Positions 1 through 64,000 of a stretch of DNA of 64,000 nt are shown in pieces. The notes beneath the pieces were generated by a model, which saw only the letters and a list, made by a program, of their open reading frames with translations, did not search any database and was not told the DNA's origin. The DNA is from an uncultured virus (IMG/VR IMGVR_UViG_3300037307_000895) (lineage: Duplodnaviria > Heunggongvirae > Uroviricota > Caudoviricetes). The stretch lies in the IMG/VR virus record IMGVR_UViG_3300037307_000895, one strand, 5' to 3'. The translations under genes and the position numbers were made by a program. The number at the start of each line of letters is the position of its first letter. Positions within the stretch are counted from its first letter, which is position 1.

Positions 1-146
1 GTATGACTATTATTCCTTTGGAAATATTCGAATCCAACGGTAAATTTAAAATCAAAATAAGCTTAGCTAAAGGTAAAAAACTTCACGATAAACGAGAGTC
101 AGTCAAGAAGAAAGAAATGGATAGAGAAATTAAAAATTACACATAA
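1..146 (+). CDS. smpB: SsrA-binding protein SmpB, C-terminal part (partial)
   Basis: Frame from nt 3 reads [44 protein letters not shown], the typical SmpB C-terminal tail; not in the ORF track. Confidence 0.85.
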
Positions 147-147
147 T

Positions 148-510
148 ATGCACAGAGAAGACAATTCAAAATATCTACTTTTTATTGAGCCGAAAAAAGA
201 AGATAAATTAAAAGAACCCATTAATGACGAACTAACACAAATGATGGAAATGGCTCTTTCTAAAGCAGAAAGAGGAGTATCTATGTACTCTTCTAAATCC
301 GACAATGGAAATTTTAGAAAAGGTATAGGGTTTAAAGGATTCCACACAACAGATTGTGGTGAAAGGTCAGCATCAACAGATTTTTTATTAGAAAATGGAA
401 TGATAACTAATTCATTAGCTCCTTTCTATTTAAGATGGTATAGATATTCTATACCCGAATCCGAAATGATTAAAGTAAAAAAATTAAAAGAATACTATGA
501 AAATAATTAA
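148..510 (+). CDS. hypothetical protein
   Basis: 120-aa ORF directly after smpB. Confidence 0.6.
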   Translation: MHREDNSKYLLFIEPKKEDKLKEPINDELTQMMEMALSKAERGVSMYSSKSDNGNFRKGIGFKGFHTTDCGERSASTDFLLENGMITNSLAPFYLRWYRYSIPESEMIKVKKLKEYYENN

Positions 511-827
511 ATGGTTTGAATGGATTTTTGATTTTTACATCGCACACTTTCTATATAACGAAAGAAAACTATACAGATATGATCGTTATATGAAAGAAAA
601 ATGGGGTGATAAATATACTAAAATTAAAGACTAAACATAGACTTCAATTTAGTCCAAAAATTTTTTAATAAAGATACAGAAGCCTTTATTATTTGTTTAT
701 CATTAATCCAAATATCTGCAACTAAAATAACCGCAAATATAATACCTAGTAATTTAATCATAATTGTAATTTATTTTCGATATATATTAGATATAAAAAA
801 AGAATTTAGTCTAAATATGGAAAAATT

Positions 828-857
828 TTTGGTTTTTTAAACTTTTTTGTATCTTTG
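828..857 (+). promoter_or_regulatory. Bacteroidetes-type promoter (-33 TTTG / -7 TAnnTTTG)
   Basis: TTTG 828-831, TATCTTTG 850-857. Confidence 0.55.
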
Positions 858-1177
858 TGTTATAAATAACAACTCGACACTTGATTTATTAGAAAATAAA
901 TTAAGATAATAAAGGTAGAGTGTCAGAGCTTTATGATGGTAAGTAGTGACGAAATAGGCTTCTACTTCTCCAAGTCGAAAATTCACGAACCATCAAAATG
1001 TAAATTTAATAATTATATTAAATGAAACGGAGAAGGGGTTTAAGTAATATTAGTGGCATCGTTACTTATTATACCTATTAAGATGGATGTCACATTTTAG
1101 AAAAAATTCCCCCTAATTGAAAAATTAGGGGGAAATTTACTAAAAGAGAGAATAAAAAGTTAATATATAAAAAAAGA

Positions 1178-1209
1178 TTTGGTGGATTCAAAAAGTCACC
1201 GTATCTTTG
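1178..1209 (+). promoter_or_regulatory. Bacteroidetes-type promoter of the His/Phe/Trp tRNA operon
   Basis: TTTG-N20-TATCTTTG; near-identical copies at 21323 and 23753. Confidence 0.75.
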
Positions 1210-1242
1210 TGAAACAAATAAACAAATAAAAATATAATAGTC

Positions 1243-1341
1243 ATGTCATACGTTAGCAAACATAAACATTTTAGTAAGTTCCATTTTTGGTTTATCACCA
1301 AGAGTTCAGGAGCTATTGCTGATTTGTTTTATGACGAATAA
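1243..1341 (+). CDS. attenuator leader peptide (His/Phe/Trp-rich)
   Basis: MSYVSKHKHFSKFHFWFITKSSGAIADLFYDE; contains GAGTTCAGG complementary to the terminator 5' arm. Confidence 0.8.
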   Translation: MSYVSKHKHFSKFHFWFITKSSGAIADLFYDE

Positions 1342-1366
1342 CGTGATTTAACAAAAGTAATAGGTG

Positions 1367-1398
1367 AAACCCTGAACTCAAAAAGTTCAGGGTTTTTT
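1367..1398 (+). terminator. intrinsic terminator (attenuator)
   Basis: AAACCCTGAACT-caaaa-AGTTCAGGGTTT then T tract. Confidence 0.85.
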
Positions 1399-1409
1399 AT
1401 TGCTAAATT

Positions 1410-1592
1410 TTGATGATTATGAAAACAATAAAACTAATCGCGAAAGCGAAGTTGAATATAAAGTCTCTCAAGGAAAAAAATAATAAATCAGAACTTCTGA
1501 TTGAAGAAAGTTGGTTAAAGTATCTTGAGAACAAAAGAAGAGAAGAGATAAAAGATAGGTCACTTATCATAGATAAAATACCTGTCATGTAA
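1410..1592 (+). CDS. small hypothetical protein
   Basis: 60-aa ORF between the attenuator and the first tRNA. Confidence 0.4.
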   Translation: MMIMKTIKLIAKAKLNIKSLKEKNNKSELLIEESWLKYLENKRREEIKDRSLIIDKIPVM

Positions 1593-1595
1593 TAT

Positions 1596-1686
1596 GGTGT
1601 CGTTGGTCCGAGTGGTCGAAGGAATCTGGCTGTGAACCAGAATGAGTGAACAACAAACAACACGGGTTCGAACCCCGTACGACACC
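1596..1686 (+). tRNA. tRNA-His(GUG), encoded G-1, long variable region
   Basis: GTGTCGT/ACGACAC acceptor, TCTGG-CTGTGAA-CCAGA, TTCGAAC T-loop. Confidence 0.85.
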
Positions 1687-1692
1687 CAAAAT

Positions 1693-1764
1693 GGAGACGG
1701 TAGCTCAGAGGGTAGAGCAACGGCAGAAAACCGTGTGTCGTTGGTTCGATTCCAGCCCTCTCCA
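1693..1764 (+). tRNA. tRNA-Phe(GAA)-like, atypical
   Basis: 4-bp anticodon stem ACGG-CAGAAAA-CCGT, A33, bulge in acceptor stem. Confidence 0.6.
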
Positions 1765-1774
1765 CGAAACATAA

Positions 1775-1847
1775 GGTGCGGTATCTCAGTTGGTAGAGCG
1801 TGGGCCTGAAGAGCCCAGCGTCGGCGGTTCGAATCCGTCCCGCACCA
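1775..1847 (+). tRNA. tRNA-Phe(GAA)
   Basis: GGTGCGG/CCGCACC, TGGGC-CTGAAGA-GCCCA. Confidence 0.9.
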
Positions 1848-1857
1848 CTAAAAATAT

Positions 1858-1933
1858 GGTAAACAAGCTAACTTAGTAGAAGCGTTGGTCTGAAAAACCA
1901 AAGGATCCAGAGCGTAACTGGAGTTTACCACCA
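1858..1933 (+). tRNA. tRNA-Phe(GAA), non-canonical T-loop, encoded CCA
   Basis: GGTAAAC/GTTTACC, TTGGT-CTGAAAA-ACCAA, TCCAG-AGCGTAA-CTGGA. Confidence 0.75.
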
Positions 1934-1938
1934 AATAT

Positions 1939-2013
1939 GGAGTTTGTAGCTTAGTTGGTTAAAGCGTCAGTTTGTGGCACTGAAGAGCGTGGGTTCGAAT
2001 CCCATCAAACTCC
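1939..2013 (+). tRNA. tRNA-His(GUG), encoded G-1
   Basis: GAGTTTG/CAAACTC, TCAGT-TTGTGGC-ACTGA. Confidence 0.9.
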
Positions 2014-2021
2014 CAAAACAT

Positions 2022-2105
2022 ACGGGCACTCAAGTGGTGTGACACGCAGACTCCAAATCTGTCCTGATGGTTAAAGTGTTGTGGGTTCGACTCCTACTGT
2101 CCGTG
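2022..2105 (+). tRNA. tRNA-Trp(CCA), atypical D and variable regions
   Basis: ACGGGCA/TGTCCGT, GCAGA-CTCCAAA-TCTGT. Confidence 0.75.
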
Positions 2106-2111
2106 CTAAAT

Positions 2112-2182
2112 ACGGGTATGGTGTAACGGTAACATTACGGTCTCCAAAACCGCAGATCTAGGTTCGAATCCTGGTACCCGTA
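2112..2182 (+). tRNA. tRNA-Trp(CCA)
   Basis: ACGGGTA/TACCCGT, CGGT-CTCCAAA-ACCG. Confidence 0.9.
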
Positions 2183-2195
2183 CAAATAAATAATT

Positions 2196-2918
2196 ATGAG
2201 ATATTTAATAGGCATACAACCAACAGGTAAACTCACAATAGGCAACTATTTAGGTTGTTTAAAGAAGGGTTTGAGGCTTCAGGAAGAAGGTCATGATGTA
2301 ACCTTTTTAATAGCCAACTATCACTCTTTAACTACTGATAGTTACACTGATGTGACTGAACAAGAGTTGAGAAGACTTGGTTGTAAGAATATTAAAAGAC
2401 AGACTCCTGAATATACTGAGTTATTTTTCAAGTTATCTTGTAAATTAAACTTGGGAACATTGTTAAAAATGCCTCAGTATAAAGATAAAAAGGATGATGT
2501 AGAATTTGATTTAGGTTTATTATTATATCCTGTTTTAATGGCAGCTGATATCATAATAAATGACCCTGATGTAGTAATTGTAGGTAAAGATCAAGTGGCT
2601 CACTTAGATTTGTGTAATGACATTTCTAAGAGGTTCAATGGTAAATACTACAAATATGAAATGGGTGATGTTGATAAGATTATGTCTTTAATTGACCCAA
2701 CAAAAAAAATGTCAAAATCTTTGGGTGAAAGGCATGTTCTTTATATCTTTGATGAAAATTATGAGGCGAAGATAAAAAAGGCAAATATGAATGAGGAAGG
2801 AACAGAAAATATAAAAAAGATAGGATTAGGAATTGGAGTAGATGTAGAAAAATATACAATGAATGTAGACTTGAAAAAGGCTATATCAGAAAAAATGAAT
2901 GAATTGTTTAATATATAA
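2196..2918 (+). CDS. trpS: tryptophanyl-tRNA synthetase (compact, 240 aa)
   Basis: GIQPTGKLTIGNYLG (HIGH-like), YPVLMAADI, VGKDQ, KMSKS. Confidence 0.93.
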   Translation: MRYLIGIQPTGKLTIGNYLGCLKKGLRLQEEGHDVTFLIANYHSLTTDSYTDVTEQELRRLGCKNIKRQTPEYTELFFKLSCKLNLGTLLKMPQYKDKKDDVEFDLGLLLYPVLMAADIIINDPDVVIVGKDQVAHLDLCNDISKRFNGKYYKYEMGDVDKIMSLIDPTKKMSKSLGERHVLYIFDENYEAKIKKANMNEEGTENIKKIGLGIGVDVEKYTMNVDLKKAISEKMNELFNI

Positions 2919-2921
2919 TTC

Positions 2922-3275
2922 ATGAAAATTAGAAAGGTATTTGAGTTAGTAGATTATGAGGAAGTAGATTTATGGAGACCGATAGGACAATATTGGAAAA
3001 CTAATGAAATGGATTCCGTGGAAATAAAAAAATTGTGTAAAATTTTTCCACAATTAAGAAAGCCACATGAAAATGAAAAAGGGTTTACGGTTAAAACTAA
3101 ACTCATTTATGATAGTAAGGATGGTAGAGTGGATATAGATATATTAAAAAATGATGATGAATGGTTTTTTGTTAAGGTTATAAAAGGTGATGTGTTATAT
3201 GGTAAAACAAATTACTATAAATGTGACCAATTTGAAGGATTAATAAAATTAATAAAAGAAAAAATTATAAAATGA
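2922..3275 (+). CDS. hypothetical phage protein
   Basis: N-terminus MKIRKVFE; C-terminal YYKCDQFEGL; TAATATATA upstream. Confidence 0.6.
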   Translation: MKIRKVFELVDYEEVDLWRPIGQYWKTNEMDSVEIKKLCKIFPQLRKPHENEKGFTVKTKLIYDSKDGRVDIDILKNDDEWFFVKVIKGDVLYGKTNYYKCDQFEGLIKLIKEKIIK

Positions 3276-3331
3276 CAAACATTAAAAACATAAAGAAAAC
3301 TAAAAAACGAATACGAGTGGTTCGATGGTAA
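3272..3331 (+). CDS. attenuator leader peptide (Lys-rich)
   Basis: MTNIKNIKKTKKRIRVVRW; ATGA overlap with the upstream stop; GAGTGGTTCG pairs with the terminator arm. Confidence 0.75.
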   Translation: MTNIKNIKKTKKRIRVVRW

Positions 3332-3351
3332 GATATTGCCTAAACGGTAAT

Positions 3352-3389
3352 AACCCGAATCACTCTAAAAAGATGATTCGGGTTTTTTT
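3352..3389 (+). terminator. intrinsic terminator (attenuator)
   Basis: AACCCGAATCA...TGATTCGGGTT plus T tract. Confidence 0.85.
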
Positions 3390-3393
3390 ATTT

Positions 3394-3487
3394 GCTCTCG
3401 TTCGCTTAGTCAGATCCAAAGCAGCTGGCTTTTAACCAGCAGAGGTAACCAAGTCCTCGACCGTAGGTTTGAATCCTACCGGGAGCA
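3394..3487 (+). tRNA. tRNA-Lys(UUU) with long variable arm
   Basis: GCTCTCG/CGGGAGC, GCTGG-CTTTTAA-CCAGC, GAGG/CCTC variable stem. Confidence 0.8.
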
Positions 3488-3497
3488 CAAAACATAT

Positions 3498-3571
3498 TCC
3501 CCCGTAGCAAACAGGTTGTATTGCAACGGTCTTTTAAACCGTAGGGTCTGGTTCAATTCCAGACGGGGGAA
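3498..3571 (+). tRNA. tRNA-Lys(UUU)
   Basis: TCCCCCG/CGGGGGA, ACGGT-CTTTTAA-ACCGT. Confidence 0.9.
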
Positions 3572-3572
3572 C

Positions 3573-3660
3573 TAATCTAGGAGTTGTGGGTTCGAGTCCC
3601 ACCAGGCCCACAAATTTTTTAAAATGGGCTTGTAACTCAACTGGCAGAGTACTAGACTTT
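3573..3660 (+). tRNA. circularly permuted tRNA, probably Lys(UUU): 3' half 3573-3610, 5' half 3626-3660
   Basis: Joined halves give GGGCTTG/CAGGCCC, ACTC/GAGT, CTAGA-CTTT|TAA-TCTAG and GTGGG-TTCGAGT-CCCAC. Confidence 0.75.
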
Positions 3661-3732
3661 GGATTCATATGATAATGGTTAGTCAATTCGGCTCTTACCC
3701 GAAGAGTCTCGGTTCGAATCCGAGTGGATCCA
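3661..3732 (+). tRNA. tRNA-Lys(CUU)
   Basis: GGATTCA/TGGATCC, TTCGG-CTCTTAC-CCGAA. Confidence 0.88.
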
Positions 3733-3771
3733 CTGTTGTATAGGTAGAGTGCCTTTCTTAATATATAGTAT

Positions 3772-4644
3772 ATGAGAAGGCACTATAGTGATATATTTTT
3801 AAGTAAAATAGATTGGGTTGAGATTCAATCATTTTATGATGAAGGAAATTTTTATAACGATATAATAAAAAAATTTAATGTTAAAAGTAATGTATTAAAT
3901 GAGGCGATAAAACTTGGACTCATAAAAATGAGAACATTATCAGAATCAATAAGGATGTCCAAAAGAAGAAAAACATATAAACATACACAAGAAACAAAAG
4001 ATAAAATATCAAAAATAAGAAAAGAATATTTAGAAAAAAATCCAAATAAAGTTCCATATTTACTCAACCACAGTAGTAAAGAATCGTATCCAGAAAAATA
4101 TTTTACAGAAGTATTTGAAAAAGAGAAAATAGAAGTTGTTAAAAAACATAGAGTTAAATTATATGAATTAGATTTTTGTATTTTAGATAAAAAAATTGAT
4201 ATAGAAATAGATGGGACACAGCATTATTATGATAAAAAAATTGTAGAAAGTGATAAAAAAAGAACAAAATTTTTAGAAGATAATGGTTGGGATGTTATAA
4301 GAATAGATTGGAGAAAATATCAAAAACTAGATAAGCTTAATAAAGAACTATTCATCAAAAATTTAAAAAATTATATTAATGAGTTATCAATTAATAAACC
4401 AATAATTACTATAATGCAAAAAAAATCAAATGTGGTTGAATCATTATGTATATGCGGAAAACCTAAAAAGTTAAAGTCAAAAAATTGTAATAAATGTAGG
4501 GGTATTAACGATAGAAAAGTTAATAGACCGTCACATGAACAACTATTACAAGAAATAAAAGAATTGGGATATTGTGGTACTGGTAAAAAATATGGAGTGA
4601 GTGATAACGCAATTAGAAAATGGATAAAAAGTTATAATAATTAA
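3772..4644 (+). CDS. DUF559/Vsr-like (PD-(D/E)XK) putative homing endonuclease with C-terminal HTH
   Basis: YELDF..IDIEIDGTQH..D.KR..FL...GW.VIRI; NUMOD-like HTQETKDKISK; KYGVSDNAIRKW. Confidence 0.75.
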   Translation: MRRHYSDIFLSKIDWVEIQSFYDEGNFYNDIIKKFNVKSNVLNEAIKLGLIKMRTLSESIRMSKRRKTYKHTQETKDKISKIRKEYLEKNPNKVPYLLNHSSKESYPEKYFTEVFEKEKIEVVKKHRVKLYELDFCILDKKIDIEIDGTQHYYDKKIVESDKKRTKFLEDNGWDVIRIDWRKYQKLDKLNKELFIKNLKNYINELSINKPIITIMQKKSNVVESLCICGKPKKLKSKNCNKCRGINDRKVNRPSHEQLLQEIKELGYCGTGKKYGVSDNAIRKWIKSYNN

Positions 4645-4657
4645 TTATATTTGTATT

Positions 4658-4894
4658 ATGGAAAACTTAGAATTAATAAGAGAACAAATAATGTCACATC
4701 TTTCAGATGATTACAGAACTATATGGATACAAAGACATGCTCGTTCAGGACAAAGAGATATTTTGATAACTTTATTTCCACATGGTTTTGGTCAATATAG
4801 AATAGTTACACTTCGTAACCTTTCTGAAATAACATTTGAAGAAATCTTTTCAAGACTTCAAAGAGAACTTTCTGTTGTAGATATTAATATATAA
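4658..4894 (+). CDS. hypothetical protein
   Basis: ORF track; TATATTTG upstream. Confidence 0.5.
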   Translation: MENLELIREQIMSHLSDDYRTIWIQRHARSGQRDILITLFPHGFGQYRIVTLRNLSEITFEEIFSRLQRELSVVDINI

Positions 4895-4897
4895 TTA

Positions 4898-5338
4898 ATG
4901 AAATATCTACAACACATAAAGTCATTTTTCACTAAAAATAAGATGGATGATAATAAATTTGAAAGGATTCTTATCGAGTTAAAGAAATATATTGATGAAA
5001 AATGTCCAAGTGAATTAGTAATAGGCGCATCAAAACTGCGAAAGGAAAGATTCACAACTCAATTGAATTTTAATGTTAATGAAATTAAAGTAACGAATAA
5101 TCGAACAGAAGGTAAAATCGAAATCAATTTAATACAGGATGATAATAATTTTATAACAATAGAAATTCAATATTCAAACTATAAATTTGATATGATTACA
5201 TGGAAAGATTTTATAGTAATAAATAAAGAGAAAATGTTTTTTTATTCTCTTAAAATACAACACGGTCAAGAAGACTCTTTATTTGAAGATATTAGAAACT
5301 TTTTTGATGAACGAAACTTATTTGGTAAAATTATATGA
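4898..5338 (+). CDS. hypothetical protein
   Basis: ORF track; TAATATATA upstream. Confidence 0.55.
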   Translation: MKYLQHIKSFFTKNKMDDNKFERILIELKKYIDEKCPSELVIGASKLRKERFTTQLNFNVNEIKVTNNRTEGKIEINLIQDDNNFITIEIQYSNYKFDMITWKDFIVINKEKMFFYSLKIQHGQEDSLFEDIRNFFDERNLFGKII

Positions 5339-5586
5339 AAGTAATTTGTATAAATCCAGTTTATGTTGATGAACAACTTATAAACCTTTATGAAGTTGGT
5401 AAAATTTATGATGCTAAATATTTATTTGATAGAGTTTTAATATCAGATAATGAGGTTATAGAATTTGAATGGTCTGTCTATTGTGCTCCTCATAATCATT
5501 ATCAATTTACTGATAAAGAATTTAATCAATATTTTAAAGATATTACAAAGTGTAGAGATGAAAAAATTAATATTATACTCAATTAA
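5335..5586 (+). CDS. hypothetical protein with C-terminal RDEKI..IL tag
   Basis: ends RDEKINIILN. Confidence 0.6.
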   Translation: MKVICINPVYVDEQLINLYEVGKIYDAKYLFDRVLISDNEVIEFEWSVYCAPHNHYQFTDKEFNQYFKDITKCRDEKINIILN

Positions 5587-6725
5587 TATATTTTGTAAAT
5601 TTTTCTATCCCTTTCTTCTCCAACACAAATGAAATTTTCCTTTTTTGTATTTTCCATAATAAATTTAGCAAATTCTTGATGGTTATAATTTACATAGGCG
5701 CCCACCATTTGTGGTTCATTGATGTCATGAAATTGAATAAACATCTCTTTAAATGTTAGTGATTGCAAAAAATCTATCAATTTATTAAATTCCTCTTCAG
5801 TTTTGAGAAAGTGATGAAAGATATTTAAGGCGACAATAATATCATAATTTCTATTATCTAAATTAAAAACATTATCATCAAATACTCTAAATTTCATATC
5901 ATAAGAACTTTTAAGATGTTTCATAACACCTAAGAATGTTTTATCATTTTCGACAGCAGTAGCATCCATACCATCTAATTCACTTCTGTAACAAATATGT
6001 CCGAATAAACTTCCTATATCAACAATTGACTTACTATCTTCAAATTTATTTGATTTTATTATTTTATATCTTTCGTCAGACCACATAGGGACCAATTCGT
6101 CAAAGTCTGGATGTGGTAAGGGTTGATATGTCTTTCCTTTCCAGAAATTATTACACATAGTAAAAATATAATCTCGATAGTCTTCCCATAGTTTATGTCT
6201 AACATAAACCTTAACCGGCACACTTTTCAATCCGAGTATTTTAGCAATTGATAATCTATGTGTTCCATTATTACAAAATATAAACTCTCCATTTCTATCT
6301 ATAGCAACATATATATCATCGGTTATCATATCTTCTGTCAAAAACCTATCTAACCTATTTGAGTCCAAATCAATTTGGGGTTTAATTCCCTCATCTTTAA
6401 TAATGCTATATAATTCGATTATTTCTTGTTCCCTTTTTATTAAATCTGATTCTGTCTTACAATACCACTGAGGAATGCCATTATTTATATTCTTGATCAT
6501 GTGGAAGTATAATTCTGTATCCTTCCATTTTACATTATTAACTATCAAATCATTAATCGATTTAAATATTATAGAATCATCAAAATTAAAATAATTTCTA
6601 TCCCAATCTCCATCTAAGACATATGGGTGTGATTTAATATCAAAATTAATTCTTGATATTTTTTTTATCTTAGATGGATCAACATATAATATTTTATCCC
6701 AGTTTACTTGTCCCATTTTTAACAT
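5583..6725 (-). CDS. ParB-like domain plus class I SAM methyltransferase fusion
   Basis: NGTHRLSIAKILGLKSVPV; SIVDIGSLFG; YDIIVALNIFHH. Confidence 0.7.
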   Translation of the reverse strand: MLKMGQVNWDKILYVDPSKIKKISRINFDIKSHPYVLDGDWDRNYFNFDDSIIFKSINDLIVNNVKWKDTELYFHMIKNINNGIPQWYCKTESDLIKREQEIIELYSIIKDEGIKPQIDLDSNRLDRFLTEDMITDDIYVAIDRNGEFIFCNNGTHRLSIAKILGLKSVPVKVYVRHKLWEDYRDYIFTMCNNFWKGKTYQPLPHPDFDELVPMWSDERYKIIKSNKFEDSKSIVDIGSLFGHICYRSELDGMDATAVENDKTFLGVMKHLKSSYDMKFRVFDDNVFNLDNRNYDIIVALNIFHHFLKTEEEFNKLIDFLQSLTFKEMFIQFHDINEPQMVGAYVNYNHQEFAKFIMENTKKENFICVGEERDRKIYKIY

Positions 6726-8847
6726 ATTCTTTTTTTAGTATTTGAGGTTTATCGATCACCTCATCACTTTTTATAAAGTTGAATTTTTCTATAGATAATA
6801 ATTGTTGTGTCTTTTCGAAATTTTCATCTTTTATCATAAAATTCTTTTCTCTTTTTCTAATTAAATTATTGGATGATATACTACTAAAAGCACCCATAAG
6901 TGCATATAAGTTAATGTCAATTGGATTATTTCTAAAAATTTGTAAAAGCTTAGACGGCAATTCGCTAAGCCAATCATATTTGAAAACTTTCCATTTTTCC
7001 ATTAAATCAAAATATCTCTCAAATATTAATTCATTTGTCCATTTGGGACTATGTTGCCCAACAACTTCTCCAAAGAGAAGTGTTTCGTATCCATCGTTTT
7101 GTAATCTCATCATCTGATCCACCTCACAGGATATAATTTCCAAATTATATGGGTAATTCCTTAATATATTATGCTTATACCCTTTAATTCCATATATATT
7201 GAAATCTAAATGTATATCTCTTAATTTAAAAGCTACATTACAGATATTATCATCACTACTTTTTATAGATTCATAAATTGTTTCAATAGAATTTTCCTCT
7301 AATATCATATCCTCATCAACTTGTATATAATATTCGGTTTCACAGGTATCTATCATCTCTTGGAATGCCTTTGACATTGGAGCTACATTAACAACTTCTT
7401 TAATATTAAAAATACAATTTTGATTTTTTAAAGCATTTAAACAATCTGAATAGTTAGGATTTTCACCAGATCTAATAATAAAAACAGTTAAATCTTTTTT
7501 CAAATCTCTTTTATTTAATCCTAAAAAGAAATCAGCAAATTTCATTGCAGTTTTCTTATAAGTAAAATCTTTTAAAATAACTTCTCTAGCCTTTTTGCCA
7601 ACTTCTTTACATTTAGATCTATTCTTTTTTAATTTTTTTAAGATTTTAACAAAGTCATTTTTATTTTTACCCGTAAAACAAGGTATTAACTTAGACAATT
7701 CATTATTATTTCTTATTAACATAGGAACTTCACACAATCCAGCTTCTAAAAATGTTTGCGGACCTCCTTCAAAATCGCTAAAATTTATACAAACGTCCGC
7801 TTTATTATATTCATTAACAAGTTCCGAATTTGGCATATTAGTACAAGTAATTAATTTAACTCCTGCTTCCTTACATATCCACTGAATATCTTTATAATTT
7901 TTTACTTTTCTGTTTTTATTACCAACAAATATGGCAGTAAATTCAACATTTTTGACATTTTTTATAGGATAAAACAATTCTTCATTGGTGGCATCAGTAA
8001 TAACTTCATATCTAAAATCATCATTTTTTACCTCACTAAGTATTGAATTTTTAAGATAGTCATTAGCGAATATTCCTCCCCTACAATCAGAAAACATACT
8101 TCCCAATTTTGCCACATTATAGTATTCGTTTTCTAACCAAAATGCAGAATAACATCCTCTTATTACATTTTTTCTGTTCAAAACTTTTTCTTCTGCTTCA
8201 AAAAAAACATAAATATAGTCCCATTCATCATAGTTAATTATATAACTTCCTCTTGAAATGTCAATTATATATGCTATTTCATATTTTATTTTATCGGGAT
8301 ATGGATTATAATTTATAATAGCATTTGCTATATTATCAAAAGCCCATCCCTTAGTATCAGGAATAAGTAATATTTTTAATCTATCATCTTTCTCTTCAAC
8401 TACCATTTGAATATTATCTATATTCTTTGGTTTTTCAACTTTCTTTGATTTTATTTTACGAATAACATATTCAATGAATTTAATATTTGACTCAAATGGA
8501 TTAATAATTCTTTTAAAGAAATAAAAATTATTTTCAGATCTTATTACATCGTTTTTATATGTTTTTTTACATTCGTATAAAATAATGTCATTTATTTCAT
8601 AATCGGGTCTAATATAAATAAAATAATCTTCCCTATGTAATTTCTTTAAATAATTTACAAATTCGATATTAGAATAATTTTTATTGAATACTTTAATTTT
8701 GTTAATATTAGATAACTTATTATCATTAAAGTCAGAACAGACGGATATTCCAGTAACTAGCTTACTTTCTGAGATTTTTCTTAAATTATTTAGAATTTTA
8801 TCGTAATCTTCAATATCGCTACGAACAATTTTAGTTATTACTACCAT
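6694..8847 (-). CDS. glycosyltransferase (GT4-like plus GT-A-like domains)
   Basis: SDFEGGPQTFLEAG (GT-B) and YIQVDEDMIL (DxD). Confidence 0.75.
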   Translation of the reverse strand: MVVITKIVRSDIEDYDKILNNLRKISESKLVTGISVCSDFNDNKLSNINKIKVFNKNYSNIEFVNYLKKLHREDYFIYIRPDYEINDIILYECKKTYKNDVIRSENNFYFFKRIINPFESNIKFIEYVIRKIKSKKVEKPKNIDNIQMVVEEKDDRLKILLIPDTKGWAFDNIANAIINYNPYPDKIKYEIAYIIDISRGSYIINYDEWDYIYVFFEAEEKVLNRKNVIRGCYSAFWLENEYYNVAKLGSMFSDCRGGIFANDYLKNSILSEVKNDDFRYEVITDATNEELFYPIKNVKNVEFTAIFVGNKNRKVKNYKDIQWICKEAGVKLITCTNMPNSELVNEYNKADVCINFSDFEGGPQTFLEAGLCEVPMLIRNNNELSKLIPCFTGKNKNDFVKILKKLKKNRSKCKEVGKKAREVILKDFTYKKTAMKFADFFLGLNKRDLKKDLTVFIIRSGENPNYSDCLNALKNQNCIFNIKEVVNVAPMSKAFQEMIDTCETEYYIQVDEDMILEENSIETIYESIKSSDDNICNVAFKLRDIHLDFNIYGIKGYKHNILRNYPYNLEIISCEVDQMMRLQNDGYETLLFGEVVGQHSPKWTNELIFERYFDLMEKWKVFKYDWLSELPSKLLQIFRNNPIDINLYALMGAFSSISSNNLIRKREKNFMIKDENFEKTQQLLSIEKFNFIKSDEVIDKPQILKKEYVKNGTSKLG

Positions 8848-8887
8848 CAGTATTATATATAATTTTTTATACTTTTCTTAAAATTTT

Positions 8888-8918
8888 TTTGGTATAATTA
8901 AAAAAAGTCGTATCTTTG
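8888..8918 (+). promoter_or_regulatory. Bacteroidetes-type promoter of the Ser/Arg tRNA operon
   Basis: TTTG-N19-TATCTTTG; TAATATATA also at 8941. Confidence 0.75.
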
Positions 8919-8953
8919 TGAAAACAAGAGAATAAAAATATAATATATAAGTT

Positions 8954-9019
8954 ATGAAAATTAGAAATACAAATACAAGTTCGTCACGTAGTTCAAACAG
9001 CTCGAAGATTCGAAGTTGA
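8954..9019 (+). CDS. attenuator leader peptide (Ser/Arg-rich)
   Basis: MKIRNTNTSSSRSSNSSKIRS; AGATTCGA complementary to the terminator arm. Confidence 0.8.
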   Translation: MKIRNTNTSSSRSSNSSKIRS

Positions 9020-9046
9020 TTGTATTTTCATTGCCTATACAATATT

Positions 9047-9079
9047 AAAACCTCGAATCTAAAAAATTCGAGGTTTTTT
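9047..9079 (+). terminator. intrinsic terminator (attenuator)
   Basis: AAAACCTCGAAT...ATTCGAGGTTTT plus T tract. Confidence 0.85.
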
Positions 9080-9090
9080 GTTTTTTATAC

Positions 9091-9163
9091 GGTTCCATCG
9101 TTCAACTGGATAGGACTTCGGACTACGAATCCGATAATGAGAGTTCAAATCTCTCTGGAACTT
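9091..9163 (+). tRNA. tRNA-Arg(ACG)
   Basis: GGTTCCA/TGGAACT, TCGGA-CTACGAA-TCCGA. Confidence 0.9.
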
Positions 9164-9168
9164 CAAAT

Positions 9169-9256
9169 GGAGGGACGCAGTAGACAGAGCTACCCCGTCT
9201 TGAAAACGGCTAGGACGTAATCATCCGTCGTAAGGGTTGGACTCCCTTTCCCTCCG
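9169..9256 (+). tRNA. tRNA-Ser(UGA), atypical D/T loops
   Basis: GGAGGGA/TCCCTCC, CCGT-CTTGAAA-ACGG, long variable arm. Confidence 0.7.
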
Positions 9257-9302
9257 CACTTTGGGTTGTAGGTGACTTCGGGCCATAAGGAACCTTCAAT
9301 AA

Positions 9303-9391
9303 GGAGAGGTGGCAGAGTTAGGTTTATTGCACCGGTCTTGAAAACCGGAGGCCCTTAGCGGGGCCCGTGGGTTCGAATCCCACCCTCTCCT
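9303..9391 (+). tRNA. tRNA-Ser(UGA)
   Basis: GGAGAGG/CCTCTCC, CCGGT-CTTGAAA-ACCGG. Confidence 0.92.
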
Positions 9392-9398
9392 CAAAAAT

Positions 9399-9474
9399 GT
9401 TCCCGTATCAGCCTAGTCTTCGAAACTAGAAACTGTAATGGATGAAAATGTGGGTTCGACCCCCACCGGGAATT
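9399..9474 (+). tRNA. tRNA-Arg(UCG)-like, rearranged D-arm
   Basis: GTTCCCG/CGGGAAT, CTAGT-CTTCGAA-ACTAG; D-loop-like TAATGG lies after the anticodon arm. Confidence 0.65.
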
Positions 9475-9480
9475 CAAAAT

Positions 9481-9715
9481 ATTCAGGTAGTTTAACGGAT
9501 AAAACAGTCCTAAAACGTACGGATAGTCTTGAAGAAAGACGGGTTTTAACTTGCTACCGGAGGCATTCAATTTATGGTTGTGTATCAACTGTTGTAAGTC
9601 CAAAGGGTGTGAGGTTCGATCTGAATGGTTTACGGATGCACTGAGAAACACTCAGGAAGCGCGTTTCCAAGGACGATTTGTAAAACTTTTGTGGGTTCGA
9701 TTTCCATCCTGAATA
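9481..9715 (+). ncRNA. tRNA scaffold with ~158-nt insert in the anticodon loop
   Basis: ATTCAGG/CCTGAAT, D-arm GTTT/AAAC, GTCCT..insert..AGGAC, T-arm GTGGG-TTCGATT-TCCAT. Confidence 0.6.
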
Positions 9716-9721
9716 CAAATT

Positions 9722-9806
9722 GGAAGATTGTCAGAGTGGTCTATTGTACTTCTTTGCTAAAGAAGCGGGTGTAACAGCCCCACAGGTTCGAATCCTGTAT
9801 CTTCCG
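9722..9806 (+). tRNA. tRNA-Ser(GCU)
   Basis: GGAAGAT/ATCTTCC, CTTCT-TTGCTAA-AGAAG. Confidence 0.9.
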
Positions 9807-9815
9807 CATAAAATT

Positions 9816-9906
9816 GGAAGTGTACCCAATGTTGGCAAAGGGGACGGTTTGCTAAACCGTTAGGTCGGTTAATCCCGGCGAGTGGGGTCGGCACCCACCA
9901 CTTCCG
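9816..9906 (+). tRNA. tRNA-Ser(GCU)
   Basis: GGAAGTG/CACTTCC, ACGGT-TTGCTAA-ACCGT, variant T-loop. Confidence 0.8.
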
Positions 9907-9911
9907 CAAAT

Positions 9912-10000
9912 GGTGGGATACCCAAGTGGTTATAAGGGGCTTGCTTGGAAAGCAAGTAGGTCGTTAATTCGGCGCATGGGTTCGAATCCCATTCTCACCG
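9912..10000 (+). tRNA. tRNA-Ser(GGA)
   Basis: GGTGGGA/TCTCACC, CTTGC-TTGGAAA-GCAAG. Confidence 0.9.
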
Positions 10001-10015
10001 CTAAAAAATAAAATT

Positions 10016-10213
10016 ATGATTTTAGAAGAAAAAATAGATGAATTGATTTTTGTTGAACAAAGGACATTTTATATCTATAATTCAGAAGAAGATAGAAAAG
10101 CCGGAAAATATTTATTTGTAACTTCCGACGAGAGTGCCTTTTTAAAACAAAAAGAAAAACTAAAAAGTAAATTATCAATCATCAGAGACGAAAAAATAAA
10201 TAAGATTTTATGA
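10016..10213 (+). CDS. hypothetical protein with C-terminal tag
   Basis: ends IRDEKINKIL. Confidence 0.6.
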   Translation: MILEEKIDELIFVEQRTFYIYNSEEDRKAGKYLFVTSDESAFLKQKEKLKSKLSIIRDEKINKIL

Positions 10214-10500
10214 TAATTGGTAAGTGCCCCATATGTGATAGAGATATGATTGAAGATGTTTATGTAGATCGTCATCACTTCTACCCAAAATGTAAAGGAG
10301 GACGTGAAACTGAATGGGTGCATAAAATATGCCATCGTAAAATTCATTCTGTTTTTACCGAAACTGAATTAGCTAAACATTATAATAATGCAGAATCGGT
10401 AAGAGAACATCCCGAAATGATCAAATTTATAAAATGGGTATCTAAAAAAGATCCTGATTTTTATGATAAAAATATAACACATAATAGAAAAAGAAAATGA
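10210..10500 (+). CDS. small HNH endonuclease-family protein
   Basis: CPICDR..HHFYPKCKGG..CHRKIH. Confidence 0.8.
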   Translation: MIIGKCPICDRDMIEDVYVDRHHFYPKCKGGRETEWVHKICHRKIHSVFTETELAKHYNNAESVREHPEMIKFIKWVSKKDPDFYDKNITHNRKRK

Positions 10501-10949
10501 AAACTTTAAAAGAATATCAAGAACACATTCAGAAAATGAAAGAGGATCCTGAATATAAAAGGCAATATCTTTTAGGAGTCAAACAAAAGCAGAAGGAAGA
10601 TTTTGCTAAGATAAAACCATTTGAAAAAGCAGAAGATGTTCCTCAATTGCCAAGAGCTGATAATTTAGAAGAATGGAAAGAATTTTATGTTCCGATAATA
10701 ATCAATAAAGGAGGAATACCAAAAGAAAAATTAGTTGATGAGGAATGGTATTACGGTGACCACAGAAGATGTCATTTTGCTAAATGGAATGAAAAGGAAA
10801 ACAAATTCGAATATGTAAGATATAAATTTGGTTACTATTGGGATGAATGTAATCACTTTGAAGATGATGATGGATTCGCTCTATTTGTTCCTTTAAGAAT
10901 CGCAACTGAAGAAGAAAAAGAAGAACAACTAAAAAATATAAATAAATAA
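10497..10949 (+). CDS. hypothetical protein
   Basis: ORF track, operonic overlap. Confidence 0.6.
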   Translation: MKTLKEYQEHIQKMKEDPEYKRQYLLGVKQKQKEDFAKIKPFEKAEDVPQLPRADNLEEWKEFYVPIIINKGGIPKEKLVDEEWYYGDHRRCHFAKWNEKENKFEYVRYKFGYYWDECNHFEDDDGFALFVPLRIATEEEKEEQLKNINK

Positions 10950-10950
10950 T

Positions 10951-11409
10951 ATGAAATACTATCAAACAGACCAATTGCAAAAGATGATAAATTGGGAAAA
11001 GATAATGGATTTACCAAGATATGCGGGTGGTCATGACGACCAAATGATATCTCTTTTTAAAGATTCTGTTTTGGTAGGACACTGGAATGAAGGTGATTAT
11101 CAAGGAGAAGTGGCTACTTGTGTTTGTTTATCAGATGGTAAGTATGCTATTTATAATGATTATTATGGATCTTGTTCAGGATGTGATGCTTGGGAAGGAG
11201 CTACAGATGATGAAGTTAGAGCAATGTGTATAGGCCTTTCTAATGATGCATATGTATTTGAATCTCTAACTGATGTAGTTGATTATTTAACTACAAAGGA
11301 CAAAGATAAATATTCATGGAATGGAAAATGTTCTGAAGGACTATTGAAATCTATTCAGGATAATATATCAGCTATGAGAGATTTGAAAATAAGTAAGATT
11401 ACAAAATAA
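10951..11409 (+). CDS. conserved phage protein (YGSCSGCDAW motif)
   Basis: ORF track; C-terminal MRDLKISKITK. Confidence 0.6.
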   Translation: MKYYQTDQLQKMINWEKIMDLPRYAGGHDDQMISLFKDSVLVGHWNEGDYQGEVATCVCLSDGKYAIYNDYYGSCSGCDAWEGATDDEVRAMCIGLSNDAYVFESLTDVVDYLTTKDKDKYSWNGKCSEGLLKSIQDNISAMRDLKISKITK

Positions 11410-11527
11410 TATATAATTAAATATTTTTTATTTAAAAATAAATTCGTATATTTGTATAATGAGAAGAAATTATAAACATAAGTAATTGTAAGTCAAAGCC
11501 TGATATTTCAGCGATAATGCTGTATTG

Positions 11528-11552
11528 AACCCGGTCTTTGGCCGGGTTTTTT
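11528..11552 (+). terminator. intrinsic terminator downstream of a promoter and micro-ORF
   Basis: AACCCGGTC-ttt-GGCCGGGTT plus T tract. Confidence 0.75.
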
Positions 11553-11573
11553 ATTTAAAAAAAATTAAATATC

Positions 11574-12949
11574 ATGAAAAGTATTAATAAAGGTGATAAA
11601 GTAAAAATGACAGAAAAGTTGAAAATATCTTTGATGTCGAATGGTTGTGAAGATCATGTAATTGAATTTGGAAATTGTATAGGTATTGTCGAAGATAGGT
11701 GTTATCCAAATATTAATGAAGCTACAGAAGTTAATGTCAGGTGGCAGCCATCAGGTCTTAGATATGGATACTTTCCAGATGAATTAGAAAAAATTAAAGA
11801 CTAAATGTTATGAAAAACAAAGATATAAATTGGCTCAACGATAAGATTCAAGATATCAAAAAGAGAAAAAGAAGTCTTGAAATGCTTATAGATCCTGAAT
11901 TGAAAAAGAAAATTAGGAAAGATTTAAAGCGTGAATATCGTTCTGTCAAAAGATCAGAAAAGCAGAATGTGGATAAACACATTAAAGAAGAAATTAACAA
12001 ATACAACAATTAATTATGAAATTAACTCAAAAAGATTTCCAAGAAGGACAAGTTTTAACTTGTGTAAAATTAAATTGTGATGGTTATAATGGGGGTGATG
12101 TAGATGATGAAAGATTGATACTCGGCGAAAAATATACAATCACAGATTTGGACTTTCATTTTCCCGACAGAGTTTGTGTTAAATTGAAAGGTCCTTATTA
12201 TTTTCACGAAGAATTTGTTCCAATTGAATGTTTTTGTGATACGGCTTATATTCGTAATGAAAAGATTAAAGAAATTTTAAAATGAAAGATATAGAAAAAT
12301 ATAAAATTGAAACTAAAGTAGAACCAATAGCAGCATATTTCACCCTGTTGATGGGTATGTTAAAAGAGCCTTTTATGTCGTCAGACCTTAAATATCTGAT
12401 TATACAAGGCTCTTACACAAAACTGATGGATATGGGTTATTCTAGAGAAGAAGTTGCTGATTTTGCTGATAAGGTTTCTGTATTTGTTAAAGAGAATATT
12501 GAAATAAACTCTTTTATGGGATAAAAAATTATTATAAAAATGAAAAGCGAAGTTTGTAATCATGATAGTGTGAAAAATGTGTCTTCTCATAGACTAAATG
12601 ATCATATTGTTTTTATACAAGTGACTTGTATATTATGTGGAATGATTAGATATGAAACAAAAGATTTAAAAACGGGTTCAGTAACAACATCTATATGGTC
12701 AAAAAAATGAAAATAGTAAGAGGTAAAACTCCTTATCTTATGGACGCTATTAGCGTCTTGAGTGTTAGAAAATTATTTGATGATAATGCGGAATGCAAAT
12801 TTGATTTTAATTGTGTGTCCAAAAAATTAACAATTTTAGATAATTACAAAACACAACAAGACTATATGTACGGAAAGGAATACCGAGTAGAATACTTACC
12901 AGACTTACAATATATCAGAGAAGAAAAAATTAAAGAAATATTAGAATGA
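11574..12949 (+). CDS. cluster of short hypothetical proteins (11574-11804, 11810-12013, 12016-12285, 12282-12524, 12695-12949)
   Basis: Tightly packed co-oriented ORFs; two end in the R.EKIKEIL tag. Confidence 0.55.
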
Positions 12950-13605
12950 AATCATATCCGAAAATAGAACATTATAATAAGGCTCCCTTTGGAGAACATT
13001 GCTATGCCTTCTACAAACATGATGGTTCTAACTTCCGTGCTGAGTGGGGTAGAAAAAGAGGTTGGTATAAATGGGGTACAAGAAATGTAATGATTGATAA
13101 AAATACTCCTTTTTATGGAGAAGCTATTGATATCTTTTTGAATAAATATGGTCAAAATTTAGATGATGTATTCAGAATTGAATATCCTAAAGTTGATAGT
13201 TTTGTTGTCTTTGGTGAATTTTTAGGTCCGAATTCTTTCGCTGGCAAACACGTTGAAACTGATAATATGGATGTAATTATATTTGATGTTAATCAACACA
13301 AAAGAGGTTTCTTACCACCTAAAGAATTCATTGAAAATTTTGGTCATCTTGATATTCCTAAAATTATCTATCAAGGAGAATACAACCACGAATTAATCAA
13401 AAAGGTAAAAGCCAACCAATTTGGATTAGAAGAAGGTGTAGTCTGTAAAGGTGTGATTAAAACGAAAAAAGAAGGTGAAGTTGTTTGGATGAATAAAATA
13501 AAAACCAATCAATGGATCGAAAAAGTAAAAATATTGTATGGTGAGAAGGCACTGATTGAAGAATTCAATAGTGACTCTAAAATATTAAAAGAATATGAAT
13601 ACTAA
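12946..13605 (+). CDS. ATP-dependent RNA ligase-like nucleotidyltransferase
   Basis: Motif I KHDGSN, FGEF, IFDV, EEGVVCK, KIK. Confidence 0.75.
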   Translation: MKSYPKIEHYNKAPFGEHCYAFYKHDGSNFRAEWGRKRGWYKWGTRNVMIDKNTPFYGEAIDIFLNKYGQNLDDVFRIEYPKVDSFVVFGEFLGPNSFAGKHVETDNMDVIIFDVNQHKRGFLPPKEFIENFGHLDIPKIIYQGEYNHELIKKVKANQFGLEEGVVCKGVIKTKKEGEVVWMNKIKTNQWIEKVKILYGEKALIEEFNSDSKILKEYEY

Positions 13606-14320
13606 AAAGAGAATATTCAGTTTAAGGGGTATATCACCTGATTATCCAAGAATACCACATTTAGATAAAAAAATATCTAATATGACACACGATGATATTC
13701 TTTCTGATAATTCTATTGTCTATCCCATAGACGGATATGTTCAAGAAAAAATAGATGGTGCTAACTTGGGTGTTTCATGGTATAAAAATGGACCGATTGT
13801 TAGAAATAGAAATAATATCTTAAAGAAAGGTTATTCTAAAATACACACACCTGCAAAAGAGCAATTCAAATCTACATGGAATTGGGTTCATGATAATAGA
13901 AAAGATATTCAAATAATATCTGAAAAATTAATGTCTGAGATAACAATTTACGGCGAGTGGATGATTGCACAACATTCTATTGAATATAATAAACTCCCTG
14001 ATTGGTTTATCGCTTATGATATATGGGTAGTAGAAGATAATAAATTTTTGTCTCCAAAGAAAGTGGAAGAACTACTTTCTAAGACAAACATATCTTATAT
14101 TAAACCACATAAGACAGTATTAAATGATACTAATGATGTGATTAGGTGGTCAGAAATGCCATCTGATTATAGAAATGGTGTTCGTGAGGGAATTGTTATT
14201 AAAACTGTGGAAGGTGATTATATTAAAGATACTTATAAGGTAGTTAATAAGCACTTTGTTCGTAGAGAAGATTTTAATGAAAAATTAATTAGAAATAAAT
14301 TAATAATTAATGATTATTAA
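13595..14320 (+). CDS. ATP-dependent RNA ligase (Rnl2-like)
   Basis: QEKIDGAN, YGEW, AYDI, REGIVIK, YKVVN. Confidence 0.85.
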   Translation: MNTKKRIFSLRGISPDYPRIPHLDKKISNMTHDDILSDNSIVYPIDGYVQEKIDGANLGVSWYKNGPIVRNRNNILKKGYSKIHTPAKEQFKSTWNWVHDNRKDIQIISEKLMSEITIYGEWMIAQHSIEYNKLPDWFIAYDIWVVEDNKFLSPKKVEELLSKTNISYIKPHKTVLNDTNDVIRWSEMPSDYRNGVREGIVIKTVEGDYIKDTYKVVNKHFVRREDFNEKLIRNKLIINDY

Positions 14321-14371
14321 GTCATTTGAAGATTGGCTAAATGAAGGTGTTGATTTTAAGGATAATTTCAC

Positions 14372-14404
14372 AAAAAGAGAGTCTGTAATTGACTCTCTTT
14401 TTTT
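14372..14404. terminator. bidirectional terminator
   Basis: AAAAAGAGAGTC-tgtaatt-GACTCTCTTTTT between convergent genes. Confidence 0.75.
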
Positions 14405-14405
14405 A

Positions 14406-15638
14406 TTAGTTTCCTTTTGATGGGAATCTTGTCCAATCTTTTAGCCAATCTACTGAACCAACAGCTCCTTGTGAAATTCCAATAGGCGAGACCCCATTTA
14501 ATGGCCAAGTATCTAAGATTACATTTCCATCTGATAAAGCTTTATTTTTAACATCAGATGATGATATCACACTTGATTTTGATATAAAATTTTGAGTGGG
14601 ATCGAATGATTTAACAACATTATTTTTAAATTGACTAACTCCATCTTTATATGATTGAGCAGTAGCATCACTTTCTAAACTAAAGCTACCTTTCATCCAA
14701 CCAACTACAATTGAATTTTCCATAGTAAATCTAGTTGATCTTCTCCATCTTAATCCTAAATTATGATTTGATAATGATGAAGCATCATTAGGTCCAATTA
14801 AAGTCATATTAATCATCTTTGGATGTGTAATAGGAGTAGCAGAAGATCCTGTTCCGTCATTATCACATTCTACACCATTACCAGCATCTCCATTATCTAC
14901 AAATAATGGATCTCTTTTAGATATAGAATAGGATACGGTCCCAGTATATCCAAAGTCAAAGTCAAAATCATCATCAGCAGTGGCATAAGCAACTAAATTT
15001 TTTACATTAACAGTGCCCCCGAAGAATTCAAAAGCATCATCATTAGCATAAACACTTTGAACATATTCAATTTTGGTTCCTCTACCAACTCCACCTAATG
15101 TTAGAGCGTTTATTTCACTATTTGGAAACGCAGCCACACCAGCATATTCTATTCTAACATATCTCATAATTCCACTATTATCATCATCATCGTTTCCACC
15201 ATATTGTCTACCAACACCACCTTCAATAGTTGGGGTAGTAGTTCTATTGGTTTTTGCCTTTCCTAAAATAATTATCCCACCCCAATCACCAGGACTTCTC
15301 TGACCGACTGGCTTTCCTGAAGTAAAAACGATTGGATTTGATGAAGTTCCTTGTGCATCTATCTTTCCGCCTCTTTCTACACATAAAGCTCCCTTTTCAA
15401 CAACATCACTTTTAATTGTTGTTCCTGGTAATATTACTATTTTACCACCCTCCACTACATAAACATAACCTTTTATTATCCATTCTTTATCAGGAGTAAG
15501 TGTAATAGTATTTGTAATGTTTCCTGTTATAACATTATTAGTAGGAACATTAATTAGTAAGTCATCATTCCCACCCAGTTCTTTTTTACATCCGAAAAGG
15601 AATAAAGTAGATAAAGCTAATAGCGATATTTTTTTCAT
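14406..15638 (-). CDS. Bacteroidetes-type beta-helical lipoprotein paired with a TBDR
   Basis: Lipobox LFGC; GDWGGIIILG, DDAFEFFGG, DDDFDFD motifs. Confidence 0.75.
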   Translation of the reverse strand: MKKISLLALSTLFLFGCKKELGGNDDLLINVPTNNVITGNITNTITLTPDKEWIIKGYVYVVEGGKIVILPGTTIKSDVVEKGALCVERGGKIDAQGTSSNPIVFTSGKPVGQRSPGDWGGIIILGKAKTNRTTTPTIEGGVGRQYGGNDDDDNSGIMRYVRIEYAGVAAFPNSEINALTLGGVGRGTKIEYVQSVYANDDAFEFFGGTVNVKNLVAYATADDDFDFDFGYTGTVSYSISKRDPLFVDNGDAGNGVECDNDGTGSSATPITHPKMINMTLIGPNDASSLSNHNLGLRWRRSTRFTMENSIVVGWMKGSFSLESDATAQSYKDGVSQFKNNVVKSFDPTQNFISKSSVISSSDVKNKALSDGNVILDTWPLNGVSPIGISQGAVGSVDWLKDWTRFPSKGN

Positions 15639-15646
15639 TTTTATTT

Positions 15647-18118
15647 TTATTTTATTTTCACATTAAGTGATAGGTTTATAGTTCTTTCTTGGCGATTATT
15701 CATCAAAGGTAATTCTCTATCTTTTTGATAGAACTTCATATTTTGACCTAATATATTTCCAAGTGATAACTTAAATTCAAAATTATTATTTAATTTATAA
15801 ATTGTTGTTATATCAATTATATCTCTTGAATTTTCATAAATATCTGAATATCCCTGAAATCCAACTAATGATATTCTTTCTCCGGTTCTATTATAAGAAA
15901 TGGTTGAAGATAATTTTCTATAATTAAAAGAAGATGCGATATTAATATTATAAGGAGATTGTCCTTGTAAAGGTCTATTTCCAGTTTCGGTTTTAACATT
16001 TGAATAAATTAAAGAAACATTTGAATATAGTGTCATCCATTTAAAAACATTCTTTCTAAAATCTAATTCTCCACCAAATAAAATAGCACTCTTTGAATTT
16101 TTATAACTTAATAATAAATTAGAAGGAACAGATCCAGCATCTACAATCATTTCTATTGGATTGTCGAATTGTTTACCAAATAATCCAAATGAAAATGTTT
16201 CAGAATTACTAATATTCTTCTCCCACTTCATATCAACATTTGAAATATTTGCGATGGTTAAATTAGGATTGCCTATAATTTGTGCATTTCTAACGAAGTC
16301 ATAATAAGTGAAATTAGATATTTCTCTTAATTCTGGTCTAGAAACGCTTCTACTAGCTGAAAATCTTATTTTATTCTTTTCAGTTATCATATATGATAAG
16401 TTAATAGAAGGTAATAATGACGGATAATTATTTTTTACAATAACATCACTACCACCAAAGTCAGAAGTTTCTACTCCGAAAGAATTATATTCAAATCTTA
16501 ACCCACCATTAAACTTCCACTTATTTAAGCTTTTATCATACATTACATAAGAAGACATAGTATAAAAATTAGCAGAATATCTATCGGTATTATTTGTTAT
16601 CTCTTCTAATAAATCTTTAGATTGATATCTAAATACTCTTGCTTGAAAATATCTATTCTTATTTAAATAAGAAACACCTGTTTTAAATCCACGATTTTCA
16701 TAATTTAATGTGCCATTAAATCCACTTTCATACATTGTGCTCCAAAATCTATAACTATCTCTCCAAACAGTACTAAATGTGTCCGTTGTTCCTATAGATC
16801 TCTGTAAAGGATTTATTCTGTAATCTGGTTGATCTCTGGTAATAACATTATATCCTATTGTACCATTGATATTATCTTTTTTGAAATCGATTAGTGAGTT
16901 AAATAATAGTTTATTAACTGTATTAGAAGATTGTAATCTAACATCTTGTAAATTATCATAGTTTTCTCCAGTTCTATTGATAAAGGAATTTTCTGAATTA
17001 TAATTGAATATATTTTTCCAATTTAACTTAATTCCTTTATTATAAGATAAATTTAATAATCCATTAATAGAATAAGATTGAACATAACCAGTGTCATTAT
17101 AATTATATGCCAATTCATTAGGTGAGAAATATTCTAATCTATTGGAATAAATTACAGAATTATTCCTAGAAGAGGATACACTAAATATTGAAGAAACATC
17201 TCCTATTCTTTGTGATCCATTTAAATTCAAATTTAAATTTGGATATGTATTTAAAGAATATGAATTTGGATTTGATATTAAAGTTGTATAAGTCTTTCTA
17301 TCAGAAATGTCAGAAGATTTAAATTTTTGAGTAGAGGGAAAATTATTAGGAAAATTTACTGATTTAACTGATTCAAAATTTTCATTAAATAGTAGATTAT
17401 TAGTCCCTATTAAAGCACTTAAGTTTAAAGAATTTACATATGTTGATTTTGTAGTTAATTGTACTAAACCACCAGAAAAATCTCCCGGCAAATTAGCTGA
17501 TGGTGATTTTATAACAATAACATTATCGATTATTGAATTCGGTATAATGTCATATGAAAAAGTTCTTCTATCTGGCTCAGTTGATGGTAATAATCCCCCA
17601 TCCATCATTGATAAATTATATCTGTCTGCCAATCCTCTAACGACAATAAACTTATCATCTTGAACTGTGATTCCACTAATTCTTCTTAAAGATTCTCCCA
17701 TATTTCTATCCGGAGTCTTTTTTATAGTCTCAATAGAAATACCATCGGATACTGAAGATGAATTTCTAATGGTTGATATAACCGATGTTACTGTTTCTTT
17801 TTTGTATGTACCCTTTACTTCTACAGCATTTAAAGTAGAAACCTTTTTATCCAAATTAAAGATGATTGTAGTATCTGATTTTATGTTTAACACCTGTTTA
17901 AAATCAAAAGTTGAAATGTGTGTTATTGAAATTGTATTTGTTCCTTTTACTAAATTTATTTGGAATTTTCCATTGGAATCTGATAATACATACGATTTAT
18001 TTAAAATAATAGCTGCCCCTTCTAGTGGCTTTCCCTCCGACTCAACTACACCATTCAATACTTGACCTTGTACCAAAAATGAAGTAATTAAAAGCCACAA
18101 TGTTAATAATATTCTCAT
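15647..18118 (-). CDS. TonB-dependent receptor
   Basis: Signal peptide, carboxypeptidase-like N domain, plug (VRGLADRYN), GNPNL, beta-barrel. Confidence 0.9.
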   Translation of the reverse strand: MRILLTLWLLITSFLVQGQVLNGVVESEGKPLEGAAIILNKSYVLSDSNGKFQINLVKGTNTISITHISTFDFKQVLNIKSDTTIIFNLDKKVSTLNAVEVKGTYKKETVTSVISTIRNSSSVSDGISIETIKKTPDRNMGESLRRISGITVQDDKFIVVRGLADRYNLSMMDGGLLPSTEPDRRTFSYDIIPNSIIDNVIVIKSPSANLPGDFSGGLVQLTTKSTYVNSLNLSALIGTNNLLFNENFESVKSVNFPNNFPSTQKFKSSDISDRKTYTTLISNPNSYSLNTYPNLNLNLNGSQRIGDVSSIFSVSSSRNNSVIYSNRLEYFSPNELAYNYNDTGYVQSYSINGLLNLSYNKGIKLNWKNIFNYNSENSFINRTGENYDNLQDVRLQSSNTVNKLLFNSLIDFKKDNINGTIGYNVITRDQPDYRINPLQRSIGTTDTFSTVWRDSYRFWSTMYESGFNGTLNYENRGFKTGVSYLNKNRYFQARVFRYQSKDLLEEITNNTDRYSANFYTMSSYVMYDKSLNKWKFNGGLRFEYNSFGVETSDFGGSDVIVKNNYPSLLPSINLSYMITEKNKIRFSASRSVSRPELREISNFTYYDFVRNAQIIGNPNLTIANISNVDMKWEKNISNSETFSFGLFGKQFDNPIEMIVDAGSVPSNLLLSYKNSKSAILFGGELDFRKNVFKWMTLYSNVSLIYSNVKTETGNRPLQGQSPYNINIASSFNYRKLSSTISYNRTGERISLVGFQGYSDIYENSRDIIDITTIYKLNNNFEFKLSLGNILGQNMKFYQKDRELPLMNNRQERTINLSLNVKIK

Positions 18119-18249
18119 TCGTTTTTTTATTTTTATATATTTTTGTATTTTAAAATTTTAAAGTGTGATTTCAATATTGTTCTTACATAATCCTTGATAA
18201 TAAAGTGTTTCCGAGTAATGTTATCTTATTGCTAAGTAATTTGGATTAA

Positions 18250-18660
18250 ATGATATCTATTTTGTATCTTTGTAAAAACTATCAAATGGACATTAAGAAT
18301 TTAAAAGGAAAAGATTTTGAAGATTTTAAAAAAAATTTCAAAGTTGAAAGTTATTGGGCACCGACTACTTATACCTCAATGATTGATGGTCAAAAATATG
18401 CTATCGCTATTGGAAATCCTTGGATTCCTATTCCTGATTTAATGACGCAGAAGGAAGTTCATAATAGTTGGGTTAAAAAAGAGTTTACTAAACCATCCAA
18501 CTCTACAATCTCAAAAAAGATAAAATCAAGTAGAGGAAAAGGTGAATACACAGTGACCTTCAATGGATCATGGAAATGCACTTGTTCGGGATTCAATTAC
18601 AGAAAAAATTGTTCACATATTGATACGGTAAAAAAAGAATTAAAAGACAAATTAAAATAA
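18250..18660 (+). CDS. SWIM zinc-finger protein (start probably 18286)
   Basis: CTCSGFNYRKNCSH. Confidence 0.7.
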   Translation: MISILYLCKNYQMDIKNLKGKDFEDFKKNFKVESYWAPTTYTSMIDGQKYAIAIGNPWIPIPDLMTQKEVHNSWVKKEFTKPSNSTISKKIKSSRGKGEYTVTFNGSWKCTCSGFNYRKNCSHIDTVKKELKDKLK

Positions 18661-18661
18661 T

Positions 18662-19072
18662 ATGCACGCAATAAATACAATTATAATTAAAGAATCAGAA
18701 TTAAGAGATAAGAAAATTTCTGATATTTTATCAGATACAAAATCTAAGAAAATAAAATCTGTAAATCTTGGGCATGGTATGGTGGCTTTTCCCACTCTAA
18801 GTAAAGGAGATATATCTAAGATTTTTGGAGAGAATATCTACTTTGTAGAAGTGAGAACCAATTACTTTGGTGGATCTGGCGACCAATCTGCGGGTCTTTA
18901 CAAAACTGAAGTAAAGGGGTTCAAGAAAATTAAATTTCTTGACAGTGAGTTTGATTGGACAATACAGCCAATTAACAATATACTTAGGGAATATGGTTTG
19001 GTAAAAAATTCGGGTGAAGATGAATTTGACACCATTAATTTGGGTAGATACAGAAGTAATGAGGATTTTTAA
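18662..19072 (+). CDS. hypothetical protein
   Basis: ORF track. Confidence 0.6.
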   Translation: MHAINTIIIKESELRDKKISDILSDTKSKKIKSVNLGHGMVAFPTLSKGDISKIFGENIYFVEVRTNYFGGSGDQSAGLYKTEVKGFKKIKFLDSEFDWTIQPINNILREYGLVKNSGEDEFDTINLGRYRSNEDF

Positions 19073-19082
19073 TAAAAAAAAA

Positions 19083-19310
19083 ATGGCGGGAAGTTATAGA
19101 CATATTACAGACGAAAACAACAATTTTAAAGGCATCGAATTAATTGGAGATTTAGGTGATGCATATGAGGCGTTAGAAGAATGTTGGTATATAATAAATA
19201 TTTTGTCAGGCGGCGATAAGCAAAAGATTGCTGATGCACATTTAGAATACATAAGAAGAACTGGTGGTAATGTTGAATATATAAAGAGTAAAGATTATTG
19301 GGAACGGTGA
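19083..19310 (+). CDS. hypothetical protein
   Basis: Probable start at MAGSYRHIT within the tracked ORF. Confidence 0.5.
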   Translation: MAGSYRHITDENNNFKGIELIGDLGDAYEALEECWYIINILSGGDKQKIADAHLEYIRRTGGNVEYIKSKDYWER

Positions 19311-19627
19311 TCTTCTGGTACTTTAAGGTCTTCTTTATTTGGAAGTAAAACATTAATACCCATAGCTTTTAATAGTAGTAATATTTCAATATAAGGTATC
19401 GGTGTTGGAAACATAACAATCATCAGAATTATCTTAACTAAGTCTTTTGAGTGTTCTCTTAAAAAATAAATTTCTTCTTTAGTTGGTTTTCTCTTTGATA
19501 ATCCGACATAATTTTTTAATATTTTAACGAAAATTCTGCTGGCAATTTTAGTCTCTCTCGCTTCTCGTTTACTAAAATTCTTAATATTATCTACTAACTT
19601 AGAGACATTTTTTTGTAGGTCATTCAT
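19295..19627 (-). CDS. hypothetical membrane-associated protein
   Basis: ORF track, hydrophobic segment. Confidence 0.55.
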   Translation of the reverse strand: MNDLQKNVSKLVDNIKNFSKREARETKIASRIFVKILKNYVGLSKRKPTKEEIYFLREHSKDLVKIILMIVMFPTPIPYIEILLLLKAMGINVLLPNKEDLKVPEDHRSQ

Positions 19628-19658
19628 AAGATATGGTATTCTTTATAAGTAAAGAAGT

Positions 19659-20276
19659 TTATTGTAGATACTTTCGGATGTTATATCCAATTTTTTGTTC
19701 AAGTGTAGTAATAGTTTCATCAGTTACCCAAGCATCATTTTGATCATTTTTAAAAAATAACGCATAAATAACAACCTTCTTCGATAGTGAATAAACAACT
19801 TTCCAGCAATATTCAGGAACATAAACACTGCCTATTTTCTTCCTATAATCAGATCCACCGGTGATTATCAATAAAGAATCGTTTTGTGATACTTGTCGTA
19901 TAATATGTTCATACATTTTCCAAACACCTCTGTTTAAATCTGGAGTCTGCGGAACTGCATTATAATATCTAAATGTTGATTCTGCTTTTATACAATCATA
20001 AGCATAGTCCTCAAAACTTACTAAATGTCCCTGATCATAACCACTTTTAGAATAATCTTTGAATGTGGGTGAAAATTTAACACCACCGCTCTTAAATGTC
20101 ATGCCTCTTCTATCACAATTTCCGCCACCTTTATATAATTTATAAATCACATAATGTGGTTGTTTTAGAGTATAACTATAATAAGAGGTATAATGTCCAT
20201 TATTTATAATGGTGTCTATTCTTTGACCAAAAATTGTCAAAGGAATTAAAAATAAAAATATCAATAAGTATTTCAT
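19659..20276 (-). CDS. secreted DNA/RNA non-specific endonuclease (NucA/EndA family)
   Basis: Signal peptide; SGYDQGHL, NAVPQTPDLNRGVWKMYE, VPEYCWKV. Confidence 0.88.
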   Translation of the reverse strand: MKYLLIFLFLIPLTIFGQRIDTIINNGHYTSYYSYTLKQPHYVIYKLYKGGGNCDRRGMTFKSGGVKFSPTFKDYSKSGYDQGHLVSFEDYAYDCIKAESTFRYYNAVPQTPDLNRGVWKMYEHIIRQVSQNDSLLIITGGSDYRKKIGSVYVPEYCWKVVYSLSKKVVIYALFFKNDQNDAWVTDETITTLEQKIGYNIRKYLQ

Positions 20277-20280
20277 AAAT

Positions 20281-20960
20281 TTAAAATTTCATGTCAGTTA
20301 CAATTTGAACTTGTATACCGATATTTGTGTCCTCAATACTAGACCACTTAGTCTCGGCATATTTAACCTGACCACCATCGAAAGTTATTGGATTTGGACC
20401 ATTCATCCTTCTTAATCTTTCTTCTTCTATCCTTTTTACTTTTTCTTCCTCCATTCTTGCCATTTCTTCAAATGTTAAATTATTCTTAGGAGGTTCTTGT
20501 ATATAGTTATTAGATTGATAAGGTTGTTTATAACCATATTTAGCCAATAAAGCGTCTGCCTCTGATTGAGTAATTGTGGGTTCAGAGGTGGTAATTACTT
20601 GATTATCTAAAACTCTTACTTCTGGTCTTATCATTTTTTATCTTTAATTATATCTGTAATTTTGGATTTTATTTTGCCTAATTCACTATATTCAAATTCA
20701 TCTACGAATTTATTTCCTTTTTTCTTAACACCAACATATTCGTCTCTAAACATTAATTGCATTAAAACATCACCATCACAAGAAACTTCTAAGTCGTTTC
20801 CTACTTGTTTAGTTTTGCAACCTAATGATTTAACATGAGATTTTAATTTATCTCTAAAATCAGCTTTCTTATCAGGATCCCAAGCTTTCTTAGCGTATGG
20901 TTTTTTAGTATCCTTAAAAGCTACCCCTTCAAATACATCAAAGTTTTTAATATGTTTCAT
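20281..20960 (-). CDS. two hypothetical proteins (20281-20634, 20631-20960)
   Basis: ORF track; the upstream one begins MKHIKNFDVFE. Confidence 0.55.
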
Positions 20961-21015
20961 AGTAATTATTTATTTTATACTTTATATATTAAAATTAAAT
21001 TTCTATATTTGCATT

Positions 21016-21207
21016 ATGTATGTCATCTGTATAAATGATTCTAAAGCCTTAAAGAAAGGCGAAAGATATAAAGTTGTTAACATTCACGATAGGGCTTATT
21101 ACATAGAATACCAAGGATGGTATAACAAAAGAAATTTTATACTAATAGAAGATAATAGAGAAAAAATAATTGAAGAAATTTTAAAAAAAGACAAAACAAA
21201 GGAATAA
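21016..21207 (+). CDS. hypothetical protein with C-terminal tag
   Basis: NREKIIEEIL; TATATTTG upstream. Confidence 0.55.
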   Translation: MYVICINDSKALKKGERYKVVNIHDRAYYIEYQGWYNKRNFILIEDNREKIIEEILKKDKTKE

Positions 21208-21230
21208 TTTTTTTATATATACATTTACAT

Positions 21231-21302
21231 TGCGGGGTAGAGAAGCGACATCTCGCCAGGCTCATAACCTGGAGATCAGTGGTTTGAATCCACTCCCCGC
21301 TA
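21231..21302 (+). tRNA. tRNA-Met(CAU), initiator-like
   Basis: 1:72 mismatch, GCGGGG/CCCCGC, CCAGG-CTCATAA-CCTGG. Confidence 0.8.
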
Positions 21303-21322
21303 CAAAAAATTGTCAAAAAAGA

Positions 21323-21354
21323 TTTGGTGGTTTAAAAAAGTCATCGTATCTTTG
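21323..21354 (+). promoter_or_regulatory. Bacteroidetes-type promoter of the Tyr/Glu tRNA operon
   Basis: TTTG-N20-TATCTTTG. Confidence 0.75.
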
Positions 21355-21372
21355 TGAAACAAAGGAATAAAA

Positions 21373-21468
21373 ATGAACAACAGAATAGAAATATCAGTTA
21401 ACGGAGCTTCTTATGAAGCTTATTATTATGAGGAGGAAACTCGCTCAGTTGAACTGGCATTTCTATAA
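21373..21468 (+). CDS. attenuator leader peptide (Tyr/Glu-rich)
   Basis: MNNRIEISVNGASYEAYYYEEETRSVELAFL; AGTTGAACTGG pairs with the terminator arm. Confidence 0.85.
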   Translation: MNNRIEISVNGASYEAYYYEEETRSVELAFL

Positions 21469-21490
21469 TGTAACAGATAGAAATTCTTAT

Positions 21491-21521
21491 AACCCGGTTC
21501 AACTAATGAACCGGGTTTTTT
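21491..21521 (+). terminator. intrinsic terminator (attenuator)
   Basis: AACCCGGTTCA-actaa-TGAACCGGGTT plus T tract. Confidence 0.88.
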
Positions 21522-21525
21522 ATTT

Positions 21526-21607
21526 GGGTCAATCGCATAGCGGCAATTGCTGGGGACTGTAAATCCCCTCTCTTCGGAGTTCGTAGGTTCGAGTCCTACT
21601 TGGCCCA
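21526..21607 (+). tRNA. tRNA-Tyr(GUA)
   Basis: GGGGA-CTGTAAA-TCCCC, canonical. Confidence 0.92.
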
Positions 21608-21615
21608 CACAATTT

Positions 21616-21688
21616 GGTCCTGTCGTCTAATGGTTTAGGACGCGTCCCTTTCACGGATGAAATGCGGGTTCGATTCCCGTCAGGACTA
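21616..21688 (+). tRNA. tRNA-Glu(UUC)
   Basis: CGTCC-CTTTCAC-GGATG. Confidence 0.92.
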
Positions 21689-21697
21689 CAATTATAT

Positions 21698-21779
21698 GGA
21701 TTGTTAGCAAAGCGGCAAAGTCGGGTGGTTGTAACCCACCTCCCTTCGGGGTCCGTAGGTTCGAGTCCTACACAATCCA
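21698..21779 (+). tRNA. tRNA-Tyr(GUA)
   Basis: GGTGG-TTGTAAC-CCACC. Confidence 0.88.
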
Positions 21780-21787
21780 CAACAAAT

Positions 21788-21859
21788 GGTCCTGTCGGCT
21801 AATGGCTAGGCTATCTGATTTTCACTCAGAAGATGCGGGTTCGATCCCCGTCGGGACTA
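21788..21859 (+). tRNA. tRNA-Glu(UUC)
   Basis: TCTGA-TTTTCAC-TCAGA. Confidence 0.88.
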
Positions 21860-21867
21860 CAAAATAT

Positions 21868-21953
21868 GGGAGTATAACGCCAGCGGCACGTAAGCCGCCC
21901 CTAATCAAACAGGCGTACGGAAGGTAAGTATGGTTCAAATCCTGCTACTCCCA
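21868..21953 (+). tRNA. tRNA-like RNA, rearranged D-arm, 6-nt loop containing GTA
   Basis: GGGAGTA/TACTCCC; ACGCC/GGCGT helix enclosing GCGGC-ACGTAA-GCCGC. Confidence 0.55.
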
Positions 21954-21959
21954 CAAAAT

Positions 21960-22044
21960 GTCACGGTATGCAAATTGGTTAAGCGACCAGACTTTCAATC
22001 TGGGAACCGAATGGTTCGTGCGGGTTCGAACCCCGTCCGTGATA
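21960..22044 (+). tRNA. tRNA-Glu(UUC) with long variable arm
   Basis: CCAGA-CTTTCAA-TCTGG; GAACC/GGTTC variable stem. Confidence 0.85.
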
Positions 22045-22051
22045 CTAAAAC

Positions 22052-22145
22052 GGGAGGCGTCTACACAACGGGTCTGTAAAACCCGTCTGCATTATCAAAA
22101 TAGTGTATGGATTGCAGTTTAAAGGTTCGATTCCTTCGTCTCCCA
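22052..22145 (+). tRNA. tRNA-Tyr(GUA)-like, rearranged D-arm
   Basis: GGGAGGC/GTCTCCC, CGGGT-CTGTAAA-ACCCG, TACAC/GTGTA followed by TGG. Confidence 0.6.
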
Positions 22146-22148
22146 CAA

Positions 22149-22382
22149 TTAATTCAATGATAGGGAAGCAAATAATAAACCAGCAACTAATCCAAAAATG
22201 GGAACTAATTTAGATCCATCAACATTAAATAATTTTGCATAAAGAAAACTCAAAGCTGACGAAACTACTCCAGATAATACAACAAACCATAATGAAGGTA
22301 AATTAAGATATTCATTTCCCAACATTCCTATGGCTGCAGCCGATAAAAATGATAACAATAGTGCTAAAAAAAGTTTAAACAT
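22149..22382 (-). CDS. small membrane protein
   Basis: Three hydrophobic segments. Confidence 0.55.
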   Translation of the reverse strand: MFKLFLALLLSFLSAAAIGMLGNEYLNLPSLWFVVLSGVVSSALSFLYAKLFNVDGSKLVPIFGLVAGLLFASLSLN

Positions 22383-22759
22383 AGATTTTTATTTTTATAT
22401 ATTCATTTTTTGTCTATTTTAATTCAATGATAAAGGTGATAATTTATTAAAAATTAAATAGACTTAATTATTAATTGAATAATCTATAAAAAATAAAACA
22501 ATCATTGAATAATAATCATAAAAATTGGATAAAAAATAAATAATTTTTTTATTATAAATAGGAATTTATTTTTTAATATATACTTATTATGAATAAAGTA
22601 TTAGCAATAGGTGGTGTATTATTTGTGTTATTTGATGTACTATTTGTGTTATTAAATAAAAATGTAGGTATTATAGAATGGGTAGTTTTAATCATTATAA
22701 ATCTCTTTTTTTTTGGATTAACTATCTATAATACTAGAAGAAAAAAATAATAATTTTTT

Positions 22760-23233
22760 ATGTTAGAAATATTATTAATTGTTGTAATAATTGGATTAAC
22801 TATTTTCTTTGCTCTAAGAAATAGAGACAGGAAATCACCAACTTCAATAACTACGACAACTACTACGACAGTAGAAACATCTACTACAACAACTACCACA
22901 ACAAAATCAGAAAATTTAGAAGATGTTTATTTATCTTGTTGTTATAAACAAGTAGCGGGTGGTGTTGCAGAAGTTTCTGTCTATAGTAGTCATCCAATAG
23001 ACACTAATTTGTTGATAGATGTTAGAGTTATAGATGATTTTGGAAATACGTTTAATTCGCAAATTTCTATGTTTAATGGAAATATAAGTGTATATTCGAA
23101 TGGTATAAATTTAACTAATGGTGGTGCTGGTGTATCAGGATGTGAGATATTAAATGTAACACCCTCTTCATCTTCAACACAGAACTATGTTATAGATTAT
23201 AATAATCCTGGTTATGGATTATCATGTAATTAA
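22760..23233 (+). CDS. membrane-anchored protein with Thr-rich linker
   Basis: N-terminal TM segment, poly-Thr. Confidence 0.6.
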   Translation: MLEILLIVVIIGLTIFFALRNRDRKSPTSITTTTTTTVETSTTTTTTTKSENLEDVYLSCCYKQVAGGVAEVSVYSSHPIDTNLLIDVRVIDDFGNTFNSQISMFNGNISVYSNGINLTNGGAGVSGCEILNVTPSSSSTQNYVIDYNNPGYGLSCN

Positions 23234-23249
23234 AAAATAATAAATAAAA

Positions 23250-23447
23250 ATGGAAGTAGTAATAATTATCCTTATGTCATCTGTATTTTTATATGTATTA
23301 TATAATATAATCAAAAGCTTTAAAAAAACTAAGCCTGTAAATACCAACGGAACATCTGGGGGTTCAGGTGGTGGAACAACGATTATAGATACAGAAAAAG
23401 ATGTAGATTCAGATGATGCTGAGTCTGTTGAAACATTTAAAAATTAA
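23250..23447 (+). CDS. small membrane protein
   Basis: N-terminal TM segment. Confidence 0.5.
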   Translation: MEVVIIILMSSVFLYVLYNIIKSFKKTKPVNTNGTSGGSGGGTTIIDTEKDVDSDDAESVETFKN

Positions 23448-23454
23448 TATAATT

Positions 23455-23706
23455 ATGAAACATATTAAAAAATTTAATGAATCTAAATCAGAAAAAGACC
23501 AGTGGTGGGATAATAACTGGGAAAGGTTAATAAAAATTACTGATGAAATTCCATATGAAGACTGGAAAGTATTAATAAAACATAGAAATGATTTTGATGG
23601 AGTTTATAATTCGACCGGAAAACATCAAGCTTTATATTTATTAGATACTTATACTATTGATGAATTAGAGCAAATGATTAATGATTACACTTTTGAAGAT
23701 GATTAA
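23455..23706 (+). CDS. hypothetical protein (MKHIKKFNE start)
   Basis: Internal Met of the tracked ORF matches the shared N-terminal motif. Confidence 0.55.
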   Translation: MKHIKKFNESKSEKDQWWDNNWERLIKITDEIPYEDWKVLIKHRNDFDGVYNSTGKHQALYLLDTYTIDELEQMINDYTFEDD

Positions 23707-23752
23707 AAAATAAACAAAAAGGGAGAATAAAAATATAATATATAGATTTAAA

Positions 23753-23784
23753 TTTGGTGGTTTAAAAAAGTCATCATATCTTTG
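23753..23784 (+). promoter_or_regulatory. Bacteroidetes-type promoter of the Ile/Gly/Ala tRNA operon
   Basis: TTTG-N20-TATCTTTG. Confidence 0.75.
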
Positions 23785-23801
23785 TAAAACAAACATTTAA
23801 A

Positions 23802-23873
23802 ATGAAACAAATTAATAACATATCAGCGATAGCACAAATAGGGGGAGGCGCCGGCGCGTCGTCTTGTGGCTGA
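23802..23873 (+). CDS. attenuator leader peptide (Ile(ATA)/Ala/Gly-rich)
   Basis: MKQINNISAIAQIGGGAGASSCG; TGTGGCTG pairs with CAGTCACA. Confidence 0.8.
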   Translation: MKQINNISAIAQIGGGAGASSCG

Positions 23874-23897
23874 GGTATGTTATTATAAAAGATATAC

Positions 23898-23958
23898 AAA
23901 ACCCAGTCACATCGACTGGGTTTTTAGTTTGAACCCAGTCACGAATGACTGGGTTTTT
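23898..23958 (+). terminator. tandem intrinsic terminators (attenuator)
   Basis: Two copies of AACCCAGTC..GACTGGGTTTTT. Confidence 0.85.
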
Positions 23959-23964
23959 CGATTT

Positions 23965-24047
23965 CGGTAGGTACCGGTGGTGTCTTATACACACTATAAC
24001 CGTAACTGGTATGTTGAAATATGTGGGTTCGAATCCCATCCTACCGA
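23965..24047 (+). tRNA. tRNA-Ile(UAU)-like, rearranged D-arm
   Basis: CGGTAGG/CCTACCG, GGTGT-CTTATAC-ACACT, CGGT/ACCG followed by TAACTGG. Confidence 0.65.
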
Positions 24048-24054
24048 CAAATAA

Positions 24055-24137
24055 GCGGGTATCGTATAATGGAGGCATATGCCAGATTATAGGAGCCTTC
24101 CAAGCTTCGGATGTCGGTTCGATTCCGACTACCCGCT
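24055..24137 (+). tRNA. tRNA-Gly(UCC), enlarged D-loop
   Basis: GCGGGTA/TACCCGC, GAGC-CTTCCAA-GCTT. Confidence 0.8.
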
Positions 24138-24145
24138 CATAATAT

Positions 24146-24222
24146 GGGGGTTGGGACTGCAATGGGGTGGTCACCTGACTTGCAATTAGGAAAACAGACG
24201 GTATCGTTCACCGTAACCTCCA
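24146..24222 (+). tRNA. tRNA-Ala(UGC), variant T-loop
   Basis: G3.U70, CCTGA-CTTGCAA-TTAGG. Confidence 0.75.
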
Positions 24223-24266
24223 CAACATGCCGGATGATCCACCGTTGAATCGCGGTGCCGGCTCCA

Positions 24267-24339
24267 GCGGAAGTAGCTCATTTGGTAGAGCGCGACCTTG
24301 CCAAGGTTGAGGCGGCCGGTTCAAGCCCGGTCTTCCGCT
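24267..24339 (+). tRNA. tRNA-Gly(GCC)
   Basis: CGACC-TTGCCAA-GGTTG. Confidence 0.92.
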
Positions 24340-24425
24340 CAAAAACCAGGAGAGTAAAACCTATACTGAGAATGTTCTGGGTGTGGTTACCTAGTTCAAT
24401 GGTGTAAGTGTAGGGTTCTCCACCT

Positions 24426-24496
24426 GCGAGAGTCGTATAATGGTATTACAGTGGCTTGCCATGTCACAGACGAGGGTTCGATTCCCTTCTCTCGCT
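24426..24496 (+). tRNA. tRNA-Gly(GCC)
   Basis: GTGGC-TTGCCAT-GTCAC. Confidence 0.9.
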
Positions 24497-24556
24497 CTAA
24501 GTTTAGATGAATCCATAAATCGATCAACAGAGGGCGTTGCCTATTCTAAGCTTTAT

Positions 24557-24630
24557 GGGGGTGTAGCTCAGCTGGCTAGAGCACCTGCTTTGCAAGCAGG
24601 GGGTCATCGGTTCGACTCCGTTCACCTCCA
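24557..24630 (+). tRNA. tRNA-Ala(UGC)
   Basis: Canonical, G3.U70. Confidence 0.93.
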
Positions 24631-24741
24631 CTAAACTTTGAAGTAAAGGTGAATGCTTCGGAGGAATCTATTAGAAGGAAACTATATACCACTTCCTTTT
24701 GAGAAATTCAAATTTTTTGATAAAAATTAAAATTTTAAAAA

Positions 24742-25260
24742 ATGAGAAAACTACAAAAAATTTGTATAAATTACGGAGTAAATGGTATTTTAGATAAAAA
24801 TCTAATAGACATATCAATGAATGAGTTGAAATTGATAACTAATCAAACCCCAACAATAACAAGGAGCAAAAAAGACATATCTAATTTCAAACTAAGAAAA
24901 GGAATGGAATTGGGTGTAAAAGTAACTCTGAGAGGTAGGAAAATGTATCAATTTTTAGATCATCTAATAGATTGTTTATTAAATTCATACGAATTTAAAG
25001 GATTAAATGCTAATTCATTTGATAAGCATGGAAATTACTCAATGGGTATTAAAGACCAAAGAATATTTACTGAAATTAATATAGATAATATCAAAAATGT
25101 TAATGGAATGGACATTACATTTGTAACAAACTGTAATAAAAGTGATTCTTTAATTTTACTAAATAAATTAAACCTACCATTTACAGTCGATAGAGAATTC
25201 AATATTACTAAAAGTGATAGAATAATAAAGTTTAATAAAAAATATAAATCAAGTGAGTAA
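24742..25260 (+). CDS. rplE: 50S ribosomal protein uL5 homolog
   Basis: KLQKICINYGV, SKKDISNFKLRKGMELGVKVTLRG, SFDKHGNYSMGIKDQRIFTEI, GMDITFVT. Confidence 0.9.
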   Translation: MRKLQKICINYGVNGILDKNLIDISMNELKLITNQTPTITRSKKDISNFKLRKGMELGVKVTLRGRKMYQFLDHLIDCLLNSYEFKGLNANSFDKHGNYSMGIKDQRIFTEINIDNIKNVNGMDITFVTNCNKSDSLILLNKLNLPFTVDREFNITKSDRIIKFNKKYKSSE

Positions 25261-25466
25261 TCTTAAAGGGGGATATTGAATATCCCCCTTTTTAAAAAAA
25301 TTATAAGGAGGACCCAGGCTGTGGACGCAAAAAACAAATAACTCAGAGTCAACACGGAACAAGACATCAGAGAAAATTAAAAAAATATTCCGAAGGATTT
25401 AATGAAAAATTCTCTTTCTTCTTAAAGTGCTATCGAGCAGGATTACTAACATTTTGTGGTAGTGAT

Positions 25467-25763
25467 GTGGAAGTTGGATATCATCCATATTGGAGTGGAA
25501 AAGAATCATTTAGAATGTTTGATGACGGACAATTTAAAAATAAAATACCTGTATCGAAACATCCAAACATTTTAAAATGTGTAATTATAGGTAAAAAAAG
25601 TTGGGGATTATGGGTGAAAGAATGGAGTGATGGGATAAGTGAAGGAACATTTACTGTAAATGAAATTCTAAATGAATTTACACTTAGAGGAATAAAAATA
25701 CCAGATTCTTTTTTAAAAGATTTTTATAATGTAATAGAGAAAAAGGTATTAAAAACAAATTAA
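25467..25763 (+). CDS. hypothetical protein
   Basis: ORF track. Confidence 0.45.
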   Translation: MEVGYHPYWSGKESFRMFDDGQFKNKIPVSKHPNILKCVIIGKKSWGLWVKEWSDGISEGTFTVNEILNEFTLRGIKIPDSFLKDFYNVIEKKVLKTN

Positions 25764-26419
25764 TATTCTTGTCCAGCACCGCCGCCACCAAAATTACCAC
25801 CACCTAGTGATCCCAGTGATATCAAATAACACTCATCATAAATTCTTTTATATATGTATTGATGATTTAATTTATAATCCGATAAACTAAAATGCGCAAA
25901 TTTTTTAGATGTTACATCTACATCTTTATGTAATATAACATAATCAAATGGGTGTAACATTTTTCCATGATATAAAATATATTCATCAGTTTCTTTTATT
26001 TTCCTTAATTCTGATAATTTCACATTTTTAGAATCTTTAAATTTTGAATAATTCACATAAACTTTACTAGACAAAAGATTATTTTTATACCAAAATTCAT
26101 TAGTTCCGTTTTTTAAATTTATAGTATTGTAAGTTACTGTTTTTTCATCATCTCCAGATCCCTCTGTAACATCATGACTACTGACAATCAAACCTTCATT
26201 TGAAACGATAAGTGTAAACATTGGAACTGTATAAGTTGAATATTTTTTAAATACGTCACTTCCTATAGAAATTTCCTTATCCAATTTAGCAGTACCAGCA
26301 TTTTTCATAAAATGATATCCAGCACCTAAAGTAGATGCTACAAAAGCTGTGCCTATAGCTATATCTTTTAATTTACCCTCATTCAGATTATATTCATCAT
26401 ATTTTATTAAATAATTCAT
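25760..26419 (-). CDS. hypothetical protein
   Basis: N-terminus MNYLIKYDEYNLNEG, Gly-rich tail. Confidence 0.6.
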   Translation of the reverse strand: MNYLIKYDEYNLNEGKLKDIAIGTAFVASTLGAGYHFMKNAGTAKLDKEISIGSDVFKKYSTYTVPMFTLIVSNEGLIVSSHDVTEGSGDDEKTVTYNTINLKNGTNEFWYKNNLLSSKVYVNYSKFKDSKNVKLSELRKIKETDEYILYHGKMLHPFDYVILHKDVDVTSKKFAHFSLSDYKLNHQYIYKRIYDECYLISLGSLGGGNFGGGGAGQEY

Positions 26420-26472
26420 ATAACTATATATAAAATTAAAAAATTATTATTATATTTGTAAAAATTTTAAAT

Positions 26473-27063
26473 ATGTATATAAAATTATTTCTTTTTTATT
26501 TCTACTACTTAATAATTAAAAATCCTGTCAAAATTTTCTATCTTATTATATCCTTAATAACTTATAATTATGCGGGCACATTTGAAAATATAAAAAGGGA
26601 AGTAGAAGTAGTAAATTATTTTACTTCAGATAATACGCATCTATATGTTTATAAAAAAGCAGAAGAAAATCAAATCAAATATGAAGTTTTTAGTAGTAAC
26701 GAAAAGCAAAATCTAATAAATGGAATGTTAATATACTATGAATATAATGGCACAAATATACTATTATGGTTATTATGGGGGTCATCAATTATACTTTTTA
26801 TAGTATCTATTCTAATGGGTCGAAGTGATGAAAGTACAGGATGGAATTCTGACAGATGTTTTAATGATTCATTAAAATGGTTCATTAAATGTGATAGTGT
26901 TAATGGAAAATATTATTATCACGCGTTTAATAAATTAATACGAGTGGATAGCTATACACACTCAAGTTTTAGAGTAGATTCCTTCTCAGATTTAAGATTA
27001 TTACCAACATATCATAGTAAAGAAGAAATTAGGGACAAACTGCTAAAAAAAATAGGAATATAA
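26473..27063 (+). CDS. membrane protein with C-terminal tag
   Basis: TM segments; ends IRDKLLKKIGI. Confidence 0.55.
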   Translation: MYIKLFLFYFYYLIIKNPVKIFYLIISLITYNYAGTFENIKREVEVVNYFTSDNTHLYVYKKAEENQIKYEVFSSNEKQNLINGMLIYYEYNGTNILLWLLWGSSIILFIVSILMGRSDESTGWNSDRCFNDSLKWFIKCDSVNGKYYYHAFNKLIRVDSYTHSSFRVDSFSDLRLLPTYHSKEEIRDKLLKKIGI

Positions 27064-27084
27064 TATATAAAATAAAAAATTAAA

Positions 27085-27520
27085 ATGACGGTATATGAAT
27101 ATTACAATAGAGCCAAATGTCTAAGTTGTGAAACCATCATGTGGAATAATACTAAAGAAACATCAATTATTTGTCAATGCACCCAATCATCATTAATGGT
27201 AAATGATGAATATAATAATTGTGTTGATATTTCTGATGAAGAATTTAAAAATGCAATTAGAAATGAATTAGGACTTGACCTAAATGAAGAATTGGTTTTA
27301 ATAAAAAATAATTAATTATATGGAAAAAAACGAAATCAAAAAATTGTTATACACACATAAACCTATAGCTACCTTTTCTTATATAAGAAAAGGGGTTGCT
27401 TATTATAAAACTAAAATAAATGATGTTGAGGTAATATTTAACATACCAGTAATAGATATGGGAGATGCTGACTTTTTACCAGAAATGGAAGCAAAATTAT
27501 TAGCTAGATGGATAATGTAA
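27085..27520 (+). CDS. two small hypothetical proteins (27085-27315, 27320-27520)
   Basis: ORF track. Confidence 0.5.
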
Positions 27521-28518
27521 AAAGAAAAGAAAAAATTTGGTTTCTATCACCACCTGTTAGTGTACCGACAGGTGGTATAAATAATTTTTATAGACTGTGT
27601 GATTTAGCAAATGAATTAGGAATTGAATCCTATGTTTTAAGTGTTGGTCCATACTCACATCCAGATCCTTCTAACCTTTCTAAATACTGGAGAAAAGTTG
27701 AAGAAATTGGATTTAGATATGATATGTTTAATAGTCCTCTTATTAGTGATGGTGATATTGTTGTTCAACCAGAAATTTATAATTGGAAACCATTTTTTTC
27801 TGTTCCCGTTAGAAGAGTTACTTACATTCAGAATTGGGCATTAGTTAGTAACCATTCATTTGAAAACCACTATTGGGTCTATAACAACATGACACATCTT
27901 ACTTATTGTATCGAAGCAGTAAGGTGTTCATTTTTAACAGATGATTTTTTGCTGAAAGGAGGAAATATGGAATTAGAAGAAACACGAGGATTTATAGAAT
28001 CTAAAAAAATAAAATGGTCAACAGTTTCACCCTATTTTAATAAAGAAGATTTCAAAATATCTACTAAGGATATCGATATAGTAATGTTTCCGAGAAAATC
28101 GCCACAGTTAGCTGAAATGGCTAAAAGTCATTTTGGTGATAAATTGATGTTGGTTGATGGTGTATCTCCGGAAGAAGTAAAAGAGATTATAAGTCGTGCA
28201 AAGATTGTAATTTTACCATCAGCAGCAGAAGGATTGTGTTTCCCAGCAATAGAGGCTATATTATCAGGCACCGTTGTTGCAACATGGAATTGTGGAGCTC
28301 CTGAAGATTATATCATTGATGGTTATACAGGAATATTATCAGAATATGGTAATATGAATCAATTGATTAATAAAGTAGAAAATGTTTTGAATGGTGGAGT
28401 AGAAAATATAACCAAAAATGCTTATGAACTAATAACAGGATGGTACAATAAAGAAAATGCTAAAAGAGAATTATTGGTAAGTTATTTCTCTACTTTATCA
28501 ACAAAACCAGAATATTAA
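27508..28518 (+). CDS. glycosyltransferase family 4
   Basis: PTGGINNFY; LPSAAEGLCFPAIEA; IIDGYTG. Confidence 0.8.
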   Translation: MDNVKRKEKIWFLSPPVSVPTGGINNFYRLCDLANELGIESYVLSVGPYSHPDPSNLSKYWRKVEEIGFRYDMFNSPLISDGDIVVQPEIYNWKPFFSVPVRRVTYIQNWALVSNHSFENHYWVYNNMTHLTYCIEAVRCSFLTDDFLLKGGNMELEETRGFIESKKIKWSTVSPYFNKEDFKISTKDIDIVMFPRKSPQLAEMAKSHFGDKLMLVDGVSPEEVKEIISRAKIVILPSAAEGLCFPAIEAILSGTVVATWNCGAPEDYIIDGYTGILSEYGNMNQLINKVENVLNGGVENITKNAYELITGWYNKENAKRELLVSYFSTLSTKPEY

Positions 28519-29895
28519 TTAGATAATTTAATATTTATAATATGTGTGAGTATTTCAAATCTATCATATTGGTGTATTATGCTATAAGGATTTTTATTAT
28601 CATTTACTATTAATCCTGATCTATCTATAGTAAAAAAATTACTGTGTCCAGCTGTTAATATCTTACTATCTTTAGAAGAGTGTAATTTTATTTTTTCTTT
28701 AAATGTTAAGCAATATTTTATTGGTACTGACTGTTCCATTATTAATAGGTTATTACCATTATCAAGGTGTGAATTTTCTGATATAGAATTGGTTACAAAA
28801 TCTAAAAAATGTTTCAAATTATTAGAATTTCCTTTTATAATACCACCATTTATTATCGTTTGATTTTTTATTTTTTGTAAATAATCTTCACCATAAAGTG
28901 CTCTTATCCAATGTGAGTTTATCCAACATTCTTCGATTGTCTTATCTTCTAATCCAAAATGTATAAATTCTTCTTCAATAAAAACATCAAAGGGATTAGA
29001 CTGAAAAAAAAACATCTCTTATATCCATGAAAATAATATTAGAATATTCTAATTCTTCAATAACTTTTTTATATATAAATGGTCTTAGATTATTGATACT
29101 ATTAAATTTTATATCAATAAAATCATAATCTATCAATTTGTTTGTTATTTCAAAATTTGTTTCTAAATTAATATTTATTTTTTCATATGATATAATTATT
29201 AATTCACCCATAAATGTTGTTTTTGATAAACTTTTTATAAAAGGTAATATTATATCCGCATCATATCCCGCAGCCAGTGTTATTATGACATCTTTATTTT
29301 TTTTGATAAAAAGTGCATCGATATGATGTAGGTTTAAATTTGGATTTATATGTTCTTCTAAAATGCAAACTTTACTAAATCCTATTTCATTCATATATCC
29401 AACCACTTCATCGTGCAATGGAGCCCCTTGATTATATTCTGATAGAGATAATTCTAATATAACACCTTTGGCTTTCTTAAATGTATTTATACCACCCCTT
29501 ATAATATCGAGCTCTGAACCTTGTGTATCTACTTTAATTAAATCAAAATTTTCTTGATTTATTATATCATCTAATTTATTTCCCCTTTTTGTAACTATTT
29601 TTAATTCATGTTCTGAATAAAAAGGTGTTAACTCTTTATATACAGAATCTCCGGTTGATATAGGGTTTGAATTTTTATAAAAATTATAAAGATTATTATC
29701 TTTCGTAATAAGTCCAATAAAATAATTATTTGTTAAAGATTTCAAATATGGTTCACATTCTTCTGATGCTTCTATTAAAAAAATATAACTATCTGGAAAT
29801 TCTGATATACATTCTCTGTAAAATTGACCAATATTAGCTCCTATATCTAATACTTTATTTGGAATAAAATATTCTCTTATTTTTTTCAAATTCAT
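28515..29895 (-). pseudogene. FkbM methyltransferase plus GT-A-like fusion, frameshifted in a T9 run
   Basis: VLDIGANIG, IKVDTQGSEL; DIRDVFF|QSNPF split across frames at 29004-29012. Confidence 0.7.
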
Positions 29896-29967
29896 ATTAA
29901 TTATATTTTTTTATTATATGAAATTTTTTATACAAGGATTAAAACAATCATAAAATATAATATATAA

Positions 29968-29999
29968 TTTGGTAAATAAAAATAACTTATTTATCTTTG
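29968..29999 (+). promoter_or_regulatory. Bacteroidetes-type promoter
   Basis: TTTG-N20-TATCTTTG directly before tRNA-Gly; no leader or terminator. Confidence 0.7.
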
Positions 30000-30010
30000 T
30001 TTAAAATCAA

Positions 30011-30083
30011 GCGGAAGTAGCTCATTTGGTAGAGCACCGTCCTTCCAAGTCGGGGGTGGCCGGTTCGAGCCCGGTCTTCCGCT
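30011..30083 (+). tRNA. tRNA-Gly(UCC)
   Basis: GCGGAAG/CTTCCGC, CTTCCAA loop. Confidence 0.9.
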
Positions 30084-30182
30084 CAAAAATGGATTTGCAA
30101 CCCATTTATTTTTAATAACATATCATTTTTCTTTGTCAAAAGGAGGATAAAAAATTTCAAAGAAATTTGAAAAAAAAGAAAA

Positions 30183-30995
30183 ATGTATATGAAACAGAAA
30201 GACTCACTTGGCGATCGTATGAAATTTTACGAATCGCAAACCTGTGTGGAAAGATTACTTCCACTAATTCCAATTGTTGCCAGACTTGATGGTAAAGGAT
30301 TTTCTAAATTCACTAAAGGTTTGAAAAGACCTTATGATGAAAGACTGTCTAATCTGATGGTTGAAACCACTAAATACTTGGTTAAAGAAACCAACGCAAA
30401 CTGTGGTTATACTCAATCTGATGAAATTACTCTTGTTTGGTATTCTGAAGATCTCGAATCTCAAGTTTACTTCGATGGTAGAATTATGAAGATGGTTTCA
30501 GACCTAGCATCTATGTGCTCTGTCTTTTTCAACTCTAAACTGCCAGAATATCTTCCTGAAAAGTCAGATAAACTTCCAAGATTCGATTGTAGAGTATTCA
30601 GTGTTCCAACTCTAACTGAAGCAGTTAATGCTTTTTATTGGAGAGAAAAAGATGCTACCAAGAACTCTATTTCCATGTCTGCTCAATCTTTTTATTCTCA
30701 CAAGGAATTGATGAATAAAAACAGTGGTGAAAAACAAGAAATGCTTTTTCAAAAAGGTGTTAATTGGAATGATTATCCTTCTTTCTTCAAAAGAGGAACT
30801 TATGTTCAACGAAAGAGAGTGTTGACTAAATTTAGCGACGAAGAACTATCTAAACTTCCACCTAAACACAATGCTAGAAAAGATCCTGATTTTGTTGTTG
30901 AAAGATGGGTTATTGATAGAGTAAATCTACCACCACTATCAAAAATTAAGAATCAAGTAGATGTAATCATCTATGGAAAAGATCCGATTGAATAG
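30183..30995 (+). CDS. thg1: tRNA-His guanylyltransferase / Thg1-like protein
   Basis: ARLDGKGFSKFT, YTQSDEITL, FDGR..K, FDCR, WREKDA.KNS. Confidence 0.92.
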   Translation: MYMKQKDSLGDRMKFYESQTCVERLLPLIPIVARLDGKGFSKFTKGLKRPYDERLSNLMVETTKYLVKETNANCGYTQSDEITLVWYSEDLESQVYFDGRIMKMVSDLASMCSVFFNSKLPEYLPEKSDKLPRFDCRVFSVPTLTEAVNAFYWREKDATKNSISMSAQSFYSHKELMNKNSGEKQEMLFQKGVNWNDYPSFFKRGTYVQRKRVLTKFSDEELSKLPPKHNARKDPDFVVERWVIDRVNLPPLSKIKNQVDVIIYGKDPIE

Positions 30996-31047
30996 ATAAA
31001 ACAAATTAATCATTTTTATATAATAAATAGAAATAGAAATTAATAAT

Positions 31048-32531
31048 ATGAAAATTTATGATTGCTTTATGTTTTCTCATGAAGTAGAATTACTTGAAAT
31101 GAGGATAAATCATATGTGGGAGTGGGTAGACTATTTTGTAATAGTAGAAGCGGACGTTACTCACAGAAATGAAAAAAAAGATTACTTATTGCCGTCCATT
31201 TTAAACACCGATTTAAAATGGGCTAAAGACAAAATAATATATTTACAATTTTCACCAAATGTGACCGACGATGTTTTTATTGAAAATCAACATTATATAG
31301 ATAATGAGCAAAGGAACTATATAATGATGGGTCTTCATAATAGCGATCCAAATGATATAATAATGATTAGTGATTTAGATGAGTTTCCAAATTATACTTG
31401 TTTAAAATTACTTAAAGATGAAAATTTTCATGTCTGTATTGATCATTATATATGCTCATTTAAAATGCTTAAATTCCGAAGGATTTTTGAATGTTAAAAT
31501 TAAAAATTCATCATGGGAGTGGTGTGGTACAGTTGTTGGTAGAAGATCTTCTTTAAGATATCCTCAGATATGGAGAACAATGAGGTGGAGTATACCATTT
31601 AGAAATGGCGGATTTCATTTTAGTTGGATTGGTTATAAAAACAATTTAAATAAAATTAAAAGAACATCACATTTTGAAGAAGAATCAAATGTCAATAGGG
31701 TAAATAGATCTATTAATAATTTTGGTATAATTGATTTTAATGAACATGAAATATACGATACAACCGAAGAAGATTTTCCAAAAGCAATTATTAATCTAAA
31801 AAATAAATATGAATATCTTTTCTATAAGGAAAATATAGTAAAATACTGTCTAAATGAAAAAGATTATTTTATAACCAGTGAACAACAAATACCAGTTTTT
31901 GAAATATTTAAAAATGAATATTATGATGAGATTCATTCTTTTATGAGTGAATGTAAAGATAAAAAAACATTTTTTGATATTGGATCCCTATACGGAATAT
32001 ATTCAATTATGTTTAAATTGGTGAATAATGACTCTTGTGTTGTAAGCTTTGATCCTTCACCGATTGCATTTGATAGATTAAAGTTTAATAACATAAATAA
32101 TAATTTTAAAGACTGGATAATAGAAAACATAGCAGTTGGTGAAAAAGACGATAATATAAATATGCATTATGAATGGGATAAATAATGATTATAATATTGG
32201 TAATTCGACAAATTATGTAAATTCTATAATGAAAAAAATAGATAGTTATGTTTTAGAAAATTCTATATATCCAGATATTATAAAAATAGACGTAGAAGGA
32301 TATGAATATCAAGTTATAATTGGAGCATACAATACTATAAAAGAACATTCTCCTGTAATTTTTATGGAATTACACGGGGAATGGATAAAAAATAATGGTT
32401 ATTCACATATTGATATATATAATTTATTATCAAATATTGGATATAAATTTTATAACCTAGATATGTCCCCTATTATTAATATTGACGAAGAATTATCAAT
32501 ATTTGCGAAAAGGGTTATTGCAAAAAAATAA
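31048..32531 (+). pseudogene. GT17-like glycosyltransferase plus FkbM methyltransferase, split into three frames
   Basis: KIYDCFMFSHEVELLE, ISDLDE, GGFHFSW; FFDIGSLYG; IKIDVEGYE. Confidence 0.65.
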
Positions 32532-32568
32532 AAATGAAAAATTAAATTAAAAATACTATCTTTGTTAG

Positions 32569-33333
32569 ATGACTATCTTTTTGGGAGACATACATGGAAA
32601 TTTTAAATACGTCAAATGGGCTATTCAAAATAGAAAATTGACGAATTGTAATATTGTGCAAGTTGGTGACTTTGGAATTGGAACTTTACCAGAGTACGAT
32701 GAGGATATTTTAGTGAGGTTTAATGAATTTCTCACAGAACATAATGTCACTATGTATGTAATTCGTGGAAATCACGATGACCCCAAATTCTTCAAGGGAA
32801 ATCATATATTCAGTCATTTAAAATTATTACCGGATTACACACAATTAGAGATTGATGGATATAATTTTCTATTCGTTGGAGGCGCCGTTTCTATTGACAG
32901 AAATTTTAGTTTAGAAAAAATGCAAATATCTGCTAGCTACGGTCAAAATAGACCTCTCTATTGGTTTGATGAAGTCTTTGTATTAGATGAAGAAAAAATC
33001 AAAAATATCAAGGGTGTAGATATCATTGTTACACACACTGCGCCTGAATGGTGTCATCCTGATAATAGAAATGGTCTCGGTGATTTTGTGATGGAGTTTG
33101 TGTATAACGACAGACAACTAGAAACAGATTTATTAGAAGAAAGAAAATTGGTTAGTAAAATGTTTAATATGTTAAAGGAAAATGGAAACCAAATTAAAAA
33201 ACATTATTATGGACATTTTCATAGAAGTGAAGTTACACTAAATGGAATGACTGAACACATTTTACTTGGAATCAATGAAATGAGAACTCTTGAAGATAGA
33301 AATGATGATTATTATGAAAAACTATTTAACTAA
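32569..33333 (+). CDS. calcineurin-like metallophosphoesterase
   Basis: GDIHG, GDFG, RGNHD, THTAP, GHFH. Confidence 0.9.
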   Translation: MTIFLGDIHGNFKYVKWAIQNRKLTNCNIVQVGDFGIGTLPEYDEDILVRFNEFLTEHNVTMYVIRGNHDDPKFFKGNHIFSHLKLLPDYTQLEIDGYNFLFVGGAVSIDRNFSLEKMQISASYGQNRPLYWFDEVFVLDEEKIKNIKGVDIIVTHTAPEWCHPDNRNGLGDFVMEFVYNDRQLETDLLEERKLVSKMFNMLKENGNQIKKHYYGHFHRSEVTLNGMTEHILLGINEMRTLEDRNDDYYEKLFN

Positions 33334-33338
33334 ATAAT

Positions 33339-33545
33339 ATGAATACAGATTTTAAACAAGACCAAAAAGTGTCTTATGACTATGGTATTATCAAAGGTAC
33401 CGGAAAGGTTGTTGGTATAGCATCAAACGGAGTTCCGTTAGTTGGAAAAACCTATATCATTGAACCTGATGTTGCATTTAATAATGAAGTGTATCCTTAC
33501 ACACATTTTGTTTGTCCCGAATTATACTTAACTACTATTAATTGA
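33339..33545 (+). CDS. hypothetical protein
   Basis: ORF track. Confidence 0.5.
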   Translation: MNTDFKQDQKVSYDYGIIKGTGKVVGIASNGVPLVGKTYIIEPDVAFNNEVYPYTHFVCPELYLTTIN

Positions 33546-33551
33546 TAAATT

Positions 33552-35483
33552 ATGAGGAAAATTATTTTATCTATTTTCACATTAATTTCTATCAGTACAT
33601 ACTCACAAACAGATACATCTAAAGTTGTTCAACTTGAAAATGTATCTGTTATGGGTATTAGAAGTGATAGAAAAACTCCAATATCTCAAAAAATAGTAAC
33701 CAAAAAACAAATTGAAAGAACCTATCAAGGTCAAGAAGTACCTATTCTTATAATGGAAAAAACTCCATCTGTTACATCATATATGGATGGTGGTCACCCA
33801 CAAGGATATACATACTTTAGGCTACGTGGTATTGACCAAACAAGGATTAATATGACACTTGATGGGGTTCCATTAAATGAACCCGAAGATCAAGGTGTTT
33901 ATACATCTAATTATCCAGGATTCACAAACTTTATTCAATCAATGCAAGTTCAAAGGGGAGTTGGTACTTCTACTAATGGTGTTGCGTCATATGGGGGTTC
34001 AATAAATTTTGTTACTAAATCAGGTTTTGAAAAAGAATCTGAAATTGCATTAGGATATGGATCTTTTAATACTATGAGATTCAATTTCTCAAATGGAACA
34101 GGTTTAAGTAAAAAGAATTTTGCTCTTTACACCAATTTATCTCTATATCAAACTGATGGGTATAGGTATAATTCTGGTGGAGATGGTGGATCTATATTTA
34201 TTAGTGGAGGTAAATATGGTGACAAAGATATCATTAAATTTTCTGCATTTAGTGGCATATCAAGAAACGGAATGGCTTGGCTTGGTGTATCTGAGGAAGA
34301 TATAAAAATAGATAAAAAAACAAATTATAATCAAAATGATGCTTGGGATGATTTTAGACAAACATTTACTCAAGGGAAATGGATAAGGAAAATAAATAGT
34401 AAAAGTAAATTCTCTACTGGATTATTTTATAATCGTTTAGACGGTTCTTATGACTATTTCATGAGTGGAAATCGATCTTTGTTTTTAGGATCCAACTTCT
34501 TTGGTTTAATCAATAATTATCAGTATAAAAGTAAAAACTTTAAATTTGATGCGGGGTTAAATATAAATACATATAATCGTGATCACAAAAATATTGAAGC
34601 CGACTATAAAAATAAAGGATTTAGAAATGAATTAAGCATTTTTTCTAAATTAAGTTATGATATTAGTAAATTTACTCTATTTACGGATCTTCAATATAGA
34701 TATAGTGATTTTTCATATGAAGGTGATGTCTCAATGGACAAACTAAAGTGGAATTTCTTTAATCCTAAATTCGGCATAGTTTATAATAAAAATAGTTATA
34801 TGAACTATTATTTTTCTATTGGAAAAACAGGTAGAGAACCAACCAGAACAAACTTATTTGGTGGATCAGATAATTTAACAACTTTAGAAAATGTATCACC
34901 CGAATCAGTAATCGATTATGAATTGGGCTTTAATAGGCGTCTGGAAAAATCGAATATACAAGCCAACTTATATTATATGGATTTCGAAAATGAAATAACT
35001 TTATTAGGTGCTATAGGAACTAATTCGCTACCTTTGATGACAAATGTTAGTAAAAGTTTTAGAAGTGGGATTGAACTGGATTATACAAGAACATCTGCTT
35101 TTGATATCATGTCAACCACTACAACTATAAACTACTCATTTAATAGAATTATAGATGGTGATACTAAATTTCAACCTCTATATACACCCGATTTAATAAT
35201 TAGTCAATCACTTGGTTTTAATTTTCATAAAATATTTCTTGAGGGAAACTTTAGATATAATAGCAAATCATATATCAGTTTAGATAATAAATATTCTATT
35301 CCTGACTTTGTAGTATTTGGAGCAAATGTGAGATATGATTATAAAAAATGGTCAGTATTAGGCCAATTAAATAATATTTTTAGTAATAATTACTACACAA
35401 TGGGATATGTAGTTGATAATGTAAAGTACTTATACACCAATGCTCCTGTTAGTTTTTACATAACAATAAAAAGGAAAATATGA
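33552..35483 (+). CDS. TonB-dependent receptor (vitamin/nucleoside uptake type)
   Basis: RLRGIDQTRINMTLDGVPLNEPE, QVQRGVGTSTNG plug; adjacent to pnuC. Confidence 0.9.
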   Translation: MRKIILSIFTLISISTYSQTDTSKVVQLENVSVMGIRSDRKTPISQKIVTKKQIERTYQGQEVPILIMEKTPSVTSYMDGGHPQGYTYFRLRGIDQTRINMTLDGVPLNEPEDQGVYTSNYPGFTNFIQSMQVQRGVGTSTNGVASYGGSINFVTKSGFEKESEIALGYGSFNTMRFNFSNGTGLSKKNFALYTNLSLYQTDGYRYNSGGDGGSIFISGGKYGDKDIIKFSAFSGISRNGMAWLGVSEEDIKIDKKTNYNQNDAWDDFRQTFTQGKWIRKINSKSKFSTGLFYNRLDGSYDYFMSGNRSLFLGSNFFGLINNYQYKSKNFKFDAGLNINTYNRDHKNIEADYKNKGFRNELSIFSKLSYDISKFTLFTDLQYRYSDFSYEGDVSMDKLKWNFFNPKFGIVYNKNSYMNYYFSIGKTGREPTRTNLFGGSDNLTTLENVSPESVIDYELGFNRRLEKSNIQANLYYMDFENEITLLGAIGTNSLPLMTNVSKSFRSGIELDYTRTSAFDIMSTTTTINYSFNRIIDGDTKFQPLYTPDLIISQSLGFNFHKIFLEGNFRYNSKSYISLDNKYSIPDFVVFGANVRYDYKKWSVLGQLNNIFSNNYYTMGYVVDNVKYLYTNAPVSFYITIKRKI

Positions 35484-36022
35484 GTTTAATAGAAATAGGA
35501 GCAGTTGTGTTTAGTTTTCTATCAGTCATAATGGCTGTTAAGAGAAGTTTGTCAACATGGATATTTGGAATATTAGGTATAGTATTTTATGGAATATTAT
35601 TCTTTCAAAGAGAGATATTCTCAAATATGTTATTACAAATGATTTTTTTAGTTCAATCATTTGTTGGTTTATATGAGTGGAAAACAAATAGAAATCAGGG
35701 CGAACTTATAGTTACTAAAATGTCAATGAAAGAATGGGTAAGTTATCTTGCTACTCTTAATATACTAATCATAGTTATGTGTCTAATGTTTGAAAAATTA
35801 GATGCCATTACAACATCAGTTAGTCTGATGGCTAATGTTTTATTAATGAATAGAAAATTAGAAAATTGGTTTTTTTGGATAATAGCGGATGTTGTCTATA
35901 TTATAATGTTCATTGAACAAAAATTATATTTGTCATCTGGTTTATATTTTGTATTTTTAATTACTTGTATTTTAGGATATTTCAAATGGAAAAACAAATT
36001 CAATGACAAAAATCTATCATAA
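35480..36022 (+). CDS. pnuC: nicotinamide riboside transporter PnuC
   Basis: Multi-TM; GLYEW, RKLENWFFWIIAD. Confidence 0.88.
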   Translation: MSLIEIGAVVFSFLSVIMAVKRSLSTWIFGILGIVFYGILFFQREIFSNMLLQMIFLVQSFVGLYEWKTNRNQGELIVTKMSMKEWVSYLATLNILIIVMCLMFEKLDAITTSVSLMANVLLMNRKLENWFFWIIADVVYIIMFIEQKLYLSSGLYFVFLITCILGYFKWKNKFNDKNLS

Positions 36023-36281
36023 AGGAAATGTTTGGGAGGTTAAATATTGTAATGAAGAACTAAAAAGTAAAAAAAGTACTTTTCATGCTCTTGTTTATGC
36101 TAAAATGGAAGACTTTGACTTGGAAGAATCAATAGTTTTAGAATATAAGTCTAGATTCTATATATGCTCATCTTTTGGAATAAGAGAATCTATAAGTAAT
36201 GCAGTTGAGTTATATCTAAGTTATTTAGTAGATGAAACAAGGGACATTAAAATTAAATTAATAAATGGTGAAAAAATATAA
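36003..36281 (+). CDS. hypothetical protein with C-terminal tag
   Basis: TRDIKIKLIN. Confidence 0.5.
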   Translation: MTKIYHKGNVWEVKYCNEELKSKKSTFHALVYAKMEDFDLEESIVLEYKSRFYICSSFGIRESISNAVELYLSYLVDETRDIKIKLINGEKI

Positions 36282-37272
36282 ATCAGGGTATGTATTAGGG
36301 AAATTTCTACCCTTTCATTTGGGTCATAAATATCTTATTGATACTGCGGTAGAAAATTGTGATAAAGTTACCGTTTTGGTAGGAACTCTTCCAAAAGAAC
36401 CGATTCCTGGTGCTCTTAGATATCAATGGGTTAAAGATACTTATAAAAATAATGACAATGTTACTGTTAAATGGTGTAATGAAATATTACCCCAACAACC
36501 AGAAGAGCACCCAGATTTTTGGAATATTTGGGTCGATGTGGTAAAAAGGTATTGTCCTGATGATATTGACGTTATATTTACCTCGGAAAGTTATGGTGAC
36601 CCGTATGCCAAGCATTTAGGAATAAAACATCATTTGGTAGATATTGAGAGAAAGAAATATCCTATATCAGGAACCCTGTGTAGAAATGAAACTTTTAAAC
36701 ATTGGGATTTGTTAACAGACGAAGCAAAGCCTTATTTTGTTAAAAAAGTTGCTATTATGGGGCCTGAGTCAACAGGCAAATCCGAGTTAACAAAAAAATT
36801 AGCTCATCATTTTGAAACAGAATTTGTTGAAGAATATGGCAGGACTGTTTATGAAGAAAATGGTAATAGTGTAAGTATATCAGATTTTATCAAAATATCT
36901 GTCGGAAGACAAAAGATAGAAGATGAGAAAATTAAAAAGGCGAATAAAATTTTATTCTGTGATACAGAAGATATAACAACCTATTATCTTTTGAAAGAAT
37001 ATTATCCAAAAAACTGGGTAGAAGTTAAACATTGGTTTTATCATAGAATGAATGATTATAGAAATTATGACTTGTATATTTTATTAAAGCCCGATTGTAA
37101 TTGGGTTCAAGATGGAACAAGAACTTTTGAAAATAATAGATGGGAACAATATGAAATAATTAAATCATTTTTGCTACAAAAAAATTGTAACTTTGTAGAG
37201 ATTGGGGGAGATTGGAATAATAGATTTAAAGAATCAATAAAAATAATTAATAAATTATGGATATCGAATTAA
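36265..37272 (+). CDS. nadR: NadR-like NMN adenylyltransferase / nicotinamide riboside kinase (no HTH)
   Basis: GKFLPFHLGH (HxGH), ISGT, GPESTGKS, EYGR, WVQDGTR. Confidence 0.92.
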   Translation: MVKKYKSGYVLGKFLPFHLGHKYLIDTAVENCDKVTVLVGTLPKEPIPGALRYQWVKDTYKNNDNVTVKWCNEILPQQPEEHPDFWNIWVDVVKRYCPDDIDVIFTSESYGDPYAKHLGIKHHLVDIERKKYPISGTLCRNETFKHWDLLTDEAKPYFVKKVAIMGPESTGKSELTKKLAHHFETEFVEEYGRTVYEENGNSVSISDFIKISVGRQKIEDEKIKKANKILFCDTEDITTYYLLKEYYPKNWVEVKHWFYHRMNDYRNYDLYILLKPDCNWVQDGTRTFENNRWEQYEIIKSFLLQKNCNFVEIGGDWNNRFKESIKIINKLWISN

Positions 37273-38248
37273 AATTAAAAGAAGTTTTGGGTGAGAAAGG
37301 ATTTAAAAGGGCCCAAATGATAGCAGAGAATAAATTTGGACACAAAACTAATTTAATAGAGAAGTATTATAACTCTTTAATAAATGGATATTTAGACATT
37401 AATGAAGAATGGTCTAATGACTTTGTGATTGAAATGATTAAAAATAAATATAATAAAGTAGAAGACAAAAGGAAGTTTATTGAAGATATTTTGAGTACCT
37501 ATGATACTAAAGATGATAGAACACGAAATCTTCTTGAAAAGTATTTGAGAGCTTTACGAAATAATAAAATATAAAAAACATGAGAGTTATTCAAGTAAGA
37601 TTTGACACAGTAATGATAACTTTGTTAATGGATAGATTGGATTTAAATGAAATCGTTAAACTAATAAATTCAGAATCAAGGTTTGGATTATATGTTGAAA
37701 ATGATAAAATTTTGATGAAGTGGAATGAAAATAATATTGAAGAGTGTTATATTGAAGATGTAACCGACCAGAGAGGAATCATACAATTTGAACAACATTA
37801 AAAAAATGATAATATGAAAATTTGGAACTTTGAAGGAAACGATGAAAACTACATCTCAGATGTCTTCAAAATACTAAAGAAGTATTCTGATGGATTCAAC
37901 GAATCACAAAAAGTATTGACTGCTCGAATCGATCCAAGAATTAACAATAATTCAGAGGCGGTATTCTCAATGAATCTTGATAATGGTTTTAATTTAATGA
38001 CTTGTACAGTTAAGTTTGACGGTTATGTGAAATTAGAAATTAACTATTACAGAGATAAAATAAAAGAAACCTTAAAAATCGGTAAAATAGAAACTCTATT
38101 AGATGAAGTTATTAAAAGTGATAAGATGGCTTCACTTATATCTCATTTAATTTTTATAAAAAAATCTGCGGATAGGATTGCCGCACAAGCGGTCCACCTT
38201 GAGGATTCAAATACTATTCGTACAAATGATCGTAATTATTGGATTTAA
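37257..38248 (+). CDS. three hypothetical proteins (37257-37574, 37580-37801, 37814-38248)
   Basis: ORF track. Confidence 0.5.
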
Positions 38249-38725
38249 ATGAAAATATTATTTTTAGATATTGATTCAGTGATGATTGTCCATGATTGGA
38301 ACAAGGCAGATCCTCCATGTGATAAGTTTGGTATGCTTCCATTTACCAAAGAATGTGTAGAAGCTCTAAATGAGATTATTCTAAGGACTGATTGTAAAAT
38401 TGTCCTTAGTTCTGACCACAAACATAATCATGATTTAGAAACTCTGAATCAAATTTTCGTTTCTAACGGTTGTAATGAAGGTCCGATTGATATAACTCCC
38501 ACATCACCACTATACAGAGGTGATAACCTTGATGACGGCAGAGCTCATGAAATTATCATGTGGATAGAAAGAGCCAACTTCAATTTTAAGTGGGTGGCGG
38601 TTGATGATTTATTTTTAGATAAAGGAGAATTTAGAGAAAAAATGAAAAATAATTTTGTTGAAACTCAAAATGGTATCCATCTTGTTAAGGATAAAATAAT
38701 AAAAATATTAAATGATTTACTTTAA
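38249..38725 (+). CDS. HAD-superfamily phosphatase (Swiss-army-knife RNA-repair type)
   Basis: ILFLDIDSV, KIVLSS, WVAVDD. Confidence 0.75.
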   Translation: MKILFLDIDSVMIVHDWNKADPPCDKFGMLPFTKECVEALNEIILRTDCKIVLSSDHKHNHDLETLNQIFVSNGCNEGPIDITPTSPLYRGDNLDDGRAHEIIMWIERANFNFKWVAVDDLFLDKGEFREKMKNNFVETQNGIHLVKDKIIKILNDLL

Positions 38726-40459
38726 AGAATATATCATAAAAGTAGAAAGTGAAAAATATCCATTTTTTGACATTAAAAATATAGACATTAGAGATATTAA
38801 AGAAATAGGTAATGGAAGCTTTGAAGTTAATTATGATTTTAGTGTTGTCTCACGAATGGACTCAAAATGGTCTTTAAATAGAAGGGAAAAGAGGGTTTTA
38901 AATCTTATGCAAATAAGAGAGGAAAGAATAAACCAAATTTTAGATGTTTGAATTTTTTAAAAAGAAGGAAAAAGAATATAAAGAAGCCGAATTTCGTATT
39001 TTTAGATATCGAACCCCAAAACTACATCTTGGAAATAACATCATTGGAAATCAAAATAAAATAATAAGATTAAAAGATATCATAGTTCAAGAAATTGGAG
39101 GGATGTGTGAATTAAATGACGATGGGCTAATTGGACATTCACCGATGTTTGTAGATTCTATTTTAGATAAACCACTAACTTGTGAATATGCCTATGCCAT
39201 TAATTGTGATGGTTCAGTTAAATTTTTTAATACAATTGAAGAATGTTTAGAATTTTATTTCTATTCATTTTCTATTTACTCAAATCCTTATAAAAACTTT
39301 TCTCCCGATGATCGTGTATCAACACTTAAATATATTGATATTCCTATAATATTAGAATTTATGATGGATAAATGTATTCCAGTTTTTATAAATGACAATT
39401 ATGAAATATTTAAAGACAGAACAAATGCTTTAATAGGATATCACAGTATTGAAATGAATAGTTTTATGAATGCACTTCCAAAAATATTTTATGGATCTTT
39501 TTATATGGATTCAAATAGTAGAATAGTACACTCAATATCAGAGGAACTTTTAACCATGGATATAATTGAAACCAAGTCAGCACCATATAAACCATATGCT
39601 AATATACCTGGTAATTGTTTTGATTCAAACGGATTTGTTTTTTATAAAAGTGATGTAATAGAATATTCTAACTACAAAGAATACTTAAGACTTAATAAAT
39701 CATTCTTGAGAGATAGGAAAATTGAATCTATTCTAAACTAATAAAAATAGTAATTATATAAAAAGGGTGCAGGATATTAATGAGAAAAAAATATTTAAAA
39801 AATTACCTGATTATTTTCATATAAATGAAAATTTGACTAATTTTCAAAGGAAATCTATATCATATTCGTTGACTAGTGAAATGATTCAAGAAATAGGAAT
39901 AGACCCAGAGCCTTATATTAATGATATAATTTCAAATGAAATATTATCATATATACAAAAAACTTGCTTTAAAAAAGATCAATATTCTAATCCTTACTTT
40001 TTAGACGAAAGGGATAAAGATGAACAAAGAATTGTTGATGACTTATCTTATTTAACTTATTGTGAGTGTAAAAAATATTTCATTTCATCACCTAGAATAG
40101 TGACCTTACTATCAAATCATCCAATGTTTTCTGTATATTTTTCACACGCAGCTGGTATTGGAAGTTTATATAGTTTAATAGGAAAATATGATAAAACAGA
40201 AATATTAATTAATAACCTATTAAAACATGATGATAATTTTATACTACTATTTGATAGTGTTGAAATATCATTGAAAATAATTGATTCGAAAATTGTTGAC
40301 GAGGCAACATTTTCCCCAAGGACTATAATAGAATTTTTATTCGATTATAGAGTAATAAATCCCAAACCGGTTTATTTTATTGAAAATAAAGATTCGGAAT
40401 TCTATAGTGAATTTCTATTAAAGATTAGAGATGAAAAGATTAATAAAATTATAAATTAA
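38712..40459 (+). CDS. three hypothetical proteins with C-terminal tag (38712-38951, 38944-39741, 39767-40459)
   Basis: End IREERINQIL, LRDRKIESILN, IRDEKINKIIN. Confidence 0.55.
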
Positions 40460-40886
40460 TCTTTTGTACTATATCATCAAGAAATTCTTTAGATTCTTCT
40501 TCTGATAAATCATTTAAATCCTTACCATGTTCAACTGAAAAAGCATAATCACCAAGCTTTATTAGCTTTTTACCAGGTCCATCATTATCATATATTACAA
40601 TTTTCTTTTGTGGTAAGGTTTTTAACCAACCTACTAATTGTGGGCTTGGGTCATTACATAAAACTGCAATTCCAGGATATCCCGCCTGATGGACTCTCGC
40701 GATATCAAATATTCCTTCAGTTATAAATAAAAACTTATCTGTAAAATTATAAGATTCTAATCCCCATACAGCAATTTTCTTACCATATTGTTCATCTCCG
40801 ACCCAGTTATAATATTTTGTATCCTTAACATTATCTCTTTGACCTTTCTTTGGAAATTTTGGATTATACTTTTGATATCCAACCAT
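40449..40886 (-). CDS. TOPRIM-domain primase-like protein (N-terminus possibly truncated or frameshifted)
   Basis: FITEGIFD, YDNDGPG, KDLND. Confidence 0.75.
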   Translation of the reverse strand: MVGYQKYNPKFPKKGQRDNVKDTKYYNWVGDEQYGKKIAVWGLESYNFTDKFLFITEGIFDIARVHQAGYPGIAVLCNDPSPQLVGWLKTLPQKKIVIYDNDGPGKKLIKLGDYAFSVEHGKDLNDLSEEESKEFLDDIVQKINL

Positions 40887-41006
40887 TTGGTAATATCAAA
40901 ATATTGGCTTATCTTTGTATTAATAGTTGTTAATCTATTCAAAATTAACTGGTGGCGTTAAAGAAGTTCACGATAGTAACTTCCTAACAAATAAAATTAG
41001 GAAGAA

Positions 41007-41234
41007 ATGAAAAAGTTACTAGAGTTAATTGAACAACTCAAAATGGCCGAAAAAGAACAAAAAGAATTCTCTCAAATTGTTCGTAGAAAAATAAAAGGTA
41101 AATATGACCACAATAAACACCAAGCTTATATGGCGATTTACAATCACTATGGAATGAGAGAGAGATATGAAAAAATCAGAAATCTTAAACAAAAAATAAA
41201 TCAACTTCGTTTAAGATACTGGTATTGGGAATAA
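41007..41234 (+). CDS. hypothetical protein
   Basis: ORF track. Confidence 0.5.
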   Translation: MKKLLELIEQLKMAEKEQKEFSQIVRRKIKGKYDHNKHQAYMAIYNHYGMRERYEKIRNLKQKINQLRLRYWYWE

Positions 41235-41240
41235 AAAATA

Positions 41241-41272
41241 TTTGGTAGAAATAAAAAAAGTTTCTATCTTTG
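41241..41272 (+). promoter_or_regulatory. Bacteroidetes-type promoter of the large tRNA operon
   Basis: TTTG-N20-TATCTTTG; TAATATATA at ~41316. Confidence 0.75.
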
Positions 41273-41344
41273 TGTAACAAATCTCAAAAAAGATAAAAAG
41301 AGAGATTAAACTTTTAATATATAACAATATATAATAAACTAATT

Positions 41345-41458
41345 ATGAAACTGAATAACAGAAATATGACGATTATGAACCTCAATATGGTGGTGATTAC
41401 ATTATGTAATAGAACCTCATATCCGGGTTTTGCTCATATTCCTGATATTATTGTATAA
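41345..41458 (+). CDS. attenuator leader peptide (Leu/Asn/Arg/Met/Thr/Ile/Val/Cys)
   Basis: MKLNNRNMTIMNLNMVVITLCNRTSYPGFAHIPDIIV; TCCGGGTTT pairs with AGACCCGGA. Confidence 0.8.
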   Translation: MKLNNRNMTIMNLNMVVITLCNRTSYPGFAHIPDIIV

Positions 41459-41479
41459 TAGTTGTTGGAAGTAGTAGTA

Positions 41480-41510
41480 AAGACCCGGAACCAAAAGTTT
41501 CGGGTTTTTT
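41480..41510 (+). terminator. intrinsic terminator (attenuator)
   Basis: AAGACCCGGAAC..GTTTCGGGTTTT plus T tract. Confidence 0.85.
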
Positions 41511-41516
41511 ATTTAT

Positions 41517-41600
41517 GGCTCTGTGGCGAAATTGGTACGCGTCAGACTTAAAATCTGATGGACTGAAAAGTCCGTGTCGGTTCGACCCCGACCAGAGCCA
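41517..41600 (+). tRNA. tRNA-Leu(UAA)
   Basis: TCAGA-CTTAAAA-TCTGA. Confidence 0.92.
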
Positions 41601-41609
41601 CAACAAATT

Positions 41610-41697
41610 GGCTGAGTGGTGGAAGTAAACATGGTAGACACACTAGTCTTAGAAACTAGTACCGAAAGGTGTGAGGGTTCGAGTCCCTCCTTGGTCA
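41610..41697 (+). tRNA. tRNA-Leu(UAG)
   Basis: CTAGT-CTTAGAA-ACTAG. Confidence 0.88.
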
Positions 41698-41709
41698 CAA
41701 CAAAAATAA

Positions 41710-41788
41710 GCCTCCGTAGTCGAGTGTGCCTTCTAAGCATTTAATCGTAACGGAACTGAAAATGTGGGTTCGAATCCCACCGGAGGTT
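41710..41788 (+). tRNA. tRNA-Arg(UCU)-like, rearranged D-arm
   Basis: GCCTCCG/CGGAGGT, GTGC-CTTCTAA-GCAT, CGA/TCG followed by TAACGG. Confidence 0.65.
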
Positions 41789-41793
41789 CAAAT

Positions 41794-41878
41794 GGATGGG
41801 TTGCTTTAGAGGCCGAAAAGTCTGGGCTGTTAACCCAGTGTCGCAAGACCGCCGTGGGTTCGAATCCCACCCCATCCT
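41794..41878 (+). tRNA. tRNA-Asn(GUU), long variable arm
   Basis: CTGGG-CTGTTAA-CCCAG. Confidence 0.85.
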
Positions 41879-41883
41879 CACAT

Positions 41884-41957
41884 TGGAATGTAGCTCAAAT
41901 GGTTAGAGCGCGAAGCTGATACCTTCGAGGTAGTGGGATCGTTACCCGCCATTCCAA
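41884..41957 (+). tRNA. tRNA-Ile(GAU)
   Basis: CGAAG-CTGATAC-CTTCG; variant T-loop. Confidence 0.82.
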
Positions 41958-41959
41958 CA

Positions 41960-42050
41960 AGGGAAAAAATAAAAGAAGAGATAGAAAAATGTGTCTTAGT
42001 GTGTTCTAATTGTCATAGAGAGATACATTACGGTATAATTGATATAGAAA
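41960..42050 (+). pseudogene. HNH endonuclease C-terminal remnant
   Basis: Spacer translates REKIKEEIEKCVLVCSNCHREIH. Confidence 0.6.
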
Positions 42051-42131
42051 CGGCGTGTAACCCTCAATCCTGATAAGATTGCTACGGGTAATTGGTAAGT
42101 GAAAATGCAGGTTCGATTCCTGTCACGCCGA
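42051..42131 (+). tRNA. tRNA-Ile(GAU)-like, rearranged D-arm
   Basis: CGGCGTG/CACGCCG, CAATC-CTGATAA-GATTG, ACCC/GGGT followed by AATTGGTA. Confidence 0.68.
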
Positions 42132-42137
42132 CAAAAT

Positions 42138-42223
42138 TGATCGGTGGCCCGAGTGGCGAAGGGTCCGGCCTGTTAAGCCGACGTAGTAAAATACCACCGT
42201 GGGTTCGAGTCCCACCCGATCAG
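42138..42223 (+). tRNA. tRNA-Asn(GUU), long variable arm
   Basis: CGGC-CTGTTAA-GCCG. Confidence 0.85.
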
Positions 42224-42229
42224 CAATAA

Positions 42230-42314
42230 GCGCGGATGGTTCGAGTGGTCGAAGACGACAGTCTGCAAAACTGTATCCGAAAGGTCATCGTGAGTTCAAA
42301 TCTCACTCCGCGCT
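42230..42314 (+). tRNA. tRNA-Cys(GCA), long variable arm
   Basis: ACAGT-CTGCAAA-ACTGT, U73. Confidence 0.87.
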
Positions 42315-42320
42315 CAACAA

Positions 42321-42397
42321 GCCTTTGTAGCTTTAACTGGTAGAGCACCTGACTTGTAATCAGGGGGTTGCAGGTTCGAGTCCTGTTGAAGGCTCCA
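42321..42397 (+). tRNA. tRNA-Thr(UGU)
   Basis: CCTGA-CTTGTAA-TCAGG, encoded CCA. Confidence 0.92.
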
Positions 42398-42403
42398 ATA
42401 ATT

Positions 42404-42491
42404 GGGTCTATGGTGTAATGGCTAAACATCCTTCCCTTACAAGGAAGAGACGAGAAGTATGATCTTGGTTCGAATCCAAGTAGACCCACCA
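42404..42491 (+). tRNA. tRNA-Val(UAC), long variable region
   Basis: CTTCC-CTTACAA-GGAAG, encoded CCA. Confidence 0.85.
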
Positions 42492-42496
42492 AAAAT

Positions 42497-42579
42497 GCCG
42501 ATGTGGCTCAGTGGCGACAGCAATGGTTTTGTAAACCATCACCGTAAGGTCATCGGGGGTTCGAGTCCCTCCATCGGCT
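42497..42579 (+). tRNA. tRNA-Thr(UGU), long variable arm
   Basis: ATGGT-TTTGTAA-ACCAT. Confidence 0.85.
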
Positions 42580-42588
42580 CAGAAATAG

Positions 42589-42662
42589 AGTCTCATAGCT
42601 CAGTTTGGGAGAGCGCTTCTGTGACATGGAAGAGGCCACCGGTTCGACCCCGGTTGAGACTA
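42589..42662 (+). tRNA. tRNA-Val(GAC)
   Basis: CTTCT-GTGACAT-GGAAG. Confidence 0.85.
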
Positions 42663-42710
42663 CAAATAGTGATGGTGATGATGTAACCCCATCATCCGGG
42701 TTCATCACTA

Positions 42711-42782
42711 TGGAGAGTAGCTCAGTTGGTAGAGCACCGGACTGATTTCCGGTGGTCGATGGTTCGAGTCCATCCTCTCCAA
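42711..42782 (+). tRNA. tRNA-Ile(GAU)-like with 6-nt anticodon loop
   Basis: CCGGA-CTGATT-TCCGG, otherwise canonical. Confidence 0.6.
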
Positions 42783-42788
42783 CAAATT

Positions 42789-43050
42789 AGGGAAGTAACT
42801 CAGTGGCAGAGTATCCCCAGACATGGGGGGAAAGTCGTTAGGTTCGATTCCAGCCTTCCCTACAAATCAACGGTCTGATCAACTGTTGACTGAATGGTTC
42901 GAAACATTCGATTGATTATGGTGTAAAGGGCACACCCGTTTCGTAGGGAGGTTTAAGGTTCGATTCCTTATTAATCAACAAAGTGGGAGATTAAGGGACA
43001 CACTCTGGGTTAAACCCCAGAAATAGATAGGTTCAACTCCTATCCCCACA
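42789..43050 (+). ncRNA. three tRNA-like elements with undetermined anticodons (42789-42862, 42912-42979, 42983-43050)
   Basis: Acceptor stems and TTC T-loops present; anticodon arms aberrant. Confidence 0.5.
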
Positions 43051-43054
43051 AAAT

Positions 43055-43127
43055 GCCGTAGTCGTATAATGGTTGATTACACGCCGTTGGTATCGGTGAG
43101 ATGGCAGTTCGAATCTGCTCTATGGCT
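43055..43127 (+). tRNA. tRNA-Thr(GGU)
   Basis: CGCCG-TTGGTAT-CGGTG. Confidence 0.88.
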
Positions 43128-43239
43128 CTGTAAGCATGGTAGTTGCCCTTGTTTGACTGAAATAGTTTAACCCGCAGATAAGCTAGAAGTAAGGAAAAAA
43201 CAAAAAATCTACTCGTCACTGCGGGAAGTGACGTTTTAT

Positions 43240-43320
43240 GTCCAGATGATGAAATTGGTAAACATACCGGCATGAGAGGCCGGCGCCAAAAGCTTGTAGG
43301 TTCGAATCCTGCTCTGGGCA
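43240..43320 (+). tRNA. tRNA-Leu(GAG)
   Basis: CCGGC-ATGAGAG-GCCGG. Confidence 0.85.
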
Positions 43321-43321
43321 C

Positions 43322-43476
43322 TGATGTTGTGGCGGAATTAGGTATACGCGGGGGTCTGGTTCGATATGATTGATGTTGGGTAAACTCCAATGTCTTCCAC
43401 TCAAGAACGAAAACCGCCGTCTGATGGATAAGTGGATAATGAAGTCAGATTGTGGGTTCGAGTCCCACCAACACAA
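43322..43476 (+). ncRNA. Leu-like tRNA scaffold with an insert replacing the anticodon loop
   Basis: TGTTG/CAACA, GCG..CGC D-arm, ~55-nt insert, GTCTGA/TCAGAT variable stem, canonical T-arm. Confidence 0.5.
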
Positions 43477-43478
43477 AT

Positions 43479-43561
43479 GGATTTGTGGCGAAATTGGTAG
43501 CACGCGCTAGTCTTAGGAACTAGTACCGAAAGGTGTGAGGGTTCGACCCCCTCCAAATCCA
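43479..43561 (+). tRNA. tRNA-Leu(UAG)
   Basis: CTAGT-CTTAGGA-ACTAG. Confidence 0.92.
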
Positions 43562-43569
43562 CTAAAAAT

Positions 43570-43655
43570 GCCGCTGTGAACCGATGTGGTAATGGTGCCT
43601 CCCTCATAAGGAGGTTGGTTTTATCCTATTGCTGGTTCGAGTCCAGCCAGCGGTA
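43570..43655 (+). tRNA. tRNA-Met/Ile2(CAU), long variable region
   Basis: CCTCC-CTCATAA-GGAGG. Confidence 0.82.
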
Positions 43656-43656
43656 C

Positions 43657-43821
43657 ATGAATATAGACTTAGATAAACAAATTGAACTAACAAAGATTGA
43701 GTTAGATTCTTACAAATCAAATAAGTATTCTGCTAAAGAAATTGTTGATTGGTTAGAATCTGTTTATAAATCTTTATTAGAATTAAAAAGGCTCAATGGC
43801 GAAATTGGGAGTACGCGATAG
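43657..43821 (+). CDS. small hypothetical protein inside the tRNA array
   Basis: MNIDLDKQIELTK...; 3' end overlaps tRNA-Leu. Confidence 0.4.
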   Translation: MNIDLDKQIELTKIELDSYKSNKYSAKEIVDWLESVYKSLLELKRLNGEIGSTR

Positions 43822-43874
43822 ACTCAAAATCTATTGGTAGAAATACCGTGTGGGTTCGATGCCCACTTGAGCCA
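43790..43874 (+). tRNA. tRNA-Leu(CAA)
   Basis: ATAGA-CTCAAAA-TCTAT. Confidence 0.9.
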
Positions 43875-43876
43875 CT

Positions 43877-44098
43877 ATGGTTTATGGTGTTAATAAATGT
43901 TTGTATAAAATAATTGGACTAAATGGTGATAAAAAGGTGGGTACTATAAAAGTAGTAGCACACACCAAATTAGAAGCTTATTATTATTGCAAAGACTTAT
44001 TACCAAAACATAATAAATTCGACTATCATCATATAAAATTTGTTGATTGTGAATGTGGTCCGATTTTAGAAAAAAATGATTTAAAAAGAAAGAAATGA
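43877..44098 (+). CDS. hypothetical protein
   Basis: ORF track; its stop overlaps the asn leader ATG. Confidence 0.5.
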   Translation: MVYGVNKCLYKIIGLNGDKKVGTIKVVAHTKLEAYYYCKDLLPKHNKFDYHHIKFVDCECGPILEKNDLKRKK

Positions 44099-44142
44099 AA
44101 ATGATTGTAAATAACAGGAATAATTTAACAGATTCGGTCTGA
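44095..44142 (+). CDS. attenuator leader peptide (Asn/Arg-AGG)
   Basis: MKMIVNNRNNLTDSV; GTCTGAT pairs with ATCAGAT of the terminator. Confidence 0.78.
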   Translation: MKMIVNNRNNLTDSV

Positions 44143-44172
44143 TTGGATATTCCTTGCTAAAAAATACAAGAT

Positions 44173-44200
44173 AACCCATCAGATTTCTGATGGGTTTTTT
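44173..44200 (+). terminator. intrinsic terminator (attenuator of asnS)
   Basis: AACCCATCAGA-tt-TCTGATGGGTT plus T tract. Confidence 0.85.
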
Positions 44201-44228
44201 ATTTAAAAAAAAATTAAAAATTAAAATT

Positions 44229-45407
44229 ATGAAAGGGTGGATTAAATCAATACGTCAATCAAAAAGCTTGATGTTTATTTCAGTAACAGATGGTGTTAAA
44301 GATCATCAATTAACCTTGAAAGAAGGTGAATATGAACTTGAAGGTGAATTAAAAGTAGGTGCTTCATTTACTGCAGAAGGTTATGACTCTATAACACCGA
44401 AAGGGTTCGAAGAATTTGTAGTATCTAAAATGATAATAATTGGAGAATCAGATGATGAATATCCAATACAACCAAAAAGGCACTCATTTGACTTCCTAAG
44501 AACTATACCTGAATTGAGAGGAAGAACAAAAGGATTTCAATCAACTTGGAAGATAAGACATTACTTATCTCAACTAATTCACCAATTTATGTCTGAAAAG
44601 GGATTTTTTCAATATTGGACACCAATTATAACTCAAGCGGATTGTGAAGGAGCTGGTGAAACATTTACTGTTAAGTCTGATTGGTTAGAAGAAAAATTAA
44701 CAGTTTCAGGCCAACTACATGGTGAAGTAGGAATGATGTCTCTTGGAAAAATCTATACTTTTGGACCTTGTTTTAGAGCGGAAAAGTCTGCTACTAAAAA
44801 ACATTTGTCTGAATTTTGGATGTTAGAGCCTGAAATGGCATTCTATTCTTTAGAAGATACTATTTCTTTTTCCGAGGAAATGTTGAAGTATGTATTAACT
44901 CAAATAGTTAAACATGAAGAAGATTTCAAAAGACTTGAGATTGATACTTCTCATATAACATCTATCATAGATAAAGATTGGGTTAAAATTAGATATGAAG
45001 ATGTTTGTAAAGAATTTAAATTAGATTTTGGAGAAGATGTTTCTTCAGAGATTGAGAAGATGATGATAGATAAATATAAATTGCCTATTTATATTACACA
45101 TTGGCCAAAAGATTTGAAACCATTCTATATGAAAAAGTTTGAAGAATATGCTTATTGTTTTGACTTAATTTTTCCAGAAGTTGGTGAATTGATAGGTGGT
45201 TCTGAAAGAGAAGACTCTTATCAAATTCTGAAAGATGAAATGGAGAAAAGTGGATTAGATATGAGTAAGATGGATTGGTATTTAAAAACAAGAAAGTGGG
45301 GCTCGGTTCCACACTCTGGATTTGGACTTGGTTTTGATAGATTAGTAACATTTGTTTGTAAACTACAAAAGATTCATGATTCGATACCCTTCCCAATAGG
45401 GTATTGA
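44229..45407 (+). CDS. asnS: asparaginyl-tRNA synthetase
   Basis: DCEGAGETF, LTVSGQLHGE, FGPCFRAEKS, HLSEFWMLEPEMAF, GELIGGSERE, PHSGFGLGFDR. Confidence 0.95.
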   Translation: MKGWIKSIRQSKSLMFISVTDGVKDHQLTLKEGEYELEGELKVGASFTAEGYDSITPKGFEEFVVSKMIIIGESDDEYPIQPKRHSFDFLRTIPELRGRTKGFQSTWKIRHYLSQLIHQFMSEKGFFQYWTPIITQADCEGAGETFTVKSDWLEEKLTVSGQLHGEVGMMSLGKIYTFGPCFRAEKSATKKHLSEFWMLEPEMAFYSLEDTISFSEEMLKYVLTQIVKHEEDFKRLEIDTSHITSIIDKDWVKIRYEDVCKEFKLDFGEDVSSEIEKMMIDKYKLPIYITHWPKDLKPFYMKKFEEYAYCFDLIFPEVGELIGGSEREDSYQILKDEMEKSGLDMSKMDWYLKTRKWGSVPHSGFGLGFDRLVTFVCKLQKIHDSIPFPIGY

Positions 45408-45412
45408 TATAA

Positions 45413-45484
45413 GGTCCCGTAACTTAACGGAAAAGTCACATCCTCCTAAGATGTTGTATATGGGTTCGAATCCCATCGGGACTT
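45413..45484 (+). tRNA. tRNA-Arg(CCU)
   Basis: GGTCCCG/CGGGACT, ACATC-CTCCTAA-GATGT. Confidence 0.9.
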
Positions 45485-45596
45485 CATTTTTAAAATTTTT
45501 TAAAAATGAATAGCTGAAAAGTTAAATATTATATATATATGTAATATTCTCACGTCATTCTTACCCACACTATAGTTAAAAAATCACATAATAAAT

Positions 45597-47669
45597 ATGG
45601 GTAAAGTTACAATTACAGTCGATTGTGAGGATGGTTCAATATATGGACTACAAGGTCCTCAAGGATTACAAGGATCACAAGATGGGGCGGGAAATCAGGG
45701 AAATCAGGGATTACAAGGTCCAGGAGGAAGCACATCAACAGGAGTTCAAGGAAATCAGGGATTACAAGGAAGTGGTTCCTCAGGAAGTCAAGGACCTCAA
45801 GGGAATAATGGATTACAAGGTCCATCCGGAAGCGGTCAAGGAACACAAGGATTACAAGGTCCTATTGGTCCAGCTAGAAATGGATCAGGAAATGGGATTT
45901 TTGAAGTCGGATGGATAAATGTGGCTGATTATGGAGCAATTGGTGGTGCTGATTCGACATTAGCATTTAAACAAGCTGTCCAGGCTGCCATAGATAATGG
46001 TTATCATAAAATTTGGATTCCTGCTTCTACAGATCCCTATATTATTAAAGAAACTATAAAGTTTCCAGGTAATTTCAGAGCATGGGTTGTTAAAGGAGCT
46101 GGTAATGCAGATGGTGGTGCTGTAGAAAAAAGAACTAAACTTTTATGGCAAGCTAAGCAAGGAGCCTGTTTGAATTTCGTAGCTACTAGACTTGGTTATA
46201 TCGCAGACTTTGAAATAGAGGGAGAAAATGATAAACCATATGATGTAGTTGAGAAATATAGAAATAAAGCAGAAGTTTGGAATCCTCAATTCTGGGTTAA
46301 AGATGGATATTCCATAGATAGAAATGCTGCATATTCAGGTATAGCCTTTGATGAAAATCAAACCTCCCCTCCATGGGCTGCTCAAACTCAAATAGAAAGA
46401 GTAAAAATTACAAAATGTGTAGTAGGTTTTAACATTAGTTCGACTCAAGGGAGTCAACAAGCAGATACAATATGGTTAAAAGATACAAAGGTTGAAAACT
46501 GTGTATACGGATATGCTATAAACCAAGACCAGTGTAGAGCTATTACAATTGAAAATGCATGGGTTAATAATTGTTACTCTGCCTTTACAAATAATAAGTT
46601 TGGAGATGGTCAAGGTTCAGCATTTAATGTATTTGGAGGTCAATTTACTACTTGTTTTAAATTATTTGAATGTACAGAAGCTTATGCAGGACAATGTTCT
46701 ATTAATGGTATATTTGCAGAAGCTTGCGGAATATTAGGGGCATGGCAACCATTTGGTATAAATGAAAACCCTGTTGTATTTACAGCTTGTGAATTTGGAC
46801 TAGATAATAACGCATGGGAAGATGATTCTAGTCTACACTGGGTTACTCCTCTCGTAACTTATGAAGGAAGTGGTATTAACGATACATTCATAGGATGTAA
46901 GTTCCGTTCACAAAAAGATATTTTAGGTTTTGCTGGTGGTACATTTATTAATACTCAATTTACGGAGCTAAATAATTTATTTTTCTCTGTTCCTTTAGAT
47001 GTATCAATACAGGGAAGATCTAGATTTAAAAATACAAAATTGAGATTTGAAGACCATATCGATTTACATGAATCTCATAAATGGTATGTTCGACCTGAAA
47101 TAAGAAATATAAGAGAGTATACTAATAATGAGAATGTTTACCCAAAATATAAAATCTACAATACAGAATCTCATTTAGGAACTTGGTATAATGTAACTTA
47201 TAGAATGTTACCAGATACAAATCCTGATACATTCACTTGGGACCTTCCACAAAATGAGGCTGAACAATTCCAATTGGGTGACTATATGAACGGATATGTA
47301 GGAAGTACTATGAAGATATCAGGAATGGGACTAAAATTTGGAGAAGCGTGGGTTCCAGCTTGGAAAGTAATTTCTAAAAATGGAAACTCTGTAACATTTA
47401 AGAAATCTGCGCCTGAAATAGAATCTAATGTTTCTGGAAAAGATAATCATTCTGGACAAGTATTTTCCGGAAACAAAGGATGGGTATGTGGTGTTCCCAT
47501 AGAGGTGATGGAAAGTGGTAAAGAAGTGTTTGTTAAAAACGGAAATAGGTTAGAAGTTGGAGATATATGTAATATCAATGGTCAATTAACGAGAGTAGTT
47601 TCTGTTGATGATAAAGTTAAGTTTGCTCATAATATAACAGAAGGATTTGTTAAAAGTGTGTCTTATTAA
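45597..47669 (+). CDS. collagen-like repeat plus pectate-lyase-like beta-helix protein (tail fibre/spike candidate)
   Basis: GxQ triplets; INVADYGAIGGADSTLAFKQA. Confidence 0.7.
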   Translation: MGKVTITVDCEDGSIYGLQGPQGLQGSQDGAGNQGNQGLQGPGGSTSTGVQGNQGLQGSGSSGSQGPQGNNGLQGPSGSGQGTQGLQGPIGPARNGSGNGIFEVGWINVADYGAIGGADSTLAFKQAVQAAIDNGYHKIWIPASTDPYIIKETIKFPGNFRAWVVKGAGNADGGAVEKRTKLLWQAKQGACLNFVATRLGYIADFEIEGENDKPYDVVEKYRNKAEVWNPQFWVKDGYSIDRNAAYSGIAFDENQTSPPWAAQTQIERVKITKCVVGFNISSTQGSQQADTIWLKDTKVENCVYGYAINQDQCRAITIENAWVNNCYSAFTNNKFGDGQGSAFNVFGGQFTTCFKLFECTEAYAGQCSINGIFAEACGILGAWQPFGINENPVVFTACEFGLDNNAWEDDSSLHWVTPLVTYEGSGINDTFIGCKFRSQKDILGFAGGTFINTQFTELNNLFFSVPLDVSIQGRSRFKNTKLRFEDHIDLHESHKWYVRPEIRNIREYTNNENVYPKYKIYNTESHLGTWYNVTYRMLPDTNPDTFTWDLPQNEAEQFQLGDYMNGYVGSTMKISGMGLKFGEAWVPAWKVISKNGNSVTFKKSAPEIESNVSGKDNHSGQVFSGNKGWVCGVPIEVMESGKEVFVKNGNRLEVGDICNINGQLTRVVSVDDKVKFAHNITEGFVKSVSY

Positions 47670-47704
47670 AAAAGGGGGTCATCAAAAAGATGACCCCCTT
47701 TTTT
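47668..47704. terminator. intrinsic terminator
   Basis: AAAAAGGGGGTCATC-aaaaa-GATGACCCCCTTTTTT. Confidence 0.8.
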
Positions 47705-47750
47705 AATTTACTTTTATTATATTTGAAAATTATTATTAATATATAAATAC

Positions 47751-48659
47751 ATGAATCATTTAATGAAGTTTGAGGAAATTAAATGGAATAAAATTAAAAC
47801 AAAAGTTTCTAATTTATTTTCACCTGAAATAGATAAAAAATTTAGAGAAGTTGTATCTAAATTAAATATCAATGGCGTTAAATTTGAACAACAAGAACAA
47901 AATAATAGAGATTATATCAATTATAAATCCATTATAAATATTGATGTTCCAATAGATGGGTATGAAAAATCGATATTATGGATAACAAAAAGATTAAATA
48001 TTATATCAATTTCATTAAATACCGAATTTAAAGAATCTAGTATAGTAGGCAAAATTTTACACGGACCGCGTGTAAAAAATATTTATTCTCATAATATAAA
48101 ATATAATCATAATACAAAGCGACCTTATATATCTTTTAAAACAGATTTTGTAAATATAAATAATGATATTAAAGTAGATGAACTAAAGAAAATTATAGTA
48201 AATAATATAAATACCATTATTAACCAAAATTGGAATGAAGTTAAAAAAGATTTAAATAAAGCATCAGTCTTAATAGATGAACATAATAGAAATTTAGAAG
48301 AAAAGAATAGAAAAGGTAAAGAATTAGTTAGTAAATCAAATGAAATATCAGACTTATTAATATCTTTAGAGGATATTAGTAAATCAGTTAAAAAGGAATC
48401 TAAAGATGGATTCCTATCTTTTACTTATGAGATACCTGGAATAATAGTAGAGCCAACCGAATATAGCAAATCTTCACTTTATAGATATTCAACTGCTAGG
48501 TTTACGAATGATGTATCTAAATTTATATTAACGGATGAACTATTTGATGTTATGGATGCTATAAAATCCTTTAAAAATAAAGTTAGGGATGAAATACTTG
48601 ATTCTAAAATTAAGATTCATTTTAAAAATAATTTTGTTACTATAATTTTTATTCTATAA
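47751..48659 (+). CDS. hypothetical protein (MNHLMKFEE start)
   Basis: ORF track; TAATATATA upstream. Confidence 0.6.
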   Translation: MNHLMKFEEIKWNKIKTKVSNLFSPEIDKKFREVVSKLNINGVKFEQQEQNNRDYINYKSIINIDVPIDGYEKSILWITKRLNIISISLNTEFKESSIVGKILHGPRVKNIYSHNIKYNHNTKRPYISFKTDFVNINNDIKVDELKKIIVNNINTIINQNWNEVKKDLNKASVLIDEHNRNLEEKNRKGKELVSKSNEISDLLISLEDISKSVKKESKDGFLSFTYEIPGIIVEPTEYSKSSLYRYSTARFTNDVSKFILTDELFDVMDAIKSFKNKVRDEILDSKIKIHFKNNFVTIIFIL

Positions 48660-48669
48660 CTTTATTATT

Positions 48670-49235
48670 ATGTTAAAGATATTTAAAGTTACATTTAATG
48701 ATGGAGGATGGCATTCAGGATCTCTCCCAAGTTTTTTTCAAGTTGCAGAAACCAAAGAGGATGCTATAGAAATAGTAAAGTCGGTGGAAACTCATTACAA
48801 AGGTTGGGATTGTTGGGCAACTGAATTCAAGATAGAGGGATATATAATAAAAGTGTATGATGAAAAGTCATTTGAACGTAATGAAAAGATTGATAAAATA
48901 CTCTAATCAATAGTATGAAGTGTATACGTTGCAACTATGAAATAAAACTTTTACATGAGGAAGAAAAAACTCATGAAGAATGTGTTTTTGAAAATCCTGA
49001 CAAAAGAATGTGGTTAAATGGGGTTGTTGGAACTATATCAGCGGGTTATGGATCAAATTGTGATGGAGATATTTTTACAATAGCTATATGTGATGACTGT
49101 ATTAGAAATTGTAAAGAACAAGGTATAATAGCATATACGGGAAATTATATGTTCAAAGGTGACGATATAAAAGAAGAAATTGATAAATATCGAAAATTAT
49201 GGAGACGCAATAATAATTTAGATGAATTATTATAA
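48670..49235 (+). CDS. two hypothetical proteins with C-terminal tag (48670-48906, 48915-49235)
   Basis: ERNEKIDKIL; RRNNNLDELL; the second has CxxC pairs. Confidence 0.55.
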
Positions 49236-51491
49236 CGGTTCTTTATTTATTTCTGTTCTAATGTAATTTGGATTAATTTGACTAAATGAATAATTTGGTA
49301 ATATCATTCTTGTATTAGCATTATCTGCAAATATTAAGTTTCTATAATCTTCACCTATAATATATTGGTTCAGTAACTTATTATGTTCAGATTCAGGAAT
49401 AACATCATTAAACAATCTGATGTTTGTCATCTTCATATCGCTTCCTAAGATAGACATATCGCCGTTTTCAATTTCAAATTCGACCGGGGTCATATCATTA
49501 ACTTGATATTTAACTAATTTTAATACAGTGCTATTTAATGTATTAGCATCTTCTTCGACATCGACATTCCTCTTGTATAACCATTGGTGTAACTTCCTTT
49601 GTCTCTGGTCAAAGTTAACAATATAAGAATACCATGTTTCTTCTATTAATGCATCGGCATTTCCTGAAACTCCTATTTCAAATCTATAGATGTCTTGATT
49701 AAGTGTTATAACGACATTATCTGCCTCTATGTTAATTTTAAATCCAATTGAATTAACATCATCATAGTATTGTATCAAATTATAAACATCATTAACCGTA
49801 TAATTATTGATATTAAACCATGAAAAATAACTAAAATTATCGGATACTGTGAAATACTTTCTGAAGTTTCTATAAATAACAGCTGGTTGTCCAAAATCAA
49901 CCATAGTTAAGTCATAGTTAGTTTTACTTATAATAGTAGTTGAGTTTTCTATTAGCTCCTTATTTATATCTACATTTATCTCTTGTCTTAGTACGTCTTG
50001 TGTTAGAGGCTTAAATTGCTCTTGATTCGCCACATCTTTCTTATCTAATTTGTTATCTATTCCAAACAATTCATCAATTGTAGAATTCTTAGTAAGTTCC
50101 TTAACTTTATCAGTAATAGTTTGGTTAACTCCAATAATATTGGATTTTTGAACATATTTTTTCAACATAACTTTCCAATATAATGAAGAATTATTAAAGC
50201 TTCTAAATTGTTGTGCGTGTTCAACTTGGAACATCCTATTTAATTCACAAAACCATAAGAAATCTTCTTTACTTGGTCTTTTTTCAACGCCAAATATTTG
50301 TTTAAATGTATCTTTAGGTATATGAACCTCAAAACTATCAAATAGAGATAAGTCAAATTGATTCATTACGATTTGATTGTCAGGAAAATTATTACCATCA
50401 ACAGATATCTTAATTAAATCACTACATACGTAATTATAAAGTTGATATTCGTGAAAAGTATAATCGATTCCTTTTTTATCTGGATCGGTTATAAAATAAA
50501 CAACCTCATGTCCAAACATTTGGTTAGCATCATTACTTAATTTATTTAAAAGTTCAACAGCTTGTGTTTGCTGATACGGCTTATATAAATTAGCTATTTC
50601 TTCTTGTGTTAGAGGAGCATTGTTATTATTACAGGTTGAAGAGGTAAGCATAGTTGAGTTACCAAGATTGCTCAGATTATTTATCTGATCTTGTGTAAGA
50701 GTAGAGGTATCACTAACAAAAGATAGTTTTAAACAATTACAATTTTCTCTTATTCCATGTAAATTTGTTTTTTGACCATCTAAAGTTACATTTTGGAAAT
50801 CTCCAATTAAATTTATATCGTTTATAGTTACTGATGAAGACCCATTATATTCTATTAGATATTCGATTTGGAAAAAACGAATTGGATTTATTTTAACTGT
50901 AGTTATATTTTCCTTAGTTAATGGTTCCCATTGTGTAACAGTTCTACCATAATCTTGAGAAAATCTATATTTAAATGAAGTATTATCAATATCACCATTT
51001 GAAAGAATTTCTAAATCTTCTATATTAAAAACCTTATAAATATATGGTGGTTTTATAATAGCTGAATTGTTTGAAGGTGATAATACTGAAGTGCCTGAAG
51101 AAATATTCCTTTCTAAATATCCTTCTAATATATAATCAGTCAATTTTATTGTACCAATATTCGATGTTCCAGATCTTACCCATTTAATATCTATATACAT
51201 TTTATCTTTTGGATCAAATGGTGGAAAATTATTTATTTCTGATTCTAAACTTAACCATTCTGTCCATGCATTTGAATCTCTAGAAACTCTATAATATGTT
51301 TCTAAATATCTACTATTATTTGAACCATAACTATTATAATCAAATTTTTTGAATTTTTCTACTGATTCTAGATCAATAAAAGACATAACATACTCATTAC
51401 CAATATCATTAAATTCTGGAGCAGTCTCTAATGGGTAACTATCTGATATTTTAATTGTTCCATTTACTTTGTTTGCCTCTATAGTGTACAT
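49230..51491 (-). CDS. virion structural protein with T4 gp14-like neck domain
   Basis: QMFGHEVVYF..FEVHIPKDTF..RPSKEDFLWF..RMFQVEH resembles the gp14 neck fold; C-terminal LamG-like region. Confidence 0.55.
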   Translation of the reverse strand: MYTIEANKVNGTIKISDSYPLETAPEFNDIGNEYVMSFIDLESVEKFKKFDYNSYGSNNSRYLETYYRVSRDSNAWTEWLSLESEINNFPPFDPKDKMYIDIKWVRSGTSNIGTIKLTDYILEGYLERNISSGTSVLSPSNNSAIIKPPYIYKVFNIEDLEILSNGDIDNTSFKYRFSQDYGRTVTQWEPLTKENITTVKINPIRFFQIEYLIEYNGSSSVTINDINLIGDFQNVTLDGQKTNLHGIRENCNCLKLSFVSDTSTLTQDQINNLSNLGNSTMLTSSTCNNNNAPLTQEEIANLYKPYQQTQAVELLNKLSNDANQMFGHEVVYFITDPDKKGIDYTFHEYQLYNYVCSDLIKISVDGNNFPDNQIVMNQFDLSLFDSFEVHIPKDTFKQIFGVEKRPSKEDFLWFCELNRMFQVEHAQQFRSFNNSSLYWKVMLKKYVQKSNIIGVNQTITDKVKELTKNSTIDELFGIDNKLDKKDVANQEQFKPLTQDVLRQEINVDINKELIENSTTIISKTNYDLTMVDFGQPAVIYRNFRKYFTVSDNFSYFSWFNINNYTVNDVYNLIQYYDDVNSIGFKINIEADNVVITLNQDIYRFEIGVSGNADALIEETWYSYIVNFDQRQRKLHQWLYKRNVDVEEDANTLNSTVLKLVKYQVNDMTPVEFEIENGDMSILGSDMKMTNIRLFNDVIPESEHNKLLNQYIIGEDYRNLIFADNANTRMILPNYSFSQINPNYIRTEINKEPL

Positions 51492-51543
51492 ATAAATCTA
51501 TATATTAAAAAACATTATCGTTACATTTTCGTATATTTGTAGT

Positions 51544-51783
51544 ATGAAACTATATCCAAAAAAAGACTATAAAAATATGTTTGGTCAAATTATTTGGCAC
51601 AAAGAAAAAATATATGAGTGTTCATTACTATCAGAAAATGAAGATCCACTCAAATCTGATTATGTAGTAACTTGTGAACTCATTGGAAATGAGTATCCTA
51701 TAATGGAAATGTGTGAAATTTTAGAAAAATTTTACCTAGAAAGTGAAATAAGGGATAAAAAAATAAATAATTTTTTGGAATAA
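51544..51783 (+). CDS. hypothetical protein with C-terminal tag
   Basis: IRDKKINNFLE. Confidence 0.5.
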   Translation: MKLYPKKDYKNMFGQIIWHKEKIYECSLLSENEDPLKSDYVVTCELIGNEYPIMEMCEILEKFYLESEIRDKKINNFLE

Positions 51784-51814
51784 TTCTAAAAAGATAGTAT
51801 ATTTGTTAAAATAA

Positions 51815-53056
51815 TTGTGTATAATGGACATAAAAGAAACATTTTTAAAACTAACTAGTAGAACATACCCACACGGAACAGAAAAGGATTTAGATAATCT
51901 TTTGCCTGATTTTCTTGATATAGATGAGTTTGGCAACCGATTTATTAAAATTGGTGACTCCCCCACTTGTATGTTCACATCACATCTTGATACTGCCACA
52001 TCTACTAATGCTGATATCAACCATGTTTTTGATGGAAATATAGTTAAAACAGATGGAACTACTATATTAGGCGCAGATGATAAGGCAGGTGTAACTATTA
52101 TGCTTTATATGATTCAGAATGAAATTCCTGGTCTGTATTACTTTTTTCTTGGAGAAGAAGTTGGTTGTGTTGGATCAAGGGCTCTTTCCGCCAAAATAAA
52201 AAATAATAAAATCGAAGGCATTCAAAAAGTTATTTCTTTTGATAGAAGAGGTACTGATTCTGTCATTACATTCCAATCTAGTTCAAGATGTTGTTCAGAT
52301 AAATTTGGAGAAGCCTTGGCTAAAGAATTAAATAAAAATGTGTCTTTCAATTATAAAATTGACCCCACAGGTATATATACAGACTCAGCACAATTTACAA
52401 GAATTTATCCAGAGTGTACTAATATATCAGTAGGATATCGTTCGGAACATACATTTGCAGAAAGTCAGGATTTAGATCATCTTGAACAACTCGCAAGAAC
52501 TTGTTTAATTGTCGATTGGGAAAATCTCCCTGTTGAGAGAGATCCTAGTGTCTATGAAAGTAGATATAGTGGATATGGATATGGTGGTTATTGGGATAGT
52601 GAATGGGAAGAATATTATGGATGGAACTCACTTTCTAACGATAGGAGACAATCTTATGGTAGCTCTTATACTCCTGGTAGAGTATACAAACCAGAACCGC
52701 CTAAAGATGAATCATTTTATTTCATGGATGATGAATTTGATAATTATATTTCTTCAGTAAAAATTAATTCATTAACTAAAAAATTAATTGCGGTTGATTT
52801 TTCTAATGAACGCCTTGAAGAAGAAAAAACCACAATTATTGATTTCTTAGACTCATTAGAAGTTGATTATAAAGAAGTAAAATGGGATGGATATAAATTA
52901 GTCGTTCTACATGATGTTCATCAAGGTGGACATAAAACAGAAGCTGATAGAGAAGAACTAGCTGAATTCCTTCACTCACTAGATTTCTGGAGAAAAGAAA
53001 TTGAAAGTGATTATAAAGGAAATCATTGGTCCTACGAAGGAGAAAAAATATTCTAA
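51815..53056 (+). CDS. M20/M28-family zinc peptidase-like protein
   Basis: SHLDT, LGADDKAG, GEEVGCVGS, SFDRRG, GY.SEHT..E. Confidence 0.82.
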   Translation: MCIMDIKETFLKLTSRTYPHGTEKDLDNLLPDFLDIDEFGNRFIKIGDSPTCMFTSHLDTATSTNADINHVFDGNIVKTDGTTILGADDKAGVTIMLYMIQNEIPGLYYFFLGEEVGCVGSRALSAKIKNNKIEGIQKVISFDRRGTDSVITFQSSSRCCSDKFGEALAKELNKNVSFNYKIDPTGIYTDSAQFTRIYPECTNISVGYRSEHTFAESQDLDHLEQLARTCLIVDWENLPVERDPSVYESRYSGYGYGGYWDSEWEEYYGWNSLSNDRRQSYGSSYTPGRVYKPEPPKDESFYFMDDEFDNYISSVKINSLTKKLIAVDFSNERLEEEKTTIIDFLDSLEVDYKEVKWDGYKLVVLHDVHQGGHKTEADREELAEFLHSLDFWRKEIESDYKGNHWSYEGEKIF

Positions 53057-53129
53057 TCTAACCCCCCTTTGATAAGGGGGTTTTATTTAAAGTTTAATTT
53101 TAATATATACATTAAAATTAAACTTTCAC

Positions 53130-54269
53130 ATGGCATCTTGTTCATCTTCAATATTTGGATCTTCTTCTCAAGGAACTATTAAAATAGTAGGTTCAGATGT
53201 TATTGCAGTAATGGGTTCTGAAACTATGGAAAAATTAGGACTAGGTGACCTAAGAATACCATATAAACAAATATTAAAAAGTAGAATTCTATTAAAAGAA
53301 GGTCAAACAAATTATCTACTCAATCATCTTGGATTGGGTGATAATGCGACATTACTTATCATTAAAGCTATATATAATTCAAAATCGGTTAATGAACCAG
53401 ATAATTATATTCAATACTCATATTATGATGATTTAACCAAATCATATTATATGGGTCAATTATTAATTTTAAGTGGAAATTCAACACACAGAATTCCTCA
53501 ATTATATTTAACAAATCCTAATACTAAATATCCTGTTAGTTTAGAAGTTATGGTGGCTGTCATTGATGATACTTATACTTATTTCAATGATACAGTTAAT
53601 CAATCAGGAACATCCTTTGTCAACTTAGAATATACTGACATAAAAACACATATCGTTGATGAAACAATAATGATAGTGGATTCTAATTCCAATCCTCTAA
53701 TTTATTTAACACTATCAGATATACAATCAATTGAAAAATCAGGAACAATATTAATTTTAGATGACTCATCTTTAGGAACAATATTTTTACAATTCAAAAC
53801 TGAATATGATGCAGATCAAGCTAATTCTTTATTGAATTATGTTCTAAACAATAGTAATGTTAACTTAAACACACTATCCCCTCTTGAAGATGATGTTGTT
53901 CCGATTATATACTTTAATAGTGATGTTAGTGGAAATTGGATTTCATTTAATGGTTCTACAGCTGGGGTTCCTTATAACACAAGTAATGGTTTAACATTCT
54001 CAGTTGACATACCATATTCAATATTTGGAACTGCATCAATTAGTATAAATTCATTACAATTATTGGATGTATTAGTAGACTATAGTGAAGATAATAGAGA
54101 TGGTATAATTGTAATGACTAGTTCAAATGTTTATTTAACTTCAACATCATCGGGTACTGTTTCGGTTATATCAGCAACAGGTTCTTATCAATACAAATTT
54201 AACTTATCTGATATAGCGGGTAATGTTGTTGATGCTAATACTGTAGTTAATATAAACATTATAGATTAA
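53130..54269 (+). CDS. putative virion structural protein
   Basis: Ser/Thr-rich, TAATATATA upstream, C-terminal SDIAGN. Confidence 0.5.
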   Translation: MASCSSSIFGSSSQGTIKIVGSDVIAVMGSETMEKLGLGDLRIPYKQILKSRILLKEGQTNYLLNHLGLGDNATLLIIKAIYNSKSVNEPDNYIQYSYYDDLTKSYYMGQLLILSGNSTHRIPQLYLTNPNTKYPVSLEVMVAVIDDTYTYFNDTVNQSGTSFVNLEYTDIKTHIVDETIMIVDSNSNPLIYLTLSDIQSIEKSGTILILDDSSLGTIFLQFKTEYDADQANSLLNYVLNNSNVNLNTLSPLEDDVVPIIYFNSDVSGNWISFNGSTAGVPYNTSNGLTFSVDIPYSIFGTASISINSLQLLDVLVDYSEDNRDGIIVMTSSNVYLTSTSSGTVSVISATGSYQYKFNLSDIAGNVVDANTVVNINIID

Positions 54270-54284
54270 AAATAAACAATTAAA

Positions 54285-55097
54285 ATGGCATATACATGGA
54301 ATACATTTTTAAAACCATTATCAGTTGACGATAGAGTAATTCAAATATTAGACAAAACAGGTAAAATAAAATTTACCATAGATCCATTTTCAATAATTAA
54401 TGTTTCTATTTCGAATAATTTGATAAAAATAAACTTTAAAAATGATTCCATTTCGATTGCTTTTTCTTCAACAAATGAGTCAAAATCTGCACTTCCATTA
54501 TTACAAGAACAGATAATATCATTAAAAGAAAAAAATCCATTATATGTAGATAAAAAAATGGAGAATTATGTAGATTCACAAAATTTACAAGGGCCTCAAG
54601 GATTTCAAGGTAACCAAGGATTAGAAGGATTTCAAGGTAACCAAGGATTAGAAGGATTTCAAGGCAATCAAGGTAAAGATGGTTTACAAGGTAATCAAGG
54701 ATGGCAAGGCAATGCTGGTACTGGTACACAAGGTAATCAAGGTATTGGTTCTAATAATATTGTTAAATATTTTCCATCATTTTATGATGGAGGTGTAAAT
54801 AGTTTCACTATACCAGATACACAAAATGATTTTGTTTATGTATTTTTATCATGGGATGATATGTCAGGTTCCGTACCTACACAAATTCAAATAATTGTTC
54901 CTTCTTATAATCAGGTAAAGGAAAACCAAATTATTTATATAATTAATAAATCAATTGATCTTTCAGGTTGTAGTTTAGAAATAATAGTTAGTCTAAGTTT
55001 TGGTGTCTCCACTACAAATGATTTTGTAATGAATAGCACTAAAATTATATATGCAACATTAATGAATGCTGATGGATGGACTTACATAACAAATTAA
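54285..55097 (+). CDS. collagen-like repeat protein
   Basis: (GxQ/E)n with 27-nt tandem repeats at ~54600-54670. Confidence 0.65.
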   Translation: MAYTWNTFLKPLSVDDRVIQILDKTGKIKFTIDPFSIINVSISNNLIKINFKNDSISIAFSSTNESKSALPLLQEQIISLKEKNPLYVDKKMENYVDSQNLQGPQGFQGNQGLEGFQGNQGLEGFQGNQGKDGLQGNQGWQGNAGTGTQGNQGIGSNNIVKYFPSFYDGGVNSFTIPDTQNDFVYVFLSWDDMSGSVPTQIQIIVPSYNQVKENQIIYIINKSIDLSGCSLEIIVSLSFGVSTTNDFVMNSTKIIYATLMNADGWTYITN

Positions 55098-56826
55098 AAA
55101 TTATGTTTCATAAAAAGAAATATTATTATACTAACCAGAAAATAATAATAAGAAAAAACCTATTATTGGGCCAAATAGTTAAATTATTGCCTAATAATAG
55201 GTTTCTTGTTTCATACTATGAAAACAATAAATTCAAATATGACGTAATTGATAAAAATGGTATTGTTGATGATGATGAATATGAAATCATAAAAAACCGA
55301 ATCAACACCATAAATAAGATAATAAATTAGTAAAAAATGTAACATCATGATATACATTACTATATAATTATTACTTAAATTTTTTGGTTATAACTTTAAT
55401 TTAATTTATATTTGTTATAAATCTATGTTATTATGACTATACGATTGAACAAATCTACTAAGCTTAACTTAAAAAGGCATATAATATTCAAAATAAATTA
55501 TTATATTTATATCTATAAAAATAAATATGATATTCAATCTATATACTTTAATAGTCCTATTGATGGAATAGAATATTTTAATTCTAGACCTTATAATACG
55601 AATACCGAAAAATATTTAATCGATTGGGAACAGGCACAAGGATCTACTTTAGTTAAGATATTAAATTGTTTAAAATCAAAAGATTTTTACGGATATTGTA
55701 AAACAACTGAAGGAAAATTAGTAAAAATTATACCTAAAAAAGATAAAAATGAACTTAAAAACTAATTATATTTATTCAATTGAGTATGAAACTCAAGGTA
55801 CTTATGATTGTGAAAATCATGGATGTCGTGATGAAGGTATTTGTCGTTGCTACAAAATTTACAATGTTGAAATCTCAAAAATAGATGTTTTGTCTATTAC
55901 AATGGATATCTATTCACAAATTTATAACACTAAATCAAAACAATATAAAAGGGATAATAAATTAAATAAAATATTATTTGGGTTCGATTCGGATATCGAA
56001 ATATATTGTATTGATAGAGTTTTAAGAAATCATAAAATTTATAATACAGACCTTTGGGAAGGTAATTGGAGTAGTGGATATTATGGTGATGAATTGGATT
56101 CTATTACATTAAATAGTGGTGTTTTTAATAAAATAATAGAATCCTTGTCTACTCTTACTACTTTAGGAACATTAAAAGAAAAAATTGAATATGTTTTAAA
56201 TGGTGAATATGGATATTTATTAGATGTTTTAAAAAATAAAAAATATCGTGTAGAAAAAGTTAAAACAAGTGATATTGTTTTTGCACAAACCGAATATCAT
56301 AAAAAAATTGATAAAAATTTAAATTTTTACGATGATTCGAAATATGATTTAATAAGAGGAGTTTGCCTACTTAATGATGATAAATATAAAGTAGTAGATG
56401 GATACCACAGATTGACTAATACCAAAAAAAATGATGTTAAAATAATAGTAGCTTATGATTAATATAAACTCTATAACTGAATCGAATGAATATTTAGATT
56501 ATTTTATTAATCTAAATGAAAAAGAAAAATCCGAATTGATTGATGTTTGGATAGAAAAAATGAACAGTAATAATCATAATAATTATGAACTACTAACATT
56601 TTTTAGAATCACTGAACATCTTGGAGTAGATACAACTGATAATGTTTTAGAGACTATAAATTTTTTAGACGATTCTATTGATGAACTAGATTCACTTATT
56701 GATTGGATACTAGATAAATATATACCAGGTAATGGTAGACAAGAAAATTTATTACAGGAAATATCATCTAAAATTGAAGAATGTAAATATCTATCCAACT
56801 TTTATAAAGAAAAGGTAATAAACTAA
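55076..56826 (+). CDS. hypothetical proteins (55076-55330, 55433-55765, 55749-56462 with ParB-like VVDGYHRL, 56455-56826)
   Basis: ORF track. Confidence 0.5.
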
Positions 56827-56851
56827 TAATCAAAAATTAAATAAAAATAAA

Positions 56852-57421
56852 ATGGTATCAAATAGAGAAACAAAATATAAAGGTCATTTTAAAGTTGATG
56901 AATTAACCGTAAAAACCAGAAATGGTAAAGAAGTAAAAAGGGAAGTCATGGTAAGAAAAGATGCAGTGGCTTCGGTTGTTTACGACACCGATAAAAATAA
57001 ATTCATATTTGTCAGCCAATGGAGACCAGGTTCAAATACAGAAATTATTGAATTAGTTGCTGGAACATTAGATGTTCCTGGTGAAGACCCAAGGGATGCA
57101 ATGAAAAGAGAGATTGATGAAGAAATTGGATATAAGACAGATCATATTCATTTAATTGATGAATGTTATATGTCGCCAGGTGGAACTACAGAAATTATTA
57201 GTATCTATTATTCTGAAGTTTCCGAAAAATTACATGATGGTGGTGGATTAGAAAATGAGGATATTGATATAATCGAAATGTCCTTACAAGAACTCTTGAC
57301 AACCAGGTTTAAAGATGCCAAAACTATAATTGGGGTCAATTACATTAGAGAAAATAAAGGAAAATTTTTAGTACGAATGGGTGACCAAAAATATGGATTT
57401 GGTAATAAAAAAATAGATTAA
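56852..57421 (+). CDS. Nudix hydrolase, ADP-ribose pyrophosphatase-like
   Basis: ELVAGTLD.PGEDPRDAMKREIDEEIGY; SPGG.TE; DAKT. Confidence 0.88.
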   Translation: MVSNRETKYKGHFKVDELTVKTRNGKEVKREVMVRKDAVASVVYDTDKNKFIFVSQWRPGSNTEIIELVAGTLDVPGEDPRDAMKREIDEEIGYKTDHIHLIDECYMSPGGTTEIISIYYSEVSEKLHDGGGLENEDIDIIEMSLQELLTTRFKDAKTIIGVNYIRENKGKFLVRMGDQKYGFGNKKID

Positions 57422-57425
57422 TTAT

Positions 57426-58130
57426 ATGTTAAATGAATATGCGGAATTTAAATCAATTAGTATTGATGAATTAAACACTAGAATATCTAATTCTGGTAGT
57501 TTACTATTAAATGATATAAAAAAATATAGAGAAGTAGGTGAGAATAAAATGGATTATTTGTTTTATAATTCATTGAATTTACCGCTAGAGATAATAAAAT
57601 TACCTTTCAGTATAGATTTGAATTCGATGATTAATAAATATTCTCTTTTTTCACCATATTTATTACAATTATTAAATTCATCTGAGTATAATAAAGTTCT
57701 AGAATTTATGGGAGGAACTTCCTTATTTTCTGAATTTGTTTCTGGGATGGGTAAAGAGGTTACTTATGCATCTCCTGAATCAGAAATGTTTAATTTTGTT
57801 AAATGGAGGGTATCTAATAGAAATCTGAATATTAAAATTAAAGAAGTTGCCAGAGATTTTAAGTTATATGAAACATATGATTTTATCATGTCTGATGGTG
57901 TTTTACAATTATTTAATGACGAAGAACAATATAATATTTTAGAATCAATGACTAATTCTTTAAATAAAGGTGGTGTATTGGCTTTATTAGTAGATTGGTC
58001 TGGTAGTGAAGAAAATCCACTTAATTATGATATTGATGTATCAAAATTACATGATTACCTAGATAGAAAAGATTTAGTTTGTATCTATGGTAAAAATACA
58101 TTTTCATCTTTGTGGAAAAAGATGTTTTAA
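57426..58130 (+). CDS. class I SAM methyltransferase-like protein
   Basis: KVLEFMGG, YDFIMSDGVL, LNKGG. Confidence 0.6.
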   Translation: MLNEYAEFKSISIDELNTRISNSGSLLLNDIKKYREVGENKMDYLFYNSLNLPLEIIKLPFSIDLNSMINKYSLFSPYLLQLLNSSEYNKVLEFMGGTSLFSEFVSGMGKEVTYASPESEMFNFVKWRVSNRNLNIKIKEVARDFKLYETYDFIMSDGVLQLFNDEEQYNILESMTNSLNKGGVLALLVDWSGSEENPLNYDIDVSKLHDYLDRKDLVCIYGKNTFSSLWKKMF

Positions 58131-58636
58131 GAATAATATATAATTCAATGAAAAATAAATTTAAAGAGCCTTTTGTTTTATTATTGATAGGTCCACCTTT
58201 AAGTGGTAAATCTACTTGGATCAAAAATAATTTTGAACCAGATACTGTGACTATTATCAGTCGTGATGATTTAGTTATTGAGGTCTGGGGTGAAAATAAT
58301 TATGATGAAGCATTTAGAAATGTAGACCAAAAAAAAGTTAATTATCTTTTGGATAGTAAAATGAAAGAAGCTGCTGAAAGTGGAGATAATGTGATTGTTG
58401 ATATGACCAATATGACTTCTAAAAGAAGAAGAACCACTTTAGAATATTTTAGTGATGATTATCAAAAGGTTGCGGTTATATTTCCGATTTTAGATTGGGA
58501 TGAATATTGGAGGAGAAATGATAAGAGAAAATCTGAAGAGAATAAGAGTATTCCAGACCATGTTATCAAAAATATGATAGCATCTTACCAGCCTATTAAA
58601 AAAGAAGAAGGATTTGATAAGGTAATTTCAATTTAA
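58112..58636 (+). CDS. P-loop polynucleotide kinase-like (AAA_33)
   Basis: IGPPLSGKSTW, ISRDD, VIVDMTN, R..KR, IPDHVI..M. Confidence 0.82.
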   Translation: MEKDVLRIIYNSMKNKFKEPFVLLLIGPPLSGKSTWIKNNFEPDTVTIISRDDLVIEVWGENNYDEAFRNVDQKKVNYLLDSKMKEAAESGDNVIVDMTNMTSKRRRTTLEYFSDDYQKVAVIFPILDWDEYWRRNDKRKSEENKSIPDHVIKNMIASYQPIKKEEGFDKVISI

Positions 58637-58693
58637 TTTTTCTTTGTTTTTTCAGTATTTTTTCGTATATTTGTAGTACAAAATAGTCTATAT

Positions 58694-59311
58694 ATGAACA
58701 AATACGAAAAACTCAAGATTTCTCTCCGTTATTGGTTATTAGGAATGGCTCAGTCTAACCCTGAATACCTAAAATGTGTAGAAGCTCTCGAATTCGCTTC
58801 TAAATTTCACACAGGAGTGAGAAAAGATGGTATTACTCCTGAGTTTGAACATCAATTAGTGATTACTCACTACATCAGAAGTCTGATTAACAACCTAATG
58901 TATCCTGTTGAGACTATTTGTACTTCCCTTTTACATGATGTTCCCGAAGATTATGCTGTTTCTTTTGAAGAACTTACCGATAAATTCGGAAACAGAGTTT
59001 CTAATTCTGTTGAAAAATTGACCAAGTTTCATCGTGGACACAAAAAGACTAATGAAGTTTACTTTGATGGAATTTCGAAAGACCCAATCGCTTCAGTTTG
59101 TAAAGGTGGTGACAGAATACATAATCTTCAATCAATGGTTGGTGTATTCACAGTTACTAAACAAAAAGATTATATCTTAGAAGCTGAAGATTGGATCCTT
59201 CCAGCACTTAAAGAAGCTCGTCGTCTTTTCCCTCAACAAGAATTAGCATATGAAAACATCAAATTGATGATGAAGTCTCAAATTGAATTAATTAAATTTA
59301 CTCACAATTAA
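58694..59311 (+). CDS. HD-domain hydrolase, RelA/SpoT (Mesh1/SAH)-like
   Basis: H.G.RKDG.TP...H, LLHDVPED, K..DRIHNL. Confidence 0.82.
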   Translation: MNKYEKLKISLRYWLLGMAQSNPEYLKCVEALEFASKFHTGVRKDGITPEFEHQLVITHYIRSLINNLMYPVETICTSLLHDVPEDYAVSFEELTDKFGNRVSNSVEKLTKFHRGHKKTNEVYFDGISKDPIASVCKGGDRIHNLQSMVGVFTVTKQKDYILEAEDWILPALKEARRLFPQQELAYENIKLMMKSQIELIKFTHN

Positions 59312-59320
59312 AAAATATTT

Positions 59321-59707
59321 ATGAAAATAGCATTAGTGGCTCATGATAATAAAAAAGCAGAAATGGTTTCATTTGTAATGAAACGTATGGATTTTTTCAA
59401 TATGAATAATATTGAAATTTTTGCTACAGGAACAACAGGAAAGCATATATATGATGCTGGAGTTAAAAAGGTTAACAGAGTTCTTTCAGGACCAATGGGT
59501 GGAGATGCTCAAATAGCATCAATGATAGTTGATAAAAAAATAGACGGATTGATTTTTTTCGTTGACCCACTTGATGTACATCCTCACCAAGTAGACGTTA
59601 GTATGTTATTAAGAATATGTAATGTACATAATATTCCGGTAGCGACTAATTATTCAACCGCAAAATGTCTAGTTTCATATTGGAAAACAAAATTAGAAAA
59701 TGCATAA
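59321..59707 (+). CDS. mgsA: methylglyoxal synthase
   Basis: IALVAHDNKK, ATGTTG, SGPMGGDAQI, DPLDVHPHQVDV. Confidence 0.93.
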   Translation: MKIALVAHDNKKAEMVSFVMKRMDFFNMNNIEIFATGTTGKHIYDAGVKKVNRVLSGPMGGDAQIASMIVDKKIDGLIFFVDPLDVHPHQVDVSMLLRICNVHNIPVATNYSTAKCLVSYWKTKLENA

Positions 59708-60930
59708 ATTCAAAAAAGGTGATAGGGTCATATGTAATTGTAAATTGAAGAGGAAAAGGGGAAATGGTAAGTGGGAAGAATTTACAAAAACTAAATGTCG
59801 TATCATAAAAATAAATAGAGAGGATATCCCAAACTATAGAGTTTATATTGAGGATTTAGATAGATACGATATTATAGGAGAAATATATCTTAAAAAGGAT
59901 ACTGAATATTATAGAGATACTAAAATACAAGAAATTTTAAAATAATTTTATATGCCAAACTATGTGAAAAACCAAATTGAAGTTATCGGTGATAGAAAAC
60001 AGATTGATGAACTTTTGAAAAATGTTTCCTCAAAAGATAGATGTTTTGATTTTGAAAAAATATCACCAATGCCTGAATCATTGAGAATAGATTCTGGTTC
60101 TACAAATGATAGAAACTATGCGATATTTCTTTATGAAGAAAAAATAGATGATAGTCCATTAAAAGGATATCTTTCATACCCATGGGTCAAAAAAGAAGGA
60201 ATTACTACACTTGAAGAAGTATATGAATACTTCAAAACCAAGGCACCAGATGGCCAAATATATAACAGGAATATAGCTAAACAAATGCATGAAAACATTC
60301 AAAAATATGGTGCTAAAGATTGGTATGATTGGTCCTGTAATAATTGGGGCACAAAATGGAACGCTAGTGACTCAACAATTGATGAAAATATAATTACATT
60401 TGAGACAGCTTGGGCTACACCTGTTCCTATTATTGAGAAACTTTCAATTGATTACCCTAATTTAGAATTTGTTGTTAGTTATGCAGATGAAGATATTGGT
60501 TCAAATTGTGGGATATATAAGATGAAAAATGGTAATATCATATCTGATGAAAAGGGTGATATAGTTTTTGCTTGTGAAATGTGGGGATATGATCCTGCTG
60601 ATTATGATGATTCATATCGTAGAGATAAAACAATTGATACAATTCTTGATAAAAAGGAAATCAATGAGTGATTTTAAGAAAGCAATCAGTAAAGCGATAG
60701 CTGAATCTCGGAGCAAAAAAATGCGTATAATAAAAACAAGAGCCATATGTACAAATTGTTATAAAGAATTTGTGGCTGAGGAATATGTAGGTGATAAATC
60801 GGATGTTCAAAAATTAATAATAATGTTGGAGCGAAATGTTGGATCACAACTTTTCCATCATATGAAAGATGATTCAGAATGTAAAATGATTAGGGATAGG
60901 GATTTTAAATTAAAAAATATTTTAAAGTAA
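59700..60930 (+). CDS. hypothetical proteins with C-terminal tag (59700-59945; 59952-60671 DUF1281/YubB-like; ~60664-60930)
   Basis: MPNYVKN..WYDWSCNNWGTKWNA..FETAW; tags RDTKIQEIL, RDKTIDTIL, RDFKLKNIL. Confidence 0.6.
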
Positions 60931-61416
60931 ATGATAACTATAATAGCAGCTTCTTCTAAAAATGGAGTTATAGGTAAAGAGAATACTCTACCATGGAGAT
61001 TACCCGAAGACCTCAAGAGATTTAAATCATTAACTACAGGTAAAAATGTATTAATGGGTAGAAAAACCTATGAATCAATTGGTAAGCCACTACCTAATCG
61101 AACTAATATTGTGGTGACCAGAGATACTGCTTTTAAAGCAGATGGTGTTTTAGTTTATAATAGCTTAGAACAAGTTCTTCCAATATTTAGGGATATAGTG
61201 GTAATTGGTGGTGGTGAAATATACAATCAATTTATTAATAAAGCTGATGTTATTGAATTAACTTTAATTGATAAAGAATTTGAAGGAGATGCTTTCTTTC
61301 CGACTATAGACAAAAATTGGAAAGAAATTAATCGTGAAACACAAAAAAACACCGAATTTGAATACCATTTCATAACATATATCAACACAAAAAATTCCAT
61401 TAAAAATGCCACATAA
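60931..61416 (+). CDS. folA: dihydrofolate reductase
   Basis: NGVIG..LPWRLPEDLKRFK, MGRKTYESIG.PLPNR, IGGG, GDAFFP. Confidence 0.95.
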   Translation: MITIIAASSKNGVIGKENTLPWRLPEDLKRFKSLTTGKNVLMGRKTYESIGKPLPNRTNIVVTRDTAFKADGVLVYNSLEQVLPIFRDIVVIGGGEIYNQFINKADVIELTLIDKEFEGDAFFPTIDKNWKEINRETQKNTEFEYHFITYINTKNSIKNAT

Positions 61417-61780
61417 AATGAAAATATTAAATACAGTTGAACCCAAAGACTATACTAAGAAAATTGGAAATAAAAACCATCAGGTATATTTAAATGTCGT
61501 TGGAATATTTGATTCTGTAAGTATGAATTGGAAATATTATGTAATATCAACCGTTGACAATTATAAGATTATGACAAATGATATAAAAGATTTCCAAAAT
61601 GGAAGTACTTATTGTGAAACGGATATTTATCATATATCATCAAAAGGTAGATTTTTTTCTACACAAGAAGAAGCAGAACAATATATTAATGAATTTAAAA
61701 TGAGGTGGGAATATGCCACCAACGATACATTACAAGAAATTAGGGATCAAAAATTAAAATCATTAACAGATGAAAAGTAG
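61406..61780 (+). CDS. hypothetical protein with C-terminal tag
   Basis: IRDQKLKSL. Confidence 0.5.
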   Translation: MPHKMKILNTVEPKDYTKKIGNKNHQVYLNVVGIFDSVSMNWKYYVISTVDNYKIMTNDIKDFQNGSTYCETDIYHISSKGRFFSTQEEAEQYINEFKMRWEYATNDTLQEIRDQKLKSLTDEK

Positions 61781-62489
61781 AGAATATTTAATGGATATTT
61801 TTGAGGATACTATTAATAAGGTAGAATCTGGTAAATATAGAAATTACTTAAAATCAGAAAAAGTAAAATTTGACACCATAACTGTAGAATCTGAATATAA
61901 TCGTTTCAATGTTTCGGTAGTAAATGAAGATTGTATTGAGACAGCGAGAATTCTTTCAAAAGAAGGAAAAACTTGTATGTTAAACATGGCATCACACCGG
62001 AAACCTGGTGGTGGTGTGAAAACTGGCGCCATGGCTCAAGAAGAGGAATTAGCAAGGAGGTCAAATTTAATGTGGGGATTAAATTCAGAATATTACCCAC
62101 TTTCTGAAAACGAATTCATATATACATATGATGTTGACTTTTTTAAAGATTCTGATTATAATGAAATAGACCCATTCATTTGTGATGTTATTACTATGCC
62201 AGCTGTTAATATAAATGTGGGTAAACCATCTAATTATAAATATTTGATGTTAGAAAAAATAGAAAACATACTATCATATCCATATACAAAAGGTTGTAAG
62301 AATTTGGTATTAAGTGCTTTTGGATGTGGAGTATTTAAAAATGATCCTAAGTATGTATCTGGCTTATTTAAAGAATTGATATATAATAAGTATGGTGGTT
62401 TATATGATAATATAATTTTCTCTATAATTAATGATAGAAATTCTGTTGGTAGTAATTATTCAGTTTTTAAGGAAGTGATAATAAATTAA
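61770..62489 (+). CDS. bacterial PARG-like macrodomain protein (TIGR02452)
   Basis: LNMAS..KPGGG...GAMAQEEELARRS; LSAFGCGVFKNDP. Confidence 0.88.
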   Translation: MKSREYLMDIFEDTINKVESGKYRNYLKSEKVKFDTITVESEYNRFNVSVVNEDCIETARILSKEGKTCMLNMASHRKPGGGVKTGAMAQEEELARRSNLMWGLNSEYYPLSENEFIYTYDVDFFKDSDYNEIDPFICDVITMPAVNINVGKPSNYKYLMLEKIENILSYPYTKGCKNLVLSAFGCGVFKNDPKYVSGLFKELIYNKYGGLYDNIIFSIINDRNSVGSNYSVFKEVIIN

Positions 62490-62524
62490 TCTTTCATAAT
62501 CAATATATAGAAATAAAAATTGAC

Positions 62525-63076
62525 ATGAAAGATTTTATATCGTCTCTAATTTCTAATAAATGGTTCAAAATTATAAGCCTTGTTTCAGTTCTTATAATAG
62601 TTATTTTTGTTATAGGTAAATTTGATACCGAAGATAACCCCTTTAATAAAATTCAGCTATCTGAAAATAACTTAGTTTTATCAACAGACGGCACTTGTGA
62701 TACGATACTGAGAGTGGGATTAGATGTCGCAAATTTAAGTGGATTAATAGTCAATATTTTACCTCTTTCAGAATCAGCTAAATCCTCTTTTAATGGGGAT
62801 TTGAATGCACATTTAAGACTACATGATGGAACATATTATCTATTTATAAATCATAATAATTCTAGAGAAGAACTCATTAGAATAATATCACACGAAATCA
62901 TACACATACAACAATATCATTCAAAAAGGCTTATTTATGAGAATGGATCTGTTATGTGGGAAGGTGCTGAATATGATTTAAATTCAATATCATATGAAAA
63001 TCGCCCATGGGAAAATGAAGCATTTTCGGGACAGAATGAAATATATCAAAAAATTTATAATATTTTATATAAATAG
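62525..63076 (+). CDS. membrane-anchored zincin-like metallopeptidase
   Basis: HEIIHIQQ; RPWENEA. Confidence 0.7.
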   Translation: MKDFISSLISNKWFKIISLVSVLIIVIFVIGKFDTEDNPFNKIQLSENNLVLSTDGTCDTILRVGLDVANLSGLIVNILPLSESAKSSFNGDLNAHLRLHDGTYYLFINHNNSREELIRIISHEIIHIQQYHSKRLIYENGSVMWEGAEYDLNSISYENRPWENEAFSGQNEIYQKIYNILYK

Positions 63077-63199
63077 TTGATTATCAATTATATTTTTTAA
63101 AATCCTTGTCCTGCTTGAAAAAAATTTAATAAAATTTTAAAACCTTTGGTTTTCTAAGGAATATAATATCTATAATTTAAACAATTAAAAATTAAAACT

Positions 63200-63475
63200 A
63201 TGAACAAAGCAGATTTAATCAATGAGGTTTCTACCACTACCGGTCTTACTAAGACAAAATCAGGTGAAGTTATTGACGCCGTAACAGAATCAATGAAAAA
63301 CGCCCTATCTAAGGGTGATAAGGTAACTTTGGTTGGTTTTGGATCTTTTACTCCTTCTAAGAGAAAGTCTCGTAAAGGTCGTAATCCTAAAACTGGACAG
63401 GTAATTTCAATTCCTGAAAAGGTGGTTGTTAAGTTTAAGTCAGGATCATACCTTTCTGATTCTGTTAATTCTTAA
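63200..63475 (+). CDS. hup: HU family DNA-binding protein
   Basis: MNKADLI..GFGSF..RKGRNPKTG. Confidence 0.93.
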   Translation: MNKADLINEVSTTTGLTKTKSGEVIDAVTESMKNALSKGDKVTLVGFGSFTPSKRKSRKGRNPKTGQVISIPEKVVVKFKSGSYLSDSVNS

Positions 63476-63491
63476 TCTTAATTGACGGTAA

Positions 63492-63525
63492 TAAAAAAAG
63501 TCGGGTTTATTCCGACTTTTTTTTT
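63492..63525. terminator. intrinsic terminator
   Basis: AAAAAAAGTCGG-gtttatt-CCGACTTTTTTT. Confidence 0.8.
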
Positions 63526-63571
63526 GTTTTTGTATATAAATTTAATATATTTGTAATTAAATTCTATTGTA

Positions 63572-64000
63572 ATGCATTTAGAAATCGAAAGGAAATTTTT
63601 ATTAAAAGCAATACCATCAAAGGAACCTGATGAAGTAATTAATATAGATCAATATTATTGGAAAAATAGTAAAGGAATATGGGAGAGAGTTAGAAAGTAT
63701 GAATCAATCAAAGAAAAAAGATACATACATACAATTAAAAAGGCTGTTGCTAAAGGAATTAATATAGAAGATGAAAAAGATATTAATTCAAGTGATTTTG
63801 AGAAATTTTTAGAAAAATGTTTTAAAGATGGATCACAATCTAAATTTATATCAAAGGATAGAATCATATACAAGGTATCGGATGAAATAAAGTGGGAAGT
63901 AGATGTATTTGATAGTGGATATAAATTAATAATAGCAGAAGTCGAGATACCTAAGAAAAATTATAAATTAGATATACCTGATTTTATCAAAGATGTACTT
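63572..64000 (+). CDS. CYTH-domain protein (partial)
   Basis: MHLEIERKFLLK..KWEVDVF..IAEVE; runs off the window; not in the ORF track. Confidence 0.8.
   Translation, partial: MHLEIERKFLLKAIPSKEPDEVINIDQYYWKNSKGIWERVRKYESIKEKRYIHTIKKAVAKGINIEDEKDINSSDFEKFLEKCFKDGSQSKFISKDRIIYKVSDEIKWEVDVFDSGYKLIIAEVEIPKKNYKLDIPDFIKDVL

Follow-up and report, generated by a model that had tools for sequence, protein, structure and literature searches.

The DNA analysed here (the window) is a 64-kb stretch from a huge freshwater phage; it is AT-rich (29% GC), with frequent short ATG ORFs and with Lys, Asn and Ile as common residues. Seven units of common layout (U1 to U7) lie in it, each made up of an ATG leader ORF, a segment complementary to the terminator's 5' arm, a canonical intrinsic terminator, and tRNA or aminoacyl-tRNA synthetase (aaRS) genes. 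An earlier note had described seven such units, and all were found where it had placed them: the leader ATGs stand at 1243, 3272, 8954, 21373, 23802, 41345 and 44095, and the ORFs are 32, 19, 21, 31, 23, 37 and 15 aa long, respectively. A canonical hairpin with a T-run follows each leader (two in tandem in U5), and of the 13 terminators that a scan placed on the plus strand of the window, 8 belong to the units. The leader complementarity that had been claimed is present in all seven: by RNAduplex, each leader forms 7-12 bp with its own terminator's 5' arm. The first three units contain:

1178..1209, + strand: U1 promoter-like site (TTTG ... TATCTTTG), read from sequence; block 1190-1217 recurs
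1243..1341, + strand: U1 leader MSYVSKHKHFSKFHFWFITKSSGAIADLFYDE, His/Phe/Trp control codons, 9/31 cognate vs 2.6 expected
1302..1311, + strand: U1 antiterminator 5' strand, partner 1369-1378, dG -12.4
1366..1401, + strand: U1 intrinsic terminator, hairpin alone -16.4 kcal/mol
1597..2183, + strand: U1 array of His, Phe x3, His, (Trp-like 2022-2106), Trp (ARAGORN and reading)
2196..2918, + strand: TrpRS-like catalytic-domain protein, 240 aa, codirectional with U1 (PF00579, 5e-38)
3272..3331, + strand: U2 leader MTNIKNIKKTKKRIRVVRW, ATGA start/stop overlap with ORF 2922-3275, Lys 5/18 vs 1.5
3315..3330, + strand: U2 antiterminator 5' strand, dG -14.0, present in the truncated fold
3352..3390, + strand: U2 terminator (terminator scan)
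3394..3733, + strand: U2 array of Lys(ttt) x2, Lys(ctt) (ARAGORN)
8888..8918, + strand: U3 promoter-like site, more diverged than that of U1/U4/U5
8954..9019, + strand: U3 leader MKIRNTNTSSSRSSNSSKIRS, Ser and CGN-Arg control codons, 11/20 cognate vs 2.2 expected
9005..9018, + strand: U3 antiterminator 5' strand, dG -11.9
9047..9083, + strand: U3 terminator (terminator scan)
9091..10001, + strand: U3 array of Arg(acg), Ser(tga), Ser(gct) x2, Ser(gga) and uncalled tRNA-like segments (ARAGORN)

The U1 leader has orthologs with a KHKHF..KWF core in the huge phages LR756502 and LR756501 and in IMG/VR contigs, and its antiterminator pairing is gone 1-3 codons past the last control codon. The TrpRS-like protein scores 126.7 bits against the trpS profile, under the cut-off of 176.75. 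U2 has the weakest codon match of the units (binomial p=0.014), since Lys is a common residue at such a high AT content. The array anticodons of U3 can strictly decode 10 of the 11 cognate codons of its leader. The remaining units contain:

21323..21354, + strand: U4 promoter-like site, shares the block with U1 and U5
21373..21468, + strand: U4 leader MNNRIEISVNGASYEAYYYEEETRSVELAFL, Tyr/Glu, 10/30 cognate vs 3.6 expected
21449..21458, + strand: U4 antiterminator 5' strand, dG -10.7
21489..21524, + strand: U4 terminator (terminator scan)
21526..22146, + strand: U4 array of Tyr, Glu, Tyr, Glu, Glu and tRNA-like segments (ARAGORN)
23753..23784, + strand: U5 promoter-like site, shares the block with U1 and U4
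23802..23873, + strand: U5 leader MKQINNISAIAQIGGGAGASSCG, Ile-ATA/Ala/Gly, 9/22 cognate vs 1.9 expected
23867..23877, + strand: U5 antiterminator 5' strand, dG -9.6
23898..23960, + strand: U5 tandem terminators, 23898-23924 and 23931-23956 (terminator scan)
23958..24631, + strand: U5 array of low-threshold Ile(tat), two more tRNA-like, Gly(gcc) x2, Ala(tgc) (ARAGORN)
24742-25260, + strand: rpL5 gene, downstream of the U5 array with no terminator between
41241..41272, + strand: U6 promoter-like site, more diverged than that of U1/U4/U5
41345..41458, + strand: U6 leader MKLNNRNMTIMNLNMVVITLCNRTSYPGFAHIPDIIV, Leu/Asn/Met/Thr/Ile/Val/Cys, 24/36 cognate vs 14.2 expected
41421..41432, + strand: U6 antiterminator 5' strand, dG -16.5
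41479..41514, + strand: U6 terminator (terminator scan)
41517..43875, + strand: U6 array of 15 ARAGORN tRNAs and uncalled tRNA-like segments
44095..44142, + strand: U7 leader MKMIVNNRNNLTDSV, start overlapping the stop of ORF 43877-44098 (read from sequence)
44138..44152, + strand: U7 antiterminator 5' strand, the weakest, an interrupted helix, dG -8.5
44169..44205, + strand: U7 terminator (terminator scan)
44229..45407, + strand: asparaginyl-tRNA synthetase (AsnRS, TIGR00457), frame open from 44190, likely start ATG 44229
45413..45485, + strand: tRNA-Arg(cct) (ARAGORN)

In U4 the antiterminator pairing is gone two codons past EEE. The cognate count of the U5 leader rises to 13/22 when the low-threshold tRNA-Ile(tat) at 23958-24048 is included, and in LR756502 the orthologous array starts with a default-call tRNA-Ile(tat). 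The U6 array reads Leu, Asn, Ile, Asn, Cys, Thr, Val, Thr, Val, ?, Thr, Leu, Leu, Met, Leu, and its anticodons strictly decode 24/24 cognate codons of the leader. The U7 leader has 1/14 cognate codons with tRNA-Arg(cct) alone and 5/14, against 1.6 expected, when the AsnRS gene is included; its sole Arg codon is AGG, matching tRNA-Arg(cct). AsnRS scores 392 bits against TIGR00457 (cut-off 342.6), the alignment beginning at residue 11-13.

Two of the note's statements stand in part. A promoter or a coupled upstream gene had been assigned to each unit: the leader starts of U2 and U7 do overlap upstream stops, but the promoter is near-verbatim in U1, U4 and U5 only, where the 28-nt block 1190-1217 is repeated at 21335 and 23765 (3 matches vs 0 expected), and is more diverged in U3 and U6. 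The U1 site is a candidate promoter only, by a consensus that we take to apply. Every tRNA array had been said to be controlled in this way; 38 of the 40 ARAGORN tRNAs of the window are behind a unit, but tRNA-Met (21231-21303), preceded by a 63-aa ORF without a terminator, and tRNA-Gly(tcc) (30011-30084), with its own promoter-like box 11 nt upstream, are outside.

The control codons match the downstream tRNAs, as had been proposed. Among the 5040 permutations of leaders and arrays in the window, the true pairing is the best and the only one to reach the observed total (69 vs a permuted mean of 24.9). A blind pipeline (terminator with a tRNA ≤700 nt downstream; longest ATG ORF ending near the terminator) run on the window, LR756502 and LR756501 returned 18 units, for which the true pairing is the maximum within each genome and which, pooled, give 209 matches against a permuted mean of 82.9 and maximum of 149 (0/100,000 permutations reach 209). 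With IMG/VR contigs added, 45 non-redundant units give 512/1242 matches, where permuted pairings average 216.5 (sd 20.4) and peak at 311; 0/100,000 permutations reach 512, a count that retains two wrongly auto-picked ORFs scored as misses. The match depends on frame, with 214/497 cognate residues in the ATG frame vs 99/478 and 63/478 in the other two, and it extends to codon level: the array anticodons strictly decode 299/340 cognate codons, and Arg codons are CGN in 13/14 cases before arrays with acg/tcg/gcg only and AGR in 6/6 before arrays with tct/cct only, CGN making up 11% of the Arg codons in long ORFs of the window. Counting against this, the Ser codons of the L011 and L025 leaders differ from TCG, the codon of the sole called tRNA-Ser(cga).

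Computed folding, one of the checks that had been suggested, gave mutually exclusive terminator and antiterminator structures, with control codons placed such that a stalled ribosome would leave the antiterminator free and a passing one would cover it. Cognate codons make up 444/826 of the A-site positions still permitting the antiterminator vs 69/357 afterwards; the enrichment ends where a translating ribosome would start covering the antiterminator strand, and in 35/44 units the last cognate codon comes 0-2 codons from where the pairing is lost. In 44 units the stop codon precedes the terminator 3' end by a near-constant 48-75 nt (median 55). Terminator stems are unlike between units, as the note had observed, and leader pairing follows the own arm: leaders pair with their own arm at a mean of -10.9 kcal/mol vs -7.5 with the other 29 (0/100,000 permutations reach this), and the own arm ranks first in 10/30 units and in the top five in 21/30. 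Some observations fit less well. One unit (L031 1063) has no antiterminator of ≥6 nt in MFE folds, and the interrupted U7 helix is weak. In 30/44 units the antiterminator folds even without a ribosome, which counts against the model; such units, unlike the trp paradigm, would be ON when untranslated. In U1 and U6, also counting against it, the stop codon lies 25-30 nt past the antiterminator strand, so that a terminating ribosome would leave the strand uncovered and a leader-internal hairpin would have to act.

The units are conserved, with covariation, in related huge phages, and where arrays are re-assorted the leader content changes along with the array content. The prediction that Asp, Gln and Pro arrays elsewhere would have leaders rich in those residues is borne out: a MTTSFQQQQQQQINRTD leader precedes four tRNA-Gln in L005, a leader containing QVQPTQQPDQDPD precedes Pro/Asp/Gln tRNAs in L031, and leaders of L032, L036 and L043 agree. 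Other pairs are RSWSWRRSSSSSR before Ser/Arg(tct)/Trp (L024), ITRIIRIRRR before Ile/Arg and HIHKHQIWH, without Phe, before Trp/His/His (both L026), NNNNQQQYQQNNY before Asn/Gln/Tyr (L043), PQFQFVVPF before Pro/Phe/Val (L044), LSLSLSLSLSLS before Leu/Ser (L042) and KKKKK before five Lys (L033). In all DNA examined, 58/413 array-strand tRNAs are outside auto-detected units; several singleton tRNAs of the relatives have no unit, and at least one unassigned group, in L033, does have a leader, missed by the strict terminator rule.

All the computational tests that had been proposed support the reading as ribosome-mediated attenuation. The DNA itself shows the parts in their order, the match of codons to tRNAs and the competing pairings, together with their covariation and conservation; from these we infer leader translation, which way the switch turns, the existence of feedback and a physiological trigger. 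Among RNA runs, none was found to contain this DNA. With a probability of about 0.8, ribosome-mediated (leader-peptide) transcription attenuators gate the phage tRNA blocks and, in two cases, also an aaRS gene. The RNA would start at a Bacteroidetes-type promoter or by read-through from an upstream gene, and its first feature would be an ORF of 15-37 codons whose first two thirds are enriched in codons predicted to be read by the downstream tRNAs. When decoding is slow, the ribosome would sit upstream of the 7-12 nt segment, which would pair with the terminator 5' arm, block the terminator hairpin and let RNA polymerase enter the tRNA block. When decoding is fast, the ribosome would cover the segment up to the stop codon 48-75 nt before the terminator end, the terminator would fold and transcription would end. 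Since the read-through products are the tRNAs relieving the stall, each unit would close a negative-feedback loop that keeps one tRNA subset at the level demanded by translation. A codon-matched leader being wired to a switchable stop, the phage would probably make each tRNA set only when the matching codons decode slowly. Against this, more tRNA would be useless where the stall stems from amino-acid starvation and not from tRNA shortage.

Such attenuators may possibly have been selected for counter-defence, a tentative reading that is compatible with supply feedback: host tRNA loss through anticodon nucleases or other tRNA-targeting immunity would be sensed and phage replacement tRNAs switched on, the nuclease trigger put forward in the note being conjectural. 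The window also has genes for an RNA ligase (13595-14320), a member of the Thg1 family (30183-30995) and a metallophosphoesterase (32569-33333), kinds of enzyme with roles in tRNA repair, and the channels are isoacceptor-specific to codon level, which fits a response to cleavage of a single tRNA species. However, no sequence feature marks a nuclease as the signal, plain homeostatic feedback accounts for the same anatomy, and the channels jointly span all amino acids, not just the few tRNAs known as nuclease targets. It is improbable that the leaders are classical starvation sensors of the kind found in the trp, his and thr operons, reporting tRNA uncharged for want of an amino acid, with the tRNA blocks riding along with aaRS and other genes. 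The layout is that of amino-acid operon attenuators, U7 would control AsnRS, the transcripts of U1 and U5 would run into the TrpRS-like gene and rpL5, respectively, and U3 matches the Rfam Thr_leader model over its full length below threshold (29.4 bits, gathering score 55); yet tRNAs are the sole products in most units, extra tRNA is no cure for amino-acid shortage, and no biosynthetic genes were seen after the units.

The codon match by itself demonstrates only codon-anticodon complementarity, as would also be expected if codon runs bound tRNA anticodons directly, T-box fashion, with no ribosome. We consider such a switch very unlikely: T-box and other riboswitch matches are absent even at E≤5, enrichment is confined to the frame set by the ATG, the in-frame stop keeps a constant distance to the terminator, and each leader has many different codons, not a single specifier. 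Least credible of all is coincidence between ordinary terminators ending upstream units and chance short ORFs; such ORFs are frequent at 29% GC, and Lys, Asn and Ile common, but the permutation, frame, position, covariation and cross-genome tests all go against it and refute it as far as statistics allow.

The closest known systems are the leader-peptide attenuators of amino-acid operons in enterobacteria, including multivalent ones (thr, Thr/Ile; ilvGMEDA, Ile/Leu/Val) as well as trp, his, leu and pheA. Like these, the phage units have a short, presumably translated leader with regulatory-codon runs for one or several amino acids, and exclusive antiterminator and terminator hairpins between which ribosome position is predicted to decide; unlike them, they yield tRNAs and not biosynthetic enzymes, are carried by a phage of predicted Bacteroidetes host and, in two thirds of cases, default to the antiterminator when untranslated. 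U3, despite aligning along the entire Thr_leader model, is not a member of that family. The E. coli pheST attenuator is a leader peptide controlling an aaRS operon, and it too gates a translation-apparatus gene by a cognate-codon-rich leader; U7, with NNRNN before AsnRS, is its direct analogue, but here the device stands before tRNA gene blocks, about nine times per genome. T-boxes likewise respond to the state of one particular tRNA and govern terminator read-through upstream of translation-related genes. Their contact with the tRNA is direct, by way of one specifier codon and a conserved T-box sequence, and does not depend on translation; the phage units give no T-box match.

Full-text literature searches found no published account of leader-peptide attenuators gating phage tRNA arrays, in line with the note, which knew of none. 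The long tRNA operon of Anabaena PCC 7120 is stress-induced and controlled by the transcriptional repressor TrcR (PMC8421152, PMC10272220); it resembles the phage arrays as a spare tRNA array, off by default and on under translational stress, but is bacterial and repressor-controlled, whereas the arrays here are viral and under putative attenuator-type control. The main texts of these papers contain neither "attenuat" nor "leader peptide". The main text of Al-Shayeb et al. 2020 (PMC7162821), in which "leader" and "attenuat" do not occur, covers the translation-gene inventory and not regulation, listing as many as 67 tRNAs and as many as 15 aaRS in a huge-phage genome. It describes LR756501 and LR756502 as 735-kb and 642-kb genomes and predicts Bacteroidetes hosts for genomes >634 kb; the phage studied here belongs to the same clade as these two.

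The window is AT-rich (GC about 24-34% when the tRNA blocks are excluded) and carries 40 tRNA genes as called by ARAGORN, all on the + strand, with 40 Rfam tRNA matches. The DNA runs containing this stretch are freshwater metagenomes. Its best relatives at the DNA level, all of them uncultured huge phages, are LR756501 (735 kb), LR756502 (642 kb) and LR756503. When the arrays were compared with the phage collection by blastn, unrelated phages matched at the tRNA level only; beyond these, 3-4 uncultured huge phages and no cultured model relative were found. Genomes >634 kb are placed in the 'Mahaphage' clade, with predicted Bacteroidetes hosts, in the main text of Al-Shayeb et al. 2020 (PMC7162821). 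The protein genes referred to below (Pfam/NCBIfam), beside which a NadR-like protein and glycosyltransferases are also encoded, are:

2196-2918, TrpRS-like catalytic domain
13595-14320, RNA ligase
15647-18118 (-) and 33552-35483 (+), two TonB-dependent receptor-like outer-membrane proteins
24742-25260, ribosomal protein L5
30183-30995, Thg1-family enzyme
44229-45407, AsnRS (TIGR00457, 392 bits vs a cut-off of 342.6)

Seven units (U1 to U7) share one layout, in which a leader ORF is followed by an antiterminator strand, an intrinsic terminator and the regulated genes. The leader starts proposed in an earlier note, which was made from the sequence alone, are all ATG codons and open ORFs of 15-37 aa; the terminator that it placed after each leader is found in 7/7 units as a canonical GC-rich hairpin (-13 to -17 kcal/mol) with a T-run, between the leader and the regulated genes. 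Our own scan of the whole window gave 13 plus-strand terminators, eight of which belong to U1-U7. Short start-codon ORFs lie 5' of the regulated genes in these seven cases and, with the relatives described below, in 45 non-redundant ones. The first regulated gene is a tRNA in 6/7 units and an aaRS in U7 only. The units, with the number of leader residues cognate to (that is, matching) the tRNAs encoded downstream, are:

U1, leader start 1243 (+), His/Phe/Trp array, 9/31 cognate
U2, leader start 3272 (+), Lys array, 5/18 cognate
U3, leader start 8954 (+), Ser/Arg array, 11/20 cognate
U4, leader start 21373 (+), Tyr/Glu array, 10/30 cognate
U5, leader start 23802 (+), Ile/Ala/Gly array, 9/22 cognate
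U6, leader start 41345 (+), Leu/Asn/Met/Thr/Ile/Val/Cys array, 24/36 cognate
U7, leader start 44095 (+), AsnRS and tRNA-Arg(cct), 1/14 cognate, or 5/14 if AsnRS is included

Units are also nested: U2 shares the strand of U1 and lies 3' of it, as U7 lies 3' of U6. Each unit had been assigned a promoter or a coupled upstream gene, and this agrees with what we see: a promoter-like site TTTG...TAnnTTTG, which we take to be the Bacteroidetes promoter consensus, precedes U1, U3, U4, U5 and U6, with a 28-nt block near-identical in U1, U4 and U5 (3 matches, 0 expected), and the leader starts of U2 and U7 overlap the stop of the upstream ORF (ATGA). A search of the window for the Bacteroidetes-type pattern with fixed spacing found, among the units, only U3, because the spacing varies, and the promoter assignment therefore rests on sequence reading and the presumed consensus. 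The claim that every tRNA array stands behind such a unit holds for 38 of the 40 tRNAs and fails for tRNA-Met at 21231 and tRNA-Gly(tcc) at 30011, the latter having its own promoter-like box 11 nt upstream.

The control codons match the downstream tRNAs, as had been proposed. The background expectation for cognate residues is 0.5-14.2 per unit, and the true pairing of leaders with arrays is the sole one of 5040 permutations to reach 69 (mean 24.9). ATA codons in the leader of U5 indicate a tRNA-Ile(tat), which ARAGORN reports at low threshold only.

The same organization is conserved in related huge phages. We located the tRNAs of LR756502 and LR756501, fetched their arrays and applied a blind rule (a terminator, then a tRNA within 700 nt, the leader being the longest ATG ORF ending near the terminator), which gave 18 units in these two genomes and the window. 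The true leader-array pairing is the maximum in each of the three genomes and is reached by 0/100,000 pooled permutations; in this survey the short ORF was missing in one terminator-plus-tRNA case (L007, Met). Further units came from 13 TrpRS-anchored IMG/VR loci and from arrays of three contigs of about 500 kb. Among the 16 loci L015-L030, 10 gave 13 units and 6 gave none, and AsnRS as anchor yielded only 3 viral loci and 0 added units. Over the 45 non-redundant units the count is 512/1242; permutations average 216.5 with a maximum of 311, and 0/100,000 attain the true count. The longest-ORF rule mis-picked 2/45 units (the second unit of L031, and L042), which were kept as misses in the permutation test; their evident leaders, poly-Q in L031 and an LS-repeat in L042, were found by eye and used only in the positional analysis. 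In all DNA examined, where some loci overlap, automatic detection placed 355/413 array-strand tRNAs in a unit. The strict terminator rule overlooks weaker terminators, such as that of L033 around 1340-1375, which accounts for some of the unassigned tRNAs.

The match is specific to the reading frame, 214/497 codons being cognate in the ATG frame vs 99/478 and 63/478 in the other frames, and 299/340 cognate codons are strictly decodable by the anticodons of the array. Arg codons are CGN in 13/14 cases before arrays with only acg, tcg or gcg anticodons and AGR in 6/6 before tct/cct-only arrays, in units that include orthologs and are not all independent; in the long ORFs of the window, 11% of all Arg codons are CGN.

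Membership of the arrays is shuffled among phages, and the leader codons follow every time. The earlier note had predicted D-, Q- and P-rich leaders before Asp, Gln and Pro arrays elsewhere, and these were found in LR756502, where the leader MTTSFQQQQQQQINRTD precedes four tRNA-Gln and ...VVVDQDQPDTTE... precedes Pro x2 and Asp x3, as well as in the closest relative contig (91% TrpRS identity), where ...QVQPTQQPDQDPD... precedes Pro/Asp/Gln and MRIVISYQQQQQQIDRTD precedes five tRNA-Gln. In a 90%-identical relative (L016, 3900-4335) the His/Phe/Trp array lies directly 3' of a class-II aaRS-like gene (C-terminus by eye ...GGGEYDGGIGFAIGIDRILLIN), and no leader was found before it in the 400 nt examined.

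Leaders and the arrays that follow them in relatives (locus in brackets)
SKHSKHFSSSSKWF, before Trp/His/His/Phe/Lys/Ser (L011)
RSWSWRRSSSSSR, before Ser/Arg(tct)/Trp (L024)
ITRIIRIRRR, before Ile/Arg x3 (L026)
HIHKHQIWH (no Phe), before Trp/His/His (L026)
NNNNQQQYQQNNY, before Asn/Gln/Tyr (L043)
PQFQFVVPF, before Pro/Phe/Val (L044)
TADCADE, before Asp/Cys/Glu/Ala (L041)
KKKKK, before Lys x5 (L033)
LSLSLSLSLSLS, before Leu/Ser (L042)

Folding of the leaders is consistent with a switch between terminator and antiterminator. Full-length MFE folds show the terminator, usually together with a leader-internal hairpin, and once the RNA is cut short before the terminator 3' arm, a segment of the leader pairs with the 5' arm; the antiterminator is absent from the MFE folds in 1 unit of 45. 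The stem sequences differ between units, as was noted from the window, and the leader segment covaries with its own terminator arm (mean duplex energy -10.9 kcal/mol, vs -7.5 kcal/mol with the other 29 arms; 0/100,000 permutations reach it). The ribosome was represented codon by codon as a mask whose edge lies 13 nt beyond the first base of the A-site, a size assumed from typical ribosome footprints. In U1-U7 the antiterminator can form with the A-site at or before the last control codon and is lost 1-4 codons later. In 44 units from all genomes, cognate codons account for 444/826 at antiterminator-competent positions vs 69/357 at positions beyond these (Fisher p=1.5e-29), no more than 0-2 codons separate the last cognate codon from the loss point in 35/44, and the distance from the stop codon to the 3' end of the terminator is 48-75 nt (median 55). 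The antiterminator strand is sequestered in a leader hairpin without a ribosome in 13/44 units, as in trp. In 30/44 the antiterminator forms by default without a ribosome, and termination would therefore occur only if a ribosome runs through.

The units carry every sequence-testable mechanistic feature of the ribosome-mediated attenuator class, and most likely work by ribosome-mediated attenuation. A ribosome decoding the control codons slowly would stay 5' of the antiterminator strand, which would then be free to capture the 5' arm of the terminator and let polymerase read into the tRNA block; with fast decoding, the ribosome would cover that strand and reach the stop, the terminator would fold and transcription would end. 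Read-through would yield the tRNAs whose shortage stalls the ribosome, so that each unit would control one tRNA subset by negative feedback. What the sequence shows are the parts and their statistics; translation of the leaders, the direction of switching and the feedback are what we infer. Host anticodon nucleases, which the earlier note proposed as the trigger, would be compatible with the neighbouring RNA-ligase and Thg1-family genes, though none of our tests speaks for them. Seven channels in the window serve 18 amino acids, and the closest relative contig has two more, one for Pro/Asp/Gln and one for Gln. With a probability of about one half, we read the whole as a complete virus-borne, codon-resolved homeostat of the cell's tRNA pool, in which some nine independent attenuator channels would between them serve all 20 amino acids. 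In this reading each channel would gauge the decoding speed of its own codons and dose its own tRNA block (plus aaRS or ribosomal protein), with a codon list that co-evolves with the array to the isoacceptor level, and the circuit would at the same time sense tRNA-targeting immunity of the host.

Among known systems, the multivalent leader-peptide attenuators of enterobacteria and the pheST attenuator come closest. The Rfam leader families (Thr_leader, His_leader, Trp_leader, Leu_leader and others) gave no match at gathering threshold in the window, where only tRNAs pass; the best leader match is that of Thr_leader to U3 (29.4 bits), with U1 at 23.6 bits, vs a threshold of 55. A search of the full 64 kb at E<=5 gave leader look-alikes below their thresholds but nothing for the T-box covariance model (Stem I specifier plus T-box sequence). 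The tRNA genes fall outside the classical scope of attenuators (biosynthesis and aaRS genes), which is the point of novelty and leaves the mechanism unharmed: we regard the units as classical in mechanism, but new in what they regulate and in their logic. Phage tRNAs are usually viewed as a static supplement to codon usage or as decoys against tRNA-cleaving defences, and to our knowledge their regulation has hardly been described. In line with the earlier note, which knew of no such case, we found no description of leader-peptide attenuation of tRNA genes in the openly accessible full-text literature searched. The stress-induced tRNA array of the Anabaena trn operon is under the repressor TrcR, and the string 'attenuat' is missing from the main text of both papers on it (PMC8421152, PMC10272220); 'leader' and 'attenuat' are likewise missing from the main text of Al-Shayeb et al. 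(PMC7162821).

Here the regulatory logic is written in the sequence: how fast their own codons are decoded is predicted to switch the tRNA genes. This would be the first example of attenuation controlling tRNA supply, with feedback on tRNA rather than amino acid. Such units would explain the sorting of huge-phage tRNA genes into isotype blocks, and their leader codons would reveal, from sequence alone, the intended tRNA supply of a block, including non-canonical tRNA-like genes. At least 45 distinct leaders with varied amino-acid combinations could serve as ready-made natural sensors for single codons or isoacceptors.

Many tRNAs of the window are long (84-95 nt; 1597-1687, 3394-3488, 21960-22045, 41794-41879, 42138-42224, 42230-42315, 42404-42491, 42497-42580 and 43570-43656), though a short variable loop is the rule for their isotypes (His, Lys, Glu, Asn, Cys, Val, Thr, Met). 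Their matches to the Rfam tRNA model nevertheless span the model from end to end, and the tRNA-His at 1597-1687 reads as having an extra ~20 nt in the variable region. Fourteen T-loop motifs (GGTTCGA-type) lie in the arrays outside the ARAGORN default calls (3580-3620, 9395-9475, 21868-21955, 22055-22146, 23958-24223, 42060-42130, 42789-43051 and 43330-43475); Rfam calls two of them as tRNA, and they are probably non-canonical or degenerate tRNA genes. Some of these become calls only when thresholds are lowered, among them Trp(cca) at 2022-2106, Ser(tga) at 9169-9257, Ile(tat) at 23958-24048 and Ala(tgc) at 24146-24223. The tRNA at 42711-42783, which scores high with Rfam (66 bits), has an anticodon loop that is not 7 nt, being 6 or 8 nt by eye, and ARAGORN gives it a 2-base 'anticodon'. 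Between two tRNA-Lys genes, a sub-threshold YrlA (Y RNA-like) match at 3556-3684 (36.1 bits vs a gathering score of 69, E=3e-4) spans a partial tRNA-like element. Outside leader units in relatives, L014 (LR756501, 1586-1739) and L012 (1911-2099) hold a pair of tRNAs with anticodon CTA (amber-reading, labelled Pyl by ARAGORN) and tRNAs with odd anticodon loops.

A 290-aa DUF559/REase-like endonuclease (3772-4644) follows the Lys array, and a short endonuclease remnant (...CVLVCSNCHREIHYG..., HNH-like motif by eye) lies within an array at 41960-42060; homing endonucleases beside tRNA arrays are discussed in the main text of PMC8421152. Between the U1 terminator and its first tRNA there is a 57-aa Lys/Glu-rich ORF (1419-1592) with no Pfam match, and several relatives have a gap of 180-650 nt from terminator to first called tRNA. 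Finally, 11440-11555 holds, in this order, a promoter-like box, an 8-codon ORF (MRRNYKHK) and a strong terminator (11527-11549), with small protein genes beginning shortly after it at 11574; this could be a further attenuator-like unit not controlling tRNAs.

Follow-up and report, generated by a model that had tools for sequence, protein, structure and literature searches.

The enterobacterial trp, his, pheA, thr, and leu operons are controlled by leader-peptide attenuators, and in multivalent leaders, such as those of ilvGMEDA and thr, several amino acids are represented in one peptide. In Escherichia coli, the pheM leader attenuates a synthetase operon, pheST. T-box elements let the charging state of a tRNA set the expression of synthetase genes through the choice between terminator and antiterminator, and each reads one tRNA directly via a specifier codon, without a ribosome. 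In the attenuator model described for pheL (PMC3082878), the leader contains cognate codons, the RNA forms alternative hairpins and a terminator, and a stalled ribosome frees segment 2. The DNA analyzed here is a 64-kb stretch from an uncultured virus (64,000 nucleotides, referred to as the window), and all features described lie on its plus strand. A search of sequencing runs for this DNA listed DNA metagenome runs, along with two possible RNA runs that contained 0.08 of its words. Near its start, an element rich in His, Phe, and Trp codons (HFW) is very likely, as judged from sequence, a ribosome-mediated transcription attenuator heading a phage operon. The tRNAs and the tryptophanyl-tRNA synthetase (TrpRS) encoded behind it would probably be made only during slow ribosome reading of His, Phe, and Trp codons.

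A putative promoter-like site of the Bacteroidota type (TTTG, 20 nt, TATCTTTG) was recognized at positions 1178 to 1209 by its match to the Bacteroidota promoter consensus. Its 15-base core (1200 to 1214) is also present in sites upstream of the Arg/Ser and Tyr/Glu leaders, with three exact and two near copies against 0.30 expected, and the full promoter pattern has 17 matches against 4.39 ± 2.17. The leader ORF at positions 1243 to 1341, taken from the ORF list, has 32 codons and the translation MSYVSKHKHFSKFHFWFITKSSGAIADLFYDE. Its regulatory core, HKHFSKFHFWF, corresponds to codons 7 to 17 (1261 to 1293), 8 of which are His (three CAT), Phe (four TTT or TTC), or Trp (one TGG). His, Phe, and Trp account for 9 of 31 leader residues, compared with 8.6% in the long ORFs of the window (binomial P = 0.0009), and all nine codons are decoded by tRNAs encoded downstream. 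Segment 1 (1271 to 1291) lies within the Phe/His/Trp codons and, in the minimum free energy (MFE) pair list, pairs with segment 2 in free RNA. Segment 2 (1297 to 1322), with the core GAGTTCAGG at 1302 to 1310, is in the folds the alternative partner of segment 1 or segment 3. An intrinsic terminator at 1366 to 1398 consists of segment 3 (1366 to 1378), a loop, segment 4 (1384 to 1396), and a T run (1393 to 1398); the terminator scan reports it as 1366 to 1396, with 13 pairs, including 5 G-C pairs, followed by the T run, and its hairpin energy is −17.7 kcal/mol. The core of segment 3, CCTGAACTC, extends to 1379 (1371 to 1379). The first-pass annotation had stated that the HKHFSKFHFWF core precedes a perfect complement of this terminator sequence, and both points were confirmed by sequence reading and by script, the cores at 1302 to 1310 and 1371 to 1379 being exact reverse complements.

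The region from 1225 to 1400 folds with an MFE of −52.9 kcal/mol, compared with −26.55 ± 3.18 kcal/mol for 200 shuffled sequences (z = −8.29), none of which equaled it, and its MFE structure consists of the 1:2 hairpin plus the terminator. The best duplex between the 3′ part of the leader and the 5′ arm of the terminator has an energy of −17.4 kcal/mol, which 1 in 1,000 shuffled versions of this leader part attained. According to the pair lists and the masked folds, the antiterminator (2:3) excludes the terminator (3:4), and the 1:2 hairpin overlaps the regulatory codons. The ribosome was represented by a mask reaching 12 nt to the 5′ side and 13 nt to the 3′ side of the first base of the P site. 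For nascent RNA ending at 1383, the MFE structure is the 10-pair antiterminator when the A site is at any of codons 2 to 17, and the antiterminator is absent at codons 19 to 31; without a ribosome mask, it does not form. The leader stop codon (1339 to 1341) is 29 nt beyond segment 2, and a ribosome pausing there leaves segment 2 uncovered, with the antiterminator returning to the nascent MFE structure when the mask is at codons 32 to 33. Termination with a ribosome at the stop codon would therefore require suitable timing or rapid re-formation of the 1:2 hairpin. Segment 1 begins downstream of His codons 7 and 9, and when the ribosome is placed on them in full-length folds, 14 to 15 of the 1:2 pairs persist, so these codons may weigh less than His codon 14.

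In the proposed mechanism, the Bacteroidota-type promoter (approximately 1178 to 1209) would start the transcript, and the first 32 codons would be translated. In free RNA, segment 1 would pair with segment 2, and segments 3 and 4 would form the terminator, stopping transcription before the tRNAs. When charged tRNA-His, tRNA-Phe, or tRNA-Trp is low, the ribosome would stall in codons 7 to 17 and mask segment 1, which would free segment 2 to pair with segment 3, block the terminator, and allow the polymerase to read on through two tRNA-His, three tRNA-Phe, and two tRNA-Trp genes, trpS, and a 117-aa ORF up to a Lys attenuator. A ribosome that has moved past codon 18 would mask segment 2 and restore termination. 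Since the extra cognate tRNAs and TrpRS would relieve the stall, such a circuit would constitute negative feedback on decoding capacity. Leader translation, the transcript start, ribosome-polymerase timing, and the physiological signal are what we infer from this arrangement, and the same holds for the physiological sense of such control for tRNA genes, as extra tRNA does not cure amino acid starvation.

The tRNA array occupies positions 1597 to 2183. With default settings, ARAGORN predicts tRNA-His (1597 to 1687), three tRNA-Phe (1693 to 1765, 1775 to 1848, and 1858 to 1933), a second tRNA-His (1940 to 2014), and one tRNA-Trp (2112 to 2183), which has A at its discriminator position. The other of the two tRNA-Trp genes named in the first-pass annotation (2022 to 2106; anticodon CCA, with a long variable arm) is predicted only at a relaxed threshold, being missed by the ARAGORN default and by the Rfam gathering list. 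The same annotation held that only these tRNAs and trpS lie downstream of the leader; those genes are present, and a 60-codon ORF, a 117-aa ORF, and a Lys leader have to be added. The 60-codon ORF (1410 to 1592 in the ORF list) lies between the terminator and the first tRNA, matches no Pfam or NCBIfam family, and has no tblastn match among the relative loci compared; at the equivalent position, the related locus L004 carries a gene for a 207-aa HisRS-like protein. The distance from the terminator to the first tRNA is 200 nt here, unlike at four other arrays in the window, and two pattern scans, which can miss a promoter, found none in this gap. The 117-aa ORF (2922 to 3275 in the ORF list) likewise matches no Pfam or NCBIfam family, and its stop codon and the first codon of the Lys leader overlap as ATGA. 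No plus-strand terminator was found between trpS and the Lys leader, and the HFW unit extends into the Lys attenuator.

The product of the ORF at 2196 to 2918 (trpS, 240 aa) is a predicted class Ic tryptophanyl-tRNA synthetase, based on profile matches and a structure model. It matches PF00579 with 131.4 bits (E = 5.4e-38) and the trpS equivalog TIGR00233 with 126.7 bits, below the cut-off of 176.75, over profile positions 6 to 224 of 328; the next best type is tyrS, with 40.9 bits. Among 12 aligned sequences, the HIGH-type motif is TIGN in 3 and HIGN in 9, KMSKS is invariant, and the GxDQ stretch is retained in the compact enzyme. The structure model (pLDDT 86.3) aligns with Geobacillus stearothermophilus TrpRS (1I6K; 326 to 328 aa) at 31% identity, with a VIA-align Z score of 22.6 and an rmsd of 2.6 over 238 residues, and the two share PF00579, the fold, the HIGH-type motif, KMSKS, and GxDQ. 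Unlike 1I6K, the phage enzyme has only 240 aa, contains internal deletions (e.g., 13 residues after query residue 61), and aligns to chain residues 2 to 282 only, with the last ~45 C-terminal residues missing. The earlier observation that this TrpRS is shorter than typical bacterial enzymes agrees with the solved TrpRS structures matched, all of which are longer (322 to 388 aa). The short length is conserved, the compact TrpRS forming a family of 236 to 284 aa found across hundreds of metagenomic sequences. A literature search for truncated phage TrpRS returned nothing on point, and the 240-aa enzyme provides a natural test of the minimum enzyme needed.

The window contains seven leader-terminator units, the HFW unit included, and 38 of its 40 tRNAs lie behind such a unit. 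The Lys attenuator (3272 to 3390), which ends the HFW unit, comprises a leader at 3272 to 3331 (MTNIKNIKKTKKRIRVVRW) and a terminator with arms at 3352 to 3366 and 3371 to 3384 followed by a T run, and it precedes three tRNA-Lys genes (3394 to 3733). The Arg/Ser unit (8954 to 9077; leader 8954 to 9019, terminator 9047 to 9077) ends 13 nt before tRNA-Arg and Ser tRNAs, and the Tyr/Glu unit (21373 to 21517; leader 21373 to 21468, terminator 21491 to 21517) ends 8 nt before five Tyr and Glu tRNAs. A Gly/Ala leader (23802 to 23873) with two tandem terminators (unit 23802 to 23958) precedes Gly and Ala tRNAs. A multivalent leader for Asn, Met, Ile, Leu, Val, Thr, and Cys (41345 to 41458), with a terminator at 41479 to 41509, precedes a 15-tRNA array (41517 to 43875). 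The seventh leader is Asn-rich (44095 to 44142; four Asn codons and one AGG) and is followed by a terminator (44173 to 44196), asnS (44229 to 45407; 390.6 bits against TIGR00457, cut-off 342.6), and tRNA-Arg(CCT) (45413 to 45485). At four arrays, the first tRNA begins 3 to 13 nt past the terminator T run, which leaves no room for a promoter, and the terminators must therefore be read through for these tRNAs to be synthesized. In all seven window leaders, the alternative pairing is in exact register with the reading frame, and the segment 2:segment 3 energies were reached by 1, 1, 4, 8, 3, 3, and 12 of 1,000 shuffles. When six leaders were matched with arrays, the actual assignment scored best of 720 permutations (2.53, ahead of 2.14 for the runner-up and a mean of 0.96), and the cognate codon enrichment of these six had P values of 1.5e-6 to 0.016. 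The HFW attenuator is, on the evidence of these predicted units, part of a genome-wide scheme that the first-pass annotation overlooked.

The relatives of this virus are huge uncultured phages, and the host group is probably Bacteroidota. HFW-type leaders with a terminator and cognate tRNAs occur at the related loci L001, L002, L004, L006, L013, L014, and L016. Segments 2 and 3 differ in sequence between relatives yet still pair. Over codons 1 to 24, the window and L004, its closest relative, differ by four synonymous changes and one replacement, one of the changes retaining the segment 2:segment 3 pair as G-U, and the peptides diverge past segment 2; in the C-terminal half of the leader, the terminator pairing is kept and the peptide is not conserved. 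The amino acids of the leaders also shift with the arrays. The L014 leader contains His and Trp and no Phe, and its array is Trp, His, His; the leaders of L011 and L012 are rich in Arg, Trp, and Ser, and their arrays carry Arg, Ser, and Trp tRNAs; and in L002 and L013, Lys and Ser are added in leaders and arrays alike. For 27 unfiltered leader-array pairs, the mean own-array fraction was 0.327, compared with 0.166 ± 0.020 after permutation (reached in 0 of 10,000), figures that overstate independence, as the relatives are kin. In a relative with a complete 642-kb genome (LR756502.1), eight leader units precede 45 of the 50 tRNAs matched by Rfam, and one of the leaders places seven Gln codons in a row ahead of four tRNA-Gln genes. 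When viral contigs were scanned with a degenerate DNA pattern, 41 loci matched, and in 10 of them the match lay inside a short ORF; 8 of these 10, from three lineages, carry a terminator and cognate tRNAs, and the remaining pattern-scan loci were rejected as chance matches within long genes. In the MAFFT alignment of eight leaders, the L001 segment 2 and segment 3 columns were one base out of register, and column-wise pair counts were therefore replaced by per-sequence duplex energies with shuffles. By this measure, the duplexes of L001 and L006 did not stand out clearly from shuffles, of which 53 and 84 in 1,000 reached the observed energy. In the cross-lineage duplex matrix, the own terminator was the best partner for six of eight leaders; the matrix is only partly diagonal because the terminators have a common CCNGAA-like core.

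The earlier proposal of a His/Phe/Trp attenuator is supported at the sequence level by these results, as the elements of ribosome-mediated control are present, recur at six further sites in the window, and are kept in relatives. It is very improbable that a chance short frame precedes an ordinary terminator, constitutive or leaky, and that synthesis of the tRNAs relies on leak-through or an undetected promoter. The AT-rich genome does contain many short ORFs, and the 200-nt gap past the HFW terminator could accommodate such a reading, but the gap contains no promoter-like site in the pattern scans, cognate codons are enriched at seven leaders, with an identity assignment that is the best of 720 permutations, the peptide core is kept across lineages with synonymous changes, and the complementarity to the terminator arm exceeds that of shuffled sequences. 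A switch in which the ORF is irrelevant and the terminator is governed by RNA alone or by a protein, as in a T-box or with a phage antiterminator protein, is equally improbable. T-box leaders do govern synthetase genes in Firmicutes, and many proteins of huge phages have no known function. Against this, Rfam at gathering cut-offs found no family except tRNA in the whole window, and thus no T-box and no curated leader such as His_leader, Trp_leader, Phe_leader, Thr_leader, or Leu_leader, and a permissive scan of 1150 to 1620 found no T-box up to an E value of 10 and only subthreshold, terminator-driven matches, the best being Thr_leader with 23.6 bits and Phe_leader with 16.2, below their cut-offs of 55. 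In addition, leaders that name three and seven amino acids exceed what one specifier could read, and the pairing is placed exactly by the reading frame in 7 of 7 leaders. Least credible of all is an independent role for the leader product as a small protein: conservation of the N-terminal half as amino acids would fit it, but the conserved residues match the downstream tRNAs and shift when the array shifts, and the C-terminal half conserves terminator pairing rather than peptide.

If the element is an attenuator, the signal that it reports has to be considered separately. Tentatively, and with somewhat less than even confidence, the units may form a modular controller of translation supply and demand, in which nearly each tRNA array or synthetase has its own codon-specific speed sensor, tuned to isoacceptors, by which the phage detects and replaces host tRNAs that run short. 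Such shortage could be caused by phage codon demand, host shut-off, or defense nucleases that cut particular tRNAs. Alternatively, though this is rather doubtful, the identical device may report host amino acid starvation, that is, uncharged tRNA, rather than a shortage of tRNA molecules. The trp, his, and phe leaders of bacteria respond in this way, an attenuator is blind to which cause stalls the ribosome, and three synthetase genes lie behind cognate leaders (trpS, asnS, and the HisRS-like gene in L004), whose extra product could aid charging when an amino acid is scarce. However, the chief products are tRNAs, which are no help without the amino acid, and synonymous codons in the leaders track the array anticodons, albeit with small counts. 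In the L011 and L012 leaders, Arg is encoded by AGA and AGG, and the arrays carry tRNA-Arg(TCT) and -(CCT). In the Arg/Ser cluster, CGT and CGA precede tRNA-Arg(ACG), with CGN making up only 12% of Arg codons in the long ORFs of the window, and the Asn leader uses AGG as its one Arg codon, with tRNA-Arg(CCT) located after asnS. GC-rich leader codons may also serve RNA structure. If the controller reading is true, leader-peptide attenuation would be a viral countermeasure that reads out tRNA pools, not amino acids.

These findings bear on the reasons for which tRNA genes are carried by large phages and on the timing of their use. The wiring implies on-demand tRNA synthesis, amino acid by amino acid, through a testable mechanism. 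The leader amino acids label the arrays and thereby predict the identity of odd tRNAs missed by programs, and short leader-terminator cassettes could act as codon-specific sensors of decoding speed. A literature search for leader-peptide control or attenuation of tRNA genes, arrays, operons, or phages found nothing, and in Al-Shayeb et al. (2020), the terms "attenuat," "leader," and "terminator" are absent from the main text. A leader in front of an E. coli tRNA-Phe gene was considered as a possible precedent and rejected for K-12 pheV, whose ~100 upstream nt lack a leader ORF and a terminator.

Compared with the enterobacterial leaders, the phage units are alike in their clustered cognate codons, in representing several amino acids in one leader, as in ilv and thr, and in their 1:2, 2:3, and 3:4 hairpins, and their intrinsic terminators. 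They differ in residing in a viral genome, in which at least seven units in 64 kb cover nearly all phage tRNAs, and in governing tRNAs and synthetases with no biosynthetic enzymes. The HFW unit would regulate tRNAs, TrpRS, and a pair of ORFs lacking a family, rather than the biosynthesis genes of the classical definition, and its stop codon lies 29 nt beyond segment 2, unlike in the enterobacterial leaders. In pheST, a leader with cognate codons controls a synthetase, as would be the case for phage trpS and asnS, whereas the pheST regulated unit has no tRNA genes. Unlike T-boxes, the phage leaders are in frame, name multiple amino acids, and have no Rfam T-box match. The phage units would, if the sequence-based reading is correct, bring tRNA genes and viruses into the range of leader-peptide attenuation, so far tied to amino acid biosynthesis and a single synthetase operon.

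The His/Phe/Trp unit lies on the plus strand of an AT-rich window (G+C content, 29.5%), in which ARAGORN finds 40 tRNA genes at its default setting and 49 at a relaxed threshold, with 40 Rfam matches at gathering. It opens with a promoter-like site recognized by sequence pattern (1178-1209), followed by a 32-codon leader ORF (1243-1341) that reads MSYVSKHKHFSKFHFWFITKSSGAIADLFYDE, a terminator (1366-1396) with a T run behind it, a 60-codon ORF (1410-1592), tRNA-His, -Phe, -Phe, -Phe, -His, -Trp, and -Trp (1597-2183; default plus relaxed ARAGORN), trpS (2196-2918), and an ORF encoding 117 aa (2922-3275). The first-pass annotation had counted two tRNA-Trp genes, and both were seen; the second (2022-2106), whose variable arm is long, required the relaxed threshold. 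It had also described 1302-1310 as a perfect complement of 1371-1379 in the terminator, and the two are indeed exact reverse complements over nine bases.

On its own, 1225-1400 folds into a long hairpin (1239-1348) and the terminator, with a minimum free energy (MFE) of -52.9 kcal/mol versus -26.55 ± 3.18 for shuffled sequences (z, -8.29). In the pair list of the MFE fold, the partner of 1271-1291 (within leader codons 10 to 17, F S K F H F W F) is 1297-1322, where GAGTTCAGG is located. All four elements of a trp/his-type attenuator are thus in place: segment 1 falls within the regulatory codons, segment 2 follows, and the terminator consists of segments 3 and 4. Nascent-RNA folds were computed with the RNA ended at 1383, prior to segment 4, and the ribosome was represented by a forced single-stranded stretch running from 12 nt before to 13 nt after the first P-site base, a footprint size assumed on the basis of what is generally known of ribosomes. 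When the A site is at codons 2 to 17, the MFE structure is a 10-pair 2:3 antiterminator, which is absent with the A site at codons 19 to 31 and is not formed without a ribosome. Segment 2 is free again at codons 32 and 33 because the stop codon is 29 nt downstream of it; termination with the ribosome there hinges on timing or on prior refolding of the 1:2 hairpin, and this is a weak point of the model.

The His/Phe/Trp attenuator is no isolated case, as other arrays in the window are preceded by the same design. A leader followed by a terminator precedes three tRNA-Lys genes (MTNIKNIKKTKKRIRVVRW), Arg and Ser tRNAs (MKIRNTNTSSSRSSNSSKIRS), Tyr, Glu, Tyr, Glu, and Glu tRNAs (MNNRIEISVNGASYEAYYYEEETRSVELAFL), and Leu, Asn, Ile, Asn, Cys, Thr, Val, and further tRNAs (MKLNNRNMTIMNLNMVVITLCNRTSYPGFAHIPDIIV), while MKQINNISAIAQIGGGAGASSCG is followed by two terminators and Gly and Ala tRNAs, and MKMIVNNRNNLTDSV is followed by a terminator, asnS (NCBIfam, 390.6 bits; cutoff, 342.6), and tRNA-Arg(CCT). 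The two terminators of the Gly/Ala leader are tandem and nearly identical (23898-23958). In all seven leaders, the best partner of the terminator 5' arm is the 3' end of the leader ORF, past the cognate codons, and 1, 1, 4, 8, 3, 3, and 12 per 1,000 shuffles reach the observed 2:3 energy. The pairing of the six tRNA leaders with their own arrays scores above each of the 719 other permutations. At four arrays the first tRNA begins 3 to 13 nt past the T run, so those tRNAs would be made only by terminator read-through. Neither the Lys nor the Asn leader is preceded by a separate promoter motif, and the start codon of each overlaps the stop codon of the preceding ORF as ATGA, so that the attenuators stand in series.

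In total, 38 of the 40 default ARAGORN tRNAs sit behind a leader and a terminator. The two ungated genes are tRNA-Gly(TCC) at 30011, which directly follows a promoter-like site, and tRNA-Met at 21231, just upstream of such a site (21231-21354). In LR756502.1, a related phage genome, tRNA-Met(CAT) lies between a promoter-like site and the Tyr/Glu leader (locus L058, 1175-1441), upstream of the attenuator, and tRNA-Met would thus escape the gate in both. A possible further attenuator at 11459-11548 combines a promoter-like site with an ORF of 8 codons (MRRNYKHK) and a terminator (11528-11548), and it stands ahead of ordinary small ORFs rather than tRNAs. A ribosomal protein L5 homolog (PF00281 and PF00673; 24742-25260) directly follows the Gly/Ala array and is possibly within that attenuated unit.

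Relatives were compared across 13 IMG/VR loci (TrpRS identities, 62 to 91%) and two GenBank loci, plus a pattern scan. His/Phe/Trp-type leaders occur in six lineages (window/L004/L040, L001, L006, L016, L002/L013, and L014), and their N-terminal core (KHKHFSK..KWF) is conserved; the later peptide is not. Between the window and L004, codons 1 to 24 differ by one replacement and four synonymous changes. The segment 2:3 pairing is kept with differing sequences (UUCAGG/CCUGAA, UUCGGGG/CCCCGAA, CUUGG/CCAAG, and AUUCGA/UCGAAU). It is clearly better than 1,000 shuffles in L004, L002, L014, and L016 (1, 5, 4, and 0 reach the observed value) and not clearly above them in L001 and L006 (53 and 84 per 1,000). 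Leader sequences indicate that amino acid content tracks array tRNA content among relatives. Arg, Trp, and Ser abound in the leaders of L011 and L012, whose arrays carry tRNAs for Arg, Ser, and Trp plus trpS; in L014, the leader of the His/Phe/Trp type has His and Trp without Phe, ahead of Trp, His, and His, and a second, Arg/Ile-rich L014 leader precedes one Ile and three Arg tRNAs. Over 27 leader-array pairs from an unfiltered script, which include a few false pairs and come from kin, so that independence is overstated, the mean own-array fraction was 0.327, versus 0.166 ± 0.020 when permuted (0 of 10,000 reached it). In the complete LR756502.1 genome, 50 tRNA matches lie in a few clusters, 45 of them behind eight leader-terminator units, where MTTSFQQQQQQQINRTD precedes four tRNA-Gln and a leader containing Asp, Gln, and Pro precedes Pro and Asp tRNAs; further leaders are of the Tyr/Glu, Ile/Gly/Ala, and Asn/Leu/Met/Thr/Val types. 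Homing-endonuclease-like ORFs occur among the arrays and beside trpS, in the window (3772-4644; DUF559/NUMOD3) and in locus L003 (1067-1858; GIY-YIG-like by eye), and may explain array rearrangement between relatives.

The attenuator would gauge ribosome reading speed on cognate codons, and its output would be more tRNAs reading those codons; slow cognate codons would thereby yield matching tRNAs, a negative feedback on decoding capacity. Leader Arg codons, which follow the array anticodons, hint that tRNA species, beyond amino acids alone, may count as signal. They are AGA/AGG where the array has Arg(TCT)/(CCT); the Arg/Ser cluster leader has CGT and CGA ahead of Arg(ACG), CGN being 12% of Arg codons in the long ORFs of the window; and AGG is the sole Arg codon of the Asn leader ahead of Arg(CCT), a comparison of small counts in which RNA structure may also shape codons.

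The TrpRS (PF00579) had been called short at first pass, which is borne out by its best solved relatives, of 322 to 388 aa, aligned to query residues 5 to 207. Twelve aligned phage TrpRS sequences of ~235 to 240 aa show 62 to 91% identity to it, with KMSKS invariant and the HIGH-type motif being TIGN in 3 and HIGN in 9. Its AlphaFold2 model (pLDDT, 86.3) superposes on 1I6K (Z, 22.6) over 238 residues, spanning chain residues 2 to 282 of 326, which suggests shortening via internal deletions and the absence of roughly 45 C-terminal residues. The best 120 of 7,987 database matches are 236 to 284 aa and are encoded on contigs as long as 712 kb, indicating that the predicted compact TrpRS is a stable family rather than a broken gene. 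L004 carries a 207-aa HisRS-like gene (2209-2832) between the His/Phe/Trp terminator and the tRNAs (TIGR00442, 146.1 bits, under the cutoff), about half the usual length (hisS profile, 406 positions), and this predicted protein is a second trimmed synthetase of the group. At the equivalent position the window has the 60-codon ORF instead.

Many non-Leu/Ser/Tyr tRNAs are 83 to 95 nt long through variable-region insertions (1597-1687, 2022-2106, 3394-3488, and others); tRNA-His carries an A-rich insert of ~23 nt, and the variable arm is long in one tRNA-Trp and one tRNA-Lys. T-arm-like GGTTCGA motifs occur within arrays at 9393-9721, 23960-24266, and 42784-43054, where ARAGORN calls no default tRNA; these stretches are probably additional odd tRNAs, one resembling Arg(TCG). 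A Thg1-like tRNA-His guanylyltransferase (PF04446; E value, 3.6e-32; 30183-30995), encoded shortly after the solitary tRNA-Gly(TCC), may supply the phage tRNA-His with G-1.

The pattern TTTG-N18-22-TAnnTTTG, which we take to be the Bacteroidetes promoter consensus, has 17 matches in the window versus 4.39 ± 2.17 expected, and 5 of the 17 precede leaders. An RNA ligase gene (PF09414) lies at 13595-14320, and two genes resembling TonB-dependent receptors lie at 15647-18118 (minus strand) and 33552-35483. A Bacteroidota host would fit this promoter pattern and the receptor-like genes. Among database records, those closest to the window come from uncultured huge phages, LR756502.1 (642 kb) and LR756501.1/LR756503.1 (735 kb), presumably from Al-Shayeb et al. 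2020. That paper reports a 735-kb phage genome and places its largest genomes in a clade with predicted Bacteroidetes hosts (PMC7162821), and its main text is silent on attenuation, leaders, and terminators.

The literature searched, with most subscription journals outside coverage, yielded neither a description of tRNA genes regulated by leader peptides nor one of a trimmed TrpRS in phages. Classical leader-peptide attenuation follows the pheL model (PMC3082878). The predicted mechanism of the window unit is this classical one; its targets, tRNAs and TrpRS, are not the classical ones.

Follow-up and report, generated by a model that had tools for sequence, protein, structure and literature searches.

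Within the window, i.e. the whole 64-kb stretch of DNA that was analysed, positions 3573–3660 contain a tRNA-Lys(UUU) gene whose two halves stand in circularly permuted order, and which is wedged without spacing between two ordinary tRNA-Lys genes. Based on its recurrence in related loci with changes on both sides of many base pairs, we are highly confident that this element is genuine and conserved, and that selection maintains its tRNA fold. As to its purpose, the sequence suggests, as a reading that we favour tentatively and that falls somewhat short of probable, a selected permuted gene from which the processing of the neighbouring tRNAs would free a tRNA nicked between positions 35 and 36, to be sealed by an RNA ligase of the phage. 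The relatives of the TrpRS-like gene in the neighbourhood are found on IMG/VR contigs of 482–519 kb and on the 642-kb uncultured phage LR756502.1, and the window is thus assigned to a huge phage.

Architecture and setting of the permuted element

All parts of the element lie on the plus strand, the tRNA 3' half being followed by a 15-nt spacer and then by the 5' half, as had been proposed in the initial annotation of this DNA. The 3' half (3573–3610) opens with TAA, corresponding to tRNA positions 36–38, and continues with the 3' strand of the anticodon stem (3576–3580), a 5-nt variable loop (3581–3585), the T arm (3586–3602), the 3' strand of the acceptor stem (3603–3609) and the discriminator A3610. 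The linker (3611–3625) consists of C3611 and a 14-nt A/T-rich spacer resembling an ordinary inter-tRNA spacer, and leads to the 5' half (3626–3660), which comprises the 5' strand of the acceptor stem (3626–3632), U8 and A9, the D arm (3635–3650), A26, the 5' strand of the anticodon stem (3652–3656) and CTTT as positions 32–35. Both halves were delimited from the sequence, from ARAGORN applied to the joined halves and from the covariation between them. Pairing of all four stems, likewise proposed at the outset, is complete: 21 of the 21 cloverleaf pairs are formed, one of them being G-U, and several of the letters usually conserved in tRNAs are present (U8, the D-loop GG and the T-loop TTCGA).

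ARAGORN calls no gene at the element as it stands in the window. Once the halves are joined by script, the program returns a tRNA-Lys(ttt) of 73 nt with a canonical 7-nt loop, and a shifted join returns Arg(tct), so that both of the outcomes foreseen earlier, Lys(UUU) and Arg(UCU), were reproduced. Adding C3572 to the join expands the anticodon loop to 8 nt; the 7-nt loop is hence obtained only if C3572 remains on the upstream tRNA. A strict scanner demanding the T-loop motif and 21 of 21 pairs in permuted order found one match in the window, compared with one in 100 mononucleotide shuffles and eight in 200 shuffles of 20-nt blocks, figures in which neither the zero spacing nor the canonical loop nor the orthologues are considered. 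The thermodynamic fold (z −2.69) keeps the outer stem and the acceptor stem and lacks the T and D arms, so that covariation is relied on for both arms.

ARAGORN identifies 40 tRNA genes in the 64-kb window, all on the plus strand. The first gene of the Lys array is a tRNA-Lys(UUU) of 95 nt with a long variable arm (3394–3488; Rfam tRNA, 47.4 bits). The element then fills the entire space between a second tRNA-Lys(UUU) (3498–3572; Rfam tRNA, 58.4 bits over 3498–3571), which has a U1-A72 pair and the discriminator A3571 followed by C3572, and a tRNA-Lys(CUU) (3661–3733; Rfam tRNA, 60.5 bits). The abutment described earlier is exact: position 3660 is the last of the 5' half and 3661 is G1 of the downstream tRNA, while A3571 and C3572 immediately precede the 3' half, which starts at 3573. 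A gap of 0 on both sides is unique to the element, all 17 of the other close tRNA pairs being 4–9 nt apart.

The discriminator is followed by C in 40 of the 40 window tRNAs, the full CCA being encoded in three of them, and the trailers after this C are A/T-rich and begin with AAA or TAA. Such regularity suggests a 3' processing rule peculiar to the phage or its host. The constant C also suggests that C74 stays on the upstream tRNA, as the 7-nt loop needs. The element's own 3' side (A, C and an A/T-rich spacer ending in T before G1) matches the inter-tRNA junctions of the window.

Several of the phage tRNA-Lys genes open with U1-A72 instead of G1-C72 (window 3498–3572; in related loci L005:1615–1703, L194:~3853–3941, and L004:7363–7447 and 7527–7598), and in 3 of the 3 element-bearing loci the permuted element immediately follows such a U1-A72 tRNA. 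Long variable arms are in bacteria normally confined to Leu, Ser and Tyr tRNAs. Nine tRNAs of the window are 84–95 nt long (His, Lys, Glu, two Asn, Cys, Val, Thr and Met; located at 1597–1687, 3394–3488, 21960–22045, 41794–41879, 42138–42224, 42230–42315, 42404–42491, 42497–42580 and 43570–43656), their extra length after the anticodon representing such arms, and several of them adjoin a tRNA of normal length for the same amino acid. A further tRNA (42711–42783) is given the 2-letter anticodon 'ga' by ARAGORN, reflecting a short anticodon loop, yet scores 66 bits in Rfam, and two weak Rfam tRNA matches of 31–33 bits (41615–41691 and 41710–41788) are uncalled by ARAGORN; these three may be aberrant or decaying tRNAs.

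Since tRNA arrays are repetitive, and since the 19-kb contig that spans the whole of the stretch at issue in the DNA runs comes from what is possibly the source run of this very DNA, one might suspect an assembly artefact in which pieces of two tRNA genes were fused. In the same DNA runs, other organisms have normal-order tRNA-Lys genes with very similar halves. However, 3427–3643 is matched with 0 differences by a 217-nt contig that stems from another sample in a different study, which provides independent confirmation of the upstream junction as well as of the 3' half, the linker and the first part of the 5' half. The range 3639–3789 is likewise matched with 0 differences by a contig from a third run, though this contig reaches only 22 nt to the left of the 3660|3661 junction, and the same order recurs in L005 and L194, both taken from other assemblies. 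Misassembly, which the initial annotation had named as a possible refutation, is itself refuted for the upstream junction and the linker, and we consider the chance of an artefact to be negligible.

Orthologues, compensatory changes and possible origin

Relatives of the locus were defined as the 13 IMG/VR and 45 metagenome loci encoding the neighbouring TrpRS-like protein. Two of these 58 loci contain the same element (L005:1704–1791, 88 nt; L194:3942–4035, 94 nt), so that the search of relatives for the same order, which had been put forward as a check, succeeded and moreover revealed compensatory changes. In both loci the upstream tRNA ends with AAC immediately followed by TAA, and CTTT is likewise immediately followed by a tRNA-Lys beginning with GGA; in 3 of 3 cases (window, L005 and L194) the script-joined halves are recognised by ARAGORN as tRNA-Lys(UUU). 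The alignment of the window with L005 is ungapped and needed no fitting, and has 42 of 42 stem cells paired with 7 of the 21 pairs changed on both sides. When all three orthologues are aligned by the covariance model, 63 of 63 stem cells are paired and 11 of the 21 pairs are compensatory, i.e. changed on both sides, with the reservation that this alignment is fitted to the structure of the model, which somewhat favours pairing. None of 500 column shuffles was as good, and partners slid by 1–3 columns pair in 31–41% of the cells. Although four of the five anticodon-stem pairs have changed, the three orthologues agree in all seven loop letters (CTTT and TAA) and at both junctions. They also share G1-C72 and the discriminator A. 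The linker measures 15, 15 and 23 nt in the window, L005 and L194, respectively, with 9 of 14 spacer positions identical between the window and L005.

In a comparison of the window with L005, the two halves show identities of 77.5% and 80.6%, with the downstream tRNA at 61.0% and the TrpRS-like gene at 80.0%; in a comparison of L005 with L194, the identity is 90.9% for the downstream tRNA but only 67.5% and 74.3% for the halves. Judged from these values, the element may have been exchanged between phages as a unit.

The stem mismatches and loop drift characteristic of a pseudogene are absent, with 63 of 63 cells paired and 7 of 7 loop letters constant. A deletion remnant of two tandem tRNAs in free decay, the second refutation that had been envisaged, is ruled out by the compensatory changes in L005 and L194, taken together with the constancy of the loop and of the junctions across the three orthologues.

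The distribution of the element is narrow. In most of the related loci that reach a Lys array, three or four Lys genes of the ordinary kind are present and the element is missing, many loci being too short to judge. Covariance model R1 produced 215 matches at E values up to 1 over 62 sources, including ordinary junctions between neighbouring tRNAs; since R1 scores such junctions as well, a stem-pairing filter is required to find permuted elements. In four large related genomes, L228 not among them, 17 matches to R1 at E ≤0.001 yielded no permuted element (the scanner was run on all 17 matched loci, and the best alignments were inspected in three; all were ordinary tandem tRNAs). Two further loci with zero spacing are regarded as candidates only, namely L224:1021–1141 (identical in L230:879–999), located between two tRNA-Ser genes, and L228:3265–3343, located after a tRNA-Lys and having Lys/Ser-like neighbours. 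Their anticodon loops at the exact join are non-canonical, comprising 6 or 4 nt in L224/L230 and 8 nt in L228, and the acceptor stem of L228 contains an A1-G72 mismatch.

Searches with short words and patterns returned the following. In the viral collection, the T-arm/acceptor word matched two unrelated tRNAs, the D-arm word gave more than 120 matches, mostly to ordinary phage tRNA-Lys genes, and a gapped junction pattern retrieved L005 again along with one chance match. A pattern of the 5' half plus junction had 0 matches in metagenome DNA, and the 36 loci matched by the T-arm/acceptor word in the genome collection belong to diverse bacteria, are mostly tRNA-Lys(CUU) and tRNA-Leu, and are uninformative on the host. 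Locus L003 lacks both the element and the downstream tRNA; an apparent D-arm remnant after its last tRNA was rejected, being by eye the conserved region that follows the array (window 3734–3790; also in L005).

With respect to origin, L242 contains a tandem pair of Lys(UUU) genes (1447–1626) with identical acceptor and anticodon stems, and in L004 the same kind of upstream tRNA is immediately followed by an intact homologue in normal order, which is 78% identical to the joined halves of L005. Tandem copies are thus a plausible origin of the element. The same two loci lend themselves to the view that the element is a by-product of array turnover, consisting of the inner halves of two tandem tRNA-Lys copies whose outer halves were lost, with selection serving only the processing of the neighbours. 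Arrays differ greatly between relatives, the element is missing from most of them, and the L228 candidate with its A1-G72 mismatch looks degenerate, all of which is consistent with such turnover. However, a by-product would require two precise deletions ending exactly on tRNA borders, and has to be reconciled with (i) the lack of a single unpaired cell among 63 despite 11 pair changes on both sides, (ii) junctions and a break point that are identical in three lineages, and (iii) halves that are about as similar between the window and L005 as the TrpRS-like gene, and far more similar than the downstream tRNA. We therefore judge the by-product view to be improbable.

Proposed maturation and possible roles

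We infer each step of processing, the sealing and the decoding from the observed anatomy, the zero spacing, the compensatory conservation and the presence of ligase-family genes. The Lys array, including the permuted element, would be made as one transcript, and the outer ends of the element would be generated without enzymes of its own. A cut made by RNase P at G1 of the tRNA downstream would leave ...CUUU with a 3'-OH, and 3' maturation of the upstream tRNA, with C74 retained, would leave a 5'-phosphate on UAA.... The RNA thus freed would fold as a cloverleaf nicked between positions 35 and 36. Its acceptor end would probably be opened too, by RNase P, 3' processing and CCA-adding enzymes, since the inner spacer resembles those between the other tRNAs. 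The 3'-OH and 5'-phosphate ends left by RNase P and by endonucleolytic 3' processing are the substrates of ATP-dependent RNA ligases; such a ligase of the phage would finally seal the nick and yield an ordinary tRNA-Lys(UUU).

Two RNA-ligase-family genes had been noted from the sequence, and their assignment is borne out by profile searches. The first (12946–13605, plus strand, 219 aa) matches PHROG 548 'RNA ligase' (E 1.7e-14) and has no Pfam match; the second (13595–14320, plus strand, 241 aa) matches both Pfam PF09414 (E 3.1e-28) and PHROG 548 (E 1.4e-17). Both contain K-x-D-G, which we take to be the ligase motif. The genes lie 9.4 kb downstream of the element, three of this family stand in a row on the 19-kb contig of L005, and we consider the pair in the window to be candidate sealing enzymes. 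The family is present in 5 of 5 related records, including four large genomes (three of them at least 97% complete) in which no element was found, and the ligases are thus not tied to the element. The only solved relative of the second gene product is the Naegleria RNA ligase, to the chains of which it matches weakly (E 0.0085). That enzyme seals nicks in duplexes.

Pfam and PHROG searches also identified, among the other genes of the window, aminoacyl-tRNA synthetase fragments, ribosomal protein L5 and a Thg1-like enzyme, as well as an RNA-repair HAD domain, a polynucleotide-kinase-like ATPase and a metallophosphoesterase. A gene for a DUF559/PD-(D/E)xK-type endonuclease (3772–4644; PHROG 'HNH endonuclease' family 559) follows the Lys array in both the window and L005; it has only distant relatives in the viral collection and resembles the free-standing homing endonucleases of other phage tRNA clusters. 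Elsewhere in the window are encoded two TonB-dependent-receptor-like proteins, a PnuC-type NMN transporter, two ORFs later a NadR-like adenylyltransferase/kinase, and the L5 homologue (15647–18118, 33552–35483, 35480–37272 and 24742–25260).

Upstream of the array, and outside of the permuted RNA, sequence and alignment reveal a Lys-rich mini-ORF of 19 codons, five of which specify Lys (3272–3331, plus strand). Its ATG overlaps the stop codon of ORF 2922–3275, which has no relatives in the viral collection. It is followed by a hairpin with a T-run (3354–3389, plus strand), which ends 4 nt before the first tRNA-Lys, and the 3' strand of which is repeated by the end of the mini-ORF. Both features are conserved in L003, L005 and L194 (leader regions: window 3272–3393, L003:2526–2660, L005:1385–1525 and L194:3722–3860), and both hairpin strands are invariant in 4 of the 4 aligned loci. 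A consensus terminator scan with a loop limit of 8 did not flag the hairpin. Leader and hairpin have the appearance of a leader-peptide attenuator, by which a shortage of Lys-tRNA would open the array, with the mini-ORF presumably being translated and sensing Lys. Combining all of these elements, it is tempting to speculate that the huge phages of this group possess a built-in 'pre-cut' tRNA-Lys(UUU), processed by its flanks and completed by a ligase, in an array switched on by a Lys-codon leader upon Lys-tRNA shortage, a composite scenario which we rate as rather unlikely in its entirety. Switching on might occur, for example, under attack by a defence that cuts tRNA-Lys.

In favour of a pre-split tRNA-Lys(UUU) that is sealed are the canonical loop composed of 4 + 3 nt, the identity letters at the acceptor end and the spacer-like linker, all of which are hard to explain otherwise, along with a type of phage ligase that would be expected to join ends of the predicted kind. 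Against it, an upstream cut right after the discriminator would give an 8-nt loop, the window already has two other tRNA-Lys(UUU) genes, so that the need for a third is not obvious, and the element was seen in only 2 of 58 related loci, with the candidates in L228 and L224/L230 lacking a canonical 7-nt loop at the exact join. Furthermore, the ligases are short, and their sole solved relative, itself a weak match, provides no evidence for the sealing of loops.

The classical target of the anticodon nuclease PrrC is tRNA-Lys(UUU), and this choice of tRNA is one of several observations that fit a different role, in which the element is a non-decoding mimic of a nicked tRNA-Lys. Such a mimic would be generated by the same processing but never sealed, and would have the layout of a YrlA RNA without the Ro60 handle, as a free-standing form of the tRNA-like module found in Y RNAs of bacteria. 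It would act as a ligand with the shape of a tRNA and an open anticodon loop, for example as a decoy or product mimic for a nuclease or sensor of the host directed at tRNA-Lys. The conserved Lys-codon leader and hairpin fit an induction upon Lys-tRNA shortage in this case too, and the non-canonical loops of the L228 and L224 candidates likewise speak for a mimic. YrlA (RF02553) is, moreover, the only non-tRNA Rfam family matching the element, with the same order of T arm, acceptor stem and D arm (cmscan); the match scores 36.1 bits (E 2.5e-6 in a 501-nt search and 0.00032 over the whole window) and is the sole YrlA match in the window. YrlA RNAs are described as non-decoding mimics of tRNA (PMC4201824), an engineered circularly permuted tRNA is reported to act as a nicked-tRNA ligand for RtcR (PMC10159003), and phage tRNAs have been proposed as counter-measures to tRNA-cutting defences (PMC10264068, PMC11555353). 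However, RtcR is reported to prefer a 2',3'-cyclic phosphate, which is not made by RNase P (PMC10159003). The YrlA score is also far under the Rfam gathering threshold of 69, the outer YrlA stem falls in the alignment into the neighbouring tRNAs and contains non-standard pairs, and no Ro60 (TROVE) gene is present among the 83 ORFs of the window or in any of the five related records, three of which are at least 97% complete. Finally, a mimic would have no need for the exact 4 + 3 canonical loop letters, G1-C72, A73 or a spacer-like linker, and its predicted ends are precisely those which the phage's own type of ligase joins. We take the mimic to be a serious possibility, if a doubtful one.

A more literal interpretation of the Rfam result is that the element represents a genuine Y RNA of the YrlA type, which binds a Ro60 protein from either the phage or its host. 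It would account for YrlA being the best non-tRNA match, and the control search found a TROVE gene in Bacteroides thetaiotaomicron, so that Ro60 could be supplied by the host if it belongs to that phylum. This interpretation is nonetheless very improbable: both ends abut tRNAs, leaving no room for the Ro-binding helix, no Ro60 gene is adjacent, TROVE is absent from the five related phage records and the 83 window ORFs, and the score of 36.1 bits stands against a threshold of 69.

Comparison with known systems

Permuted tRNAs of the algal and archaeal type mature via a bulge-helix-bulge motif, a splicing endonuclease and a circular intermediate. Permuted genes are described for the red alga Cyanidioschyzon merolae, green algae and the archaeon Thermofilum pendens (PMC3978253, PMC3218864), and one is described for the algal giant virus BpV1 (PMC3673656). 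The earlier statement that none are known from phages accordingly holds for bacteriophages in the literature that we found, in the titles and abstracts of which no permuted or split tRNA gene of a bacteriophage is described, and does not extend to viruses of algae. Like its algal, archaeal and BpV1 counterparts, the element has the 3' half upstream, a short linker from the 3' to the 5' end and a full cloverleaf assembled from the halves. Unlike the algal and archaeal type, it resides in a bacterial host, its break lies at 35|36, and its ends abut other tRNAs. Since both outer ends thus adjoin the acceptor stems of other tRNAs, with no free flanking sequence, a bulge-helix-bulge cannot form; the ends would instead come from RNase P and 3' processing, and a 3'-OH/5'-phosphate ligase would join them. 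Until now, permuted tRNA genes have been linked to the splicing machinery of archaea and eukaryotes; a selected phage gene whose ends are set by the processing of its neighbours would constitute a second, independent route to a working tRNA. If the reading as a pre-split tRNA holds true, bacterial systems would gain their first permuted tRNA, which would also be the first to mature without a splicing endonuclease. In the tRNA arrays of phages, genes of this kind escape the standard tRNA finders.

The split tRNA genes of Nanoarchaeum equitans are located at separate loci, with complementary leaders that form the splicing motif. Similar to these, the element provides two pairing halves that need to be joined in the anticodon region; unlike these, both halves are found within 88 nt on one strand, in one predicted transcript, and in reversed order. 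Split tRNAs are also mentioned in PMC3218864.

The YrlA family (RF02553), described as a bacterial and phage Y RNA (bioRxiv 10.1101/312249), shares with the element the order of T arm, loop-closed acceptor stem and D arm, and the YrlA of M. smegmatis, which has a 7-bp acceptor stem, is reported to be cut by RNase P and to receive CCA in vivo (PMC4201824). Unlike YrlA, the element retains an anticodon stem that is complete and canonical, along with the two parts of a Lys anticodon loop; it lacks a Ro60-binding helix, is accompanied by no Ro60 gene nearby or in the related records, and scores about half of the family threshold. Sealing by a phage ligase, if it occurs, would give phage RNA ligases a routine job beyond the repair of damage.

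Such repair is exemplified by phage T4, in which tRNA-Lys passes through a cycle of breakage and mending by PrrC, Pnkp and Rnl1. An engineered permuted tRNA has been employed as a stand-in for a nicked tRNA, and is described as being sealed into a circle by the ligase RtcB (PMC10159003); if the element is a mimic of nicked tRNA-Lys, it would represent a natural version of this laboratory tool and a candidate counter-measure to defences that cut tRNA-Lys. With these nicked-tRNA systems the element has in common a base-paired tRNA that is broken in the anticodon loop, the identity of that tRNA as tRNA-Lys(UUU), and a phage RNA ligase as the prospective sealer. In contrast to the T4 cycle, however, the break is written into the gene itself, is placed at 35|36 rather than at 33|34, and would need no healing by kinase or phosphatase before being sealed.
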